A DNA stretch of 61,832 nt, the filler included, from Sphacelaria rigidula (lineage: Eukaryota), in the NCBI GenBank assembly GCA_964200075.2. It is 10 parts of 10 records of this genome, joined end to end, with 100 filler letters (N's around TTAATTAATTAA, not from the genome) between each part and the next. Parts side by side here need not be neighbours in the genome. Positions count along the whole stretch, not along the records: positions 1 to 6,094 come from CAXNAA020022268.1; positions 6,195 to 12,288 come from CAXNAA020022269.1; positions 12,389 to 18,481 come from CAXNAA020022270.1; positions 18,582 to 24,674 come from CAXNAA020022271.1; positions 24,775 to 30,867 come from CAXNAA020022272.1; positions 30,968 to 37,060 come from CAXNAA020022273.1; positions 37,161 to 43,253 come from CAXNAA020022274.1; positions 43,354 to 49,446 come from CAXNAA020022275.1; 2 more parts are not named here. One strand, given 5' to 3'. This document shows positions 1-61,832 of the stretch, piece after piece; position 1 is the first letter of the stretch; each line of letters starts with the position of its first letter. A program made the position numbers and the translations under genes. The notes below the pieces were generated by a model. That model was not told the origin of the DNA, did no database searches, and was given only the letters and a program-made list of their open reading frames with translations.

Positions 1-1779
1 AACAGCAGGTGTTTAATCATAGAACACCCCTGTTCCTAACCATATCTCGCCTCGACAATTTTTTGCGACAGACACCCCCCCCCCCCGATACACACACCAT
101 GCATGCGATCGGTTGACAGCAGAGAGGCTCAATTACAGGATCTCAGCCCCCATTTCGGTCACGTCAGCCAGAGTTGAGTCACCCACACGAGGTATCTTGT
201 TTTCACTCCGCATACCAAGAAGGTCTACACGACTGTTTGATCCCTCATACAGACATCCCCCCGGCTGGGATGTGGCAAACTGTCTACTGTCCTTGTTTCG
301 CAGACGTCGGGTGAAATCAACGACTGCAACAACACCCCCCAGCTTCCGATGGTCAGATCTTCCCGCAAGAGCGCAGCCGTCCTTGCTCGCATGTGTGTGT
401 GAGAGAACAGTAGCGGTGACGGGAACATCACCCTGTTTTTCGACGAAGTGCTCTACTGCGCACAGAGGCACTTCCTGTCCAAGCAGAGAGGCAGAGAGAG
501 ATCAATCTTTGCATTGGTCAGTGCCACAGACAGGAGAAGACAAGCGGGGCATCCCGCGATCTTGTGTCCGCGGCTGTGCTACAACAACCCGCCTGACCAC
601 ACATGGCAACCTGGGTATGTGCTGGTGCTATAACATGATGCAAATCTCTACAGCGGTTGGGAATCGCCGCACAAGGACACACAAAGGACAAAAGACACCG
701 GCGAGGAGCTTCCTCTCCGCCGTTGCTCCTCTGGTGATATCGTTATCGACACGCGTGTGCACGGCATTCATTTGGTGTACCTAACTACACCGGCGTGAGT
801 GCAACAGAAGGTCTGCTTGCGAAAACGCTTTCCCGTGATGATTCTGTTTGTCGTGAATTCTCGAGTTTTCGAATTGGGGTTGAACCCCATTTCAGTGTTC
901 GACTCCAAAATTTAGAACCGGTTGTTGTTCGAGCCACCGTTTATCATGTGGATCTACGGGAGTCACTTATTTCACGGATTTTTCAAGATTTGTTTGAATG
1001 ATTTTGTATATACAGAGTCATTCTCAAAGGGGTGACGTACCTCTCAGTATTACAGCTGGATAACAGACGGTATAATATCCTACCAGTGCCCTACCACAGT
1101 ACTGTACCGTACCCTAGCGTGGTGCCGTACTTCAGGGCACGTACAAAACGAGTGCAGTAACGTGCACACACAGTGCACTACACTACACCAGGTCTTTGTG
1201 CTCATCTCCGGAGAGAATAGCGTCACTCGTCTCATTCATTGTCACTCCCACGCGACTTATGACTGCCTACCTGCGCATCGCCGCTTCTTCAAGCACAGGT
1301 ACGGTCTGTGCTCTCACGAATGACTCTGTCCGCTCCTTGTGTTTCAAAAAGGTCAAGCGCCTCCTGCCATATGTACAGATTAAAGCGCGCGGAGGCGGGG
1401 GGGGGGGGGCAAAGATTTTCCCGACAATCTGCAACACATATTGGGGGAAACTACTCCAAACAAAAATATTTGGGCAACAGACAAAAGTGCTTACACCCAC
1501 CCCGTTTAAGCCAAAAGTGGGTGCAGTAAACGTAGCTGCCCGTGCTAGGCCCAGAACACTGAAACACCGATTTCGACGCAAAGGCGACACGCCCGCAGCC
1601 CATGCAGAGCATGTACACAAATTTTCGCCGAAACAAGCGCGGTTTAGGGCCAAACAGCACCGCGGGGCACAAGGGCCTTGCATGATACCTTTTTTTGTCC
1701 GGCAACGGGGTGGGTGCACCCATGACTAACTACCCTGTTGATCTAAGAGCCTTTTTTGTCCAATTTTGTCCGAAGTGTA

Positions 1780-1925
1780 CCCACGTTTAGTCGGTCTTCC
1801 ACAGGCCAGCGTCCAAGATACCGAATGGCGCGAAATCGACTGACCCAAGAACGTCTCGAACGCCTCTTTATACCTCCTTCTACGAGCTGGAGACTGGAAA
1901 GCCCCCCGTCGATGTTTTCCACCCC
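1780..1925 (+). pseudogene. Probable remnant of a hAT transposase C-terminal dimerisation domain
   Basis: Frameshifted reading RNRLTQERLERL ... PPVDVF resembles the RNRL..E.L..L...GPP motif of hAT/ZNF862-like dimerisation domains; recognised by eye only. Confidence 0.4.
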
Positions 1926-4419
1926 ACACAAACGAGACCCCTGCAGCGTGATTGACATACCGCACGACCATTGTGTGCACCGGCGCAAACTGCACAACAA
2001 AGTTGCCTCATTGCGGAACACAAACTCAACGCCCGCAACGGGTTGCCTAATTACGGAAGAACGCAGCGGCTGAACCGCTCCATGACTCACTCATCACACA
2101 CGCCGGTGCGCAAGCATGTCGAGGCAACTCGCCCAACATGGCGTTCGCAATGTCCATCACATTTTTGTAGCAATAGCAGAGAGAGGCGCACGTAGTAATA
2201 GCCGAGCGACGGGAGGACAAGCAGGTTAGACAAGGTACTGTGCAAAGTAATCTTTTGTGGGATATTGGGGGAGATCCAACTGTGAATCGGAAAGGACCAC
2301 ACACGCTAAACAACACTCTCTTCGGTTCCCCCTTTTCTTTTCAGGCCGAAGGAGATCCCTATGGAGTTCACACCAGCGGAGGAAGCTTCTGGAGTGGACT
2401 CAGAAGCGGATACCTCGAGGCGAGGAAATATTTATTTTCTCTTGTAGTGTGTCATGTCGGATACCATAGGCATCCCCTGGCGTGGTGCAAACCCTTTTTT
2501 TTTTTCCTGCACGCTGACTGACGACATTGCTCAACGTGCTCGAATTCTTCTGTTTGCGCTGTTTTTTCCTTGTTCTTTTTTCTACTTGTTGTTTGTGTGT
2601 ATGTACCTCTCTGTGCATTTGGAAATGGCTGCGTTTTTTCGGTGGTTCTTTGCGCTGAAATTTGCAATTTTTCCCTGTGCTTGCACTCCTCGTCATGCTT
2701 GTGGTGTGCACAGGCTGGTTCATGCTTCCGACCCAAATTTCACTAGTCAGCAAATTCCTTCCGCGAAACCTCTCCAATTGTCGCATGCATGGTATGATGC
2801 TGACGGCCATAGACCACTGAATAGGGTGATGGCAGGATTTTTGTTCAAGACCATAGTGGTGGCACTAAGGGCGAACAAACGGCTAAAATGTACCTCGACT
2901 TGGTACCTCGACCAATCATCGGCCTTGAAATCATTCTGATTTTGAAATGCGAATTCCAAACCTAATTTCTACCTCATCTCCACATTCTTCGCGTTGTATG
3001 AACCTCACGGGAGAACAGATTTGGAAACGGTTTTCATGCGATCGAATTAACCCCAATCCGCCATAATTCGGCAATGTGGGGTTTTGGCGTCTTCGGATTC
3101 CTACTGATGATAACCACCAAAGATCCAGAAAGGCCCCCGATGATTTTCCTTATATCTGTCGTCGTAAAGCTCCGATCACCCTCAAACTCTGAGGTTCGGT
3201 AGGTATTGATGGCTCATAGAGAAAAAAAATTAGTTGTTGGAAATATTTCGAAGTTTCTCCGCCGTTTACCGGCTCCCAGGGTCCTCGCGTGAAGAGCCCC
3301 GGAAGCCGGTATCCCTAAAGATATCACACTCTATGAATCACACGTCCCGTCGTCGTCCAAGGAAAAATAGTACGAAGTGCCGTTTCGGATTCTCGAAGGA
3401 CCGATGCACCGGGGCCGTTTTAACATCAAGCGTACCCGAAAAGAAGTTGTTTCACAACCAGAACGAAGTAGTCAGGAGTTTGTACCTTCCAAGCCCACTT
3501 TGACGCACAAAAGGCCAAATGTTTACGCCATTTCATGAAGTTAGGCTCTTAAAATCTGCACACAGACACGATGGGGCATGTCGGAACTTTGAACGGACGG
3601 AGTTTTTCGATTTTTCGATTTTCCCCCCCGGTTTTCGCGGGTCCCAAAATGGCATATTGCTTCCCAGAACCCCGGGACCTCCGATAACCGGGGAGTTTTT
3701 TCGACAAATCCCATCCGTTGAAATTTTCGAAATGCCCCAACGTACATGTGCGAAGATTTTCAGGGTATTTTTTTATTTCTATTTTTTGGTACCTGTCGCA
3801 CTTTGAACCCCTCCCCTTTCTCGGGATGAGCCCGTGGTCTCAAGGGATCAATCCATCCATCTCTCCCTCGGTACACGTCTTGCATTTTGGTCGGGCGGAT
3901 GGGGTCCGCACAACCGCACCGCATCAGCCCTCGTCAAACAAACTCAGTCGACTACTCTGTTTACTCACGTTCTCACGCTTTCCACGGTGGAAATCATACA
4001 TTACGAAGAAATAACCCAACGCAACGGGAATCGAACCCTCGTTCTCTCCACCCTAACGGCGACAGCCGGACCATTACACCACCGGGGCGCGGCGGCAAGT
4101 CTATCTCCAAGAATCGGCGTGAATACTTGCGCGTGAGTCAATTTCGGGTGGGAAGCTTGAACTATCCCCTACGTAATTTCCCGTCGCTCTGGGTCCCTTT
4201 TGTGGCTTCTATTATAGTTTGATCTACAACACCTGTTCCTCACGAGGCTCAAACGCTTGTAGTCGTACCCAGTGTTGATGTGATCTATCCCCTGTCTCTA
4301 TATATGTCCGACTCGCCTGCTCACAGGCTCAGACCGTCCGTCTTGAACTGTCCTCATTGTCCATTCATATCCGGGTGAGTTGTAATATTCACTTGAAACA
4401 AACAAAGAATTGAGATCAT

Positions 4420-5216
4420 AGAAATGGAAAATATAACACAAGGAACATGCCACGAAAGAGATTGCTAGCCATAGTTGATAAGGCTGTACGGAAGAAATTT
4501 ACGAAAGGGCAGGCTGGAATAAGGTGGGATAGAGAAGTCGAGAAAGTATGGAAGGAGATAGAAGGAAACCAAGACGAAATACTGTCCATAGTTGAAGGCG
4601 CAAGGCACGAGACAAAATTAAGAGACATGATAGAAATAAGGGGAAAATGAGCGCTCAGACACAAAGTAGACGAGGAAGAGGACCTGAAGATATGCAGGGA
4701 GTTGGGGGAAGGGATGGGGATGAAACCATATCTGCACGGACCAATGGACTACGCGAAAAAATCGAAACTGCGATTTCGGGTGGGGGACCTGGACCTGCCA
4801 GGAGGAAGAAAGAGGTACGCCGGTAGTTAGGTGGAGGAAGAAGCAGATGCACAGAATTACCCCTGCGGCAAAGCAATCAAGAGTAGGATTCAAATGGTGT
4901 ATACAAGGAGGAACAGGACGTGTTGGAGGAGGAAATGCTGGACGTGAGCGAAGGCGGCATGAAATCGCTCGGTACATTAGACAGCAGCGAGGAAACGGTC
5001 GCTATACTAGGAGATACATGATGGCAACAAGCGGCGAAACAGGAAGGGAGATAAGATATGTTAAGCGTTTCTGTGTGTTGTATGGAAATAAGCTCCTGAG
5101 CGCCCAAATCCTGGAGGTGTCTCTATTAGGAGGAGGAACGGTGCTCGTCTCGACAGGGATGCAAGGCCAATGATCAAACGACTAAGGGGAGCAACAAATG
5201 GGTAGCCAGCCCCTCC
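4420..5216 (+). mobile_element. 3' fragment of a non-LTR retrotransposon (LINE) family, degenerate
   Basis: Broken ORF: MPRKRLLAIVDKAV..GQAGIRWD..KLRFRVGDLDLP..PCGKAIKSR..GVSIRRRNGA. Ends AAATGGGTAGCC plus a C-rich tract. Aligns by eye with the copies at 47610-47910 and 60214-60810. Confidence 0.85.
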
Positions 5217-6029
5217 ATCTGACCACGCCTTCACTCGCAGCCGTGTCATCTGTGGAAACGTGGCAATCCCTGCGCGATCCGACCACATCTTCCCTGGCGC
5301 TTGTCACCTCGAAATGCGGAAATGTGGCCGTGGTTCGCCCATTAACGCGTTTGTGGTACGCGAGCTGGCAATCCCTACCTCATCCGACCGCACCTTCCCG
5401 CGCCCCCAACGCAGCCGTCAAGCAACATCTCTACACATTTCAACACCACTTGGTACATCTATATCTATATCTCTCTATAAATATGTGTGTCGACCCTAGT
5501 CGTCTCAATCAAGATGCCCAATTGAGAAGCTTGTGTCGTGGGTGAACACAACTTTGCCATTAAGATTGAACTTGAAGCTCAAAGCATGAAGAGTCTAACT
5601 GCAGGAGTAAATGGCGTCACCCCCCAGTATTTTCCTGGGTGCGGCCTGTGTGCGACGCGGAGGGGCGCAAAGGAATTGACGACTGAGTGACTTTCATCAG
5701 CAAGCGCTTCGGGATGAACTTATCTCCGGTTTCGACGGCGCCTCTCATTTTCTCATTTTGTCTCCTTCCTCATATTTTCGTACCGTCTCTTTTCGACCGC
5801 GGGTCTGATCTCTCCAATATTGTCTCGTATATTATATTTTCATCCCGTCTGTTGTCGACCGCAGGTCTGATCGTTCCCAAGTTGTCTGGTTACTTTATCG
5901 AGAGTTTCGTTTCATTCGTTGTCCCCGTGAACCAAACTCCGCATACCAACCAACCCAAACCTTCTATCATAACCGTTCATCGAAAATCCAAAACCAATCA
6001 TTCCCCCCCCCCCCGGCTAGGTCATAGCG

Positions 6030-6094
6030 TAAAGAACATGCAGAGAAAGAGACTGCCAGCTATAGTTGATAGGGCTGTATGGAAGAAAAGTACG
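6030..6094 (+). mobile_element. Short fragment of the same LINE family, cut by the contig end
   Basis: AAGAACATGCAGAGAAAGAGACTGCCAGCTATAGTTGATAGGGCTGTATGGAAG matches 4441-4497. Confidence 0.75.
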
Positions 6095-6194
6095 NNNNNN
6101 NNNNNNNNNNNNNNNNNNNNNNNNNNNNNNNNNNNNNNTTAATTAATTAANNNNNNNNNNNNNNNNNNNNNNNNNNNNNNNNNNNNNNNNNNNN
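6095..6194. other. Artificial 100-nt contig spacer (N run + TTAATTAATTAA + N run). Same spacer at 12289-12388, 18482-18581, 24675-24774, 30868-30967, 37061-37160, 43254-43353, 49447-49546, 55640-55739
   Basis: Identical structure nine times; the linker has stops in all six frames; intervening blocks are 6093-6094 bp. Confidence 0.97.
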
Positions 6195-6319
6195 GTAGGG
6201 TTGGGTTCATATGAAATTAATTTGTCTTTAATTTAGTTCAGGGAAAGCACGGCTTTTGAGTTGAACCTCATTTTGTTTTCAACCCCATTTTTTTTTCAAC
6301 CCCATTTTCGAGAATCGGC

Positions 6320-6492
6320 TGTTTGTTGTTGTTGCTGCTCCTGCTGCTCCTGATCCTGCTGCTCCTGCTGCTGTGTTGCTGCTGCTGCTATCGTTGCTAT
6401 TGCTATTGCTGCTGCTGCTGCTGCTGCTGCTGTTTCCACCTTGCTTTCCACTATCCTGGTCTGCTGTTGTTGTCCCGCTTGTTGTGTTGTTA
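6320..6492. repeat. Imperfect (CTG/TTG)n trinucleotide microsatellite
   Basis: Seen directly in the sequence. Confidence 0.95.
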
Positions 6493-8629
6493 TTTTTGCC
6501 ATTACCGCCTACTGTCGGCTGTACTTTTCTTGCTTGCTACCGCATCGCATGTTGTCAAATGCACGCGTATTTTCCGCCATAATGTTTCCATCATTTTGTA
6601 CCTTGCTTTGATTGGAACGCACAGTTTTGTCACCATCGCCTGCAGTGTATCACCTTTGCCTGACCGACACCGTTCACCCACAATATCACTGCTCTACCTA
6701 ACCAGCAATGATCGTGTTCCAGGCATTCTCCTAATTATTTCGGTCTTTTTGTTGCATATTGAATTGGAACAATCAACCCACCATAATCAGTATATGTTTT
6801 GTTTTCGGGGTTGCATTTTTATTGTGACCATGGGGATTTGTGAAATGCACGTGCGGTAAAGCTTCCATTTTGTTTTTGTCTTGTTTGTTTTCCTTTCATT
6901 TTACATACTCATATTTTCTGAATCTCCGCGTATCGTGTCTACCGTAACTGTCTTTTGAGCCACCCGGTTGAATTTTGAGCGTTTTATAACTTTCGCCGCC
7001 GTCGTCTTGCTCTGTAGAGCTGCACTATTTTCATTTTCATGTTCTGCTAATTTTGTATTTTGTTTCGCGCTCGTGATGTCTTTCTTTTGACCTTGCGGGT
7101 GTAGGCTATCTGCAGAGCCCTGTCTGTTGCGCTGCCTGTGTTCATCATACTTGAGCAGGATTCCGCTTTTAATCGATCTGTCTGGTTCGCAACCCCGAAA
7201 CGCCGAATTTACCGCCCGGCGCAGGACATCTCGATATGTCATGGTTCGATACTTACCGCCTAGGTGGGGATGGTGCCAGTTCAGTGGGCACCAGGCTAGC
7301 GGGCTCCAAACACAATCATTAGTATCGAATCCATTTGAGCTCGACGTTACCAAGTGTAGAGTCAGCCACCGCACCAGTGGTCAGGTGGCATGCCGTGAGC
7401 CGCGCAGGCTGCAAGACAGTATGTGTTGCATGAAGGTCGGGCTTACATTTAGTGAAAACCAGATAATCCTCTGAGATCGCAGACCGTGATGACGTAGATG
7501 CTCTTGTATTATTGGCGTACAGGCTAACTTGTGCTTTGCTAGTGGAGATGCATAGTCCAAAAACGCTGTGGCAGATGGGAGCAGCCAGCTCGATCCCGCC
7601 ACACAATGTAGTATGACCCATCAGGTACCAAGGATGACAAATTATGACACATGGAACCTAATCTACTGGACAATGACCAATAAATCTGTAACATCCCCCT
7701 GGCCATATTTATATGGCTAAACAAAACATTATTGGAGGGCTGGAAGGGCCAGAACAAAAACAAAGCCTGTGCATCATACGCCTGAAAGTAAAACCAGAAA
7801 AACGTGCTGAATTACAGTACAGGGGAAAACTCGTTGCAGATCTAATAAATAGGTAAACCCTGATAAGCAGGGGAAAACTACATCCGTTGGGAAAGGGAAA
7901 AAATCTATACCGCCTTTTCCAACGACAGAAACAGCAGACAAGTACGGTCGCTGTCGTTTTCCCGGGATCTCAGTTAGACTGGAGAACGATCGGCTAGTTA
8001 GCGTGATCGCGCGTCGACACCCCGGATCAGCTACACTGGATTCTGGGGTAGTGCGGGGCTTGAACCTCGCTAAAAACAACCTTTCCGCGAACTGATCAAT
8101 AGTTACAGGAGTGCAGCTTTTGAGGGGTGCTCTTCTGTAACTACTGACACCTTTTCTACTGGAAATAGAGCCCACGCGCCTTGGCTCACACATGTGCCCG
8201 TTTAGTACCAAATGGGAAGCAATGAATAACAACGCGGCAAAAGAAAATGACAACAACACTCGAAATTCATGACTGACGCGTACGGTAACACAATATATAG
8301 TTACATATTCCCTTATTTCATCATCGCATTCCTCTCGCGATGATATCATATACCACATCGCACAACAGCTATTCGTAAACGTCGATGGCTCCAGTCTATC
8401 TTTGGTTCCTCCGTTCCAGCTTGGGGCGCTCGAGTTCCCGGCGAGATAGCTGTTTCCAGTCTCCATCTTCGCATTGTACTCCCCGAGAGAAATTCCCATA
8501 ATCATACACATGGTGCTTCAGCTCGGCACTGCTATAGCCTTTCCAGGAGGTAGCACCTATGGGCAAAAGCTTCAAGGCATCACTACGTGGAGGAGCGGGA
8601 TGCTTCGAGTGCGATGGCGGTGTCGAAGA

Positions 8630-9120
8630 AACTGTGGGGTGATACAGGTGCAAAAGGCTCATGACACAGTATGGGGCAATGGGCTGTGGGAAAATATATG
8701 AGGAACTATGATCAAAGGAAATGTGTGGACGATGAAGACGACAGAAATGTGCCACAAGTGCGATGATGCTAGACAGGGAAATATCGAAATATTTCGATAT
8801 TTTTCAAGGAGTCGCACCAGGATGTACGTCATCACCCTCTCTACTCGAGGTATTCTTTGATGACCTGATACCAGCATTAGACACGGCAAAGCAAAGGGTG
8901 AAGTTGCTGAAGAAATTGGAAACAGTGCAGCTGGCCGCAGCTCAGAGAATACTTGGATGCAATCAAAATAGTGAAGAAGATGAAAACAGTACAGATTGCA
9001 ACAGCTCAGGAAATACTTGGATGAAGTGAAGTTGGTGAGGGAGTTGGAAACAGTACAGATGACAGCAGCTAGGGGAATTACTCGGATGCTCGAAACAAAC
9101 GAGTACGCCTCCCCCCCCCC
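8630..9120 (+). mobile_element. LINE reverse-transcriptase fragment joined to the family's 3' terminus (GAGTACG + poly-C)
   Basis: VQKAHDTVWGNGLW, MMLDREISKYFDIFQGVAPGCTSSPSLLEVFFDDL and KLETVQ..A..ILGC are non-LTR RT motifs (D..KAYD.V; QG.PQG..LSP.LF). Confidence 0.85.
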
Positions 9121-9709
9121 TTCAAGTCTCCCCCTTTCCCCCACCCGTCAGTGCCTGAAACAGCGTAGAGTTCTCGACAACCTAACACGGTGAAAAATTC
9201 AGGCAATGTAATCTAACACAGGGACTAATTCAGGAGTCAGGTGGGATGTGGGTGTAGCGCTCCAGTTTGGTCCCCCCAATGTGGGACGCAAACACTTCGG
9301 GTATGGAGTGTTTCAGATGAGGTGGGCGGATATGGAAGGACATTATTTTTCTGAGACAGCTGTGGTACGTGTGTAATGTTTACGGTCACTCCAGAGCTCG
9401 AAGAGGAACGTGTCAGACGGTAGCATGGCGTCGGGTCGTCGGGTAGGGTGCGATTGCCCAAGAGTATGCGTGAAACATTCTCTTTCTGAGGCCAAGATTT
9501 GTATGTTGGAAGAATTCGTGTCCGTGGCACCGTCCGTACGACAGACCGACTACTATTCAGCGAACAGTAGTAGCAGAGGTTGCACCCTGATCGTGAAATC
9601 AGTTGCGCCTGCAGCTCAGAATAAATCAGTGAGACAAATAGTTGATTGGGCGCTTATTTTGCCAAGAAAAGCAGAAATACACAGTTCCTTTAGAAAGCAG
9701 GAACTAAGG

Positions 9710-10084
9710 TGTTGAAGGAGAGTGACCTTGGAGGGCGATGAGAACCATCAGCTCCGTCCCTCAATCCCTGGAACCAAAAAGCAAAGCGTTACACGGACGT
9801 GACCACACGCTTCCATGTCACTTGCGGGGCAGAGTGCCAGCTCATAGACTAGATCCTCACTCAAGCTACGGCACTAACAAACACTGGAAGTACACTGTCG
9901 TATCCTACAAGCTTATTACGGGGCTAGATCTACAGGATATATATAACTCAAGGATTCATACAAGAAAGGTACTTGTACCCGGGATATCCCGCGCTACTTG
10001 AACCGTGACTAGTTGTCCCGCTAAGTTGCTACGAGAGCAAAAACTCACAAAATACAAGCAGTTAGGCTGTACAGATTTCCAACA
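9710..10084 (-). mobile_element. 3' LTR (375 bp) of a Ty1/copia element
   Basis: TGTTGAAG...TTCCAACA inverted termini; polypurine tract AAGGGGGAG on the minus strand (plus CTCCCCCTT, 10085-10093) abuts the LTR. Confidence 0.85.
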
Positions 10085-10613
10085 CTCCCCCTTGAGTTGT
10101 ACGTTGCTTAGCAATTCAGTCCTCAATCAAATTGTAGACTAGACAAAAGGTAGCTATATATTTCGTGATGCGCTGATGTATAAAAGGTCAGCTTGTGTAG
10201 TGAAATCAAGTCAAATCAAGAATCAATCGAGGTACTTGAGCTCGCGGTGCTGATTACAAAATCAGTCCGCCCTTTTTCAACTGCACAGGTAATGTGTCAA
10301 GAAACACCTTCTACCACGAAATTTCATGTACACATACACATTCGGACTAATTGTGTGGCATCAAAATTTCGCAACCTGTATTAGCCTAAAAAGATTTCCC
10401 GTACTATGCTACTGCTCGGGTAGAATTGTTTTGTTTCCATGTGCAGCCTTCCTGTATACAAACAAAAGAAATAAATTCTCATGAGATAGCTCCTGGCTAT
10501 AGTACTTGAATAATGCCCGCGTTTAGAAATAAACCCATATTCATGATTCAAGGCGCATTTTGTGCATCCAAATCTCTCCCGTACTTGAGTCTAGCGGGCG
10601 ACGATGATGACCC

Positions 10614-11135
10614 CTATACTTGAATTAATCTTGAGGTCAGTTGGTCGTGTAACCTCTTCGTGATTAAAACATCAAACTCATCTGGGGTCTCATTGATCCA
10701 ACCTTCAAGTAAAAAGTTGAGCTCTCTCGGATCCAGGAAAAAATGAATGTCTGCCATAAAAAACACTTGCCTGAGGGAACTCAGAAAATCGAAGATGGTT
10801 GGATATTCACGTTCATCGAATAGCCCGAAGCGTCGGAGATCTGCGACCATCCTCCGTCTGTCCCTTCAGCTCTGACCTGGAACGCCAACATGCTGGAGGT
10901 GATCCTTCCTGCATCCCCAGTCAATTGTTGTCCCTGAAATCGCTCGTCTTGACCCGTTGTCGGCTGTGCTTAGTTGAGCCCTAGCGCGTGGTGTGACACC
11001 ATGAATACTCGTCGCTTGTGGGCGAGAGTTACGGTTGTTATGGTATCTCACGTGTTGGCGCATGTTACGAGAGGCTCTCCCACGGTTGTTGGTGTTGTTG
11101 TTGTTGCTGGTGAAGGTGTTGCGAGGTGTGCTCAT
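10614..11135 (-). pseudogene. Extra ORF of about 173 codons with one internal TGA, inside the copia element between integrase and PPT
   Basis: ORF-track entries 10866..11135 and 10614..10850 are in the same frame, separated only by TGA at 10866-10868. Confidence 0.45.
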
Positions 11136-11331
11136 GGTGTTAAAGAAACGGGTGTAACGGCAAGAAGTAATGGCGCCCGGAGTTGATGATGGAGATGAAA
11201 GAAGTTGGAGAGTTGAGAAGTTGGGGATCGATGGGGGCGATGTAGAGCCCAGCCTGCGATGTAGAAATGTTTGACGTACGGAAGTCGATGCGTCCGCCTT
11301 AAATTGACGTACTGGTAATGACGCACGTCCG

Positions 11332-12216
11332 TTAATACGTCAGCCTCGATATTGGCGTATTGTTGTTCCTTCCGTCGGTAGATTCATGGAGATTTCCCGA
11401 AATCGTCAATGCTAGTTTTCGTAGCTCTTGAGATTGACGTTGGTTGGTAGGAGATGAAGTAGTGCGGGCCGAAGTTCCGGCGGAGCGAAGTCGCATAGGA
11501 TGAGTAGAAATGTTTGAACTGTCGCCGCGGTTCAGCAGTGAAATGCCATCAAAAACGTTGTTGTTGAAATCCGTATTGTCCTGTTGAAGGTGGTCTTGAG
11601 TGTGATGAAATTCGGCTTCGTCCTGTAGGTCCTCTTGATGGGGCTGAAAGTCAGTATTCCCCCCCCAAATATTCGGAGTTGGTTCTTGCCACAAATTGGT
11701 TGGAGCTCCGGATGCTTGCTCAACGAATGTGACGTTTCTGGAACTACTAATCCTGCCGGACTGCCGGTCGTAGATGCGGTATGAAGGGCTGTCGTACCCA
11801 TGCCTTGTCTTCCAGTTTGTTGAGGTGTCCTTCCTTGTGTACGAACGCACGACAACCTATGGTGCGTAGAAACGATAATTTTGCCTGTTTTCCAAACATC
11901 CTGTAGTACGGTGCTTCTCCGTTGATGCTACTATGGGGTTGACGATTCAGTAGAAATACTGCCGTCGCTGATATTTCACCCCACAGGTACTTGGGCAGGT
12001 GCCCTTCGTTCAAGAGGCAACGGGTTATGTTGAGAATAGTTTTTCCGTCGCGTTCTGACATACCATTCTGCTGAGGAGTGTAGCTGGCGGTGAACTCTTG
12101 GATAATTCCGGTAGTTTTGCAGTATCGACGAAAATGCTCTGCTGTGAGTTCCCCTCCGCGATCTGACCGCAGGTGATGTACTCGAAGTCCTTGAGGAATC
12201 GCCACGTCTTGAATGA
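11332..12216 (-). mobile_element. Ty1/copia integrase core and downstream linker, frameshifted
   Basis: LRSDRGGE..F..YC...GIIQEFTASYTPQQNGMSER...LPKYLWGE..ATAVFLLNR..GCRAFVH....KLEDKA, then GYDSPSYRIYD..SRNVTF in another frame. Confidence 0.93.
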
Positions 12217-12288
12217 ATTTAACAACAAATTGTGCGAATTGAGGTTTAACTTCGAGATGAGGCTCAAGCCTAAAACAGTGCTTTCCCC
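12217..12288 (-). repeat. End of a young repeat abutting the copia integrase; near-identical copy at 55740-55813 (+)
   Basis: GGGGAAAGCACTGTTTTAGGCTTGAGCCTCATCTCGAAGTTAAACCTCAATT...TTGTTGTTAAAT in both copies, each at a contig end. Related sequence at about 6240-6300 and 28655-28700. Confidence 0.85.
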
Positions 12289-12969
12289 NNNNNNNNNNNN
12301 NNNNNNNNNNNNNNNNNNNNNNNNNNNNNNNNTTAATTAATTAANNNNNNNNNNNNNNNNNNNNNNNNNNNNNNNNNNNNNNNNNNNNATCCTCCGGGTT
12401 CTCATCCTCAATGAAAAGCACCATCCTCAACATAGATGATCGGCTGTTCGTACAGTCAGCGCTGACTGTACGGTAGTCTAATCGGTTGTCTATAAATCGT
12501 CACAGGTCACACTTTTATTCCGGGCAGCACATCCAACAGAGAGTGTAGTCAGCAAAATGACGTTTCTTTCTCGCCACCAATCGCATAGCCGAAGGGTGAA
12601 GGTCCTGGGCTTTCATGCGTTTGTCACGGTTCGCCTCCGAATTGGATATGATTGATACTACTTGATCAACACTAATATTCGGAACTTCGATGGGGTTTAT
12701 TACAGGCCCTAGTGCTCTTCTTGTGAATGAAATACGTTTTGTCTCACACTGGTGGACACTAGATCACATTTGCAAAGTTTGTACTGCGTACAGTACAACA
12801 AGCTGGGCCAGCCTGAACACGGATTTAAGCTCTAAAAGCAATATCATCTCATCGACAAAGACGAGTTGGGCCGTGACCCGCATATCGTATTAATCGTCTA
12901 ACCAAGGGGAATGTACCCATCTACACCTTGTTGTCTGCAATTCTCAGTATTTCAGGATTTACACATGAA

Positions 12970-13338
12970 CCGGTCGCCCCGGTGGCTCAGTTGGTAACCT
13001 CGTAACCTTCTGATGGTTGNNNNNNNNNNAGGGGGGTTCGATTCCCGGAGCGATCTGGAATCGTTTCTCACACTATGCCCAACAACAGTGGAGAGCGACT
13101 ATGTCGTGGGTACACAAAGTCGACGAGGGGAAGGGACTGCTGACTGCTGGACCCCTCTCGCGATAAAAATAAAAGACAAGCACCGCAGAAGGAAGGTGGG
13201 GCATTAAAATCAAATAAAAACGAAAAAGCTCCTGTGTTGACCTTCCTGCTGTGTGGCCCCGGCTGATGCGTCCACATACACCGAAAGGTGGAGACTGGTT
13301 CCCAGAATAAATGGGACGAGAATACACAACACACACAC
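12970..13338 (+). mobile_element. tRNA-derived SINE, copy 1
   Basis: Pol III A box TGGCTCAGTTGG, B box GGTTCGATTCC, shared body and (CA)n tail. Confidence 0.85.
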
Positions 13339-14431
13339 TCATGTACGGCAGCGGTTTGCGTACATTTTTCTGGGCGAAAGTATATTTATAAAAAATGTAA
13401 GCCGATGTCACCGCGCGCCTGCGAGACTACCTGCTGTGTATACTGAAGTGCCGCAGGTGTATCGGAGGACTTTAGCACGATCGTGTGTGAGACTGCTTAA
13501 CTTCATTGGCTTTACCTCAGTCGTTCCTGTTTATGCTGCGAAAAACACGATAGGCGGCCAGCAAGGGTCAGCAGCAGCAGCAGCAGCAGCTGACAATCCC
13601 GGACCAAAACCGGGTTCATGATGCGCTGACCCACTGGACGGAGTAACAGTTTTTCTCATAACACGAGATCCTGCATCCCTAAGGGTAGGCCTTTGATCAA
13701 GCAGAGGGTTCTCTAAGTGACAGAAGTGCTGACAAGAATTCTCCACGCACCTGTTGAGAGCAGCGAGAGTTTTCGGAAGCACGGACACATCACCCGTGGG
13801 GGGGGAAGAGGGGGGGTGTTATATCCCGTCAGCGTACAGCCACAGAAGCGCGTGTATCCCTCGGGGGGTTTCAGCGTGAGGGCTGCAGCCAGGCGCGCAC
13901 ATAGCTCTAGAGGATACGAAGAAAATTGCAGGAAGTCAACATGGACAGTCCGGATATATCCCGTGCCACCACGTACATTTTTTGCGACAACGACAACAGC
14001 GCGGCGGCGAACCTATTGAGGGACCGCACTGCTGCCACTACTGTCATATTGGCTGTGTCTCGTCCTGATCATGGTTGCAATACCAAAATGATTGAACATA
14101 CGCCAACATCATGTCAGCGACATCACGATCAAGATGATGTGAAGGCCCTACGTGGAAATGATGCAAGCCGCTACACGTCGACCACTGTTACCTCCACTAT
14201 TGGTGCTACTACCGCTGCGTCGGCTTGTGTTCCTTGCTCGAGTCAAGATTCAGCTAGTGACTCTGGAGACTTCGATGGTGATCGTAGCAGCGAGGCAGAC
14301 CGGCGAGATCAGGGATATTCTGTTGCCATTGTCAGTGTCGTTGTGCATGAGGTGGGCATCACCATCATCAGTCTCGCGTGGTCCAACGGTACAAGAGCAT
14401 TCGTGAAGCGTACCTCCCCCCCCCCAGAGTG

Positions 14432-14612
14432 AAACACGAAGAGGATAAGATATGTGAAAGGCTCTTGTGTAAATATCGGAAAAAAATATAATTAGTACCC
14501 GGACGTTGGGGGTGTCTCTATTACGTGTAGGAACGGTGCCCCGTCTCAGAAGGGATGCGTGGTCAATAGTCAAATGACTCAGGCATACAAAAAATGAGTA
14601 CACCCCCCCCAT
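14432..14612 (+). mobile_element. LINE 3' end with poly(C) tail
   Basis: ...GGAACGGTGCCCCGTCTCAGAAGGGATGCGTGGTCAATAG...AAATGAGTACACCCCCCCC. Confidence 0.88.
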
Positions 14613-15229
14613 CCCCCAAGCGAACGCATGCCGTGAGTCACTGAGACCTACAAAACGCAAAATGAGTCATAGCATGGGCTGAAAAATCAGTGATTCGTGT
14701 GGTTAATTCATTTAGGCATGTGGCGCGTCAAGTTGCTTACACCGAAGCACAAAAGGGAAAGCAGGGCGCGTGTGGTTCGCAACGAGGGTGTAAGACGCAA
14801 GGCCACTGTTGATGCTTATCGAAGGGTGGAACCCTGACACAACCGGTTTTTGCCAATGGGGCAGTCCAGAAGAGGTGTAACCTGCTGTTCTTCGTTCAGC
14901 ATCACATTTCGGCAGATGCAAATATCAATCCTTTCCCTACGAAAATATCGGTTTCTATCGTCGCGCATCGTTTGGATACTGAGTTGGTGCGATTACAACA
15001 AACTCCTAAAATACTTCATCGTTTTTTTCCGCGCGTATGCACACCTACAACTCGTCGAATCCACGTTAATCGCATGATGTCATGCGACACTCGCCACGAT
15101 ACATGTGGTAAAATGATACTGGAGCAACTCCTCCTTCCGGAAAAAGTAATCTGAGACGTCAACTGAATGGTAAAAGGTGGGTTTACGTCAACCCGTCGTT
15201 AAAGATCCATGGTTGACAAAAACTGTAAG

Positions 15230-15577
15230 CCGGTCGCCCCGGTGGCTCAGTTAGTAACCTCGGAACCTTCTGACGGTTGGGCCGTGGGTTCGAATCTCGG
15301 AGCGATCTGGGATTTTTCTCACACAGTGCCCAACAGTGGAGAGCGACCACGTGGTTGGTGGGTACAAAGCATTCGACTTAATGGTCGACGAGGGATTGGG
15401 AGTGCTGAACCACTCTCGCAATAACAAAAAAAAAGTAAGCACCGCAGAAGGAAGGTGGAGTACTTGAAAAAGAAAAAACTCCTGTGTTGTCCTTCCTCGT
15501 GTGTGACCCCGGCTGGTGCGCCCACATACACCGAAAGTTGTGGACCGGTATCCAGAAGAGATGGGACTACAACACAC
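15230..15577 (+). mobile_element. tRNA-derived SINE, copy 2, with a probable target-site duplication
   Basis: A box TGGCTCAGTTAG, B box GGTTCGAATCT, CA tail; flanked by AAACTGTAAG and AAACTGTGAAG. Confidence 0.88.
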
Positions 15578-17074
15578 CAAACTGTGAAGGACCAGTTTTG
15601 GTGAAACCCTAATAACAAACCTGACAACATCCCGAATCCATAAGCAAGACCAAGAAGTTCCTCGGGCAAGGGCAGGCTCCAGAGTGCCGACAATCCCCAA
15701 CGTACACGTTGGTGGGGCTCAAAACCGGAGCCGATTTGTGCAAAATCGCGTGTTCCTCACGGTTGCAAGCACTTTCGGGCCAGCAGTCCTCCGAAAATCT
15801 GAGTATGATTGTTCACACTAACAATAAGCTCGCAACGAGCACATATTTTTGGCGTCGGTTTCGAGTAAACTCCACGGGAATCGCATTTCAGTGTAATTGT
15901 TGGATAATACTCCCGAGTACCAGATTGCATCGGCCGAAAAACACCTTCATAGATTAATATAACAGATATGGATGTATAGCTAGAGCACCCGCCCTCAAAT
16001 ATGGCTGAACGCACGCACACCTCACCGAGCCCGTGTGACTCGTCCCTTGTAGTACATCAAACAACGGAAATGACCGGAACCTCACGACACCCATCTTATT
16101 CCCTCCTCTCTTCACCACTATTGCAATGTAGCGGTTCTGCCGTCCTTTGTGGCTTTCAGTCACTCGCATATATCGCCTGTATCGGCGTCAAAAAAACATA
16201 TAGATGATATGAAGCTGAGGACACGATCCAAACTTCTCGCTCGGCGTTGCGTTGATGATTGTTACGCACGATCTAGATAGATGTGATGGGTGTTCCCCTA
16301 GGTGTTTCTGTTGGGCGCATGTTACTCTGTAGAGCTGAACGCTATTGCTGCAGTGTCCCTAACTATATATTCGTGACGGTTCTCATCCGTTTCTTGGACC
16401 AACTATCAATGATGTTACAACCGTCCGTTGGTGACGGAGGAGCCCAGCTCGACCCTGACGCCAGCCCCGAGATCGCAACAGCGTAATGATACACAGTCCC
16501 CCGTAAGCACGAGATACCGACGCATTGTAAGTTGTGAGTCCAGTTATTGTGTCGATGCGGAGATACTCGGGAACATTTTCCGGGGAGAAAGGGGCGTGAT
16601 CATTGTGGCGTCCGTGAGCGGCATATGAACGGGAAAGGAGACGAATGTGTGGGCGCCATGGTTGGAGATGGCGGATGGACCCCCATGCGCGCAGTGTGGT
16701 GTATCAGGTACAGTGTAGCAAGTGATGGCCCAGAACATGTACTTTTGCGGCCGACTGGTAGCACAGATAAGGTACGATTTGAAAATAGTCCCTGGATCAG
16801 GTATACCTGGTGAGTATCCGGCCTGTAGTAGAAAGGGGACGTAGCTTCTCGAGGCGAGACGTCCTTTTGCGCATGGCCGTATCTCGAAAGTCAAAAGTTT
16901 TTTTTTTTCGAGGCATTGGTGTCAGGGAGCCCCCCAATTGATGTGCGTGAAAAAATCGGAAGCGGTCAAGATGGTGTAATGTGCGAGTTTCGCATTTCTA
17001 GTCAGTTTTCGTACCTTTCTTGGGCAAAAAACGAGAAGGTGTGAGTTTTCCAGGCAAATGCCCGAAGAAAAATA

Positions 17075-17181
17075 AGATCCTGTGTTGGCCCTTCTCCTGT
17101 GTGACCCCGGCTGATGCGCCCACATCTACCGAAAGGTGTAGACTGGCATCCAGAATAGATGGGATGACAACACACACACAC
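17075..17181 (+). mobile_element. 5'-truncated SINE, copy 3
   Basis: TCCTGTGTTGGCCCTTC..CCCCGGCTGATGCGCCCACATCTACCGAAAGGTGTAGACTGG..ATGGGATGACAACACACAC matches the 3' third of the other copies. Confidence 0.85.
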
Positions 17182-17493
17182 ATCGACGTGATTTGGATGT
17201 ATTTATTGTCGTACATTAAGTGATCCCCAATATAGTACTGACCCAGCCGTGGTCGTTATCCACGGGATAGACGTACCCCGAGGTAAACAAAGTGAGAATG
17301 CTCACTGGAGAAAAAGAATGCACGACCTCACACCTAGAAACCAAGTATAATATTCAGATTCGCAAAAGCAAATTACACGCGCACATGCACGAAAAAACAG
17401 GGCTGCTAGAAATTCGGGCATCCTCTCCGACAACACATGTTTCATTTGCTTGTCTTTGTGAGCAGTTTAGTCGTTTCTCTCTCGTAATCCACG

Positions 17494-17494
17494 T

Positions 17495-17543
<49 letters not shown>

Positions 17544-17722
17544 GCTACTGCTACTACTACTGAGCCTTCGGGTAATCGGCACACGAACTCGCTCGCGATC
17601 GTTGCGATCGCCAGCGGGGTAAGTGTTGGGTTGGGTTTCCTCATTCCATCAAGGAAAAAACAAACAAACTACTACTAGTACTAGTACTACTACTACTGCT
17701 ACTACTACTACCCCACCACTAC
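17494..17722. repeat. Two (TAC)n microsatellite tracts
   Basis: Seen directly at about 17494-17561 and 17669-17722. Confidence 0.95.
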
Positions 17723-18024
17723 TCATGTCTTCTTGAACCTTTGACTGCCGCTGGCGGAGTTTTTCGTGACTCGTCTTGGTCTTCATCCATCGGTGCTTCT
17801 GCAAGTGAAGATCAGTCAATCACGAGCAGTCAACAGGTTGAAGCAGGCATGCTTCAGTGCTCTTTTGAAGGGCGCGCTCCTTTGGGCATGTTCTGACACT
17901 AGCCTCTGAAACACAGAAGCAAACGCCGGCTCCCCTGCGCCCGCATTGATCAACCTGGTACACCAACGGCCGGTTTCGATTTGAGCGGACCTTGTTGGCG
18001 CGGTCGAATCCCGAGGGACGTGAC

Positions 18025-18345
18025 CATAGGGATCTTTTTTCCGTTCAAGAATCCGGTTTCATTGTTTCGAAAGGATGATGACATGCGTCGGACAGATCAT
18101 GATCAATCTGAAAATTGCCTCTTCTCAGTATACTAATCCGGATCACGATCGGATCATTTGGCCCGCCCTTTTCCATGTTAGCTCCTGACTGCGCCGGACG
18201 CCGAGCACCCCGAGTACCGCAAAGGTTGCGCTTTGGCTTCTCTGACTCCGCCGTCACATGTTTTGTATTTCTGCACCACCGGATTCGAGAGTATTCTTTA
18301 ATTAGTTGTTCCTGATAGATCATGATCTGTCCGACGTGTGAAATT
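18025..18345 (+). repeat. Dispersed repeat, probably a non-autonomous DNA transposon; second copy at about 46740-46990 in a COPB2 intron
   Basis: Shared GAAAATTGC..TCTCAGT.TACT.ATCCGGATCA.GATC..TTCCATGTT.GCTCCTG..CCGGACG..CCGAGTA.CGCA..TTGCGCTTTG..TGACTCCG..GTCACAT. Confidence 0.75.
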
Positions 18346-18365
18346 TTTCAGGCAGGTAGTACCAT

Positions 18366-18445
18366 GGGAGGGGCATAATTCATTTGCTGCTCGCCTTCGT
18401 CGTTTGATCATTGACCACGCATCTCTTCGAGACGGGGCAACGACT
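18366..18445 (-). mobile_element. LINE 3' end fragment; further fragments on the next contig at 18582-18640 and 20118-20245
   Basis: CATTTGYTG..GCCTT.GTCGTTTGA.CATTGACCACGCAT..TTCGAGACGG matches the family terminus. Confidence 0.75.
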
Positions 18446-19450
18446 ACGGGAGAAGGAGAAGGGGGGGGGGGGGGGGAAAAANNNNNNNNNNNNNNNNNNN
18501 NNNNNNNNNNNNNNNNNNNNNNNNNTTAATTAATTAANNNNNNNNNNNNNNNNNNNNNNNNNNNNNNNNNNNNNNNNNNNNCTTGCCTTAGTCGTTTGAC
18601 CATTGAACACTCATCCCTTTCGAGACGGAGCACCAAGAGAATAGGAGGGGGGTCGGACGTGGAGGGTAGGACATAGAAGCGTGCACGAGATTAGTGGGGT
18701 GACGTGGGGGAAACTTCTCCTGCCCCCGACGTATAGTCGCAAAGGAATGAGTGTGCCCTCGACCTTGCAGACAAAAAGCGACGGTCCCCAATCCTCGCCA
18801 GTGATCAGCCTGCCACGTACACCGTTCCATCAGCTCGATCCTCATTCATCGATAGCCGTTGGTGATGTTTACGAGTGGAACGAGTCACAAAATCATGATG
18901 ATGTCAAACAGACTAAACTCCGTACTCCTGCGTACGATGACACCCGATGGTGTCTGTCTAGGTTCTCTTCGTTCATTTTGTGTTTGTACTGGATGTTCAA
19001 ATGTCTCTTGGTCAAGATTTGAAGTGATGTTACTTATCCTGAGAGCAAACCGACACCTCCTCGCGAACACACACGCCAGAAAAGTCATATTCGTACCTTT
19101 TCCCAGTAAACCTTCTCTGTGCCCGCTCTCCGTTCAGTACCCGCCTTCAACGTATGCCGTCCAAGAGACATAAGACGTGTGTACCCGTCTCTTGACCACG
19201 GCTGAATTCGTAGTGGGTGAGCTAATGTCAACTCGTAGTGGATCACTTCTGTTTAATGTAAGGCAAAAATTGAATCAACCGATCGATCACTGGCATCCGC
19301 AAATCTACACGTGGCCGTTCACCTGCTGTGCTCACCACCCGGTGTGTGGGCGGATGCGAATGTCAAACATGCCGACTGAACACCGCGGTCATCCTACCCG
19401 TTAGACTCTGTGTCTGCTCGCTGCGTGCGATGCAGCATGAAATCGTGCAC

Positions 19451-19644
19451 CCACCATGAAGGCTTCCACGCTTCCATTCCCCTTCCAGCACCTCCTTTCC
19501 GGGGCCACGCAACACGCCTTTTCCGTGATATAAATCGCCCTGGAAGTTCCCCTCGTATATCTGCCCCGTTCCCGTGTGCATTATACCCTCGCCCTGCTTC
19601 AATCCCCTCGCCCACGCGCCCTCGTACGTGCGCCCGCGGATTTC
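19451..19644 (-). CDS. MORN-repeat protein, internal exon
   Basis: EIRGRTYEGAWARGLKQGEGIMHTGTGQIYEGNFQGDLYHGKGVLRGPGKEVLEGEWKRGSLHG gives three YEGxW/F..G..HG.G MORN repeats. AAG acceptor; donor position uncertain by 4 nt. Confidence 0.88.
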
Positions 19645-21623
19645 CTTGTTTAGAGGCGGATACGTTTAGTTTTTGGCATCTCGCAAAACAACAACGCACA
19701 CACACACACACACAAGCACGCATGCACACATAATGGTGTGTTTTCTAGTCTACTGGCGGCAGGTTGTACCTTATTACAACGAGGCACGATGGCAATGCCT
19801 GAACGGCTCCGTTTCGACGAGGAAAGCAGGGTTAAGCGATGTCTTCCTGTGTCATGATGTGTTGAGTACCGAGAAATGAAATGGCGATACATCGTACGGC
19901 TCATTGAGGCAATTAATTCTCCATACATGAAAAACAAAAACCGTTCGGAGTGTTTCTTGAGGAGGGGGATGTACTTCGATGGGACGTGATGGATGTTCGT
20001 TTCACACCTCTTTGCCACGGTAAACCGATTTTAAGGGTCACACATGTGATTCTTGGCTCGTGCTGTGAAGAAACTCCACTTTTGTGAATAACTTGGTTTT
20101 GTTTCAGTAGATCTATTGGGAGGGGGCGAACTCATTTGTTGCGTGCCTTAGTCGTTTGACCACTTACCACGCATTCCTTTCGAGACGGAGCACCGTTCCT
20201 ACTCCTAATTGAGACACCTCCAACATTTAGGTGCTTGTTACGCCTACTATGGGGGGGTGGGAGATTACCACCTACTTGTTAGATATATGTATGGATTACT
20301 ATTTACTTTTCGTACTGTATTCGAGCACAATGACTCGGGGGCTCATGTCAACCTAACTCAGGCTCTATTCCAATATATTGTTGTGACGGAGAACACTGTG
20401 ATAATTAGTACCAGAAGGTCCGTCCGCGCGTTTATTTCATTCGCGTTTTTTAAACCGACCGTAGAGTTGGTTGCAAAGAACGCCCTGGATTGGTGCGTGT
20501 TAAAATAATACCCGGGGCGTCTGTTTTGTTGTCTCGAAATACCTATGTGACTGAAAAAACGGAACAAAGAATCGAAAATGCCGTGTTGTTACAGATAAAC
20601 ACCACTGCATGTGATCATGTACATCTTGGGCATGAACCGATGCATGTCAGTCTGCCTCGAGAAGATCGCCGGCGTAATGTAATCAGAAATATTACAGCGG
20701 GTCGAAATTGGCCCTGAAGAATTGAAGCATGCTCATTTTTACCCCCCGGAGCAACATGCTGTCCATCGGGAACCAAACGCAGATTTTGGACAACATCCCC
20801 CTACTATGGCGAAAAATGGCCGTTTTCCTCTGATCGGAGATCTAATGGCAGATTCGGAAATTGTTCGGTTGTGCGGTTCCCGGGAACGTTCTCTCGTGTC
20901 CCAGCTTTCAAAGACAAGCGAGAAAGGTGCATGCGTCCTGGTGTGAAATTTGACCGAAGAAATAATAGAGAAGCACGGTTCAGCTGACGTCTGATGATGG
21001 AACTTAAATTGCCAGTCAGCCGGCAAGCACATTTTCCAGTCAAACACTGCAGACTGCGACTCTTGTATGTGATAATGTTCGTGATTACCTTTGCATGAAC
21101 ATTTATTCCTGTGATGGATGCAGGGAAACAAGGTACACACCACCCACACGCAGTAAGTACCCTTCCTGGTCGGTGCAAATAGCCGTCCTTCCTTCGAAAA
21201 TGTAGTACAACAGTGCTACGGCATCCCTCGAACCATGATGCTCCTCGAAGACTACGGAGGCGTGGGCATGGTCCATCGCATTTTTTCGACAATTAGAGTA
21301 CTACTCATCGACGACCGCGCCGAGACGTGCGCCCCGCGGAACGATATGGCGGACATCTGCGGATGGACACCCCATTTCCTTCGGTCAGTCGAAAATCGTT
21401 TCAAGCGGTGAATCGCGCGTGAAGAAATTGCGTGTCGCCAGCGCCTTCTTACAGGATACTATTGCGGTGATGGTACCATTGGCTTCTTCATGAGGGCGTG
21501 CCTGGGCGTCAAATCGGACGGCTATGCAGAGTAGTGTGGGTGCATGCCCTTCTTCACACAATCTAGAATCTTTTGTCAAAAGGAGTGCCTAGAAGCTACA
21601 GCTTCTCCATCAAGATACTTCAC

Positions 21624-21702
21624 CTCGCCGTTCTCGAATAGCATTCCGTACTTCATGCGCCCGTGTCCGTGGAACTGGTTGGCTTTGAAGTTCCCCTGGT
21701 AT
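21624..21702 (-). CDS. MORN-repeat protein, preceding exon
   Basis: CAG acceptor, YQGNFKANQFHGHGRMKYGMLFENGE, GTGAAG donor; joins the exon starting at 19644 in phase 0. Confidence 0.82.
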
Positions 21703-22649
21703 CTGCGGAGAACGCCAGCGATGGAAATGTACAGAGCGTCGCTTTTACCCATGCCTATATTCCCTTCTTCTCAATGGTCAGCACAAGATATGGAAGTTGA
21801 TGGTATATCCCCCTTCTCTGCGGCCGGCACAAAATATGGAGGTGGATGATGTGGATGTTTGCGTCGTGATTTGTTCAAGAGTACCTCGAGCTCAGACCCA
21901 CAGATTACACTGGGAGTTCACGAAACCTTACTCGCGTCGAGTCATAATCTCCTTTCATGAGGGCAGTGGGAAGGGGCTACAAAGTTCTCCTCCTGACAGG
22001 TCTCATGGGAGACTGGCTACCGCGGGCACTGCGTCGGTGCTCTAGCTCTAGTTGTGGAGTCTGGGTTCGTGGATGTATCGCGGAGCGCACACAGGTTCAT
22101 AGTTTTGAAGACAGCGAGTTCCTTGTTGGAGATCAGACAAGTAGTAAGCTCGGGACCCCAGGCCCGCGAGGATCGTGCTCTGTTGGTTGCTTTTCTTATC
22201 AAGTATTCACGACAGACGCCTTATATCTATCGATCCGGCAGAAACCTCACGACTCGCGTTGTTGATAGCTTCTGCTTCACTGGTCCTTCGATGCTATTTC
22301 TTGCGTAATGGCAAGTCGATACCGATGCTGTAAATTGGGAGGGGCTCAAGAGTGGGGAAGGAAGGTTGAGGTGTGTCTCAGATGAGGATCACATCATGAA
22401 CGACAATGAGGCGTTACTACCTAGGGACCAGGGACTGCAGGTTCGTGAAAGGGCTCACGACACCATAATAACTGCTACTCCTCGCAGATTGAATTCTACT
22501 CCCTCGTCTGAGCCTTAGGACATCACCCCTCAGACTCCAAAGATAGAGCGAAAAGGAAGCCAATGCAGGCACCAGGAGCGGAGGGTCGCAACTGGACTGG
22601 CCACATAATGAGTAGCGTGAAGCTTGAGTCATGAACGCCAAGGGCCGTC

Positions 22650-23210
22650 GATGAAAACGCACAACCGAAGTGATAGCATTATCGGGCCGACAAGATCGAT
22701 TTCAGCGAGCCAACAGAGGTTCTCGCTACCCTTGAACTAAAAGTAGGCTCGTTTAGGAAGTCTCAATACATGGGGCACCAGCTCGCAACTGTAAGAAAAG
22801 AAGCGCAATCCTTTGTCGCGACGCAGCTCGTGAGCTACCGTGTCACAGCGCATGTTGTGATATGTTAAGTTGCGCGCAAGATGCTACCCTTGACGTCCAG
22901 TCCAATACAAGATACGTACACGGCAATAAAGCGGATCTCAGATTTGCATTCCTACGATTCTCCGCAAAGGCCATCCCGGTGGGTCTCGTGCATGGTCATG
23001 ATCTTGCCGGCGCGACCGAAAATAATCGAACGGCTCATGAGTTTTGGACGTGTGAAGGCGCAGTGCTTGTCGGTAACGTCGGCGGCGGTTATGCGATCAG
23101 GGCGGCGAGAAACGGGTCTGTCTTTGTGAATTCCGCGACCCTGAACGCGGGCGTCGTGTAGCTGTCGGGCGGCTTGTAAACGCGCATGTCGCATACTGCC
23201 ATCCATCTTC
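22650..23210 (-). pseudogene. Possible highly decayed DNA-transposase sequence (hAT/ZNF862-like) in the MORN gene region
   Basis: Coding-like fragments with stops, e.g. DRITAADVTDKH and SLKSILSAR*CYHF; resemblance by eye only. Confidence 0.25.
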
Positions 23211-23768
23211 AGGTTTTGTCCGTTCGCCCCTTCGCCCCGACTACTTCTCGCAGGGTAGGTGGAGTCTCAACATGAATCCAGACACCCATGAACCCTACTC
23301 ATTGATGCGCACACGTCAGTAGTGGTGGTGAGAGGAACATGACCGTGATCGCGCTAGATCTCGGGCTCAACTTGCGCTTATCAACACTGTGGCTCCATTG
23401 TTTGCGCATCACATAGAGGGCAAAATGCGGACCAATTGTTCGACATGTGGACGGTGGAAGTGCACGTTGAAGCACTTCTCGTCTTGCTGCACCCGCAGAT
23501 CGTCATTTTTCATCTCAGTTCCGGTGCAACAACGACGAAGTAGCGAACTGTACTACTTTCGTGCCCCTCGGAATGAAGCGCCGAAGCCACGCTGTGTAAA
23601 AGATTTCTCACGTTCCGCCGTTCATGTAGGTCAGGATTCCCACACCTTCGCGCAGACCGTCGACAAACTCGCCCTGCAATAAAGGTCAGTTTTGGCAAAG
23701 TCGCGGGATCAGGCGGAAGGTAAAACGTAGAGTTAATGAGATATACATATAGCTGAACAGAGCCCTAG

Positions 23769-24434
23769 GGTGCCTTGTATTACATTTCAACCTCCATCTA
23801 GGACGTGAATATCCCCAATGGACATCCGTCTGGGGTATTGCGTCCCAGATGAGTATTCATCTGGGATGTGGACGCCCATCTGGGGTATTCATCTGGGATA
23901 TCAAATCCTTCTGGGATATCCCTCATGTATATGATCATTCCTCTGGAATATGGAGGTCCAATTAGGATATCCATATCTGCGGCGAACGTTCATCCGGTAT
24001 GTGAATATCCATCTAGGATGTCCATCTTGGATGCCCTTCTGCATGATCCATCTCGGATGTTGATATCCACATGGGATCCCCCGGATAGGTGTCCATATCC
24101 CGAACGGACGTCCAGATCCCAGATGGATTTGATGTCCCACATGGATATCCCAGATGCATCTGACGTCCCAGATGGATATCCCAGATGAATCTGATATCCC
24201 AGGTGAATATCCCGGATATATGGCCATATCCCATATGGATATCTGGGATGTGATATCTCAGATGAACGTCCCTCTGGCATGTGGATATCCATCTAGGACG
24301 GCCATCTAGAATATTTATCTGGGTGATCCATCCATCTGGGACGTGAATATCCGCGTGGGATATCCCAGACGCGTATCCATATCTTAGAGGGATATCCCAG
24401 AGAGACGTCCATATCCAGATACTGCAAGACCATG
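23769..24434. mobile_element. Non-autonomous DNA element (about 670 bp) built from many GGATATCC / CATCTGGG / CCCAGATG motifs
   Basis: Flanked by the direct repeat GAGCCCTAG at 23760-23768 and 24435-24443; motif orientation flips across the element. Confidence 0.75.
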
Positions 24435-24601
24435 GAGCCCTAGCGCTACACCATTCCTTATTCGTACTGCATCGTAACTTGACCGCGAGACTTTTTTCTT
24501 CAGCCGACAGTCACCTCAATCAAACGGAAACCAGTGTCCTGACGATCTAGAGCATCGGATGATTTCAAAACACATGAATTATTCCAACCCCTCCTCACCA
24601 C

Positions 24602-24674
24602 TGCTCCGTCTCGAAAGGGATGCGTGGTCAATGGTCAAATGACTAAGGCAAGCAACAAATGAGTACGCCCCCCC
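24602..24674 (+). mobile_element. LINE 3' end with poly(C) tail at a contig end
   Basis: TGCTCCGTCTCGAAAGGGATGCGTGGTCAATGGTCAAATGACTAAGGCAAGCAACAAATGAGTACGCCCCCCC. Confidence 0.9.
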
Positions 24675-24889
24675 NNNNNNNNNNNNNNNNNNNNNNNNNN
24701 NNNNNNNNNNNNNNNNNNTTAATTAATTAANNNNNNNNNNNNNNNNNNNNNNNNNNNNNNNNNNNNNNNNNNNNTAAACGCCTGTTAGTAAATCGAGCTT
24801 ATATTTTGCGCTTTTCCAAACGAGCTTATATTTCGCCCCAGAGGAAGTATAATTTACGGGGCAAGAGGATGAATTATTTTCAATAGTCT

Positions 24890-25330
24890 TTGCAGCATTT
24901 CGAATCCCATCCGCTGATTATGGTGCGGTGTGCGGAACTTGCACAGTTGAGGCTGTTCGCCCGAAGTTCTCTTTTTGCCCAATTCTCCTGTATATATGTC
25001 CCAAATCTGCCGGTGTGTAACGGATTTGTGGAGCAGATGAAGCTGTTCAAAACAAATCCTTTTTTTGCCCAACTCAATTAATTAATTGGGCAAAAAAAGG
25101 ATATATTTTGAACAGCTCTATTTGCTCCACAAATCCCGCACATGTGTATGGGACTTGTGTAGAAGATCAAGCTGTTCAAGATAGATCCTTTTTTTGCCCA
25201 ATCAAACTGGGTAAAAAAAGGATCCATTTCGAATAGCTTCTTCTGCTGTCCGAAATAATTCCTCTTTTCGCCCGATTGCTCAATTGAAAATCGTTCAAAA
25301 AGAGGAATTGTTTCGGACAGCTTCTCTACA
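24890..25330. repeat. Array of 50-60 bp units in alternating orientation (stacked hairpins)
   Basis: GGATTTGTGGAGCAG..AGCTGTTCAAAA..TCCTTTTTTTGCCCAA and its inverse TTGGGCAAAAAAAGGA..TTTTGAACAGCT..TGCTCCACAAATCC, followed by a second such pair. Confidence 0.85.
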
Positions 25331-27017
25331 TATATAATTTTATAGAGTTTGTAGCAAAAAAGTTGGAATTTTCAAATTGGAAGTGCTTCTCCACAGAGTT
25401 GGTTACACGGTCTCGAGAAAAACGCTTCACAAAATGCTGGTAGAGGTACTAGGCTTTGCAAATGCTGTACAGAGGTTCTCACATGGGCTGCGAAGAGCCC
25501 TGTGCAGCATGTCCTCCAGGGTGCTATCTACCCACGTGTGTTGAGTGGGTTCTCGTTGATGGCCAGAGCAGGTTCCATCGTAATGTCCAAAAAATGAAAA
25601 TTTTATGTCCACGGATGTTCTTTGAAACGGAGCGGATTAGGATTGGAGTCAAACGGAGCGGATATCCGGAGTGGACGGAGCGGAACACATCTCTATTTTC
25701 GATTCAACATACAGCGAAGCATGGGTCAGACGACACGCAGTTGCACACGATTCATATGTGTGCACAAACATGAAGTAGTGAATAATTAGACACGGAGCAC
25801 GGTCACAGCAGCATATGAGAGCTGTTACTCTGCACCAATGTACAGAGCATCCCAAGATCCACCCACAGAAGGAAAGAACACAACAGTGACTACTACTATT
25901 GCACGAGTCTTAGCAATTGACTCCATCTATCCAGTATCTGTCCATTCACAAACAAGCACGACGACACGTCCGACATTAAACTACATACTCACGTATGTCC
26001 CCGACACGCAAGGTAGGATACGATATCCCATCGTGTGTAACTGCAGGTTTAAATACACGTAGAACAATTGCGCCGCTACCGTAGAATAGATCCACCATCG
26101 TGAACCCTACTGATAACCGTTGTTACAGGATACCAGCCTATCGTAGCTGGCCAGCACGCGGGTCAATCATGCAGAACGATGAATGACGGAGAACATCATG
26201 GAACTTTACAAAACGCGGACGAATAGTCTCTTTTGATCCCGACGGCCCATCAGAAAGCGCGCAACTTCCTCCCAACAGCTTCAGGACGCTACATCTAATA
26301 GTAATGATCCCAGATAACAAAGGCCCACTCTAGCCGTGAACAGGCGTAGGCTCGCGACTGGAATACCTTTCCGCGGCACGCTATCGCGGATCATCGCAAA
26401 TTTTTCTGACCCACAAGGAAAGCCGATGAAGGCTCACGTTCGCGTGACTTGAGGGCATATTTCTTCGAAATGATTCTCCAGGCACTGACCGATCATGGTA
26501 TGATTAGCGCTGAACAGTCAAAGGCGGTTCTGCTGTCAATGCTGGTCGTATTTTCCTCCAGTATTGGAATGTATCCGGACTGAATCCGTGTACATGTGTT
26601 CTAGTGGTGTGTCGCGTATGGTCTCGGAAAGATTAAATAATGTAGAATGGATTTGGGATACAGTGAGAAAACGGACCAACCAGGAAGGTGTTGTTGTAGC
26701 ATGACATATATGTACCGCATATGTCACAAGACATCTTCACTGTGTCACTTGGTTTTGGATAGGATGGTTGCATATAGCAGCTCTGGAGCAGAGTGCATTC
26801 TATGATGTATGTTTGATTAGTGAGTGAAGAGTGCAAGAATGAGTAATACAACAAGGTAACACACTTTACCCTCTGTCGAGACTCCGCTGTGCACGGAGCT
26901 ATCAAAGTTTGATGCGCTAGCCATCAAGAGAGCCCCGCATACGCAAGAATCAGAGACATTAAAAATACGTGTTGAGAACTGAGTACAGGCTATAAGTAGC
27001 GGAGGGACATTTGAGCG

Positions 27018-27377
27018 ATGGCAACGCAGAAAAAAATGAGCCACGAAGAAAAGTTGACTGAGGAGTTATGGCTTATGGAAGCCAATCAGAGAGACGTGAT
27101 CAAAGCAGCCAAGCGCGAAGCAATCGCCGACTATGAAAGAGAGGAGGCATGCATAATGAGAGTACAGATGCGTAACCCTGTGAACACAAGCACGGGGAGC
27201 AGAGATCAAGTTAGTAATCCCGGCTTATTTCTCCAATATACTGGGCAAGATAATTACATGGAAGAACAGAAAACACAAGCAAGCATAGGAAGAGTACGTA
27301 ACAATAACAGTATTACTCCCTGGGACGGGTCTGTAAAAGCACGCGAGACCCTGGAGGCCAAGTTCTGTCTTTACTAA
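27018..27377 (+). pseudogene. 119-aa ORF, possibly a retrotransposon gag N-terminal fragment
   Basis: Charged helical N-terminus and an ITPWDG motif resembling gag P.FDG; no LTR or pol recognised nearby. Confidence 0.25.
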
Positions 27378-27510
27378 CTCAGATGACAGCTTACTTTCGC
27401 CAAGAGAGATGTTACGATGCCCCTCTTGCGGAAAACCCGATCAGAGGTTAGTTCAGTATTCATAGGGTGACTCCCACGGCACTGAAGGCCCGCCTCGAGC
27501 TCCAATGGCA

Positions 27511-27846
27511 TCACACGCGGCCATTTGGCTATCCCCCAAAATGCCTCCGGAGGGATGCGCTTCCCTTCAGAGGCAAAACAAGCCTACAAAGGCCTTCAAT
27601 CCCTCTGGAACAAACCAATTACTACCGCCCTGGAGGATCGGAGGAATTTGGGGGTAGCGAAATGCCTCCGGAGGGATGTGGGGCCCTCAAAAACAAGCCT
27701 CCGCAGGCGTTTAACCCCTCTGGAGGGAACAAAAAAACAGTTGTCTGGAGCGCCGCGCACCCCTCCGGAGGCGTTCAATCCCTCTGGAGGCTCAAAAGGT
27801 TGACCGCCGTGGAGGAAATTTGGGGTAGCCAAATGGTCGCGTGTGA
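27511..27846. mobile_element. MITE with about 30-bp TIRs and internal CCTCCGGAGG palindromes
   Basis: TCACACGCGGCCATTTGGCTATCCCCCAAA ... TTTGGGGTAGCCAAATGGTCGCGTGTGA; flanks are CA and TA. Confidence 0.82.
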
Positions 27847-28304
27847 TACACTCGAGATGCGTTTGGGTGTGTCGCGTTGAGTTTCCCTGAGCAGGGCTAA
27901 CTGTTCCAGAGAGAATGGGTAGCATGACTCGTTCTCTACAGTATGTTGCCAAAGCGTGAATAGCGAGGTGATAAGCACCGAAACTTGGCAGGTGAACAAA
28001 AATGTGGCTATTATCGTCCCACATGCAAGCAAACGTCACTGGCCGTATGAATAATTATATAAATATATTCTACACGAGAACCGCAAGCTCAATCTTACCA
28101 TCCATTCCTCTGCGCGTAAGTCCCGTTTCAATTACTACATGATGTATCTGACTCCCGGTAGGAAGCACCATGTTATGGACAAAACGTTGTAAGCTATTCG
28201 GTCTTGGCGTGAACGCCGTGGGAACGCGACTTCATGTGAATGAGAGATAAACACAGCATGCGGTGACTTGACTTCAAGCGAGCAGCTATTGACCCAGCCC
28301 CAGT

Positions 28305-28725
28305 TAACAGACACTGCAAAACATGAGAGTGTACACCAAAATGAGATTCAAGTCCAACACAGTGCTCTCTCTACACTTTCAGCAATAGTTCCCAGTGACG
28401 AATTCGTCGGCCTGATGCCCCTCGGTCGCGTAGATACTTTCCAGCGCATTTTACCGACTCTGTGAGCTTACAGCCCTGAGCGAAGACCTCATTTTCCCTG
28501 ATATCACCCCCCCCCCTAACAAATCATGTAAAATGACGGTTTTGGTCAGTGCTGTAAGCTCACAGAGTCGGTAAAATGCGTTGAAAACATATCTACGTAA
28601 TCGAGGGGCATTAGGCCGACATAAACGTCATCGGGAACCATCGCTGAAGTGTGAAGAAAGCACTGTTTTGAGCTTGAACCTGATTTTAGTGTACAACCTG
28701 CTTTTATGTCGATTTTTTTGTTAGT
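28305..28725. mobile_element. Foldback element with about 175-bp imperfect inverted arms
   Basis: CGCATTTTACCGACTCTGTGAGCTTACAGC (about 28445) is inverted exactly at about 28551, and similarity extends outwards. Confidence 0.85.
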
Positions 28726-31289
28726 TTGTCTTCATTTCAACATTACACAGACAGTACAATATTACATGGTAGACATGGTTTATCGAGTTTCATCTCACCG
28801 ATTTACAGTAAGGCAGGGACAAGTGTCATTCACGCGTGGTATCCAGCAAACCGGCATATCAATCCCAAGCGGACAGCTATCTTCAGCACAGGCATTATTT
28901 TTTTTTTCGTACTGGTGGTGTTGAAAATTCAGTCAAGCATCAGCTTTGATTCGTCTCTCGAGAGTATTGAAGCTCCAAGGATTACCCAACTCTGTTCCGA
29001 AAAGGAACTGCATCCAACTGCATTCAAGCAGGTGTGTTTGTAACCGTCGTGAGCGAACACAACCCTCCACTTCTGATCGGCATGGACAGCGTGCATCCAC
29101 AATCAACCCTCTGGATTTTGTAGTCGAATAGCAAGCCCATCCTCGTACTGATCCTCCAACACTACGCGGCGATCCATTACAAACCTAATCAGGCACAAAC
29201 GACAGCAGACTAGCTTCATGTTGTCAGATTCAGATGCAAACCGCCACTACACCCGCGCTTTCGTCCGACTTTGAGATCCAACGAGGCATACTTCTTGTAA
29301 TGCCGGCGATAGACACGGAAAATTTGATGATACCATGAAGACTGCGTATGTCGAGTTTCAGTTGTCCAAGAGTAGAGAGTAGGGCCGTCATCAGATCATA
29401 CTGTAGCAGCTACAGCATCTGGCGGTTCCGACGGTGTCGCATCGGTAGCCGGCGAAACGATGGGGGGGGGGCAAATGGCGATCCGACACCGACTCATGCT
29501 ATACACACCACCACGACAACTACCACCCCCACAACAACCACACAGATCCCCAGCTTCACCACAACTCCCACCATCAGCACCGCGATTGCTGCTCCGACCA
29601 TAGGGGGTGTAACACCCCGTAACGACACAACCACCGTCCCGAAGATTCATCCCGCAGGAATGGTCTTTGACGAAGTAGGGGTCATCAGCACAAAAATCCT
29701 GGCCACGACCATCATCAATCGAAGTATGGTGGTTATGACGAACGTAGAGGTAGCACTTACTTACTACTTTAATTTGTCGCCACCTCGTCGGTACCCCCGC
29801 CCACCGAAGCCTCCTCTCGAAAACCCCCAGCAATTTGGTCTTGCGCTTCACATTCATGCCAAAACTGCTGAGTTAGGGATGGGGGTACCTACCCACGAGG
29901 TGACGGACTGAGGAATACCGATCGCTGACAAGCTGATCCAGATTTCACACGCTCATGCCATACGTATTCTCCTGCGGACCAAGGCGCACCACATCACAGC
30001 GGGTATCGACCCCTCGTGATTCTTCTCCAATCGACACACATCCTCATACCGATTCTGCACAACATTATGAGGGCTATGCCGACGGAGATGACTCCGCCTA
30101 CAATGACGAAAATGCTTTTTACCACACTGGCCACGCTCATTGCGTACAAAATACGCTCTTAACACACCATTAGCCACTGCAACTCCCGCACCAACCAAAT
30201 CACCAACAACACACATACCAACCTCCTCTCTACTACCATCCAAGACAACATCAAACGACGTTCTACCCACATTAACCACCAGCTACCATTACCCCACCCA
30301 CGCACAGCATTTTTACGAACCACAACAGTAACACCATCAAGCCGCAGCTCCCCTTGCTACTTCACGTCCTCCTGATGCGTCACCACAGTCAGAGCACCCC
30401 CAGCTATGTATGGCGCGTTCCGTGCCGGAAGGCAAGTCTCGTTTTCGATTCGGTAATGTTGATTTGCATGGATATATTCTGTCGCATAGGTAGAATCTAT
30501 CGAGTAGGGGTGAGCCATGCTACGATCGGGGGGGGTCGGGGGTATTTGCCTCCACGAAATATGGGGCTCACAGGCGTGTCAGACGACCTAACACACTCGC
30601 CGTGCACTGGTATTTAGATGAAAACGAAGTCAATCAGTATCAATGAGCGTTATCCATCGGTAACAAGCGCGCTTGAACAGCCGTTGCTGCTTTCAACGAA
30701 GATTCGACGTGGGATTTCGTGAAAGAAATGGCCCAAATACCTCGCCCCCCTGTCGGTGCTGCCGATCGTAGACCAGTATACATACCTTGGCGTAGAGATC
30801 TCAAGAAACTGTTCTTGGGATGCACACATGACCAAAGTAAAAAAAAGGGTAGATCACAGAAGGGCTGNNNNNNNNNNNNNNNNNNNNNNNNNNNNNNNNN
30901 NNNNNNNNNNNTTAATTAATTAANNNNNNNNNNNNNNNNNNNNNNNNNNNNNNNNNNNNNNNNNNNNGTGATGGAACGACAATTCGCGGACTGAAAAAAG
31001 TCTCTGCGAATCGATGGCTTTTCGCAGAGACATTTGTCAAAATCCTGCTGTCTGTAAATTGTGGCCAATTTCCAGAGGCTTCTTTCATGAAAAATGGCCC
31101 CATAAGGTCGCGTTCTGAAAAAAGTCTCTGGAGACTGACCAAAACGACTTTTCTCAGAGACTTTTTTCAGTCTATAAGAAGCGGCCTCACGGCCTCTGAG
31201 CTCCAAATTCGACAGGAAAACGATTTTTTCTTTCTTTTTTCCATGTTGGATTATGGCAAATGTAGGGAGCAGTTCATGGGCATCGTCAA

Positions 31290-31509
31290 CCCTTCGACCG
31301 CGGTGCGGGTAGTGCATCTGGATCATGCGCACTTTTTTCAAGTGAATATTGATGCCGATTCGGCGGAAGGTGGCCTACCCTCGCGGCCAAAGAGTTAACC
31401 CTTAGACCGCGAGGGTAGGATAGGTCACCTGCTGAATCGGCATCAATGTTCACTTGAAAAAATTGCGAGTGATGCAGATGGACTACCCGCACCGGGGTCC
31501 AAGGAAGGG
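31290..31509. mobile_element. Two adjacent piggyBac-like MITEs (31290-31394 and 31399-31509) in inverted orientation, sharing one TTAA
   Basis: TCAA|CCCTTCGACCGCG...CGCGGCCAAAGAG|TTAA|CCCTTAGACCGCGAG...AAGGG|TTAA; the two bodies are approximate reverse complements. Confidence 0.82.
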
Positions 31510-32627
31510 TTAAGCTTGCGGCTTCAGGTTTCTCGCGGCGCGTTTTTTATCCAGCAGGACTAATGGTCGTATCCGGCGGAGGTTCGGTCCGCACAGCGGC
31601 CGCACCCGCAACGCCTTGGTATCCCGCGGAGATTTCTCGAGTTTACTGTGAAGCACTGCACTGTACCGACCAGGACACGGGTGTGTGCGTGGCAATGGGC
31701 CCGGTCGGCCGAGATCCTTCTGCTGTATTTCCATCCGTGTACTCGCAGGCGCAGTGGTAGTGTCTTTTCGTCAGAACAACTATTACAAACCCTCCCGAAC
31801 AGCAAGGCCAGCAGTGGGCCGGCCACCCGCACGACTGGGGGTAACGAAAAAGGGCGGACAATGGAAAACATGAGAGTGTGTGCGTATGATGACAAAAAAA
31901 AGCTAAGAATGCAATACGTTTCGTGCTTCATAGGAAGTGGAGCTGTCAATCAAGACGGTTCAAGATTGCATAGAAGACTACAAGACAGTACAACAGTAGA
32001 CCACATATCGTACGGTACTTCTGTCAGGTCTACGGAACAGGACGGTATCGTCGTCTGCTGTTCAGAATGCGGTATCAACAAGGCTAACTTCCACCAAATA
32101 CAAAACCACGATCACAGCAGCAGTACATGGTTGTGACAGTACCAGACTGTGCTCTGTCTAGAGTGCGGCTGACAGAGCTGGGGCGGGGGGGATTCTGATG
32201 GAGTTGACGACATGCCGGCTGCACAACTGACAGCACGGTATGAAGTTCCTAAATATCTGCGGTCCTGGTAGGTCCTCACCACACTGCGTGGTTCATCTGA
32301 TACTTCTACAATGTATCCAGTCCCTTTTTGAGTACAGAATAATAATTTTCCGTTCCGTCTTGTCAAGGATACTTTTTTTACTGCAACGTACTGCACTGTG
32401 TAGAGATTTGAGGTTCTGAGTTGTACCGCACGGATCACGTGGTCAGACAGCCGTAGTAGAGTACAGCAGGACAGTTCAGTATAACCGGTACCGCAGCATG
32501 CCCACGTACTGGTCACAAGTGTACTGTACTGGAATATACAGCGTGTTGTTGATGCTGCTGCACACTGTGCTTTTCGGATGGTGAAACGTACATGCGAAAA
32601 GCTGTGAGTTGACGCATTTGGACACAC

Positions 32628-32653
32628 CTGCTGCGAAGAATTTCCGTGGAACA

Positions 32654-32687
<34 letters not shown>

Positions 32688-33743
32688 CTGCGTGACGGCT
32701 TGACTGCTGCTCCAATCCGCTTGGCCAAGTCCGGCCCACGCTTGCTGCTGCTGCTGTGGCTGATCCAGCCCTCCTCCCGCTCCAAGCACGTCACTCCCAC
32801 CCAACTCTTCACCCTGTCGTTGTTGCTGCATCGGCCATTGCTGCTGCTGTTGCTCGGCCCCTCCTCCCGTGCTAGCAGCAACACCGTTTCCGTAAGGCAC
32901 CAGAGAAGTGTTGGACGCGAATAGATCATCGAAGGGGTTAGTCCCCCCAACAACTCCGGCAGTACTGCTACTGGCGTTGCCCTGCCCTGGCCCCCATGGT
33001 TGCTGCTGTTCTGACTGCTGAAAGGGAACCATGCCACCCTGTCCCGGCGCGGGTTGTTGTTGTTGCTGCCGTATGCCGGCTCCCATCAGCGATTGATGTT
33101 TTTGTTGTTGCCCGTGTTGGGTTTGCCCCTGCTGGGGTGGGTGGTCTTGCGCCCCAAAGGGATCGCCGAATGGGACGAGCGCCGAGTGGCTGGGCGTGGG
33201 AGGTTGAAACGGGTGTCGTTCTTTGTGGTGTTGTTGTCGCTGTTGCTCTTGTGGCTGTGGCTGCTGGAAGGGAACCAGCATATCAGGTGGTGGTTGCGTA
33301 GCGCCGGAGGTAGGGGACGGAACGTGCTGCGGTTGTTGTGCGGGATTCTGTGGAGTTTGAAATTGCTGGGATGGCTGTTGGTACTGTTGCGGCTGCGATA
33401 CAACGCCCGAGACACTGGCAAACATCGAAACATCTCCACCGCTACCGCCAGCACCAGCACCAGCTCTACCCTTCTCCTCGACGCCGTTCGTCACGCTAGT
33501 GTTGTACACCCCGCCCCCGTTAGTCGTAGTACTTCCTGTCTTGAGGTCTCCGACGCCTGCCGCGGAGCCCACCCCATCTGTGACGCTCAACAGAAAATCG
33601 AAAGGATTATTACTCACGCCATTGTCGCCGCTGGCATTCTTGATGCCGCCGGCATACTTGATGCCGCCGGCATTCTTGATGCCCGCGTTTTCCCCAGTGA
33701 ACTCTCCCCCTCGCTGCAGTGGATGAAACTGTTGTTGTTGTTG

Positions 33744-33778
<35 letters not shown>

Positions 33779-33950
33779 TTTGTTGCTGTAAATAGTCGCT
33801 GGCATTAGAAGGTGCTTGGGCATTCTGGGGGGGAGCGTTGTACAGCTGCTGCTGGGGTTGCTGAAAATGTTGACCAAATGGGTCATCATTACCTCCGCTG
33901 CCCCCGCCGCCGGCAATGCCCCACTCCTGGAAGGGGTTACTCTGATCCAT
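32628..33950 (-). CDS. Large exon (441 codons from the ATG) of a Gln/Gly-rich disordered protein with NPF/DPF motifs, possibly an endocytic or trafficking accessory protein
   Basis: Open frame from MDQSNPF to a CAG|GTGTGT donor; motifs SNPF, DDPF, NNPF, GDPF, TNPFDDLF; poly-Q tracts; GGIKNA tandem repeat. Confidence 0.8.
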
Positions 33951-34626
33951 CCTACCCTCTAGTAGGATAGCCGTCTTCTTTGCCTGATCAATACGCCCGT
34001 TCTGTGTTGGGCATGTGCACACCAAAGCCAACACACCAGCTAAACCGTTGAGGAGTGATCTCCATCCCAGGAAGAATATATAATGTTTTTGGTATACGTT
34101 TTTGGATAGCTACACGTTCAAACCCGTTGTTCGCATTTTCGTATCTATATCCCACGTAATACTGTACACATATTCATATTCTACCACTCGATGCATATTG
34201 TATGGGTGTAGAGGTGTTTACAAAGTCAAACTCTTGACCATGCGGATTTTCGTCTAGAGAGCTTCTGATTCCAACCGGAATCGACTGTGCCTTTCTGGTG
34301 TGCTGACCATAGATGTCTGCTATAGTCGTCGGTTCATCCTTCCGTTTTTCCACAGGATGAAACGAGAGATCGCGGGTCTGCATTTTTGGATACTCCGAAG
34401 ATAACGCCAAGCGTGGCTGGAGTGTAGATCTGGAGTGCGTTGACTAAGCCAACTGGTACAGCGCTACACAAGTACTGTATTGCTTAGCTACAAAGAGTCA
34501 GGGAGAAGCAGGATCTGCTAGTGCTTGTTTGCCGATAAGACAAACTTTGCTCGCGACCAGAGCAGCAGCAAGCGACCGTCAACAGGCCGTTACGTATCAC
34601 CTGGAGGAGGCTGCTCGGCCTCGACA

Positions 34627-35119
34627 ATGATCCAGGCTTTGCGCCAACGCATACCCGCCAGTGCAGCACCTGGTGTATTTAATGCAGCGCTGATGGGACG
34701 GAGAACTTGTCGGCAGAATGCCCCGAGATGTCCCACCACCACTATCTACCGTCTACTGGCAGCAACCGCAGCCTCCAAAAACAGAGTCGGACACCCGCAG
34801 CGACACCGGCTGGTGCCAAAAGTGCGACAACCAGAGAGGACGAGACCCCGACATGATAGGCAACAACAGCAGCGCAACACGGGCACAACAGCTCTAGCGC
34901 AGTCAGCCATGATGGCAAGTTGCCGCTCACGTGAAATAATGAGTTGGCGATCGATACCACTGCCAACAGCCAGCTTTGTTAGCACAAGAGGAGGTCAAGG
35001 TAAACACCAGCAGCCGAGATCGCTGAGCTCGAAGGCTGGTAAGAAAGGAAAGAACAAACAGCAACAGCAGCAGCGGAAGCAAGCGGGCGGCGCCCGTGAA
35101 AGGGGCGGTGGAGATGCCG
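34627..35119 (+). CDS. Probable exon 1 of an EttA-like ABC-F gene: Arg/Ala/Ser-rich presequence-like N-terminus
   Basis: MIQALRQRIPASAAPG...RSLSSKAGKKGKNKQQQ, almost no acidic residues; phase-1 donor G|GTGCGC matches the phase of the 36740 acceptor. Confidence 0.7.
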
Positions 35120-35499
35120 GTGCGCTTTTTCCTGGTGTAGTAGTTTTCATGTTTGCCCGTGTGGCTCATGGGTTTTTCGCCCATTATTGGTGCTCTCTCT
35201 GCTGCACTGGCCCCTAGGCCCTTGAAGATCACATGATAACCGCAGGATCGCGTATGCGTGACGGAGAACAACACCCCCCGTGCGTGTGGTTTCAAGCGGA
35301 GATTTTCCCGAAAAAGCAAACTCTGAACTCGCGAGAGATACCGGTTATCCTGAGGTAATCCTGAGGTAGCCCTGCTATCTTGTACTGCACTGTCGAATTG
35401 GTGTGGGGCCGTCATACCAAAAATAAGAATAGCTAGCGAGAAAATGCGGCCAAACTGATTCTGCTCTTTGCAACTCCTATTTAGTCGAAATGGTTTATT

Positions 35500-36130
35500 T
35501 ATTGCCGCACTTTAACTGATCCCCCACGGGTCCAGCCGTGGTCACATGATAGACGTCACCGAGGCAAAACGAAACTGAAAACACTTGTTGAAGAACAGTG
35601 AAGAGGCAAAAAAGGTAGAACAGACCAACAGAGTGGACTATGAAAAGAAAGGAAGCAGAAAAGACACAGAAAAGAAGGAAAACATGTAAATGGCCTCTGC
35701 TACATGGCTTCCGTGGAAAAGATCTTGCGAACGAAATCACCCTCATACCCACTGGTAAAAAGCAAAAGGCCGAGGGGAAAATATGCGGCTCATCTACTAC
35801 GACCTCGCTAATTTGGGTATGGAACCCCTCATCTATGGACCTTAAGCAAGCAAGGCACCAAACTGCCTTGGCATACACCAGCAGGAAAGAACATGATACA
35901 GAGAGAGAAGGACGAGAAAATGGAGGGCAGAGAAGGAGACTACAGAGCTGATGGAACCCGAATTCAGAGCAGCACACCAGGGACAAATGCACATCAGGGG
36001 GCACCGCAGAACCATCGACCAAGGCCTATATCAACAATCGAAAGGGACAGACAAGATTCTCCGATTGGCTGCTCTCGACGCGGCAGCCTCTCGTTTGTCT
36101 CCCCGTCACCACGTGTCCTCGACCCCTTCC
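35500..36130. mobile_element. Retroelement-like repeat in the EttA-like intron; related end at about 17220-17290
   Basis: GATCCCC..CCAGCCGTGGTC..GATAGACGT..CCGAGG.AAAC shared by the two places. Confidence 0.45.
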
Positions 36131-36452
36131 GCTCCTTTTCGAATTTCACAAACTCAGCAAGAAACGGAGATGTTCACTACAAGCCACAGCGGATACTACC
36201 CCCCACATCTAAGCTCTTCACACGCTGTTCACGAGATACACAGCTCGCGACACAAAGCTCGATAGCCCCGCCACAGCTGTCCATGAGCTGGTTGATTATC
36301 TGCTTCATTTTTCGAACATTCTATGTTTCTCCTCGAATGTTGACAGCTCAGTTTCTGCATTTCGAAGAAAAAATCTCTTCATCTGAAGCTGTCCCCTCCG
36401 TTCTCGTGTATTTATTGTCCCGACCCTCCCCCACCTCCACCCACCGGGTCGA

Positions 36453-36552
36453 ATAATCTCAGTAGGATGCAGCTCGCCCTTCATGCTACTCGCCGAACAC
36501 ATCAAGGCGCTTCGCGCTTGGTGATTGCGACCCTGGTCCGGCGAAAACCGCG
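36453..36552 (+). repeat. Dispersed repeat; inverted copy at about 47980-48080
   Basis: AGGATGCAGCTCG..ACTCGCCGAACA.ATC..GGCGCTTCGCGCTTGGTGA shared. Confidence 0.8.
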
Positions 36553-36739
36553 TGCTTCGTCCCGACTTTGTAGAGATTTGAGTCCAATCAATGGCCCTAT
36601 GACTACGGCATGCAAAATCACGAGTATCCCCCCCTCCCCCCTTCGTCCTCCGCCTCCTCCACCCCTGCCTGTCTGTCTATCTGCTTTTCTGCCTATCCGT
36701 GTGCCTATCTGTCTGTGCCTGTGGGACAACATGGCACAG

Positions 36740-36958
36740 GAGGACGGGGTAGCGGTAGCGGGGGCGGTACTGGGCCACCCGCATCAACCGAATCAAGCGA
36801 ACAAGTTATGTCCATGACGGCGGTAAGAAAGGAGCTTCCGGGAGGCCGAGAATTGTTCGGCGAGTCCAACCTGAGCTTCAATCATGGTGCCAAGATTGGT
36901 GTCCTCGGCGTCAATGGCAGCGGAAAGAGCAGTGTGCTCAAGATTCTGGCAGGCGTAG
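36740..36958 (+). CDS. ettA: EttA/ChvD-type ABC-F ATPase, exon containing Walker A; gene truncated by the contig end
   Basis: [51 protein letters not shown] resembles bacterial EttA [28 protein letters not shown]; CAG acceptor, GTGTGT donor. Confidence 0.88.
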
Positions 36959-37984
36959 GTGTGTGCGGCGCTTTTCCGCTCGTTTTTGTTTTTTCAAAAC
37001 TGTACGACAGTCTTGATTATCGGCTCACTCGCTGTTACTATTTTGTGTATACACCAGTACNNNNNNNNNNNNNNNNNNNNNNNNNNNNNNNNNNNNNNNN
37101 NNNNTTAATTAATTAANNNNNNNNNNNNNNNNNNNNNNNNNNNNNNNNNNNNNNNNNNNNCACTCCTACCATAGTATTGCTCAGTACAGTACACTGTAGG
37201 ACGCCTCTCCGACTGAAGGAGCAGCTGCCGCTGCATACTTCCTTACACGTTCTGGGCAATTCTCAGCTACCGAGATCAACGGCCTACATACCGCTTCTTC
37301 ATCCCCGCCCACTACGTACATGTTGACTGCACCCTGCAAGTCATCGGCAGAGGGATAAGCAGAACTTATGACAGTAGATCCTTTTGTCTTTCCACAGTCC
37401 ACCTGGTTTTAGGGCGTGGTGAAAATGACCACATGGTAGCATGTACACTCCTTCCCGGCTTTTCCGGTCGACCCTGTGTTGGTGTAAATTACTACGTTTT
37501 AGTAGGGAATTGAGACCCAAAAAACCCACCGGAAAACTCGGGAACGGTATACTGAGTGCAAGTCATATTGTATAACCAAGCTCCGACCGCCCTGCGCTTG
37601 GAAACCTGCAAATGCTTATCTGGGCCATGGATAGGGTCCCCACACGATCTTTACAGTGGCATCATACTCGCCAGCAACCCCAGCACTGGTCGTTCGGGTC
37701 TGGTCGATAAATTTCGCCTCGCCGTGATTGGGCAGGTCGCTCGAAGACTTGTTTTTTATTATTTCACTAACACAGGGTTGAGTGTTAGTGGGGGGTCGGT
37801 CCCAAAAGGGTTAAACAGCAAAGAAAAGCCAATACAAGGTACTCGATAGGGAAGTCATCCTATGAAGGGGGGGGGGGGGGGGGGGGGGGGGTTTCAAGCC
37901 ATCCGCGAAATTCACTTCAAAATCGTTGAAAGCGGCAACTTACACATGTTCGAACGTGCGTGTCACCATGAAAACAGACCGTCA

Positions 37985-38235
37985 CCTGATGTCGACGACT
38001 CAGAGGTACAATGGATTGGCTTCGCCGCACTCACCCTCAGTCAACGTTGGCCCACAAGAACAGCGCAGCATCCACACCACACAACGTCTTCCACATATCA
38101 ACACACAAGACCACGAGGAAGTTGCCTCAGTTCTCACCTGAGTATGAACTAATGTCAAAGCGTCGTTGCAGGCTGTGGTGAAAGCCTCGAACGCCTCCGG
38201 GCCAATAGGATTCTCCTGTATCGCCGGGCACCGCT
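37985..38235 (+). repeat. Dispersed repeat; second copy at about 41550-41805 in the same contig
   Basis: CTCAGAG.TACAA.GG.TTGGCTTCGCCGCAC.CACCCTC.GTCAACGTTGGCC..AAGTTGCCTC.G.TCTCACC shared. Confidence 0.8.
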
Positions 38236-38494
38236 CGAAGAGTTAGGGATGCGAATCGCTCACAAAACATTTACGAACTTTCCCCTCCCAAAGTGTCCCG
38301 GCTCTTCCTGGTGAACACATCAAGCTAGCCAGTCAGAAATAAAGGACCCGTCCGGTCGGTTCCAAGGGAACCCTAGAAGGCCTTCTGCGCACGTTACACA
38401 CACTGCCGCAGGTGCAGTGCTCATAGTCGTACTGATGATGCATTTTCCAGGTGAAGGTTATTTCGATGCAGATGACCTACTCTGGGGATGATTA

Positions 38495-39267
38495 TAGACA
38501 AACCCGGAATAAAAACTGTGTGGTACAGTGCAGTGTTGTCTCATCTCTTTCCCCGCTGCTCCCCTTCCCTTTTTCTATGGGCACCACCAATGATGACGTT
38601 TCACGAAACCTTTGACAAAAGCGTTGAACGTGTGAGCTTTCACGGTGGGTCATCTGGGTCTCGCGTTCATCTTTCAAGTCAAAAGTATGCCGATGAAGTA
38701 AATATGAATCGCGCTGAAGGTGGTTGAATATAGATGGACAAAGCCGAACAAGGCACAGTGCAGTACAGGACAATGCAGTACGATGCAGAACGGTACAATT
38801 CAGTAATGTGTTGTCTCCTCTCCCGCCCCCCCCTGCGTTCCTTCCTATTGCTCCCATTGTCAATGGGTATCACCATGGACCAGATGATAAGAAACCTTTG
38901 AAAAGTGTGACCTCGTCCTGCCCCCAGCTCTGAAAGTGAACCCTTGGGCCTCTACGGTGGGAAATCTGGATCTTGCATTCATGTTTCAAGTCAAAATTAT
39001 GCCAATGCACAACAGATGACTCGCCGTGAAGGTGGTTGTATATAGATGGACAGAGCCGAACAACAAGCATAGTACAATGCAGGACAGTACAGTTCAGTAG
39101 AGTGTTGTCTTCTCTCTCCTTCCCTGCCTTCCTTCCGATTGCTCCCATTATCTATGGGTATCACCAAGGACCACATTACAAGAAACCTTTGGAGAGCGTG
39201 AATGCGTGCTGCCCCCAGCTCTGAATGTGAACCCTTGGGAGCCCCCGGCGGGTAATCTGGGTCTTGT
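38495..39267 (+). repeat. Diverged tandem repeat, about three units of 270-300 bp
   Basis: GTACA..CAGT..GTGTTGTCT..CTCC..ATGGG..CACCA..GAAACCTTTG recurs at about 38523, 38792 and 39087. Confidence 0.85.
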
Positions 39268-40094
39268 CAGGGGGCAGCGCGGAGAAAAATTTCGGACACG
39301 TGGCCCCCCCCCCCCGTCCCGGAGGGCATTTTTTCGAAAATTGTCATGATTTTTGCGATTTTTTTTTGCCAAGTTTGTCGCAAGGAGTTGATCAATATAC
39401 ACTGTTTTGATATTTTATGTTGATTTCGTTACAAGAAATTGATCAATAAACGCTGACAAAAACCGAAAAGTCTAGTGGGCTTTGTGGGGTTCGTATATCT
39501 GCTTGTGCTTCTTGCCCGTTCTTTCCCGTTCTTTCCCGATGACCTCAGATGCCGGAGGGCATTTTTTCGACAATTGAAATTATCCTAATTTTTTTGGATA
39601 TTTTCTGTTAACTTCGTTCCCAGAAATTGATCAATGAACATTAACAAATCCGAAAATTTTGGTGGGCCTTGCGGGGTGTGTGTTTGCTTCTGTTCTTTTA
39701 CATATTATATAAATATAGAAACATTATATAAAATGTAATATTTATTATATAGCATATATATTAATATACAATTATATAATATAGACCTATTATGTAGACC
39801 CATATTATATGAAATATAATATATGAAGCATAATATGACATATAATATATAAAAAATAAGGTATGAGATATACAGTAATATCTGAGGTATACGATATGAA
39901 ATATAATATATGAAATAAAATGTACAAGGATCTTTACTGTCTACGGCAGCTGACCGCATCCGCCAACGCCTCGGCAACAAACCAGGGGGGACACGGCTGG
40001 GTCCCCCCCCCCCTTACCCCCCTCCCCCCCCTCAAAAACTCGAATTTTCGATCTTGGGGCCTACGTGTCCTGAATTTTATTTCGCTGCCCCCTG
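39268..40094. mobile_element. 827-bp non-autonomous TIR element with a 7-bp TSD and an AT-rich core
   Basis: Perfect 12-bp TIR CAGGGGGCAGCG / CGCTGCCCCCTG, imperfect to about 45 bp; GTCTTGT at 39261-39267 and 40095-40101. Confidence 0.88.
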
Positions 40095-40137
40095 GTCTTG
40101 TTCATATTTCGAGTCAAATTATGCCAATCCAATATAT

Positions 40138-40584
40138 GGTCGCCCCGGTGGCTCAGTTGGTAACTTCGAACCCTTCTGACGGTTGGATCGTGGGTTCAAA
40201 TATCGGAGCGATCTGGGATTTTTCTCACACCATGCCAAACAGTGGAAAGCTACTATGTCGTGGGTACACAAAATTTGACTTAACCCTTAGACCGCGAGGT
40301 TAGTCTTCTGTTGAATCGGCATCAACTTCAAGTGAAGAAAAGTATGCATGATCCAGGAAGACTAATCTCGCGGTCTAAGGGTTAACGGTCGACGAGGGAA
40401 AGGGAGTGCTGAACCCCCCTCGCGATAAAAAATGAAGGCGAGCACCGCAGAAGGAAGGTGGAGTACTAAGAACGAACAAAAAAGGAAGACCTCCTGTGTT
40501 GACCTTCCTTCTATGTACCCCCGGCTGGAGCGCCCACATATACCGCAAGGTGTAGACCGGCGTCCAATATGGGACAACACACAC
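40138..40584 (+). mobile_element. tRNA-derived SINE, copy 4, interrupted by a MITE
   Basis: A box TGGCTCAGTTGG, B-like box GGTTCAAATAT, shared body, CA tail. Confidence 0.88.
40284..40381. mobile_element. 98-bp piggyBac-like MITE
   Basis: TTAA|CCCTTAGACCGCGAG ... CTCGCGGTCTAAGGG|TTAA; the empty site GACTTAATGGTCGACGAGGG is seen in SINE copy 2. Confidence 0.92.
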
Positions 40585-42398
40585 AGTAAATGCGAACATA
40601 ACACTGAAGCTTCGGGGCAGTGCAGCGATGATGTACAGACGGCAGGCCACATGTGGCGGCAAACGTAGACTCTGCATAGCTAAGAAAGAGAAGAGCAAAA
40701 GACAGTCACCATGGTGTTGTCTGTTCCAGTACACACCACGCTCTCTAACGTGGGTTCCCAGGGCGACTGGATATACGCCAGCAATGCTCCTCTGTTACTA
40801 ATTTGTCGGAATGCATTATACCCTGGCACACTTTTGATCACAACAAAGTTACCCCGATTCAGATCTCTTCTACGATTTTCCCCGCTTTCGTCTCGTCTGT
40901 GGGATATTATTTTATTGCTCTTGTCGGGGACGATGCCTTGTTGGGGACAGTCCATCGATAGGCCGGCTAAATCAGAGACGATCTCGTCGGCCACGAGTGC
41001 GATTCGAGCGCTGTTTTTTGCGTTGTGTGCTTCAACTCACGATGTATGTTTGGTCAAACCCTCTTTACGGGAGCGTCCCACGCTCGGCACAACAGACGAC
41101 AAGAAGTATTTGTTTTTGCAGACTTTCAGGGAACGCTAGAAGAGTTGAAAAAGAAGGAGTTTGACCAGGCATGCGTATCAGGGGTGTGGACGTGTATGTG
41201 ACGCCTGAACAGGGAGGGTGCGACTTCAACGCACGATTTTCTCGTTTTAAGGATGAAATTTTCAATCAAGGGTATGCATGTGGAAGAAAGGAAACGAGGA
41301 TGAGTTGTCTATGGCCGGTAAAATGTTATCGAGCAGCCCGGACAAAACTCGGGGGCTACCACCCCCGCGATTCGCATCCCTAGCAGTAGCTTGGCCTCGG
41401 TATACTTGCCCTGCAGTGCAGTACACGACGTAGAAGCACCACGTAACAGTCAACGTCGGACCTACAACGGCGGTGAGACGCTCACGTCACCGCCCCGCCC
41501 AGGTCTGTAGCCCGGGACCGATGTGTGTGCAGGACCAAGGGTACTATATCCGACACCGATGGCTCAGAGATACAACGGGTTGGCTTCGCCGCACCCACCC
41601 TCTCCGTCAACGTTGGCCGACAGGACGAGCGGAATAAAACCCACACCACACGATGTCGTTCACACGTCAACATACACGACTACGACAAAGTTGCCTCGGC
41701 TCTCACCTCCATTATCTTCAACAGCCGACGCTGCGGGAACGTTGTGGCATCAAAGTGCTCGAGACCAAAGTTTGTTTCCCTGATCGCCTGGCATCGCTCA
41801 AGCAGTAGTTCGGCCTCGGGAAACTTGCGCTGTAGTGTAATACACGACGCGAAAGCACCACATCAAGTTAATATATTACAGACAGGAATTGTCGTCTGTC
41901 GTTTTACTAGAAAAATAAATGGGCGGATGTTTGATTTTGCACTGCCCTTCTGGATCCTGCGCACGTACATACACACTCCTTTTCACGGACACCCTACTCG
42001 GATGAAGGCTCAGCCAAGACACACACAGAGAAAGCACTCACAGCACCCCCCTGGTACTTGGTTGTGGTGCTGTGAGCTATTTGGATGTGTGGTCATGAGG
42101 AACATGTGAAGGATGCATACCGAAGGAAACGCAAGGATGCAACGATCGCATGTGACTGAATTTTCGCCCATTGTATGCGAGAAAAGATATTCCTACTGCT
42201 GTAGACAACTGAGGAACGAAGAGACGCGCATAGTGGGTATCGCCGGCTGCGCTCGTTTCAACTCTGGGCCTACCATGGGCAGCGTGCGGTAGAGAGGCCA
42301 GCACGGCTGTGGAAGGCGACACACGCACACACACGCGCGCGCGCGCGCGCGTGGTACACTTTTTTCAGCGGAACTGGTGTGTCGGGGTGTTTTCTCAC

Positions 42399-42490
42399 CC
42401 AACCAAAGTAGACAAGGGAGAGAATCCGGTTGCTGTAGTCATCGAGACACACACGTAGCGTCGGGAACTTTTGTTCCAGCTCGCGGTCTG
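42399..42490 (-). CDS. Isolated probable exon of an unidentified gene (ADRELEQKFPTLRVCLDDYSNRILSLVYFGW)
   Basis: CACAG acceptor, GTGAGA donor, open protein-like frame. Confidence 0.5.
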
Positions 42491-44216
42491 CTGTGCGCAA
42501 CGTGCAAGAGAGACAAGTGAGTCAAGACTGCAGACTACACACGACACACACACACGGGGGCCAACCTGTCCGCAACAAATTTGCAGACCGCATAGCTACA
42601 CATCCTGCGACGCAGACATCATGCACGACGATCTGTCGCATACCTACACATTCTGCGAAGCAGACATCATGCACGATGATGATCTGTGGGTCCTCGATAC
42701 CCCACACTTCGACATAATAAGTGTATTTACGACGTGATCATCAGACGCAGTTTCATAAGTGAACATCTCGCATTTGCCACAAAGGACAACGCCGCGCCGG
42801 TTACGTGGGAAATTTCTCGTCATATTCTGAACCAATTTTTCGTCTCGTACCCAACCAGAAAAAAAGGCAAGCCGAAGATGTATAAAAAGGCAAATCGAAC
42901 ATGTACCGGGACAGAATCTGCTTAATTAAATGAGCGGGCGAAGCCCGTATCACGAGCCAAACCTCCCACACATAGATTAGGGTAACCCAAAGTGGATTGA
43001 CAGAAGCGCGACTATGGCCGAATTTTCAAACTCGGCACTGGCCCAAAATTGAAGGCCTGTCCACCACCAGACGGGGAACTAAAACATGGGAGACGTCCTG
43101 TTTCACTACTGTACCGCAGCAAGAACACTCGAGCCTCTCTCATGTGTTGGAGCTTCCCCTGTCTGTTCTGTTGTAGTGTGTTCACGCATTGCGAAGACGG
43201 TTTGGATTGCATGAGCTGCGATATTGTCGTTGTGTTCGTCTCTCCAGAAAACANNNNNNNNNNNNNNNNNNNNNNNNNNNNNNNNNNNNNNNNNNNNTTA
43301 ATTAATTAANNNNNNNNNNNNNNNNNNNNNNNNNNNNNNNNNNNNNNNNNNNNGATTACTCTCGGATGTACTACTCCCTTACGTGGTAGATCCGCGCGCG
43401 CGCGCGCGCGGGGTAGGGGAGGGGGGGGTCATCTCGAAAAAAAAAAAAAACAGAGCAACCAGCGCGATATCAGGAATTTGCATATTGGTAACATGGACAC
43501 ACACATACACACACGAAACAGGATACTTTTCACACCCTGGACAAAAGATTACATCGTCAAAAACGTCTACTGCGTTTAGCATGCGCTATTGCGTCTATGG
43601 CAAAACAAGATAAATTCCATACTGTTCGCGTAACACTTTTTGGCCATGTAGTCTTTCGTCCAGAGTATGATAATTTTCGGAACATGATAATGTGTAACTC
43701 ACGACGACACATGACATGATCAGAGTGGCTACATTGTGTTGTAGCGGAATACGCACAAGTCATCTTCCAAAAGCACACAATACCCTGACCTGTGTGCAGA
43801 CCTCTACTACTTATGAACCTAGACTCCTACATTTTCCAAGTAGACAATTTACACACATGCTATTATAAAATCAATATAATGTATAACGGAATGGAGTGAG
43901 ATTCTACTCCTTTGATCGATTCACCTCATTGATTGATAGTCACTTATATATTATCCCCTGGGAGTCATGATCCAGCTGTAGTCATCATCCACTCGACAGA
44001 CGTACCCAAGATACAACAAATTGGAAGCACTTGCTCAAGAAAAGTGAAGGACACAGAATGGTGGAACAGCCAGAGTAGACTTGAGAAGAAAAAAAAAAAC
44101 ACCATAAATCCAGAGCAGTTCAGTATTTACCCACTAAAACATCCATGTAGGTGCAAGAAAACGCATACTCGTAATACTAAGAGGACAAACCCAGCAGAGA
44201 CAAAAAGGGACCCAAC

Positions 44217-44351
44217 CTGTGTGCAATCCCACTGCCTCTCCCAGTCCCAAAGCTTGATGCTCATGTCGTCAGAACCCGACAGCACGTAGGGAAGAGTAGG
44301 ATGCACCTCCAAGAAGCGGATGTAGTCCGCGTGCGCCTCCCACGCTTGAAT
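44217..44351 (-). CDS. COPB2: Coatomer subunit beta-prime, WD40 exon
   Basis: [49 protein letters not shown] boundaries, 45 codons, phase 0. Confidence 0.96.
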
Positions 44352-45214
44352 CTGCCATTGAGATAACATGATATATATTTTCAACATAAGCCGGTGTGGA
44401 TTCGGAACAGTTCATGTACTTTTCAAGCCCTTGGGATGCCGGACGGCCCTCTTGAGAACCATAGTTCCCGGGTGACCTTCAACCGTGGTGAAGGTGTACT
44501 CGGAAACATGGTCATTGTTGAAACCCCTCGAGGTATCCGACCTCATTTCGGTACGAAACCATCGATCGATCTCCAGCGCCGGTGACGACAAAATTCGCAA
44601 CATTTTTTTATTATTATTCAATATGGGAGAGGGGAATTGACATCGAAAAATGAAACCGATAATCATCCGACTTTCTCGTCGTTCTTGTTTTTTTCCCCCC
44701 TCCGCACCCCCCACCCTCTGTGAACGAATTTCTTGGATTGACCAAGCAAAGAGTAATCTCGCACCTTCACATCCCACTCCTGAAAGATTCTGCACCCTGG
44801 ACAATGACCATATAAGGTCGATAGTTGCAATAGACAAAATATGTACTGCGTAGAGCATGTTGGCTTTGATTCTAAAACCAGTATAGTAATATTGCAACTA
44901 CTGCACTGCCATGCGACACAATACTTTTGCCCCCGTCAAGTCAAGGGCAAAAAACGTGGTGAGACGTTCACCAAAGCGTTAACATGCAAGGTTTCCAACA
45001 ACAAAAATGGTTTGGTTTGATCGCCTGGTTGTTTGTGTATTGGGGTTCTTGTATTCGATTTTTCACTGAATTTCGTCCCGAGTTCCACTTTCTTTGTTCC
45101 CAAATTTTGGAACCGAACTAGTAATCGGGTCTATAATAGCGGAGTGCTGATTACTTGTTTTGTACGAAGTACTGTTTTTCATTCAACTGAATCTCCTCTT
45201 GTGTCATGGGAATA

Positions 45215-45600
45215 CTAGAATATACCATCAACTCGTCAATTCATGTATACGCTCCATCATAAAAAAATCTGCTGGTATTCATCTGGAAAAAACCAACAGC
45301 GAAAAAAATGAAAAAATAAATCAACATGAGCATAGTCATCAACTCATCAATGACGGATTTATTTGTTACTAAAAGCTCTGCTGGAACTCATCTGAAAAAA
45401 ACAAAGGCAACATCGGAAAATATAAACAAAAATGAGAATATATATAATCAAGTCGTCAATTGGTGTACCTGTTTTATAAAAAAAAAACTGAGGGTACTCA
45501 TCCGACAAACCCAACGACAATGACAGAAAAAGATGAGCCAATATGAAGATATTTCATCAACGCGTCGATTCATGTATATATTTTACTACAAACTCTGCTA
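45215..45600. repeat. Degenerate tandem repeat, about four units of about 110 bp, in a COPB2 intron
   Basis: CATCAACTCGTCAATT...TCTGCTGG.A.TCATCTG-AAAA recurs. Confidence 0.75.
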
Positions 45601-45845
45601 GAGCAATGCTACGGTAGGGGTGCACTTTTTTCGCGAAATCATGTGTAGTTCAGGGGCTCTCAACGATTCTAGATGCAAAAAAAATATGGGTCAGGGCATC
45701 CCCGTTTGAAAATTCATTCGGGACATCCTCAGCAAATTGGAGTAGTAATCCTGGCGTACTTTCACATATTATCGTAGGTTGTGTTTTGCATGAGATCAAA
45801 TCTAACCTCAGAAAATATATGTGCACCCCTACCGTAGGATCACTC
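45601..45845. mobile_element. MITE with GAG...CTC termini and a 4-bp TSD (Sola-like)
   Basis: GCTA|GAGCAATGCTACGGTAGGGGTGCAC ... GTGCACCCCTACCGTAGGATCACTC|GCTA. Confidence 0.88.
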
Positions 45846-46161
45846 GCTAGTGGTACTTACCTGAAAAAAAAAAAGGAAAAAAATAGGAGAAGATAACAAA
45901 GCTGCTGACCCTCCCATATACCTCCACATCACGACTTGTCCAGGGAGCGAACAGTTCACCAATTGGACCAATGAACGCTCATTGATTCAATGGGTAAACT
46001 GTTCGCTTCCTGGACAAAAGATATGCTGTCTGGTCCATCCCGGCATGACACATCAGTGATCTTCGGGGTCCCTTGCCCCTCGCAAGCCTCACTGTTCACA
46101 CCTCAAACTCGTTTTTGCCACAGTCGCTCACCCCGGGACTTGAACCGCATACCCCTCTTAC

Positions 46162-46299
46162 CTTCTCCATAGTGTTGTAGTTGTACACCCGGAGGTGCAT
46201 GTCGTCGCTTCCCGTGATGAACCACTGCTTTCGCACGATAAAGCGCGCGCATCGCACAGGCAGCTGGCACACCTCGAACGACTTCACCATCGAGCTCGC
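46162..46299 (-). CDS. COPB2: Coatomer subunit beta-prime exon
   Basis: [49 protein letters not shown] acceptor, GTAAGA donor, phase 0. Confidence 0.96.
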
Positions 46300-47020
46300 C
46301 TGCATGAGTTCATGGCATCGATCATTATCAACGATCATTATCAACGATCAACGATCAACGATCATCATCATAACATCATCATTGGTCGTAAGAATGGTTG
46401 ATTCCTTGACTTCAGATTGAGAAAATTCCAGGGATATCTACGGATAAAACCGTGATTTTACGGATCGAAGATTGTAGCGTCAGAACTAACGAAAAACATG
46501 AGTAGAAGAGGGAACACGAAAAAGTAATCGATACGGCGTAATCTGTGGCGACATTTCCACGGATTTGGAATCGCGGATTTTTTTTTCCAATGGCTCCTGA
46601 GGGAGGAAGACGATGTTTTCTGCAACGCGAACACGCTGGTTCGATCCCTCGTCATCATCAGCTATTTTCTTTGCCCTTCTTTGCGTGAAACTTGTTTTAC
46701 TGTTGATCTCAGAGCAAAAAGTGAAAAAAAACGCGATTTCCTCCGTACACATCCCTGGAAAATTGCTTCCTCTCAGTGTACTGATCCGGATCATGATCCA
46801 GACAATTTGTCCCCCCCCTTATTTTTTCCCATGTTTGCTCCCTGGAGCACCGGACGTGCCGAGCGCGCCGAGTAGCGCAGAGATTGCGCTTTGACTTATT
46901 TGACTCCGTGGTCACATATCTCGAGTTTCGGGACCAACGCATCCGAGCAATCTCCTTTTTTTTTCATCAGTTATTTCAGACAGATCATCATTCATTCGAC
47001 GTGCGGCGTATTGTACTGAC

Positions 47021-47152
47021 CGCATAGTCCCAGATAAACACGTGCCCATTGTAGAGCGCGCTGAGCACCCACGGCTCTGTTGGGTGGATGTCCACCGACT
47101 TCACGCGGTCTGACCGGGAAGAGAGTAATTTCTTGATCTCCAATCGCAGCGG
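47021..47152 (-). CDS. COPB2: Coatomer subunit beta-prime, first long coding exon
   Basis: [47 protein letters not shown] acceptor, GTCAGT donor. Confidence 0.96.
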
Positions 47153-47206
47153 CTGTAGTACATCACGAGCGGAAGGCAAAAGGAGGAAAGAAAAAAGGGC
47201 AAGAAT

Positions 47207-47910
47207 AGGGATGCTCATTTGTTGCTTGCCTTAGTCATTCGATCATTGACCACGCATTCTCTTCGAGACGGAGCAACGTTCCTACTCCCAACCAGGACAC
47301 CTCTCATCAAATAGGCGCTCCATCAAGTTTTTTTTCTTCATACATTACATGAAGAACGTTCTACACATCTCATGTCCATCCTGTTTTACTGTCCATGACC
47401 ACCATTTTTCTCCCTATGCAACGATCGTTTTCACGCCACCATCAAACGATTTCATGTCACATTAGTTGGGTTCCGTAGTGGTATCTTCCAACAAGTCCCG
47501 TTCCTCGTTGTACATTTCATATTCTCCCACCATATATACATATGGGGGGGGGGGGCGGGTAACAGTTTTTTGTTTTATTCGCTCCTTCGACCCATAACCN
47601 NNNNNNNNNGGGGGGGGGGGGGGGCGTACTCATTTGTTGCTTGCCTTCGTCGTTCGACCAATGACCACGCATCCCTTTCGAGACGGGGCACCGTTCCTAC
47701 TTCTAATGGAGATACCTCCAACATTCCCGCGCTCATTACGTTTCTTCCATACGTGACACAGAAACCTTTTACATATCTTATCCCCGTCCTGTTTCGCCGT
47801 CTGTGGCCACCATCTATCTCCTAGTATAGCCGTCGTTTTTTCACTACTGTCTAATGCATCAAACGATTTCATGCCACCTTCGTTCACGTCCCGCATTTCC
47901 CGCTCTAGCA
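47207..47910 (-). mobile_element. Two tandem LINE 3' fragments (47207-47545, 47610-47910) in COPB2 intron 1
   Basis: ORF 47630..47956 ends AILGDRWWPQTAKQDGDKICKRFLCHVWKKRNERGNVGGISIRSRNGAPSRKGCVVIGRTTKASNK*, followed by GTACG-C(n). Confidence 0.9.
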
Positions 47911-48284
47911 CGTGTGGCATGCCGTAGTCGTGAGACCACTGACCTCGCATCCCCACGAAGCAGGGACGGAGGATGCCAAGTTTTCGCCAGATCAGGCACG
48001 CACTCAGTCACCAAGCGCGAAGCGCCGAGATTTGTTCGGCGAGTCGCACAAAGGACGAGCTGCATCCTGCTAAGATTGTTCGGCCTGAACCATGCTGACT
48101 ATTTTGCACATGGATGGCAGCCCCCGATGAGGTAATAGATGTTCTGGTACAGCCACTTCCAGAGACAGCCACGGCTTAAACGCTGCCTCGCGGGTATCTC
48201 ATCATTCAAATACCACGTAGTGCGATCATCCCCTTCGCGCGGGATTGAGCTTATCCCACCCCCCACAAAATAAACTAGCTTTAC

Positions 48285-48287
48285 CAT
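48285..48287 (-). CDS. COPB2: Candidate start codon at the end of COPB2 exon 1 (ATG|GTAAAG)
   Basis: The next exon begins at residue 2 (PLRL), so the Met must come from upstream; this is the best ATG|GT site I found. Confidence 0.5.
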
Positions 48288-49792
48288 CATCAGTGTTACC
48301 GCAAACAAAACGCAATATCAGTGACTTTGTAGCCTAGCTTACGCCGTGATTGAGGTGGTTCACGGCGTCATTGCCAACCGACGTCAACTCCACCGGGGGT
48401 CCATCCCTACAAAGCCGGGACGGAGAACGCCGGGTTCTCGCCGGATCAGGTATACGGAGACGGGGGATGAAGTGTTGTTGTCTTCACAATCAAAAACCGT
48501 TCCGATATCTGCGTAGTGCTCTGTACCACCAGGCATATGATACGGACGCCTTCCGTGGTCGCAGGCTAACTACCCAAAACCAGGTGTAAGAAAATCAAAC
48601 AATAAAATCGAGAAATCCATACAGACACGATACAAGATAAAATAAATAAAAAGGGGAAAACAAAGCAGGAGAGAAGGAAGAGGAATGGAGAGACAGAATT
48701 ATTCCCGGCGTTCTCAGAGCTCTGTAAATCGAATCCCCGAGACAAGAAGCACGAGAAGTTATTCCCCAAGATCAACAGCTTGCTAGCTGGCTGGTCCATT
48801 TGAGAAACTCACCAAAGGTTCGTCTCTCTTGGACGAGAAACGATGCAGCTGCTCTACATCATAACGTCATTGAGACCTTTCGGTACCGGAGTGACCGGAG
48901 TGGACCAACTGGGGGTGAGGGCCTTTTGTGAATCGGCATCAGTTTCACTCGAATACGACTGAAAATGATGCCGATTCCAAGGGTGTGATGGGTACAGTAG
49001 GCGTCAGCACACGAGAATCTGGCAGTTGCTAAATAACTTGAGGCTACGATTTTCGGCATGAAGAAAAATTACAGGTAAGCATTTTTTGCCGGGCTCGACG
49101 AGAAATTAGATCTTAGCATGTGTGCCGAAAATGGGGATGAAATAAGACGAGACTCTTACGCAAAATAGGAGTTCCTCAGTGCTGACGCGTACTGTAGGGT
49201 AAATACCTGGGTATTTACTCTCGTGAATTTCGTGTTGCGATTGTGTCATTTCCGAACTCTACCCTGATATATCGGGTATAGATAGGTACGATCGCAATAC
49301 TCTCCCCAATATCTGGGTATAGTTGAGTATGCTCTCAATACTTGACCTCAAGTTTTGGGTACTTACAGTACGATTTTTCGAATTACAGTAGTTAGCGTCA
49401 GAAGTGCGCAGAATCCGTAATTTCTTAGTTTCTCAAAGATTGTCCANNNNNNNNNNNNNNNNNNNNNNNNNNNNNNNNNNNNNNNNNNNNTTAATTAATT
49501 AANNNNNNNNNNNNNNNNNNNNNNNNNNNNNNNNNNNNNNNNNNNNACTCACTTGAAGCGAATGATCAAAGCCACTCTCAATCATATAATCTAATCTCAA
49601 TCTCACGAAAACACTGTTACTCGAGGTGTGCTTGTATCTGGTTCAAAACGGTGTCGAGCAGTGTGAATGACCGTCATCTATTTTTGACAAGCTCGTTCGA
49701 ACAACCGTTGCTACTTTCAACGACGATTTGCCTAGAAATCTTGTGCAAGAAGTGGCCCTAAATACCCCCCCCCTCCTATCGTAGGATGACTC

Positions 49793-51007
49793 CGAGGTAC
49801 TCGCCTGCTGCGCCGACACGAGCGTGAGCTACCGCGCCTCTGTAACGTCTACCAAGCTCCTGGTAGCCCCGGGGGAGGATACGGTCAGTCGGGTGAAACG
49901 AACAAAAACAAACCTGGGCACACACACACACAGCGAGATGGTGGGAACTCCCACGCTTGGGGTTGATTCGCCAGTAGCGCCCATGAGAGGCGCTTCATCC
50001 AGCCTAACCAGCTATCACGCCTTGTATGGTCACTTTTTTTGTGGCAGTGTTGGGAACTGGTTTTGAGGTGGGCTGCATCGTTGCTACGTGCAGCGTGCTC
50101 GGGAGCCGTTTTTATTTATTTATTTACAACCCGCAGACGAGGTAGCGAAAAAAGCAGCACATACAGCCACCCCCCGTCATTCTCGTACCTTTGCACAACT
50201 ATGTATATTTATATATGCAGAAGATGCGCTTTTTCACTCACTTGCAGCAGTGTTGAGCATTTCGTAGGAGGAAGTATGCGGGAGAGGCACGGCTCCATCT
50301 ATTGCACACTGTGGCAGCTTCCACTAGGTGAGCCTATTGCCTGGAAACGCTAGCTCCTAGGGTAATACAACAGTAGCGTGACGGTCATCGTATAGTTTTT
50401 GAAGTATATATATTCTCCCTCAAACGACGGAGCTCTGAACCAGCCAGGGAAAGTATTGCTAGGTCTTCCTTAGATATGACGAGAAACAATTGCACCGTTT
50501 TTTGCAGAATATGGCTGGAAATGAAGCATGTAGATTAGTATTCAAGGATACTGTAGTACATCTTCCCCTGTTCAGAATCGAAATTTTCTTGCTTGAACCG
50601 TTTATGCCCGTCACAATGGACGATTGGGTTCCTCCAAAACCATCCGTCCCTTCACGACATTACCCTGGGCACTGAAATAACTTTATATAAAAAAACGGGT
50701 CGCAAGCACGCTGCACGTAGCAGCGATGCAGCCCACCCCAAAACCAGTTCCCAACACTGCCACGAAAATAGTGACCATACAAAGCATGATAGCTGGTTAG
50801 GCTGGGTGAAGCGCCTCTCATGGGCGCTACTGGCGGATCAACCTCAAGCGTGGGAGTTTCCACCATCTCGCTGTGTGTGCGTCCATTTTTGTTTTTGTTC
50901 GTTTCACCCGACTGACTGTATTCTTCTCCGGGGCTGCCAGGAGCTTGGTAGACGTTACAGACGTGCGGTAGCTCATGCCCGTGTCGGCGCAGCAGGCGAG
51001 TACCTCG
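49793..51007. mobile_element. Foldback element (about 1.2 kb) with about 320-bp inverted arms
   Basis: 49793 to about 50115 is the near reverse complement of about 50688-51007 (CGAGGTACTCGCCTGCTGCGCCGACACG / CGTGTCGGCGCAGCAGGCGAGTACCTCG). Confidence 0.9.
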
Positions 51008-51118
51008 CTGTTACACTTTCCCTGCTCTTTACTGCGAAAATATGTATGTACGCAAACGGCCAGCACCGTACTTGCTTCAGCGGCAGTTGCGCGACGGGGA
51101 CATCGCCCTATTACATAT

Positions 51119-51356
51119 GAGTGATGCTGCGATAGGGTCTGCGCTTTTGCGGCCTGAGAGGAAATCGGGATTTAGGCATGTCGAATCACCTTTGACTCTC
51201 ACCACAGTTCTTAGAGCCTCAGGGTGGAACATGCATCCATGACCCATGAGATAATTCCAGTCTGAGGTTCGGGCGGAGGTCACAATGTTCTCAGATATTG
51301 AATTTTCTCAGGCCGGTTTTGGCCCCCAAAGTGCAGACCCTATCGCAGCATCACTC
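51119..51356. mobile_element. Second Sola-like MITE family
   Basis: ATAT|GAGTGATGCTGCGATAGGGTCTGC ... GCAGACCCTATCGCAGCATCACTC|ATAT; perfect 24-bp TIR, 4-bp TSD. Confidence 0.92.
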
Positions 51357-51499
51357 ATATTCTGTAGCGCTTAGAGGCACGTCCTTTTCGAGAAACGTCG
51401 CACGCTGACGGTGTTTTTTCTCTTGAGCTGCTCTTTATGCTTGGGCTTCCGTATAGAAACTTCTGGGTTAGGGCTACATGGCCGAAACTGCTGGCGTAT

Positions 51500-54400
51500 C
51501 CCGAGCTTATTGAACGAAATAAATGAAACTTCGATGACGACTTTAAGCTCGCCCAAATGATGAACCCCAAATTCGATTCCACGCTGTTTCATTCAGAAAC
51601 TTGGGAACATGCGTAAACTTCTCTATTAGCATATCCAAGACTCCAATCAAGCTCCTGCAAAGCTAGGATAATCGAGAGTTTCGGAAGATACTTGTTTTCA
51701 TCATAGAGTCAGAGTGCAGAGTGAAAGGGTTGAAACTTCCGAGTGGACGCTAAAACGTTCATACCACTTTTCCCACAACGTAACGCTCTAGTATAGGTAA
51801 GATTCCGTCTGGTTGGTCTAACTCTGTTAGAGGTGTCCGTTTGCCTAGAAACAGCTCGCTCAGCTTATCAAATCCAGTGCTGATGGCGTCTCTTTCAGGT
51901 GATTTCTTCTAGTGAGCGAGATGTACTGACACATCGTTGGAGTAATCGCCTATTGTGATTCCGTAGACAATCAGCAATCGTTTCTCGGTTATCATGAAAG
52001 GCCCCTCCATGTTAATCGGAGTTTCGGATTCGGGCCTTTTGAGTCCTGGTATGGTCGGTAAAGATGTACGTTTTGACCGGGCTTGGACATTGAGAACAGC
52101 TGTAGCTTGTTGTCTTTGTTTTCTTGCTCATGAGAACTTCCTCGTAGAGCTTGTTTCGCAAGTTCGAATCCGAACTGTAAGTTTTTCCATGTTTCCTTGA
52201 AAAATTATTCGGGCGTTGCTGCTTGACTTTCTTCAGGGATACCGAGGATGATGTCAACTGGTGAGCTGGGTTGTCTTCCGAACAATAAAAAGTATCGTGA
52301 TCCTTGTACAGTATTGTGGTAGGATATGTTGTACGCCATTTGAATGAACGGACGCATAGATGCCCACTTTTTGCTTCCAACTGACATATGCATAGTTAAA
52401 ATTGCGTGCATAGTGGAGTGGACTCTTTCCGACACTAAAATACCTTGCGGGCGTAACGTTGTCGTGCGAGATTTGTTGAAACCCAGCGCTTGTTGAAGTT
52501 CGTGTATTCAGCTTGTTTTAAAATTCGGCTCCTCGGTCTGAATGCAGCTTTTCTGGAATGCCAAATGTAGTTAACATTCCATCAATGAGAGTTTTGGCTA
52601 TTGACGTGCTTTCTATGCGGTACCTGTGAGGTGGTCATTACGGACAGTACATATTTACATAATACCCCAGCGTATGACATCGAAGCTGTTTTATATTCGA
52701 CTAGATCTACCGGCACTGTTTTGTTTGGGCGTTCTACCGGAACGTGTACAGTCGGCAGTTCTGGCCGGTTGTGGACTGTTTTCTGCCGTTGCTATTCCTG
52801 CCTTAGAGTGCGTACTTCAGTGCTTGCTTTTTTTGCTTTTTTTTTAGGTCGACTGACATGAAGACGTTCGTGGCGCCTACGCGTACCGATTTCATGGTGA
52901 ACAACTCTCTGCCATTTTGTACCGGCTTGAAATTGTCGAGCTTTTCAGCTAATATATGAAACTGGTGATTGTCGTGAGAGAGTGCCCGGAATGACATAAA
53001 CTTCACCCGGTCTGTGTCTGACCATGAAGTCGTATGAGTGTAAAACGATCGGCCAACGGGTCAACATGTCACTTGTTTCTTGCATTGCATATAGATATCG
53101 AAAACCTGCATGATCTGCTACACACGTAAAGTGACGGCCCCATGAGAAGGGTCTGAAATGCTGGATGGCAAGTACAACGGCATAACATTCTTTCATGGTG
53201 GGTGAGTGGCGAGATTGAGCGTCGTTAAAACGTTGCCTAAGGTATGCTACGATTGCGTCGTCGTCGCCCTCCTTCCGGACAGGCACGCTCCCGCGCTTCG
53301 GTCTGACGTATCGACATTTATCGTAAAGTCTTTAGTGAAAGCTGGAAATATATGACAAATGCCTTGGTCATTGATTATTCAACTTCTTCAAAGGAGCAAT
53401 GCTACGGTACGGGTGCACTTGTTGCGCTGAATCCTGTCTGGCTCAGGGGTTCCTAACGATTGTAGATGCACAAGAATATGGGTTAGGGCATCCCGATTTG
53501 GAAATTCATTCGGGACGTCCCTAGCACATTGGAATAGTAACCCTGCCGTACTCCCGCATATTTCAAAGGCCGTGTTATGGATGAGATAAAGGGCTCCTAA
53601 CAATTTTAACTTCAGATAATATTCGTGCACCCCTACCGTAGCATCACTCGAAAGCTTCATCATGTTCGGTATTCCAGAGTTGATACTTGTTTCGCCGCTC
53701 CTTCCTTTGTAAGATTGCCCAGATCTGAATATTCAGGTGCTACATCTAAACTTGATGTGACCGGATGATCTTTTAGAGAGATTTTAGGCAGTTCCGATTT
53801 GGAATCAACAGCCACTGCTTATGGAATTGTTGTTTATTCTGGGAACAGGTTGAACATGTGTCAACGTGGAATCTAACGGCATTGATTCATCGGGCTACCG
53901 CGCAGAATGTAGCATAATGTAGGTCTCAACAAGTTGAGCTTTATTTTCGATGATTTTGAACCCTTGTCCAGTGTATCGTTTTTTCGACGGCTGTTATAAA
54001 GGCTGTATAGGAACTAACTCCAACCATGCTCTTGTTCAGCTTCTGCTTAATCCTATTTTGTACTTTCACGTCACAACTGAGAACTGTTTTGATGCCCCAC
54101 CGGAGGAGATACTGTACTGGGCTAGAAAACTCGCTTATTTCCGATATATTCCACCAGACGGTGCGCACCTCTTCTCCATTGCATGCGTACTGAGATGTGA
54201 AATATTGAACTATCTGCAGTTTTTAACTCCTCTCAACTTGTGAGCTGAGATGCGGCAAGACCGTCCGATACATCTCCTTCTCTCGCTTACTAAATGATAG
54301 GGAATGACAAGGTAGTGCATTCGCAGGTTGGGTAGTATTTTTGTTGGTGCTATTTCGAGTCACCGCGTTTCAAGGGATCGGCCTGCTTGATCGATTGCCG

Positions 54401-55600
54401 TGCCTCTCGCACTACGGTGGTGAGAGGTGGGTTGATAAGCGTGGCTTCGTTGTTTGACTAGCCATGCTGGTGGCATATAACGCAGGCTAATGAGAATAAT
54501 TTTCGCGTTTCGCTCTTTGAGTAGCCATGTAGCTGATATTTAATGCACGCTGAGGAGTTTAATTTCGCATTTAGCTGTTCGATTAGCCATGTGGGTGACA
54601 TATAATGCGCACTCAGGAGGCGAGTTGCGCTTTGACTCGAACGCGTTACTCCAATGACCTCTGAACTCGAACGATTGTGCACATGACTCATACGTTTCAC
54701 CTGCTGTAGCGTTCCTTGGAGGACTCCGGTGTTTCTGGCGTCGGAACAATAGGTTATCGTTCTTGTTTTATACTTTTACGGCCTGCCTCACCTGAGTTCG
54801 TTTCTGGTGTCGCCAATACGAGAAAGGTGTATCGCTAGGGCAGACAGAGGTCTACGGGGGAGATTATCTTTGAAGATGTCGTCCTGATGCCGAACGAGCT
54901 CCGAGGCTGGCGATGATTTCATCTTGTGATATGTACGCAAGAAGTGGGCCAGACTTGAGTGATCACCGTAGGGTGACTAGTTTCTCCGGGGATGCAGGGT
55001 CGTCCTGAGATCAGGCCCTTTTGGGCATCACCCCGAGTTATCTAGTATCGTTGGCATTACAGGATCTCGGTAATCTGGTCCTTTCCGGACCGTTCCTATC
55101 TTGTACCTGCATGCGCTGGTTATTCATACATGTGTGGCATTGATCTCTGATATGTTATTGCAAAGAGGTAGCTTCGACATAACATGGAATTGGTGAGTTT
55201 GATGGCCTCCTCTTTCTCCCAACAACTGCTACCGAGTCTCAAACGGCCGAGTGAGGATGGATAATCGCCGGCGGGAAAGTCGTGGGTCGATGAATCAACT
55301 ATTCAAACGTTGAATACCGGGTGGTTCACGCGCGTCACCCGGAAGCGTGTTACCAGCATATAAATGACTTCTGCAACGCCTACTCAATACCGGCATATTA
55401 GGTATCATACGAATCGCCGCCATTCACAAGTGAAGAGGGGAATGTGGCCATTCATTTGTTGAAAGCCACATATAGCGGTGTCACTTCGAGGGCGAAAATG
55501 TACCTCGACCAACCAGCGTCCTTGAAATCGTTCTAAAAATGAAGATACGAATTCTCCCCCCCCCCATTTCTCGGTTAGGAGAGGGGATAGAGATGAAAAC
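51500..55600 (-). mobile_element. Decayed Ty3/gypsy retrotransposon internal region (RT - RNase H - integrase); outer limits approximate
   Basis: RNase H ..HSPTMKECYAVVLAIQHFRPFSWGRHF..DH..L....LTRW...L.SYDF.VRHRPG; integrase TFGIPEKLHSDRGAEF and WASMRPFIQMAYN..LLFGRQP; gypsy domain order. Confidence 0.88.
53394..53650. mobile_element. Sola-like MITE (same family as 45601-45845) inserted in the gypsy pol
   Basis: AAAG|GAGCAATGCTACGGTACGGGTGCAC ... GTGCACCCCTACCGTAGCATCACTCG|AAAG. Confidence 0.88.
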
Positions 55601-56619
55601 ATATTTGCATGGCCCCATGGACGCTGCGAAAAATATGAANNNNNNNNNNNNNNNNNNNNNNNNNNNNNNNNNNNNNNNNNNNNTTAATTAATTAANNNNN
55701 NNNNNNNNNNNNNNNNNNNNNNNNNNNNNNNNNNNNNNNGTGGGGAAAGCACTGTTTTAGGCTTGAGCCTCATCTCGAAGTTAAACCTCAATTCTCACAA
55801 TTTGTTGTTAAATCTGTTTGTCAAGGTTATCATAGAAGATCCCCATACCCCAGAGAGAAAAGCATGGTCCGCCATTTTTTCGCCCGATATCGAGCCCATA
55901 CAGGAAGCTACGGGTAAAAATGGCCGCGTCTACAACAGGGGCTGAACTCAAGATTGACAGTACAGCCACGGTTCAGGGGCAAGAAGATGTGAACAACTTA
56001 GTCATGATTGAAATGAAAAATGATTTTGTGGACGATAAACACAACTAAAAAATGTTTCAGACACACTATATGCAGCCAGTGACTCTTTCTACGGTACCCA
56101 CCCCCCCGCCCGCCCCCCAGAACCAGCCTCGAACTGTCTCGAAGACAATAGTCATACAGCGCCTGGTGTTTGATTTAAGGTTGCATGAAAAGCTTCAGGT
56201 GGGACTGCTGCCGAGATAGCCCCCCCCCCCGAACCGACCAAAAACGTGCACGGAGGCGATGATCGTAAATGCCGTGAGAGCTGGTTTCGTGCTGCACGAC
56301 GCGCCTCATTTGGGCGTTGTAGCCGATCTCGGACTGCTACACGCCTCTCATGTGGGCGAACTTGGTGCAAACGAGCCCAATAGTGGCAGTGTAGCCGGTT
56401 TGTCGGACGGTCTCCGGTGCACTTCTTGTGGGGGGGCTATCTCGGCATTAGTCATGGGCGATATTGGCGAAAACGCACCCAAGCGTAGAAATTCGCAGCT
56501 GCGAGTTGTGCTCGGCCTTTTTCATTCGATTTACGCGTTGATTTTGCGTTTCCAAACCAGCAACGTCTTTTTGAGGGGAGAGGACTATGATATCGCGGAA
56601 AGTGTCTAGTTGCTGTAGT

Positions 56620-57420
56620 TGTTTGGTGCATACTTCGTTTCGGGACGATGTGTTCCTTGTTCGGCACCAAAACAGCTGATATTATTTACCACCCGTATTG
56701 GATAATAATCATCACCTCATCAAGAGCATTCAGACTCCACTTCTTTCGGATTCGCGCAGCTCCGAGGTTTGGAGACCGACCTCTGAGCACAATCCTACCA
56801 TGAATGAAATTCAAGTGTGAGGAAGGTTTGGGAATGTCATTCTGGATACAGCACTGTACATTTTCGAATGGACTCTCGTTCGGAGGCTACTATCGAACTC
56901 TCGGAGCCAAGCAAGTCGGAAGCGTTGGCTAGACCCCTCTCCGAGAAGTGGTGCACATTGCTCATGGTACGTATTATCGATGATCTCTCCTATTTTGGGG
57001 GTTAAACCCTGGCTCGAGTGTCCCCGAACTGCACAATCCTCCCGAAAACATCAAATTATTATACGCAGCGGCTCACCCACTCACAAAACCGTACGATATA
57101 TGGATCCTCTTCACACCCTTCAACGGTTTGACCACACGCGCTTCGCTCCCAACGCACCTACCTGACACCCCTTGGTCTTGGACCGCGCGTTTTTTGGCGT
57201 GATTATGCTTCCCTCCAGGCCCATCGAAGCGGAACAGATATCTGCCGACTTCACTCCCGAGGAGTTAATTTCCCGGGCGAGGGCGCTCAACGAGCGCACC
57301 CAAGCAGCGATAGTAGAGATGTACGAAACGCACCTTCCGCCGTGGGAGACCCGTGGAGTCGTGTTCCAGCGGTAGTTTCTTGAACTGAGCACGGGTGAAA
57401 CACGGCGCTTGACGTCAGAG
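56620..57420 (+). pseudogene. Probable decayed PIF/Harbinger transposase
   Basis: Ordered fragments MCSLFG, LLSDSRSSEVWRPT, RIID..NPGS, VLDRAFFG..ELISRARALNERTQAAIVE resemble Harbinger DDE motifs (..WP, GRII..N.PGS.HD, L.D.AF, N......R..VE). Confidence 0.42.
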
Positions 57421-57479
57421 TAGCCGAGCCAAGTTACTTGGTCCAAGCAGAGGTGAACCATGTCAATCGATATTTGAGT

Positions 57480-58150
57480 AGCCGAGCCAGGATGATGAAG
57501 AGGGTGCTGATGACGAAGCAAAGGTGCCCCGAGAACCGGAGGGACGACAGTTGGGGGCGTGCGAAAGCTACAACGAGACGCCTTGATAGGCTCGGCGCTA
57601 AGGCCGCACAGGGCGGCCGCGGAGGCCGAACGGGCAGGGGGTCGAAACGTTTCATCGTTGTCGGTACGAACAATAGCCCGTGTGCGTCTCTTTTCGAGTC
57701 GACAGATAGACCACTTCGCATTGCGGTACACGCCCCTACCTGGTCACGCTCCACATCTTCCTATTCTTGGCAGCATAAGCGCAACTCAAGAATATCTTTC
57801 ATCTCTGACGATAGGAGTGTGCCCGACAGTCACCCTGTGAGCCTTTGCACACTTTGTCAAGACAGCGGCTACACTCCGCTATACCAATAGCTTATGAGCC
57901 TCGTACAAGCAGTGCATAGAGCAACAGTGTCTGCGTGCAGCTCGTTATGCTGCGGATCGGCACATCGCATCCATGGGGTCAAACACTGCAGTTCTTCCCC
58001 CGGACATCCAAGTTCTTGGAGAGATCTTCGATCACGGACGTCGGAATCAACCGTATTATCACCAAGCTCAAGCTAGGTCGGTTCAACAGCATCACCACAA
58101 GATCGTGTTCCTCAAGTTCGCGCTATTCCAAGCCTCCAGCGAACTTCAGA
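57480..58150 (-). pseudogene. Possible second, convergent Harbinger-like transposase remnant
   Basis: Fragments DVRGRTAVFDPMDAMC, LLSSEMKDILEL, LHHPGSAT; by eye only. Confidence 0.28.
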
Positions 58151-60213
58151 TACTGAACACTCCACGTTTCCGCGCGAGGTTTGTTTCGAGACCAGACCAC
58201 CGGCGTCATTCGCAACACGATTTGGCCGACAGTGATTTTCAGCAACCCTCGCCGAAACCAAGGCGCTTCTTTCCGAGACGCTCGCAAGTGCTTTGCCGGG
58301 ACGCTCGCAGCTACCTCGGTATTCATTTCCGACAGCACGATAATTGCCTACTAAAAGAAGCGATATCTTTCTTTCTCGGGGTCTTGCTTTCTATGGGATT
58401 GCGCCCACACGAAACGAAACTTTATTCTCCGCCTTTTTCGCGCGAACTTTCTTTTTCATTTTGATGGGAGAGGTATCGGGCCACCGGCTATCATCAATCC
58501 GTTAAACATTACGCGCGTGCTATCTAGTACGTGCACACGTCTTCTGAAAATGTCACCCCTACACGTTCATTGTATGCGTCCACTTCGCAGGTAAATAAGT
58601 CAATTGCGAGCACTGCTGCAGTGTTTGGAACACACTAGTCAACGAACCCGATCGAGCGTTCTGTTTTCACCGGGCAATGTGTATGGCGGATCTTTGACGA
58701 CGCCTTTCAACCAGTACATTCAACCGGAGGTAGACTACAATCTATATTCGTGTTATATATATATATATACGACGTAGTTGTTATGACTTGATTCGAGTGC
58801 GAGCAACGAAAAAAAACATCTTCAGTTAGACTTGACATTTCCCTGTGCTCCTAGCGTTCGCTGAAGGCGCTTTCGTACAAATGGGCGCCTGTGGCGCCCA
58901 TCCGAGGTCTGCAAACGCCACATCTCGCCAGGTCAACTATATGCATCTCCCTTGCCCGACGGTTCCCGGTATGCCTTTCGTTGAGGTTAGGGTTGGCGAT
59001 AGCTGTGAAATTGTGTAGACCATGGAAAAACCACAGCCTTACTCCGGTCGACCGACCTCTTTGAAACAAACTCCAACTTGACTCCATCCAATACAGCCCA
59101 TATATTGTCAATGGATCGATGCCTCTTCGAAACCGCCAGCACCCTGTACCGAAGTTTGATTATGACCGTAAACTATTCTCCACCGAGACGCGATATCGAA
59201 TACCTTACGGTGTAAAATACTCAGCAATCACCGTTGCATAATTGAATAGCACTTGTTAGCAGCCTCCGTTTGAGTCCGAACTTGTGCCAAGCCCTCAGTA
59301 GGAAGTGCGATACCGTTTACGCATGAAACGCTACGCTTCGCGCTCGATTATCGATTTACGGTAAGGGTATGTTAAATTGGCACAGATGGATACTTCGTAT
59401 GTGAACATGGCGTGCGTGCCCTACAGAGCGCCTGTTGAGCTGCTCCGGTAGGCTCTGTTTGGGTCGAGATAAAATATTGTCAGGTATGCGCCAGGTGTTG
59501 CGTGTAGACCGCGCGGTCGAAGCGGCTAGCTACTGACATAAATAATGATGAGTATGGAGAATCCTGCGTGTATCTCAATTCGTTTTGGAGAACGTGGACT
59601 CTCTGGGCCTCGTAGGCTGTACTTCTTGCCGTGTACCTATGTGCTATTCGAAGTTTGACTTATCATGCAGACAGGGTCCTTCTCCGTCTTCGAAAGCACG
59701 CACGATTCCTTTATGGGATAGGGCAGTCATTGTGATGGATACAGCCTGCTCACTACTGAAACGTAAGGTCAAAGTCGCTTTTACATCCCGCTTTTTGTAG
59801 GGAAGCTCGCCCAGCTAGCGTCCCTCTGTTCGCTTCACGGCATGGATGGAGCCCTGTCAAACCGTCTCCAACGGCTTTCTCATGGTTCCTGCATCACGTG
59901 CATGTCGTATTGAATAGGCTACGTAGCTCGGGAGATTCCTGTTTTTCATGTCAACGCTATCCAAAGTGGGACTACTTGGGCACCGTTGGCACTAAACTCG
60001 GGTCGCGTGGGAGTTGCGAGCGAATGCTTCAAACACGTTATGTGCAAAACCCCAGCAAAGATCTTGAACTGATAAAGGTCAGATGAACCCGCCTTTGTCG
60101 ATAAAACGCCAATGATCATGTTCTGCGGGTCGCCCTAGGGCTGCGAGAAGCGACGTATTACGACTGTAGTAGAAGGTTCTCGCTACACAATGGAGCTGGC
60201 TGGCCGCCGCAAT

Positions 60214-60810
60214 GGGGCGGAGGGGGGAGGGGGGCGGTGAGGGGGCGTGTTCATGTGTTGCTTGCTCCAGTCGTGTGCCCGTTGGCTACCCATCTCTTTC
60301 GAGACGGAGCACCGTTCCTGTTTCTGGTGGAGACACTCACAACATCTGGGTACTCACGAGGCTTCTTCCATATATATCACGGCAACGTTTGATTTGTCAT
60401 CTTATCCCTATCCTGTTTCGTCGTCTGTGGCCACCATTGATCTTATAGTATAGCTATCGTTTCCTCCCTACTGATAGATGCACCAAACGATCCCATGCCA
60501 CCTTCGTTCACTTCCCCCATTCCCCCATCTGGCACGTCCCGTTCCTCCTTGTATAGTTCACATTCTGCCATACTACTGAGCCCTACTCTCTATTCCTTCA
60601 CTGCAGGGGAAACTCGGTGCATCTACTTCCTCACCTATTCGGCTACTGGTGTATCTCCTTCTTTCCGGCACGTTCCGGCCCCTCACCCAAAATCGCAGTC
60701 TCAACTTTCCTGCGGAGCCCTTTGGGCCATACAAGTATGCTTTCGTCCCTACCCACTCTCTCAACCCGTCGTATATCTTCAGGTGCTCTTCCTCGTCTAC
60801 TTTGTTTGAA
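60214..60810 (-). mobile_element. LINE 3' fragment with a C-rich tail
   Basis: KVDEEEHLKIYDGLREWVGTKAYLYGP..KLRLRFWV..PERRRYTSSR..FPCSEGIESR; G-rich tract at 60214-60246 on the plus strand. Confidence 0.88.
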
Positions 60811-61832
60811 GATTCAGGCACGCTGGTCCAAACAGCACTGACTGTGTGATCGATACGTGAGGGATGACTCGCTCAGCACCTACTGCCGAGCCGGTAGTCA
60901 CCCAGAACAAAGTAGTTTGGCTTTATCTTTCCCGATGATACCCAGCGTAGCAGCACAAATGGAGAGGAAGCACCCACGGACCCAGGGTGGAGAAGTAAAA
61001 CGACGGGCGCAGCTGTCGATCTGTTTGTTCCCTAATCAAGGAGATCATCCCTCCAACGTGCAGCCGGTCTGCACCTTGTCTTGTACCTTCAAAGGACAGC
61101 ATTCCAGAAACGGATATATGGCTCTCCATTTTCTGTACCCTTTTCCTGCACTCTCGGAACAATATCACCCCCCAAAAACTGATGACTGAGACTACACCTG
61201 ATAAACACCCTCCCTAATTTCGCACATCGGGAACTCAAAGCTATCATCTCAATCAAAACTCACTAAAGCAATGACCGAAACAACGTTCGGAGTCGACTAT
61301 GACACGCATCTAACGAGAATGTACTACACCCCCGAGTGGGATACACTGAAGTAATCCTCGCGGTGGCACCTCACTCGAGGAATCATAGCTTAATTAACGT
61401 AGTCACTAGCTCCGGGACACTCACGACAGACAAAGACGCTTGGTGTCGTGTTTCATTGTGCTGAGTTCGCCTTCTTGTTGCCTGCGTTTCTAGTACCCGT
61501 AGTCACATTTCTTGTCGCTGTCGCAACTCTGCCCGTGTCCCCTGAGCATCCAGTGTTCTTTTGTTTGTCTTCGAGGTTTCTCGACGTTAAGAAGACTGTC
61601 AATATATTCCAGCCTCCCGCATGTTTGGAGTTTTGATGACTCGTTTTCTGGATGTGTTTGTTGTTGTCACTGCTCAACCTCCTGCCGCCAGCCAAGAGAG
61701 CTCGCCGCATAGTATACTTGAACTGAGAGCGTTGGAAATTTGCACAGCCTGGCTGCTTGCATTTTGTGAGTTTTTACTCTAGTAGCAAATTAGCGGAATA
61801 ACTAGTTGCGGTTCGGGTAGTTGGATAACAAC

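Follow-up and report, generated by a model that had tools for sequence, protein, structure and literature searches.

Whether the C homopolymers that follow the 3' ends of a LINE family in Sphacelaria rigidula (assembly GCA_964200075.2) are a tail of the element or a property of its target sites is the question raised by the present window, i.e., the whole analysed stretch of 61,832 nt, which consists of 10 contigs joined by 100-N spacers. A sequence-only reading had counted about eleven fragments in six contigs; the abundance held, and mapping against the intact relative L178 from another assembly raised the figures to 13 fragments in 8/10 contigs.

Classification and relatives

The family is likely a high-copy brown-algal APE-type LINE with one ORF and the counterpart of Ectocarpus RTEX-1/-2_Ec32. 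Its ORF comprises an endonuclease, an RT, and a C-terminal CCHC knuckle; the classification of RT and endonuclease proposed by the sequence-only reading was achieved by a Pfam scan, which detected PF00078 and PF03372 (APE) in L033/L034 as well as in L032, a genomic copy of near-full length. L178 displays a single 1,426-aa frame with APE, FADD, and CCHC motifs and no further frame of at least 150 aa, and L032 is colinear with it (5,011 nt aligned, 80% identity), but with a broken frame. Judged from this pair, in which the 5' end is not fixed, the element is at least 4.97 kb long, beside 5.5-5.9 kb for RTEX-1/-2_Ec32. An N-terminal APE endonuclease and a non-LTR RT in one frame, variable 5' truncation, a fixed 3' end, and TSDs of variable length all agree with a LINE, and the Pfam scan of the relatives' ORF revealed APE instead of a GIY-YIG or restriction-like endonuclease. 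Best PDB matches were L1 ORF2 and R2, the former being only distantly similar (E 6.6e-21); the poly(A) tail plus ORF1 of the relaxed type in the L1 clade was not found.

The closest named relatives are proteins of Ectocarpus sp. CCAP 1310/34, among them P0005, with 71% at the amino acid level to the L178 ORF, and P0009, which has the same C-terminus as that ORF. Among Ectocarpus proteins there are two C-terminal types, which fits the expectation of two families. When the S. rigidula genome was screened for the other of these types as a further autonomous family, best matches were only 31-41% identical, with 150 of 1,938 candidates scored. No relatives were found in viral contigs. The N-terminal 100 aa of P0003 reached an uninformative top score of 0.77 against the Atlas.

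In the covered rows of the Ectocarpus TE catalogue supplement (Dinatale et al. 2025; PMC12477816), the entries for RTEX-1/-2_Ec32 give "(C)n 3'" together with C-rich TSDs; the Ectocarpus families had been assigned through their best blastp matches, RTEX-4_NV and RTEX-1_BF. The C tail is thereby already on record, if only in a table comment, the element is not new in kind, and the earlier description that the sequence-only reading had named as a ground for its refutation does exist. According to these rows, the present family and RTEX-1/-2_Ec32 share a single EN-RT ORF, a (C)n 3' end, C-rich TSDs, very high copy number, tandem copies, and non-autonomous partners with about 60 bp of common 3' end; they differ in partner length (~315 nt here vs 607 or 188 nt there), and the present family resides in a different genome (244 Mb) with older copies. 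The likeness is one of published description, with the match to an Ectocarpus protein as a proxy for consensus identity, and the putative placement in RTE-X likewise follows published labels and similarity to Ectocarpus proteins. The mechanism, the RNA fold, and the 66-nt class described below were not found in the text and table rows covered of PMC12477816. In the literature searched, with Repbase, Dfam, and subscription journals outside its scope, this was the only source found for RTE-X in brown algae, nothing specific appeared for RTEX with C-rich TSDs, and no report of a "poly C tail" in connection with TPRT was found.

The 3' end

Genome-wide, 4,225 exact 16-mer 3' ends were identified vs 0 for the reversed control; CCCC directly follows 3,229 of them and a non-C base 212, while in a sample of copies 689/784 first bases past the element end were C. 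Copies terminate in stop-GTACG-C(n), and the 3' UTR measures 5 nt, as had been estimated. The C tail is genuine, and the initial description, a LINE whose 3' end is a C homopolymer, was correct. Tails are short (median about 10), with very long ones in a few copies (L055, L096, L136), and intact relatives in other assemblies finish in C8, C10, and C13. The (CAA)n 3' end of Ectocarpus RTE-1/-2 was not seen, C dominating after the end. A 10-mer scan restricted to the window was not above chance (9 matches vs 6.3 +/- 2.5 in shuffles).

An internal C tract, with the element continuing to poly(A), would be in line with A runs of at least 5 within 30 nt downstream in 4/98 copies, but in all 30 loci fetched from 41 listed matches the flanks diverge straight after the C-rich tract, none of the 30 carries conserved sequence beyond it, unique TSD bases lie directly behind it, and in L116 and L172 A runs stand on both sides and belong to the TSD. 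The TSD positions rule this reading out almost with certainty, and the tract is terminal, as originally claimed.

Within the window, three of the four ends cited as best preserved exist as such. The sequence at 14594-14610 reads TGA-GTACA-C8 and closes a 172-nt copy (14416..14617, +; body 14431-14602, tail 14603-14610) with C10 at its 5' junction (14416-14425). The second (24657-24674; TGA-GTACG-C7, then contig end) belongs to a 66-nt stub consisting of the conserved 3' RNA domain (24602..24674, +; 97% to L178 4908-4973; part of alignment A1) with a C-rich 5' flank, and the third (47610-47634, minus; TGA-GTACG-C15 followed by an N gap) to a 289-nt copy ending in KASNK-stop-GTACG-C15 at the assembly gap (47610..47913, -; 89% to L178 4685-4973). 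The fourth, 9097-9120, does possess the 3' end and a C tract, but its stop is mutated, and an apparent internal deletion in this rearranged copy (8648..9120, +; matching L178 3340-3603 and 4038-4112) joins the RT-adjacent body to the last ~12 nt and the C tract (9108-9120).

Degraded 3' ends lie near 5200, 20127, and 60251, in a 5'-truncated copy of ~810 nt with a C-rich end (4396..5204, +; 77% to L178 4154-4971), a 116-nt copy with both flanks C-rich (20118..20242, -), and a 554-nt copy with a C-rich tail (60231..60804, -; 76% to L178 4416-4968). A 320-nt copy (47214..47555, -; body 47214-47533) has C12 at its 5' flank (47544-47555) and has lost its tail. Two further stubs are a 65-nt one consisting of the 3' domain alone with C16 at its 5' flank (18378..18476, -) and, on the contig joined next in the window, one beginning at the domain edge, within which the contig starts (18582..18634, -; 94% to L178 4906-4958). 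Body pieces reach contig ends at 6003..6094 (+; piece 6023-6088), behind a C12 target run at the 5' junction, and at 55556..55639 (+; fragment 55573-55639), behind C10; a further body fragment (30760..30851, +; 87% to L178 3815-3907) has the C-rich end of a host repeat as its 5' flank.

Target sites and the origin of the Cs

Junction statistics were drawn from 98 sampled copies. In the 30 nt preceding the 5' junction, a C run of at least 5 was present in 70/98 and a G run in 4/98, compared with a background of 74/2,417 (3%). Strict TSDs occurred in 20/98 copies vs 0-2 across 20 shuffled pairings, 78/98 having none; 19 of the 20 begin with at least three Cs, and they combine a portion of the C run with about 6-15 unique bases. 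Empty paralogous sites carry C runs as well. One such target, the end of a host repeat that carries C9 and is free of any insertion, lies at 49754..49792 (+); this type of terminus has 529 genome matches, and 125 element ends lie before Cn-TATCGTAG. All 25 empty host-repeat ends that were fetched run on into host sequence, and tracts at empty sites are 8-25 long (first 100 of 529 matches). The comparison of filled and empty sites envisaged at the outset, here paralogous ones, together with the strict TSDs, gave a clear result: C runs pre-exist insertion, i.e., the element targets them. Targeted insertion at (C)n repeats is also described, in the part of PMC8557442 covered, for Chlamys PLEs, which in contrast carry a PLE RT with a GIY-YIG endonuclease and are unrelated to the present APE-type LINE.

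Tracts shorter than 8 made up 24/100 filled 3' tracts vs 0/100 empty ones, which is why the nick is placed within the run; medians were 10 vs 11 (p=0.059). Such length comparisons are noisy, given slippage of C runs and a copy divergence of about 10%. The 3' tract was at least 3 longer than the target run in 8/20 strict TSDs (L114 and L115, for instance, go from 3 to 14) and shorter in 4/20; the element RNA therefore probably contributes extra Cs at the 3' end. Judging from these junctions, targeting and tailing both appear to operate; each half of the earlier proposal, a C tail or G/C-run targeting, found support, though not as an either/or.

If targeting alone were at work, the RNA would end in GUACG, all Cs would stem from the duplicated target, and later slippage would alter the lengths. 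The similar medians and the pre-existing C runs at most 5' junctions speak for this, but where the target has 3-4 Cs, the 3' tract amounts to 7-15 (L100, L114, L115, L158, L166), the 5' junction of L045 holds an inverted 3' end plus extra Gs, and short homopolymer runs seldom expand on one side alone, which makes it improbable. Still less credit can be given to a poly(C) tail added instead of poly(A) by a host or element nucleotidyltransferase, with G runs chosen via pairing. A 5-nt UTR too small for a poly(A) signal, 3' tracts exceeding the target run, and the few very long tails would suit such an enzyme; on the other hand, the short tails are explicable by read-through into genomic Cs, the Pfam scan found no nucleotidyltransferase domain in the relatives' ORF, and templated repeats are suggested because relatives carry (TAT)n behind the same domain.

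The element had further been proposed as the source of the C/G homopolymers at which contigs break. Of the C/G runs of at least 8 in the window, 8/24 lie at element junctions (5 on the 5' side) and 16/24 elsewhere, and an element tail is found at 1/20 contig ends and 1/2 internal gaps. The element explains only some runs and breaks and is rejected as the main source of the runs in the window; yet each insertion duplicates a run.

The 3' domain and the 66-nt stubs

The last ~67 nt of the LINE form a conserved folded domain common to a non-autonomous, SINE-like partner of ~315 nt, whose likeness to the LINE begins at the -67 edge. In the window, this partner directly borders the 289-nt LINE copy on the 5' side of the latter, its own last bases missing (47917..48206, -; 78% to partner copy L108), and occurs as fragments at 36444..36626 (+; 80% to L108) and 48402..48450 (-; 94% to L108 over 49 nt).

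Among the sampled copies, 57/98 measure 60-72 nt (about 60% domain-only), many with TSDs, as do 16/20 strict-TSD copies. Extension by 6 nt gave 790 genome matches upstream vs 2,534 downstream, contigs of other runs show loose ends at -64 to -69 with a 4- to 9-fold depth step, and stub junctions cluster at -65 to -67. This 5' edge coincides with that of a covarying RNA fold of ~67 nt overlapping the last ORF codons. RNAalifold returned 18 pairs, 4 with two-sided changes; the covariation stems from about five related lineages only, and within the closing stem such change is absent from the inner pairs. Pairing cells amounted to 92.8%, equalled in 0/500 shuffles, and single-sequence folding was weak (z -1.0 to -2.15). 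Distant relatives retain the domain but finish in (TAT)n, three of them with TSD-like repeats starting with that motif.

Several candidates were rejected. Rfam covariance models gave 0 matches at E<=5 for L178, L176, and L032 and one at chance level for the partner (E=7.1), and the arm order is not tRNA-like on inspection, against a ribozyme or tRNA-like domain. A separate subfamily was dismissed for want of clear diagnostic bases, the stubs being somewhat less diverged (9% vs 15%), and truncated SINEs with a hidden head were dismissed, as upstream bases are not shared and the strict-TSD copies are mostly of stub size. Neither the 66-nt stub class nor anything relevant on a stem-loop-linked truncation hotspot was found in the literature searched, delimited as above.

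The likeliest origin of the stub peak would be a template that is often trimmed RNA protected up to the domain 5' edge, or an RT leaving the template there, the data fitting either. We tentatively consider a step further, by which the main mobile unit would be a processed RNA of ~66 nt: the domain, cut out or protected, would stay on the protein and insert alone by G:C priming, the tail acting as an exchangeable module for targeting, C(n) in this family and (TAT)n in relatives. Somewhat less likely again is truncation by microhomology alone, between C-rich targets and the first pyrimidine patch that the template offers, in which neither RNA structure nor processing would take part. This patch, at -66 to -56, is indeed the first C/T-rich stretch, and 10/20 strict TSDs share 1-6 nt with the element start, but half show no overlap, the junctions cluster where the patch begins on its 5' side (-65 to -67) and not within it, and the same edge marks the onset of similarity to the partner.

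Proposed mechanism and implications

At the DNA level, the family displays 5' truncation, the stop-GTACG-C(n) end, pre-existing C runs, mixed TSDs, and the shared domain; among the listed datasets with the element, none is recorded as RNA. In the model that we favour with good confidence, a LINE with C-run targeting, G/C priming, and domain recognition, the protein would bind the folded 3' domain (stringent recognition) and nick the G-rich strand inside the C/G run; the G stretch with its 3'-OH would pair with the Cs behind the domain in the RNA and prime reverse transcription, and the second strand would be cut a few bases beyond the run. Since Cs trail each new copy, read-through transcription would remake a C-ended template without polyadenylation, and tandem arrays would arise because old tails become targets.

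In mammalian L1, also of APE+RT+CCHC layout, a T-rich primer pairs with poly(A) and the TSD begins with the tail base. The present family would share primer-tail pairing and shares a TSD starting with the tail base, but with G/C instead of T/A, a stringent 3' domain inside the ORF, and no ORF1 seen. The atypical priming suspected earlier would thus lie in the G/C pairing, not in a new step, the usual tail-target logic being kept. Stringent LINE/SINE pairs with simple-repeat tails, such as UnaL2 with (TGTAA)n and the I factor with (TAA)n (portion covered of PMC3747384), are alike in 3' stem-loop recognition, a common SINE tail, and a non-poly(A) end, as are, in their tails, Ectocarpus RTE-1/-2 with (CAA)n and CRE-1 with (CA)n (rows covered of PMC12477816); unlike these pairs, the present family has mononucleotide C, a domain overlapping the last codons, and mostly domain-only copies.

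The junction data lead to a testable model of a LINE priming on G:C pairing without poly(A), in which one RNA-recognition domain would have changed tail and target together. This bears on whether tail or endonuclease selects the target and is relevant to retargeting LINE-based insertion tools. If the processed 66-nt RNA is real, it would rank among the smallest retroposing units, and the family would offer a natural test of RNA-tail pairing vs endonuclease in setting a LINE target. The thousands of 66-nt stubs are easily missed or misannotated as SINEs, duplicate C runs, and fragment brown-algal assemblies at some of their breaks.

Results

The 3' ends reading stop-GTAC(G/A)-C(n) were found in the window (ten contigs of about 6.1 kb plus spacers, from a genome of 244 Mb) where the sequence-only reading had described them. 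Its fragments were also recovered, though mapping with an intact relative gave 13 in eight contigs and not about eleven in six. Inside the window alone, matches to a 10-mer of the 3' end did not rise above the chance level. Genome-wide, the last 16 bases of the element revealed 4,225 exact copies versus none for the reversed control, with CCCC directly following in 3,229 and a non-C base in 212. Since a C-rich tract and then flanks without mutual similarity were present at all 30 fetched loci (41 matches listed), the tract is terminal and does not lead into conserved sequence.

Copies of the element have a common 3' end and are truncated at the 5' end to differing extents. The near-full-length but broken copy L032 carries the APE endonuclease match, the RT matches coming from other copies, and shows 80% identity across 5,011 nt to L178, a contig of another assembly whose single 1,426-aa frame contains APE catalytic motifs, FADD, and a CCHC knuckle. 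The end stop-GTACG-C(8-13) is also displayed by L178 and by the relatives L176 and L252. Among named proteins, the nearest belong to Ectocarpus sp. CCAP 1310/34, which points to a brown-algal host; the Ectocarpus proteins show two C-terminal types, one of them being that of the element. An extension N-terminal to the endonuclease is conserved in the protein relative P0003 (residues 1-170) and likewise at the N-terminus of the L178 ORF; in P0003 it had no Pfam match, and residues 1-100 no useful Atlas match. It might be a stand-in for ORF1.

The sequence-only reading had proposed either a C tail or the targeting of G/C runs. From 142 exact 16-mer copies, 20 (gaps or too little flank) and 24 (loci picked for a non-C next base) were removed, leaving 98; as roughly one in four fetched regions was taken from a list requiring CCCC, the 3' composition of this sample leans to C, with 5' statistics unaffected. 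Of the 98 copies, 70 had a C run of at least five in the 30 nt preceding the 5' junction, compared with 74 of 2,417 background windows, and four had a G run there. Target-site duplications (TSDs) were called loosely in 54/122 and strictly in 20/98 copies, versus 3-16 and 0-2, respectively, in shuffled pairings; 19 of the 20 strict TSDs begin with at least three Cs, and the unique part that comes next has a median length of 8.5 bases.

Filled and empty sites were compared by their common host-repeat terminus, not by orthology. The empty end had 529 genome matches, running on into host sequence in 25 of 25 fetched, with tracts of 8-25 Cs among the first 100 listed, and 125 element ends stand before the same downstream host-repeat motif, with tracts of 2-21. 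Tracts shorter than eight occurred in 24 of the first 100 filled ends listed and in none of 100 empty ones; the medians did not differ (10 vs. 11, p = 0.059), and slippage after insertion adds noise to this and all other tract-length comparisons. The C run is therefore older than the insertion and was probably cut within. Targeting is thus borne out by pre-existing runs. As to the tail, the 3' tract exceeds the target run by at least three in 8/20 strict TSDs, among them cases where it measures 7-15 Cs against 3-4 in the target, and is shorter in 4/20; the longer tracts, together with copy L045, which has an inverted 3' end and additional Gs at its 5' junction, are evidence that the element RNA also contributes Cs.

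At the L042/L204 5' junction, ten additional bases similar to TTAGGG telomeric repeats separate the TSD from a short copy. L154 contains its 3' end and flank as an inverted duplicate, arising either from fold-back on insertion or from misassembly.

Copy lengths revealed a peak that the sequence-only reading had not described: 57 of 98 copies measured 60-72 nt, 16 were shorter, and 25 longer, long copies interrupted by contig ends being under-represented. Upstream of -66 (counted from the 3' end), identity between copies falls steeply, and no common head was found among the stubs compared. The edge core motif had 790 genome matches with 6 nt upstream added versus 2,534 with 6 nt downstream added, a gap slightly inflated because some contigs begin exactly at the edge. 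In contigs of four public runs, which may include the assembly's own source, depth rises 4- to 9-fold in a step across the final ~75 nt. Loose ends rich in C lie ahead of -64 to -69 in three of the four, and poly(C) loose ends lie behind the element end. Candidate causes are an RNA that is protected or processed, departure of the RT from its template at the domain edge, and microhomology.

A SINE-like partner of about 315 nt ends in Cs as well, its similarity to the LINE beginning at the same edge as the stubs. Its copies (L108, L089, L049, L092) are non-autonomous with a fixed 5' start, and Rfam gave no match. At 47625-48206 (minus strand), a partner copy without its last bases directly adjoins a LINE copy at the latter's 5' end, the two not being separated by a C tract; this is possibly a template-switch chimera.

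The last 67 nt are predicted to fold into a closing stem enclosing two hairpins, for which folding of single sequences gave weak support (z -1.0 to -2.15). RNAalifold on 13 sequences, representing about five related lineages, returned the same fold with 18 pairs, four having two-sided changes. For a 20-pair version, 92.8% of cells pair, a value reached by 0/500 shuffles; the number of pairs with two-sided changes was not above shuffles (217/500). Both hairpins have compensatory support, and the inner closing stem is conserved, with no two-sided change in its pairs. Rfam contains no family matching this domain.

In relatives whose proteins are about 40% identical, the C-terminus has retained a similar motif. 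Their DNA lies in AT-rich, repeat-bearing contigs filed under prokaryotic MAGs and still contains the domain, with (TAT)n as its tail; TSD-like repeats beginning with this motif were judged by eye in 3/14 copies. L250-L280, megabase contigs packed with LINE copies, are filed in a 'Nitrospirales' MAG, others in further MAGs; such contigs are probably host eukaryote DNA mis-binned among GTDB representatives.

Regarding other repeats, the window at 49754-49792 shows a terminus that is very frequent genome-wide, in which a C run precedes TATCGTAG and a short conserved end. Common to several repeat families and a preferred LINE target, it looks like a DNA-transposon end. A MITE-like inverted repeat pair (327 bp, 90% identity) occupies 49793-51007. 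A dispersed family of at least five copies with a tRNA-like head (12970-13335, 15230-15577, 17063-17182, 31284-31462, and 40138-40585) is probably a tRNA SINE. A Copia-like integrase fragment is located at 11332-12288 (minus strand) and 55742-55813, where two contigs share their terminal 72 bp.

Discussion

As the sequence-only reading had allowed, a C tail of this kind was already described: available tables of an Ectocarpus TE catalogue list two families with C-rich TSDs, RTEX-1_Ec32 ('single EN-RT ORF; (C)n 3'') and RTEX-2_Ec32 ('(C)n termini/TSD'), and the non-autonomous RTEX-N1, with a 60-bp 3' end in common and a possible tandem arrangement (PMC12477816). The words 'C-rich' and 'homopolymer' are absent from the available main text of this catalogue. 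The element is real and a further member of a kind already listed with this tail, the link being made on listed features and Ectocarpus protein similarity. In the portions available, Chlamys PLEs are likewise reported to target (C)n sites (PMC8557442), repeat tails other than poly(A) are common among stringent LINEs (PMC3747384), and PMC5753468 gives the clade name only. The 66-nt class was not found in the literature searched on C-tailed or RTE-X LINEs and truncation hotspots.

The protein would bind the 3' domain and nick within the G run, and a G primer may then pair with the Cs of the RNA, by analogy with L1, the system on which this pairing is modelled. A second nick would fall a few bases beyond the run, and read-through would regenerate the C end.

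The interest of this family lies in the way its targets are now seen to be chosen, in the exchange of tails behind a conserved domain, and in the 66-nt class.
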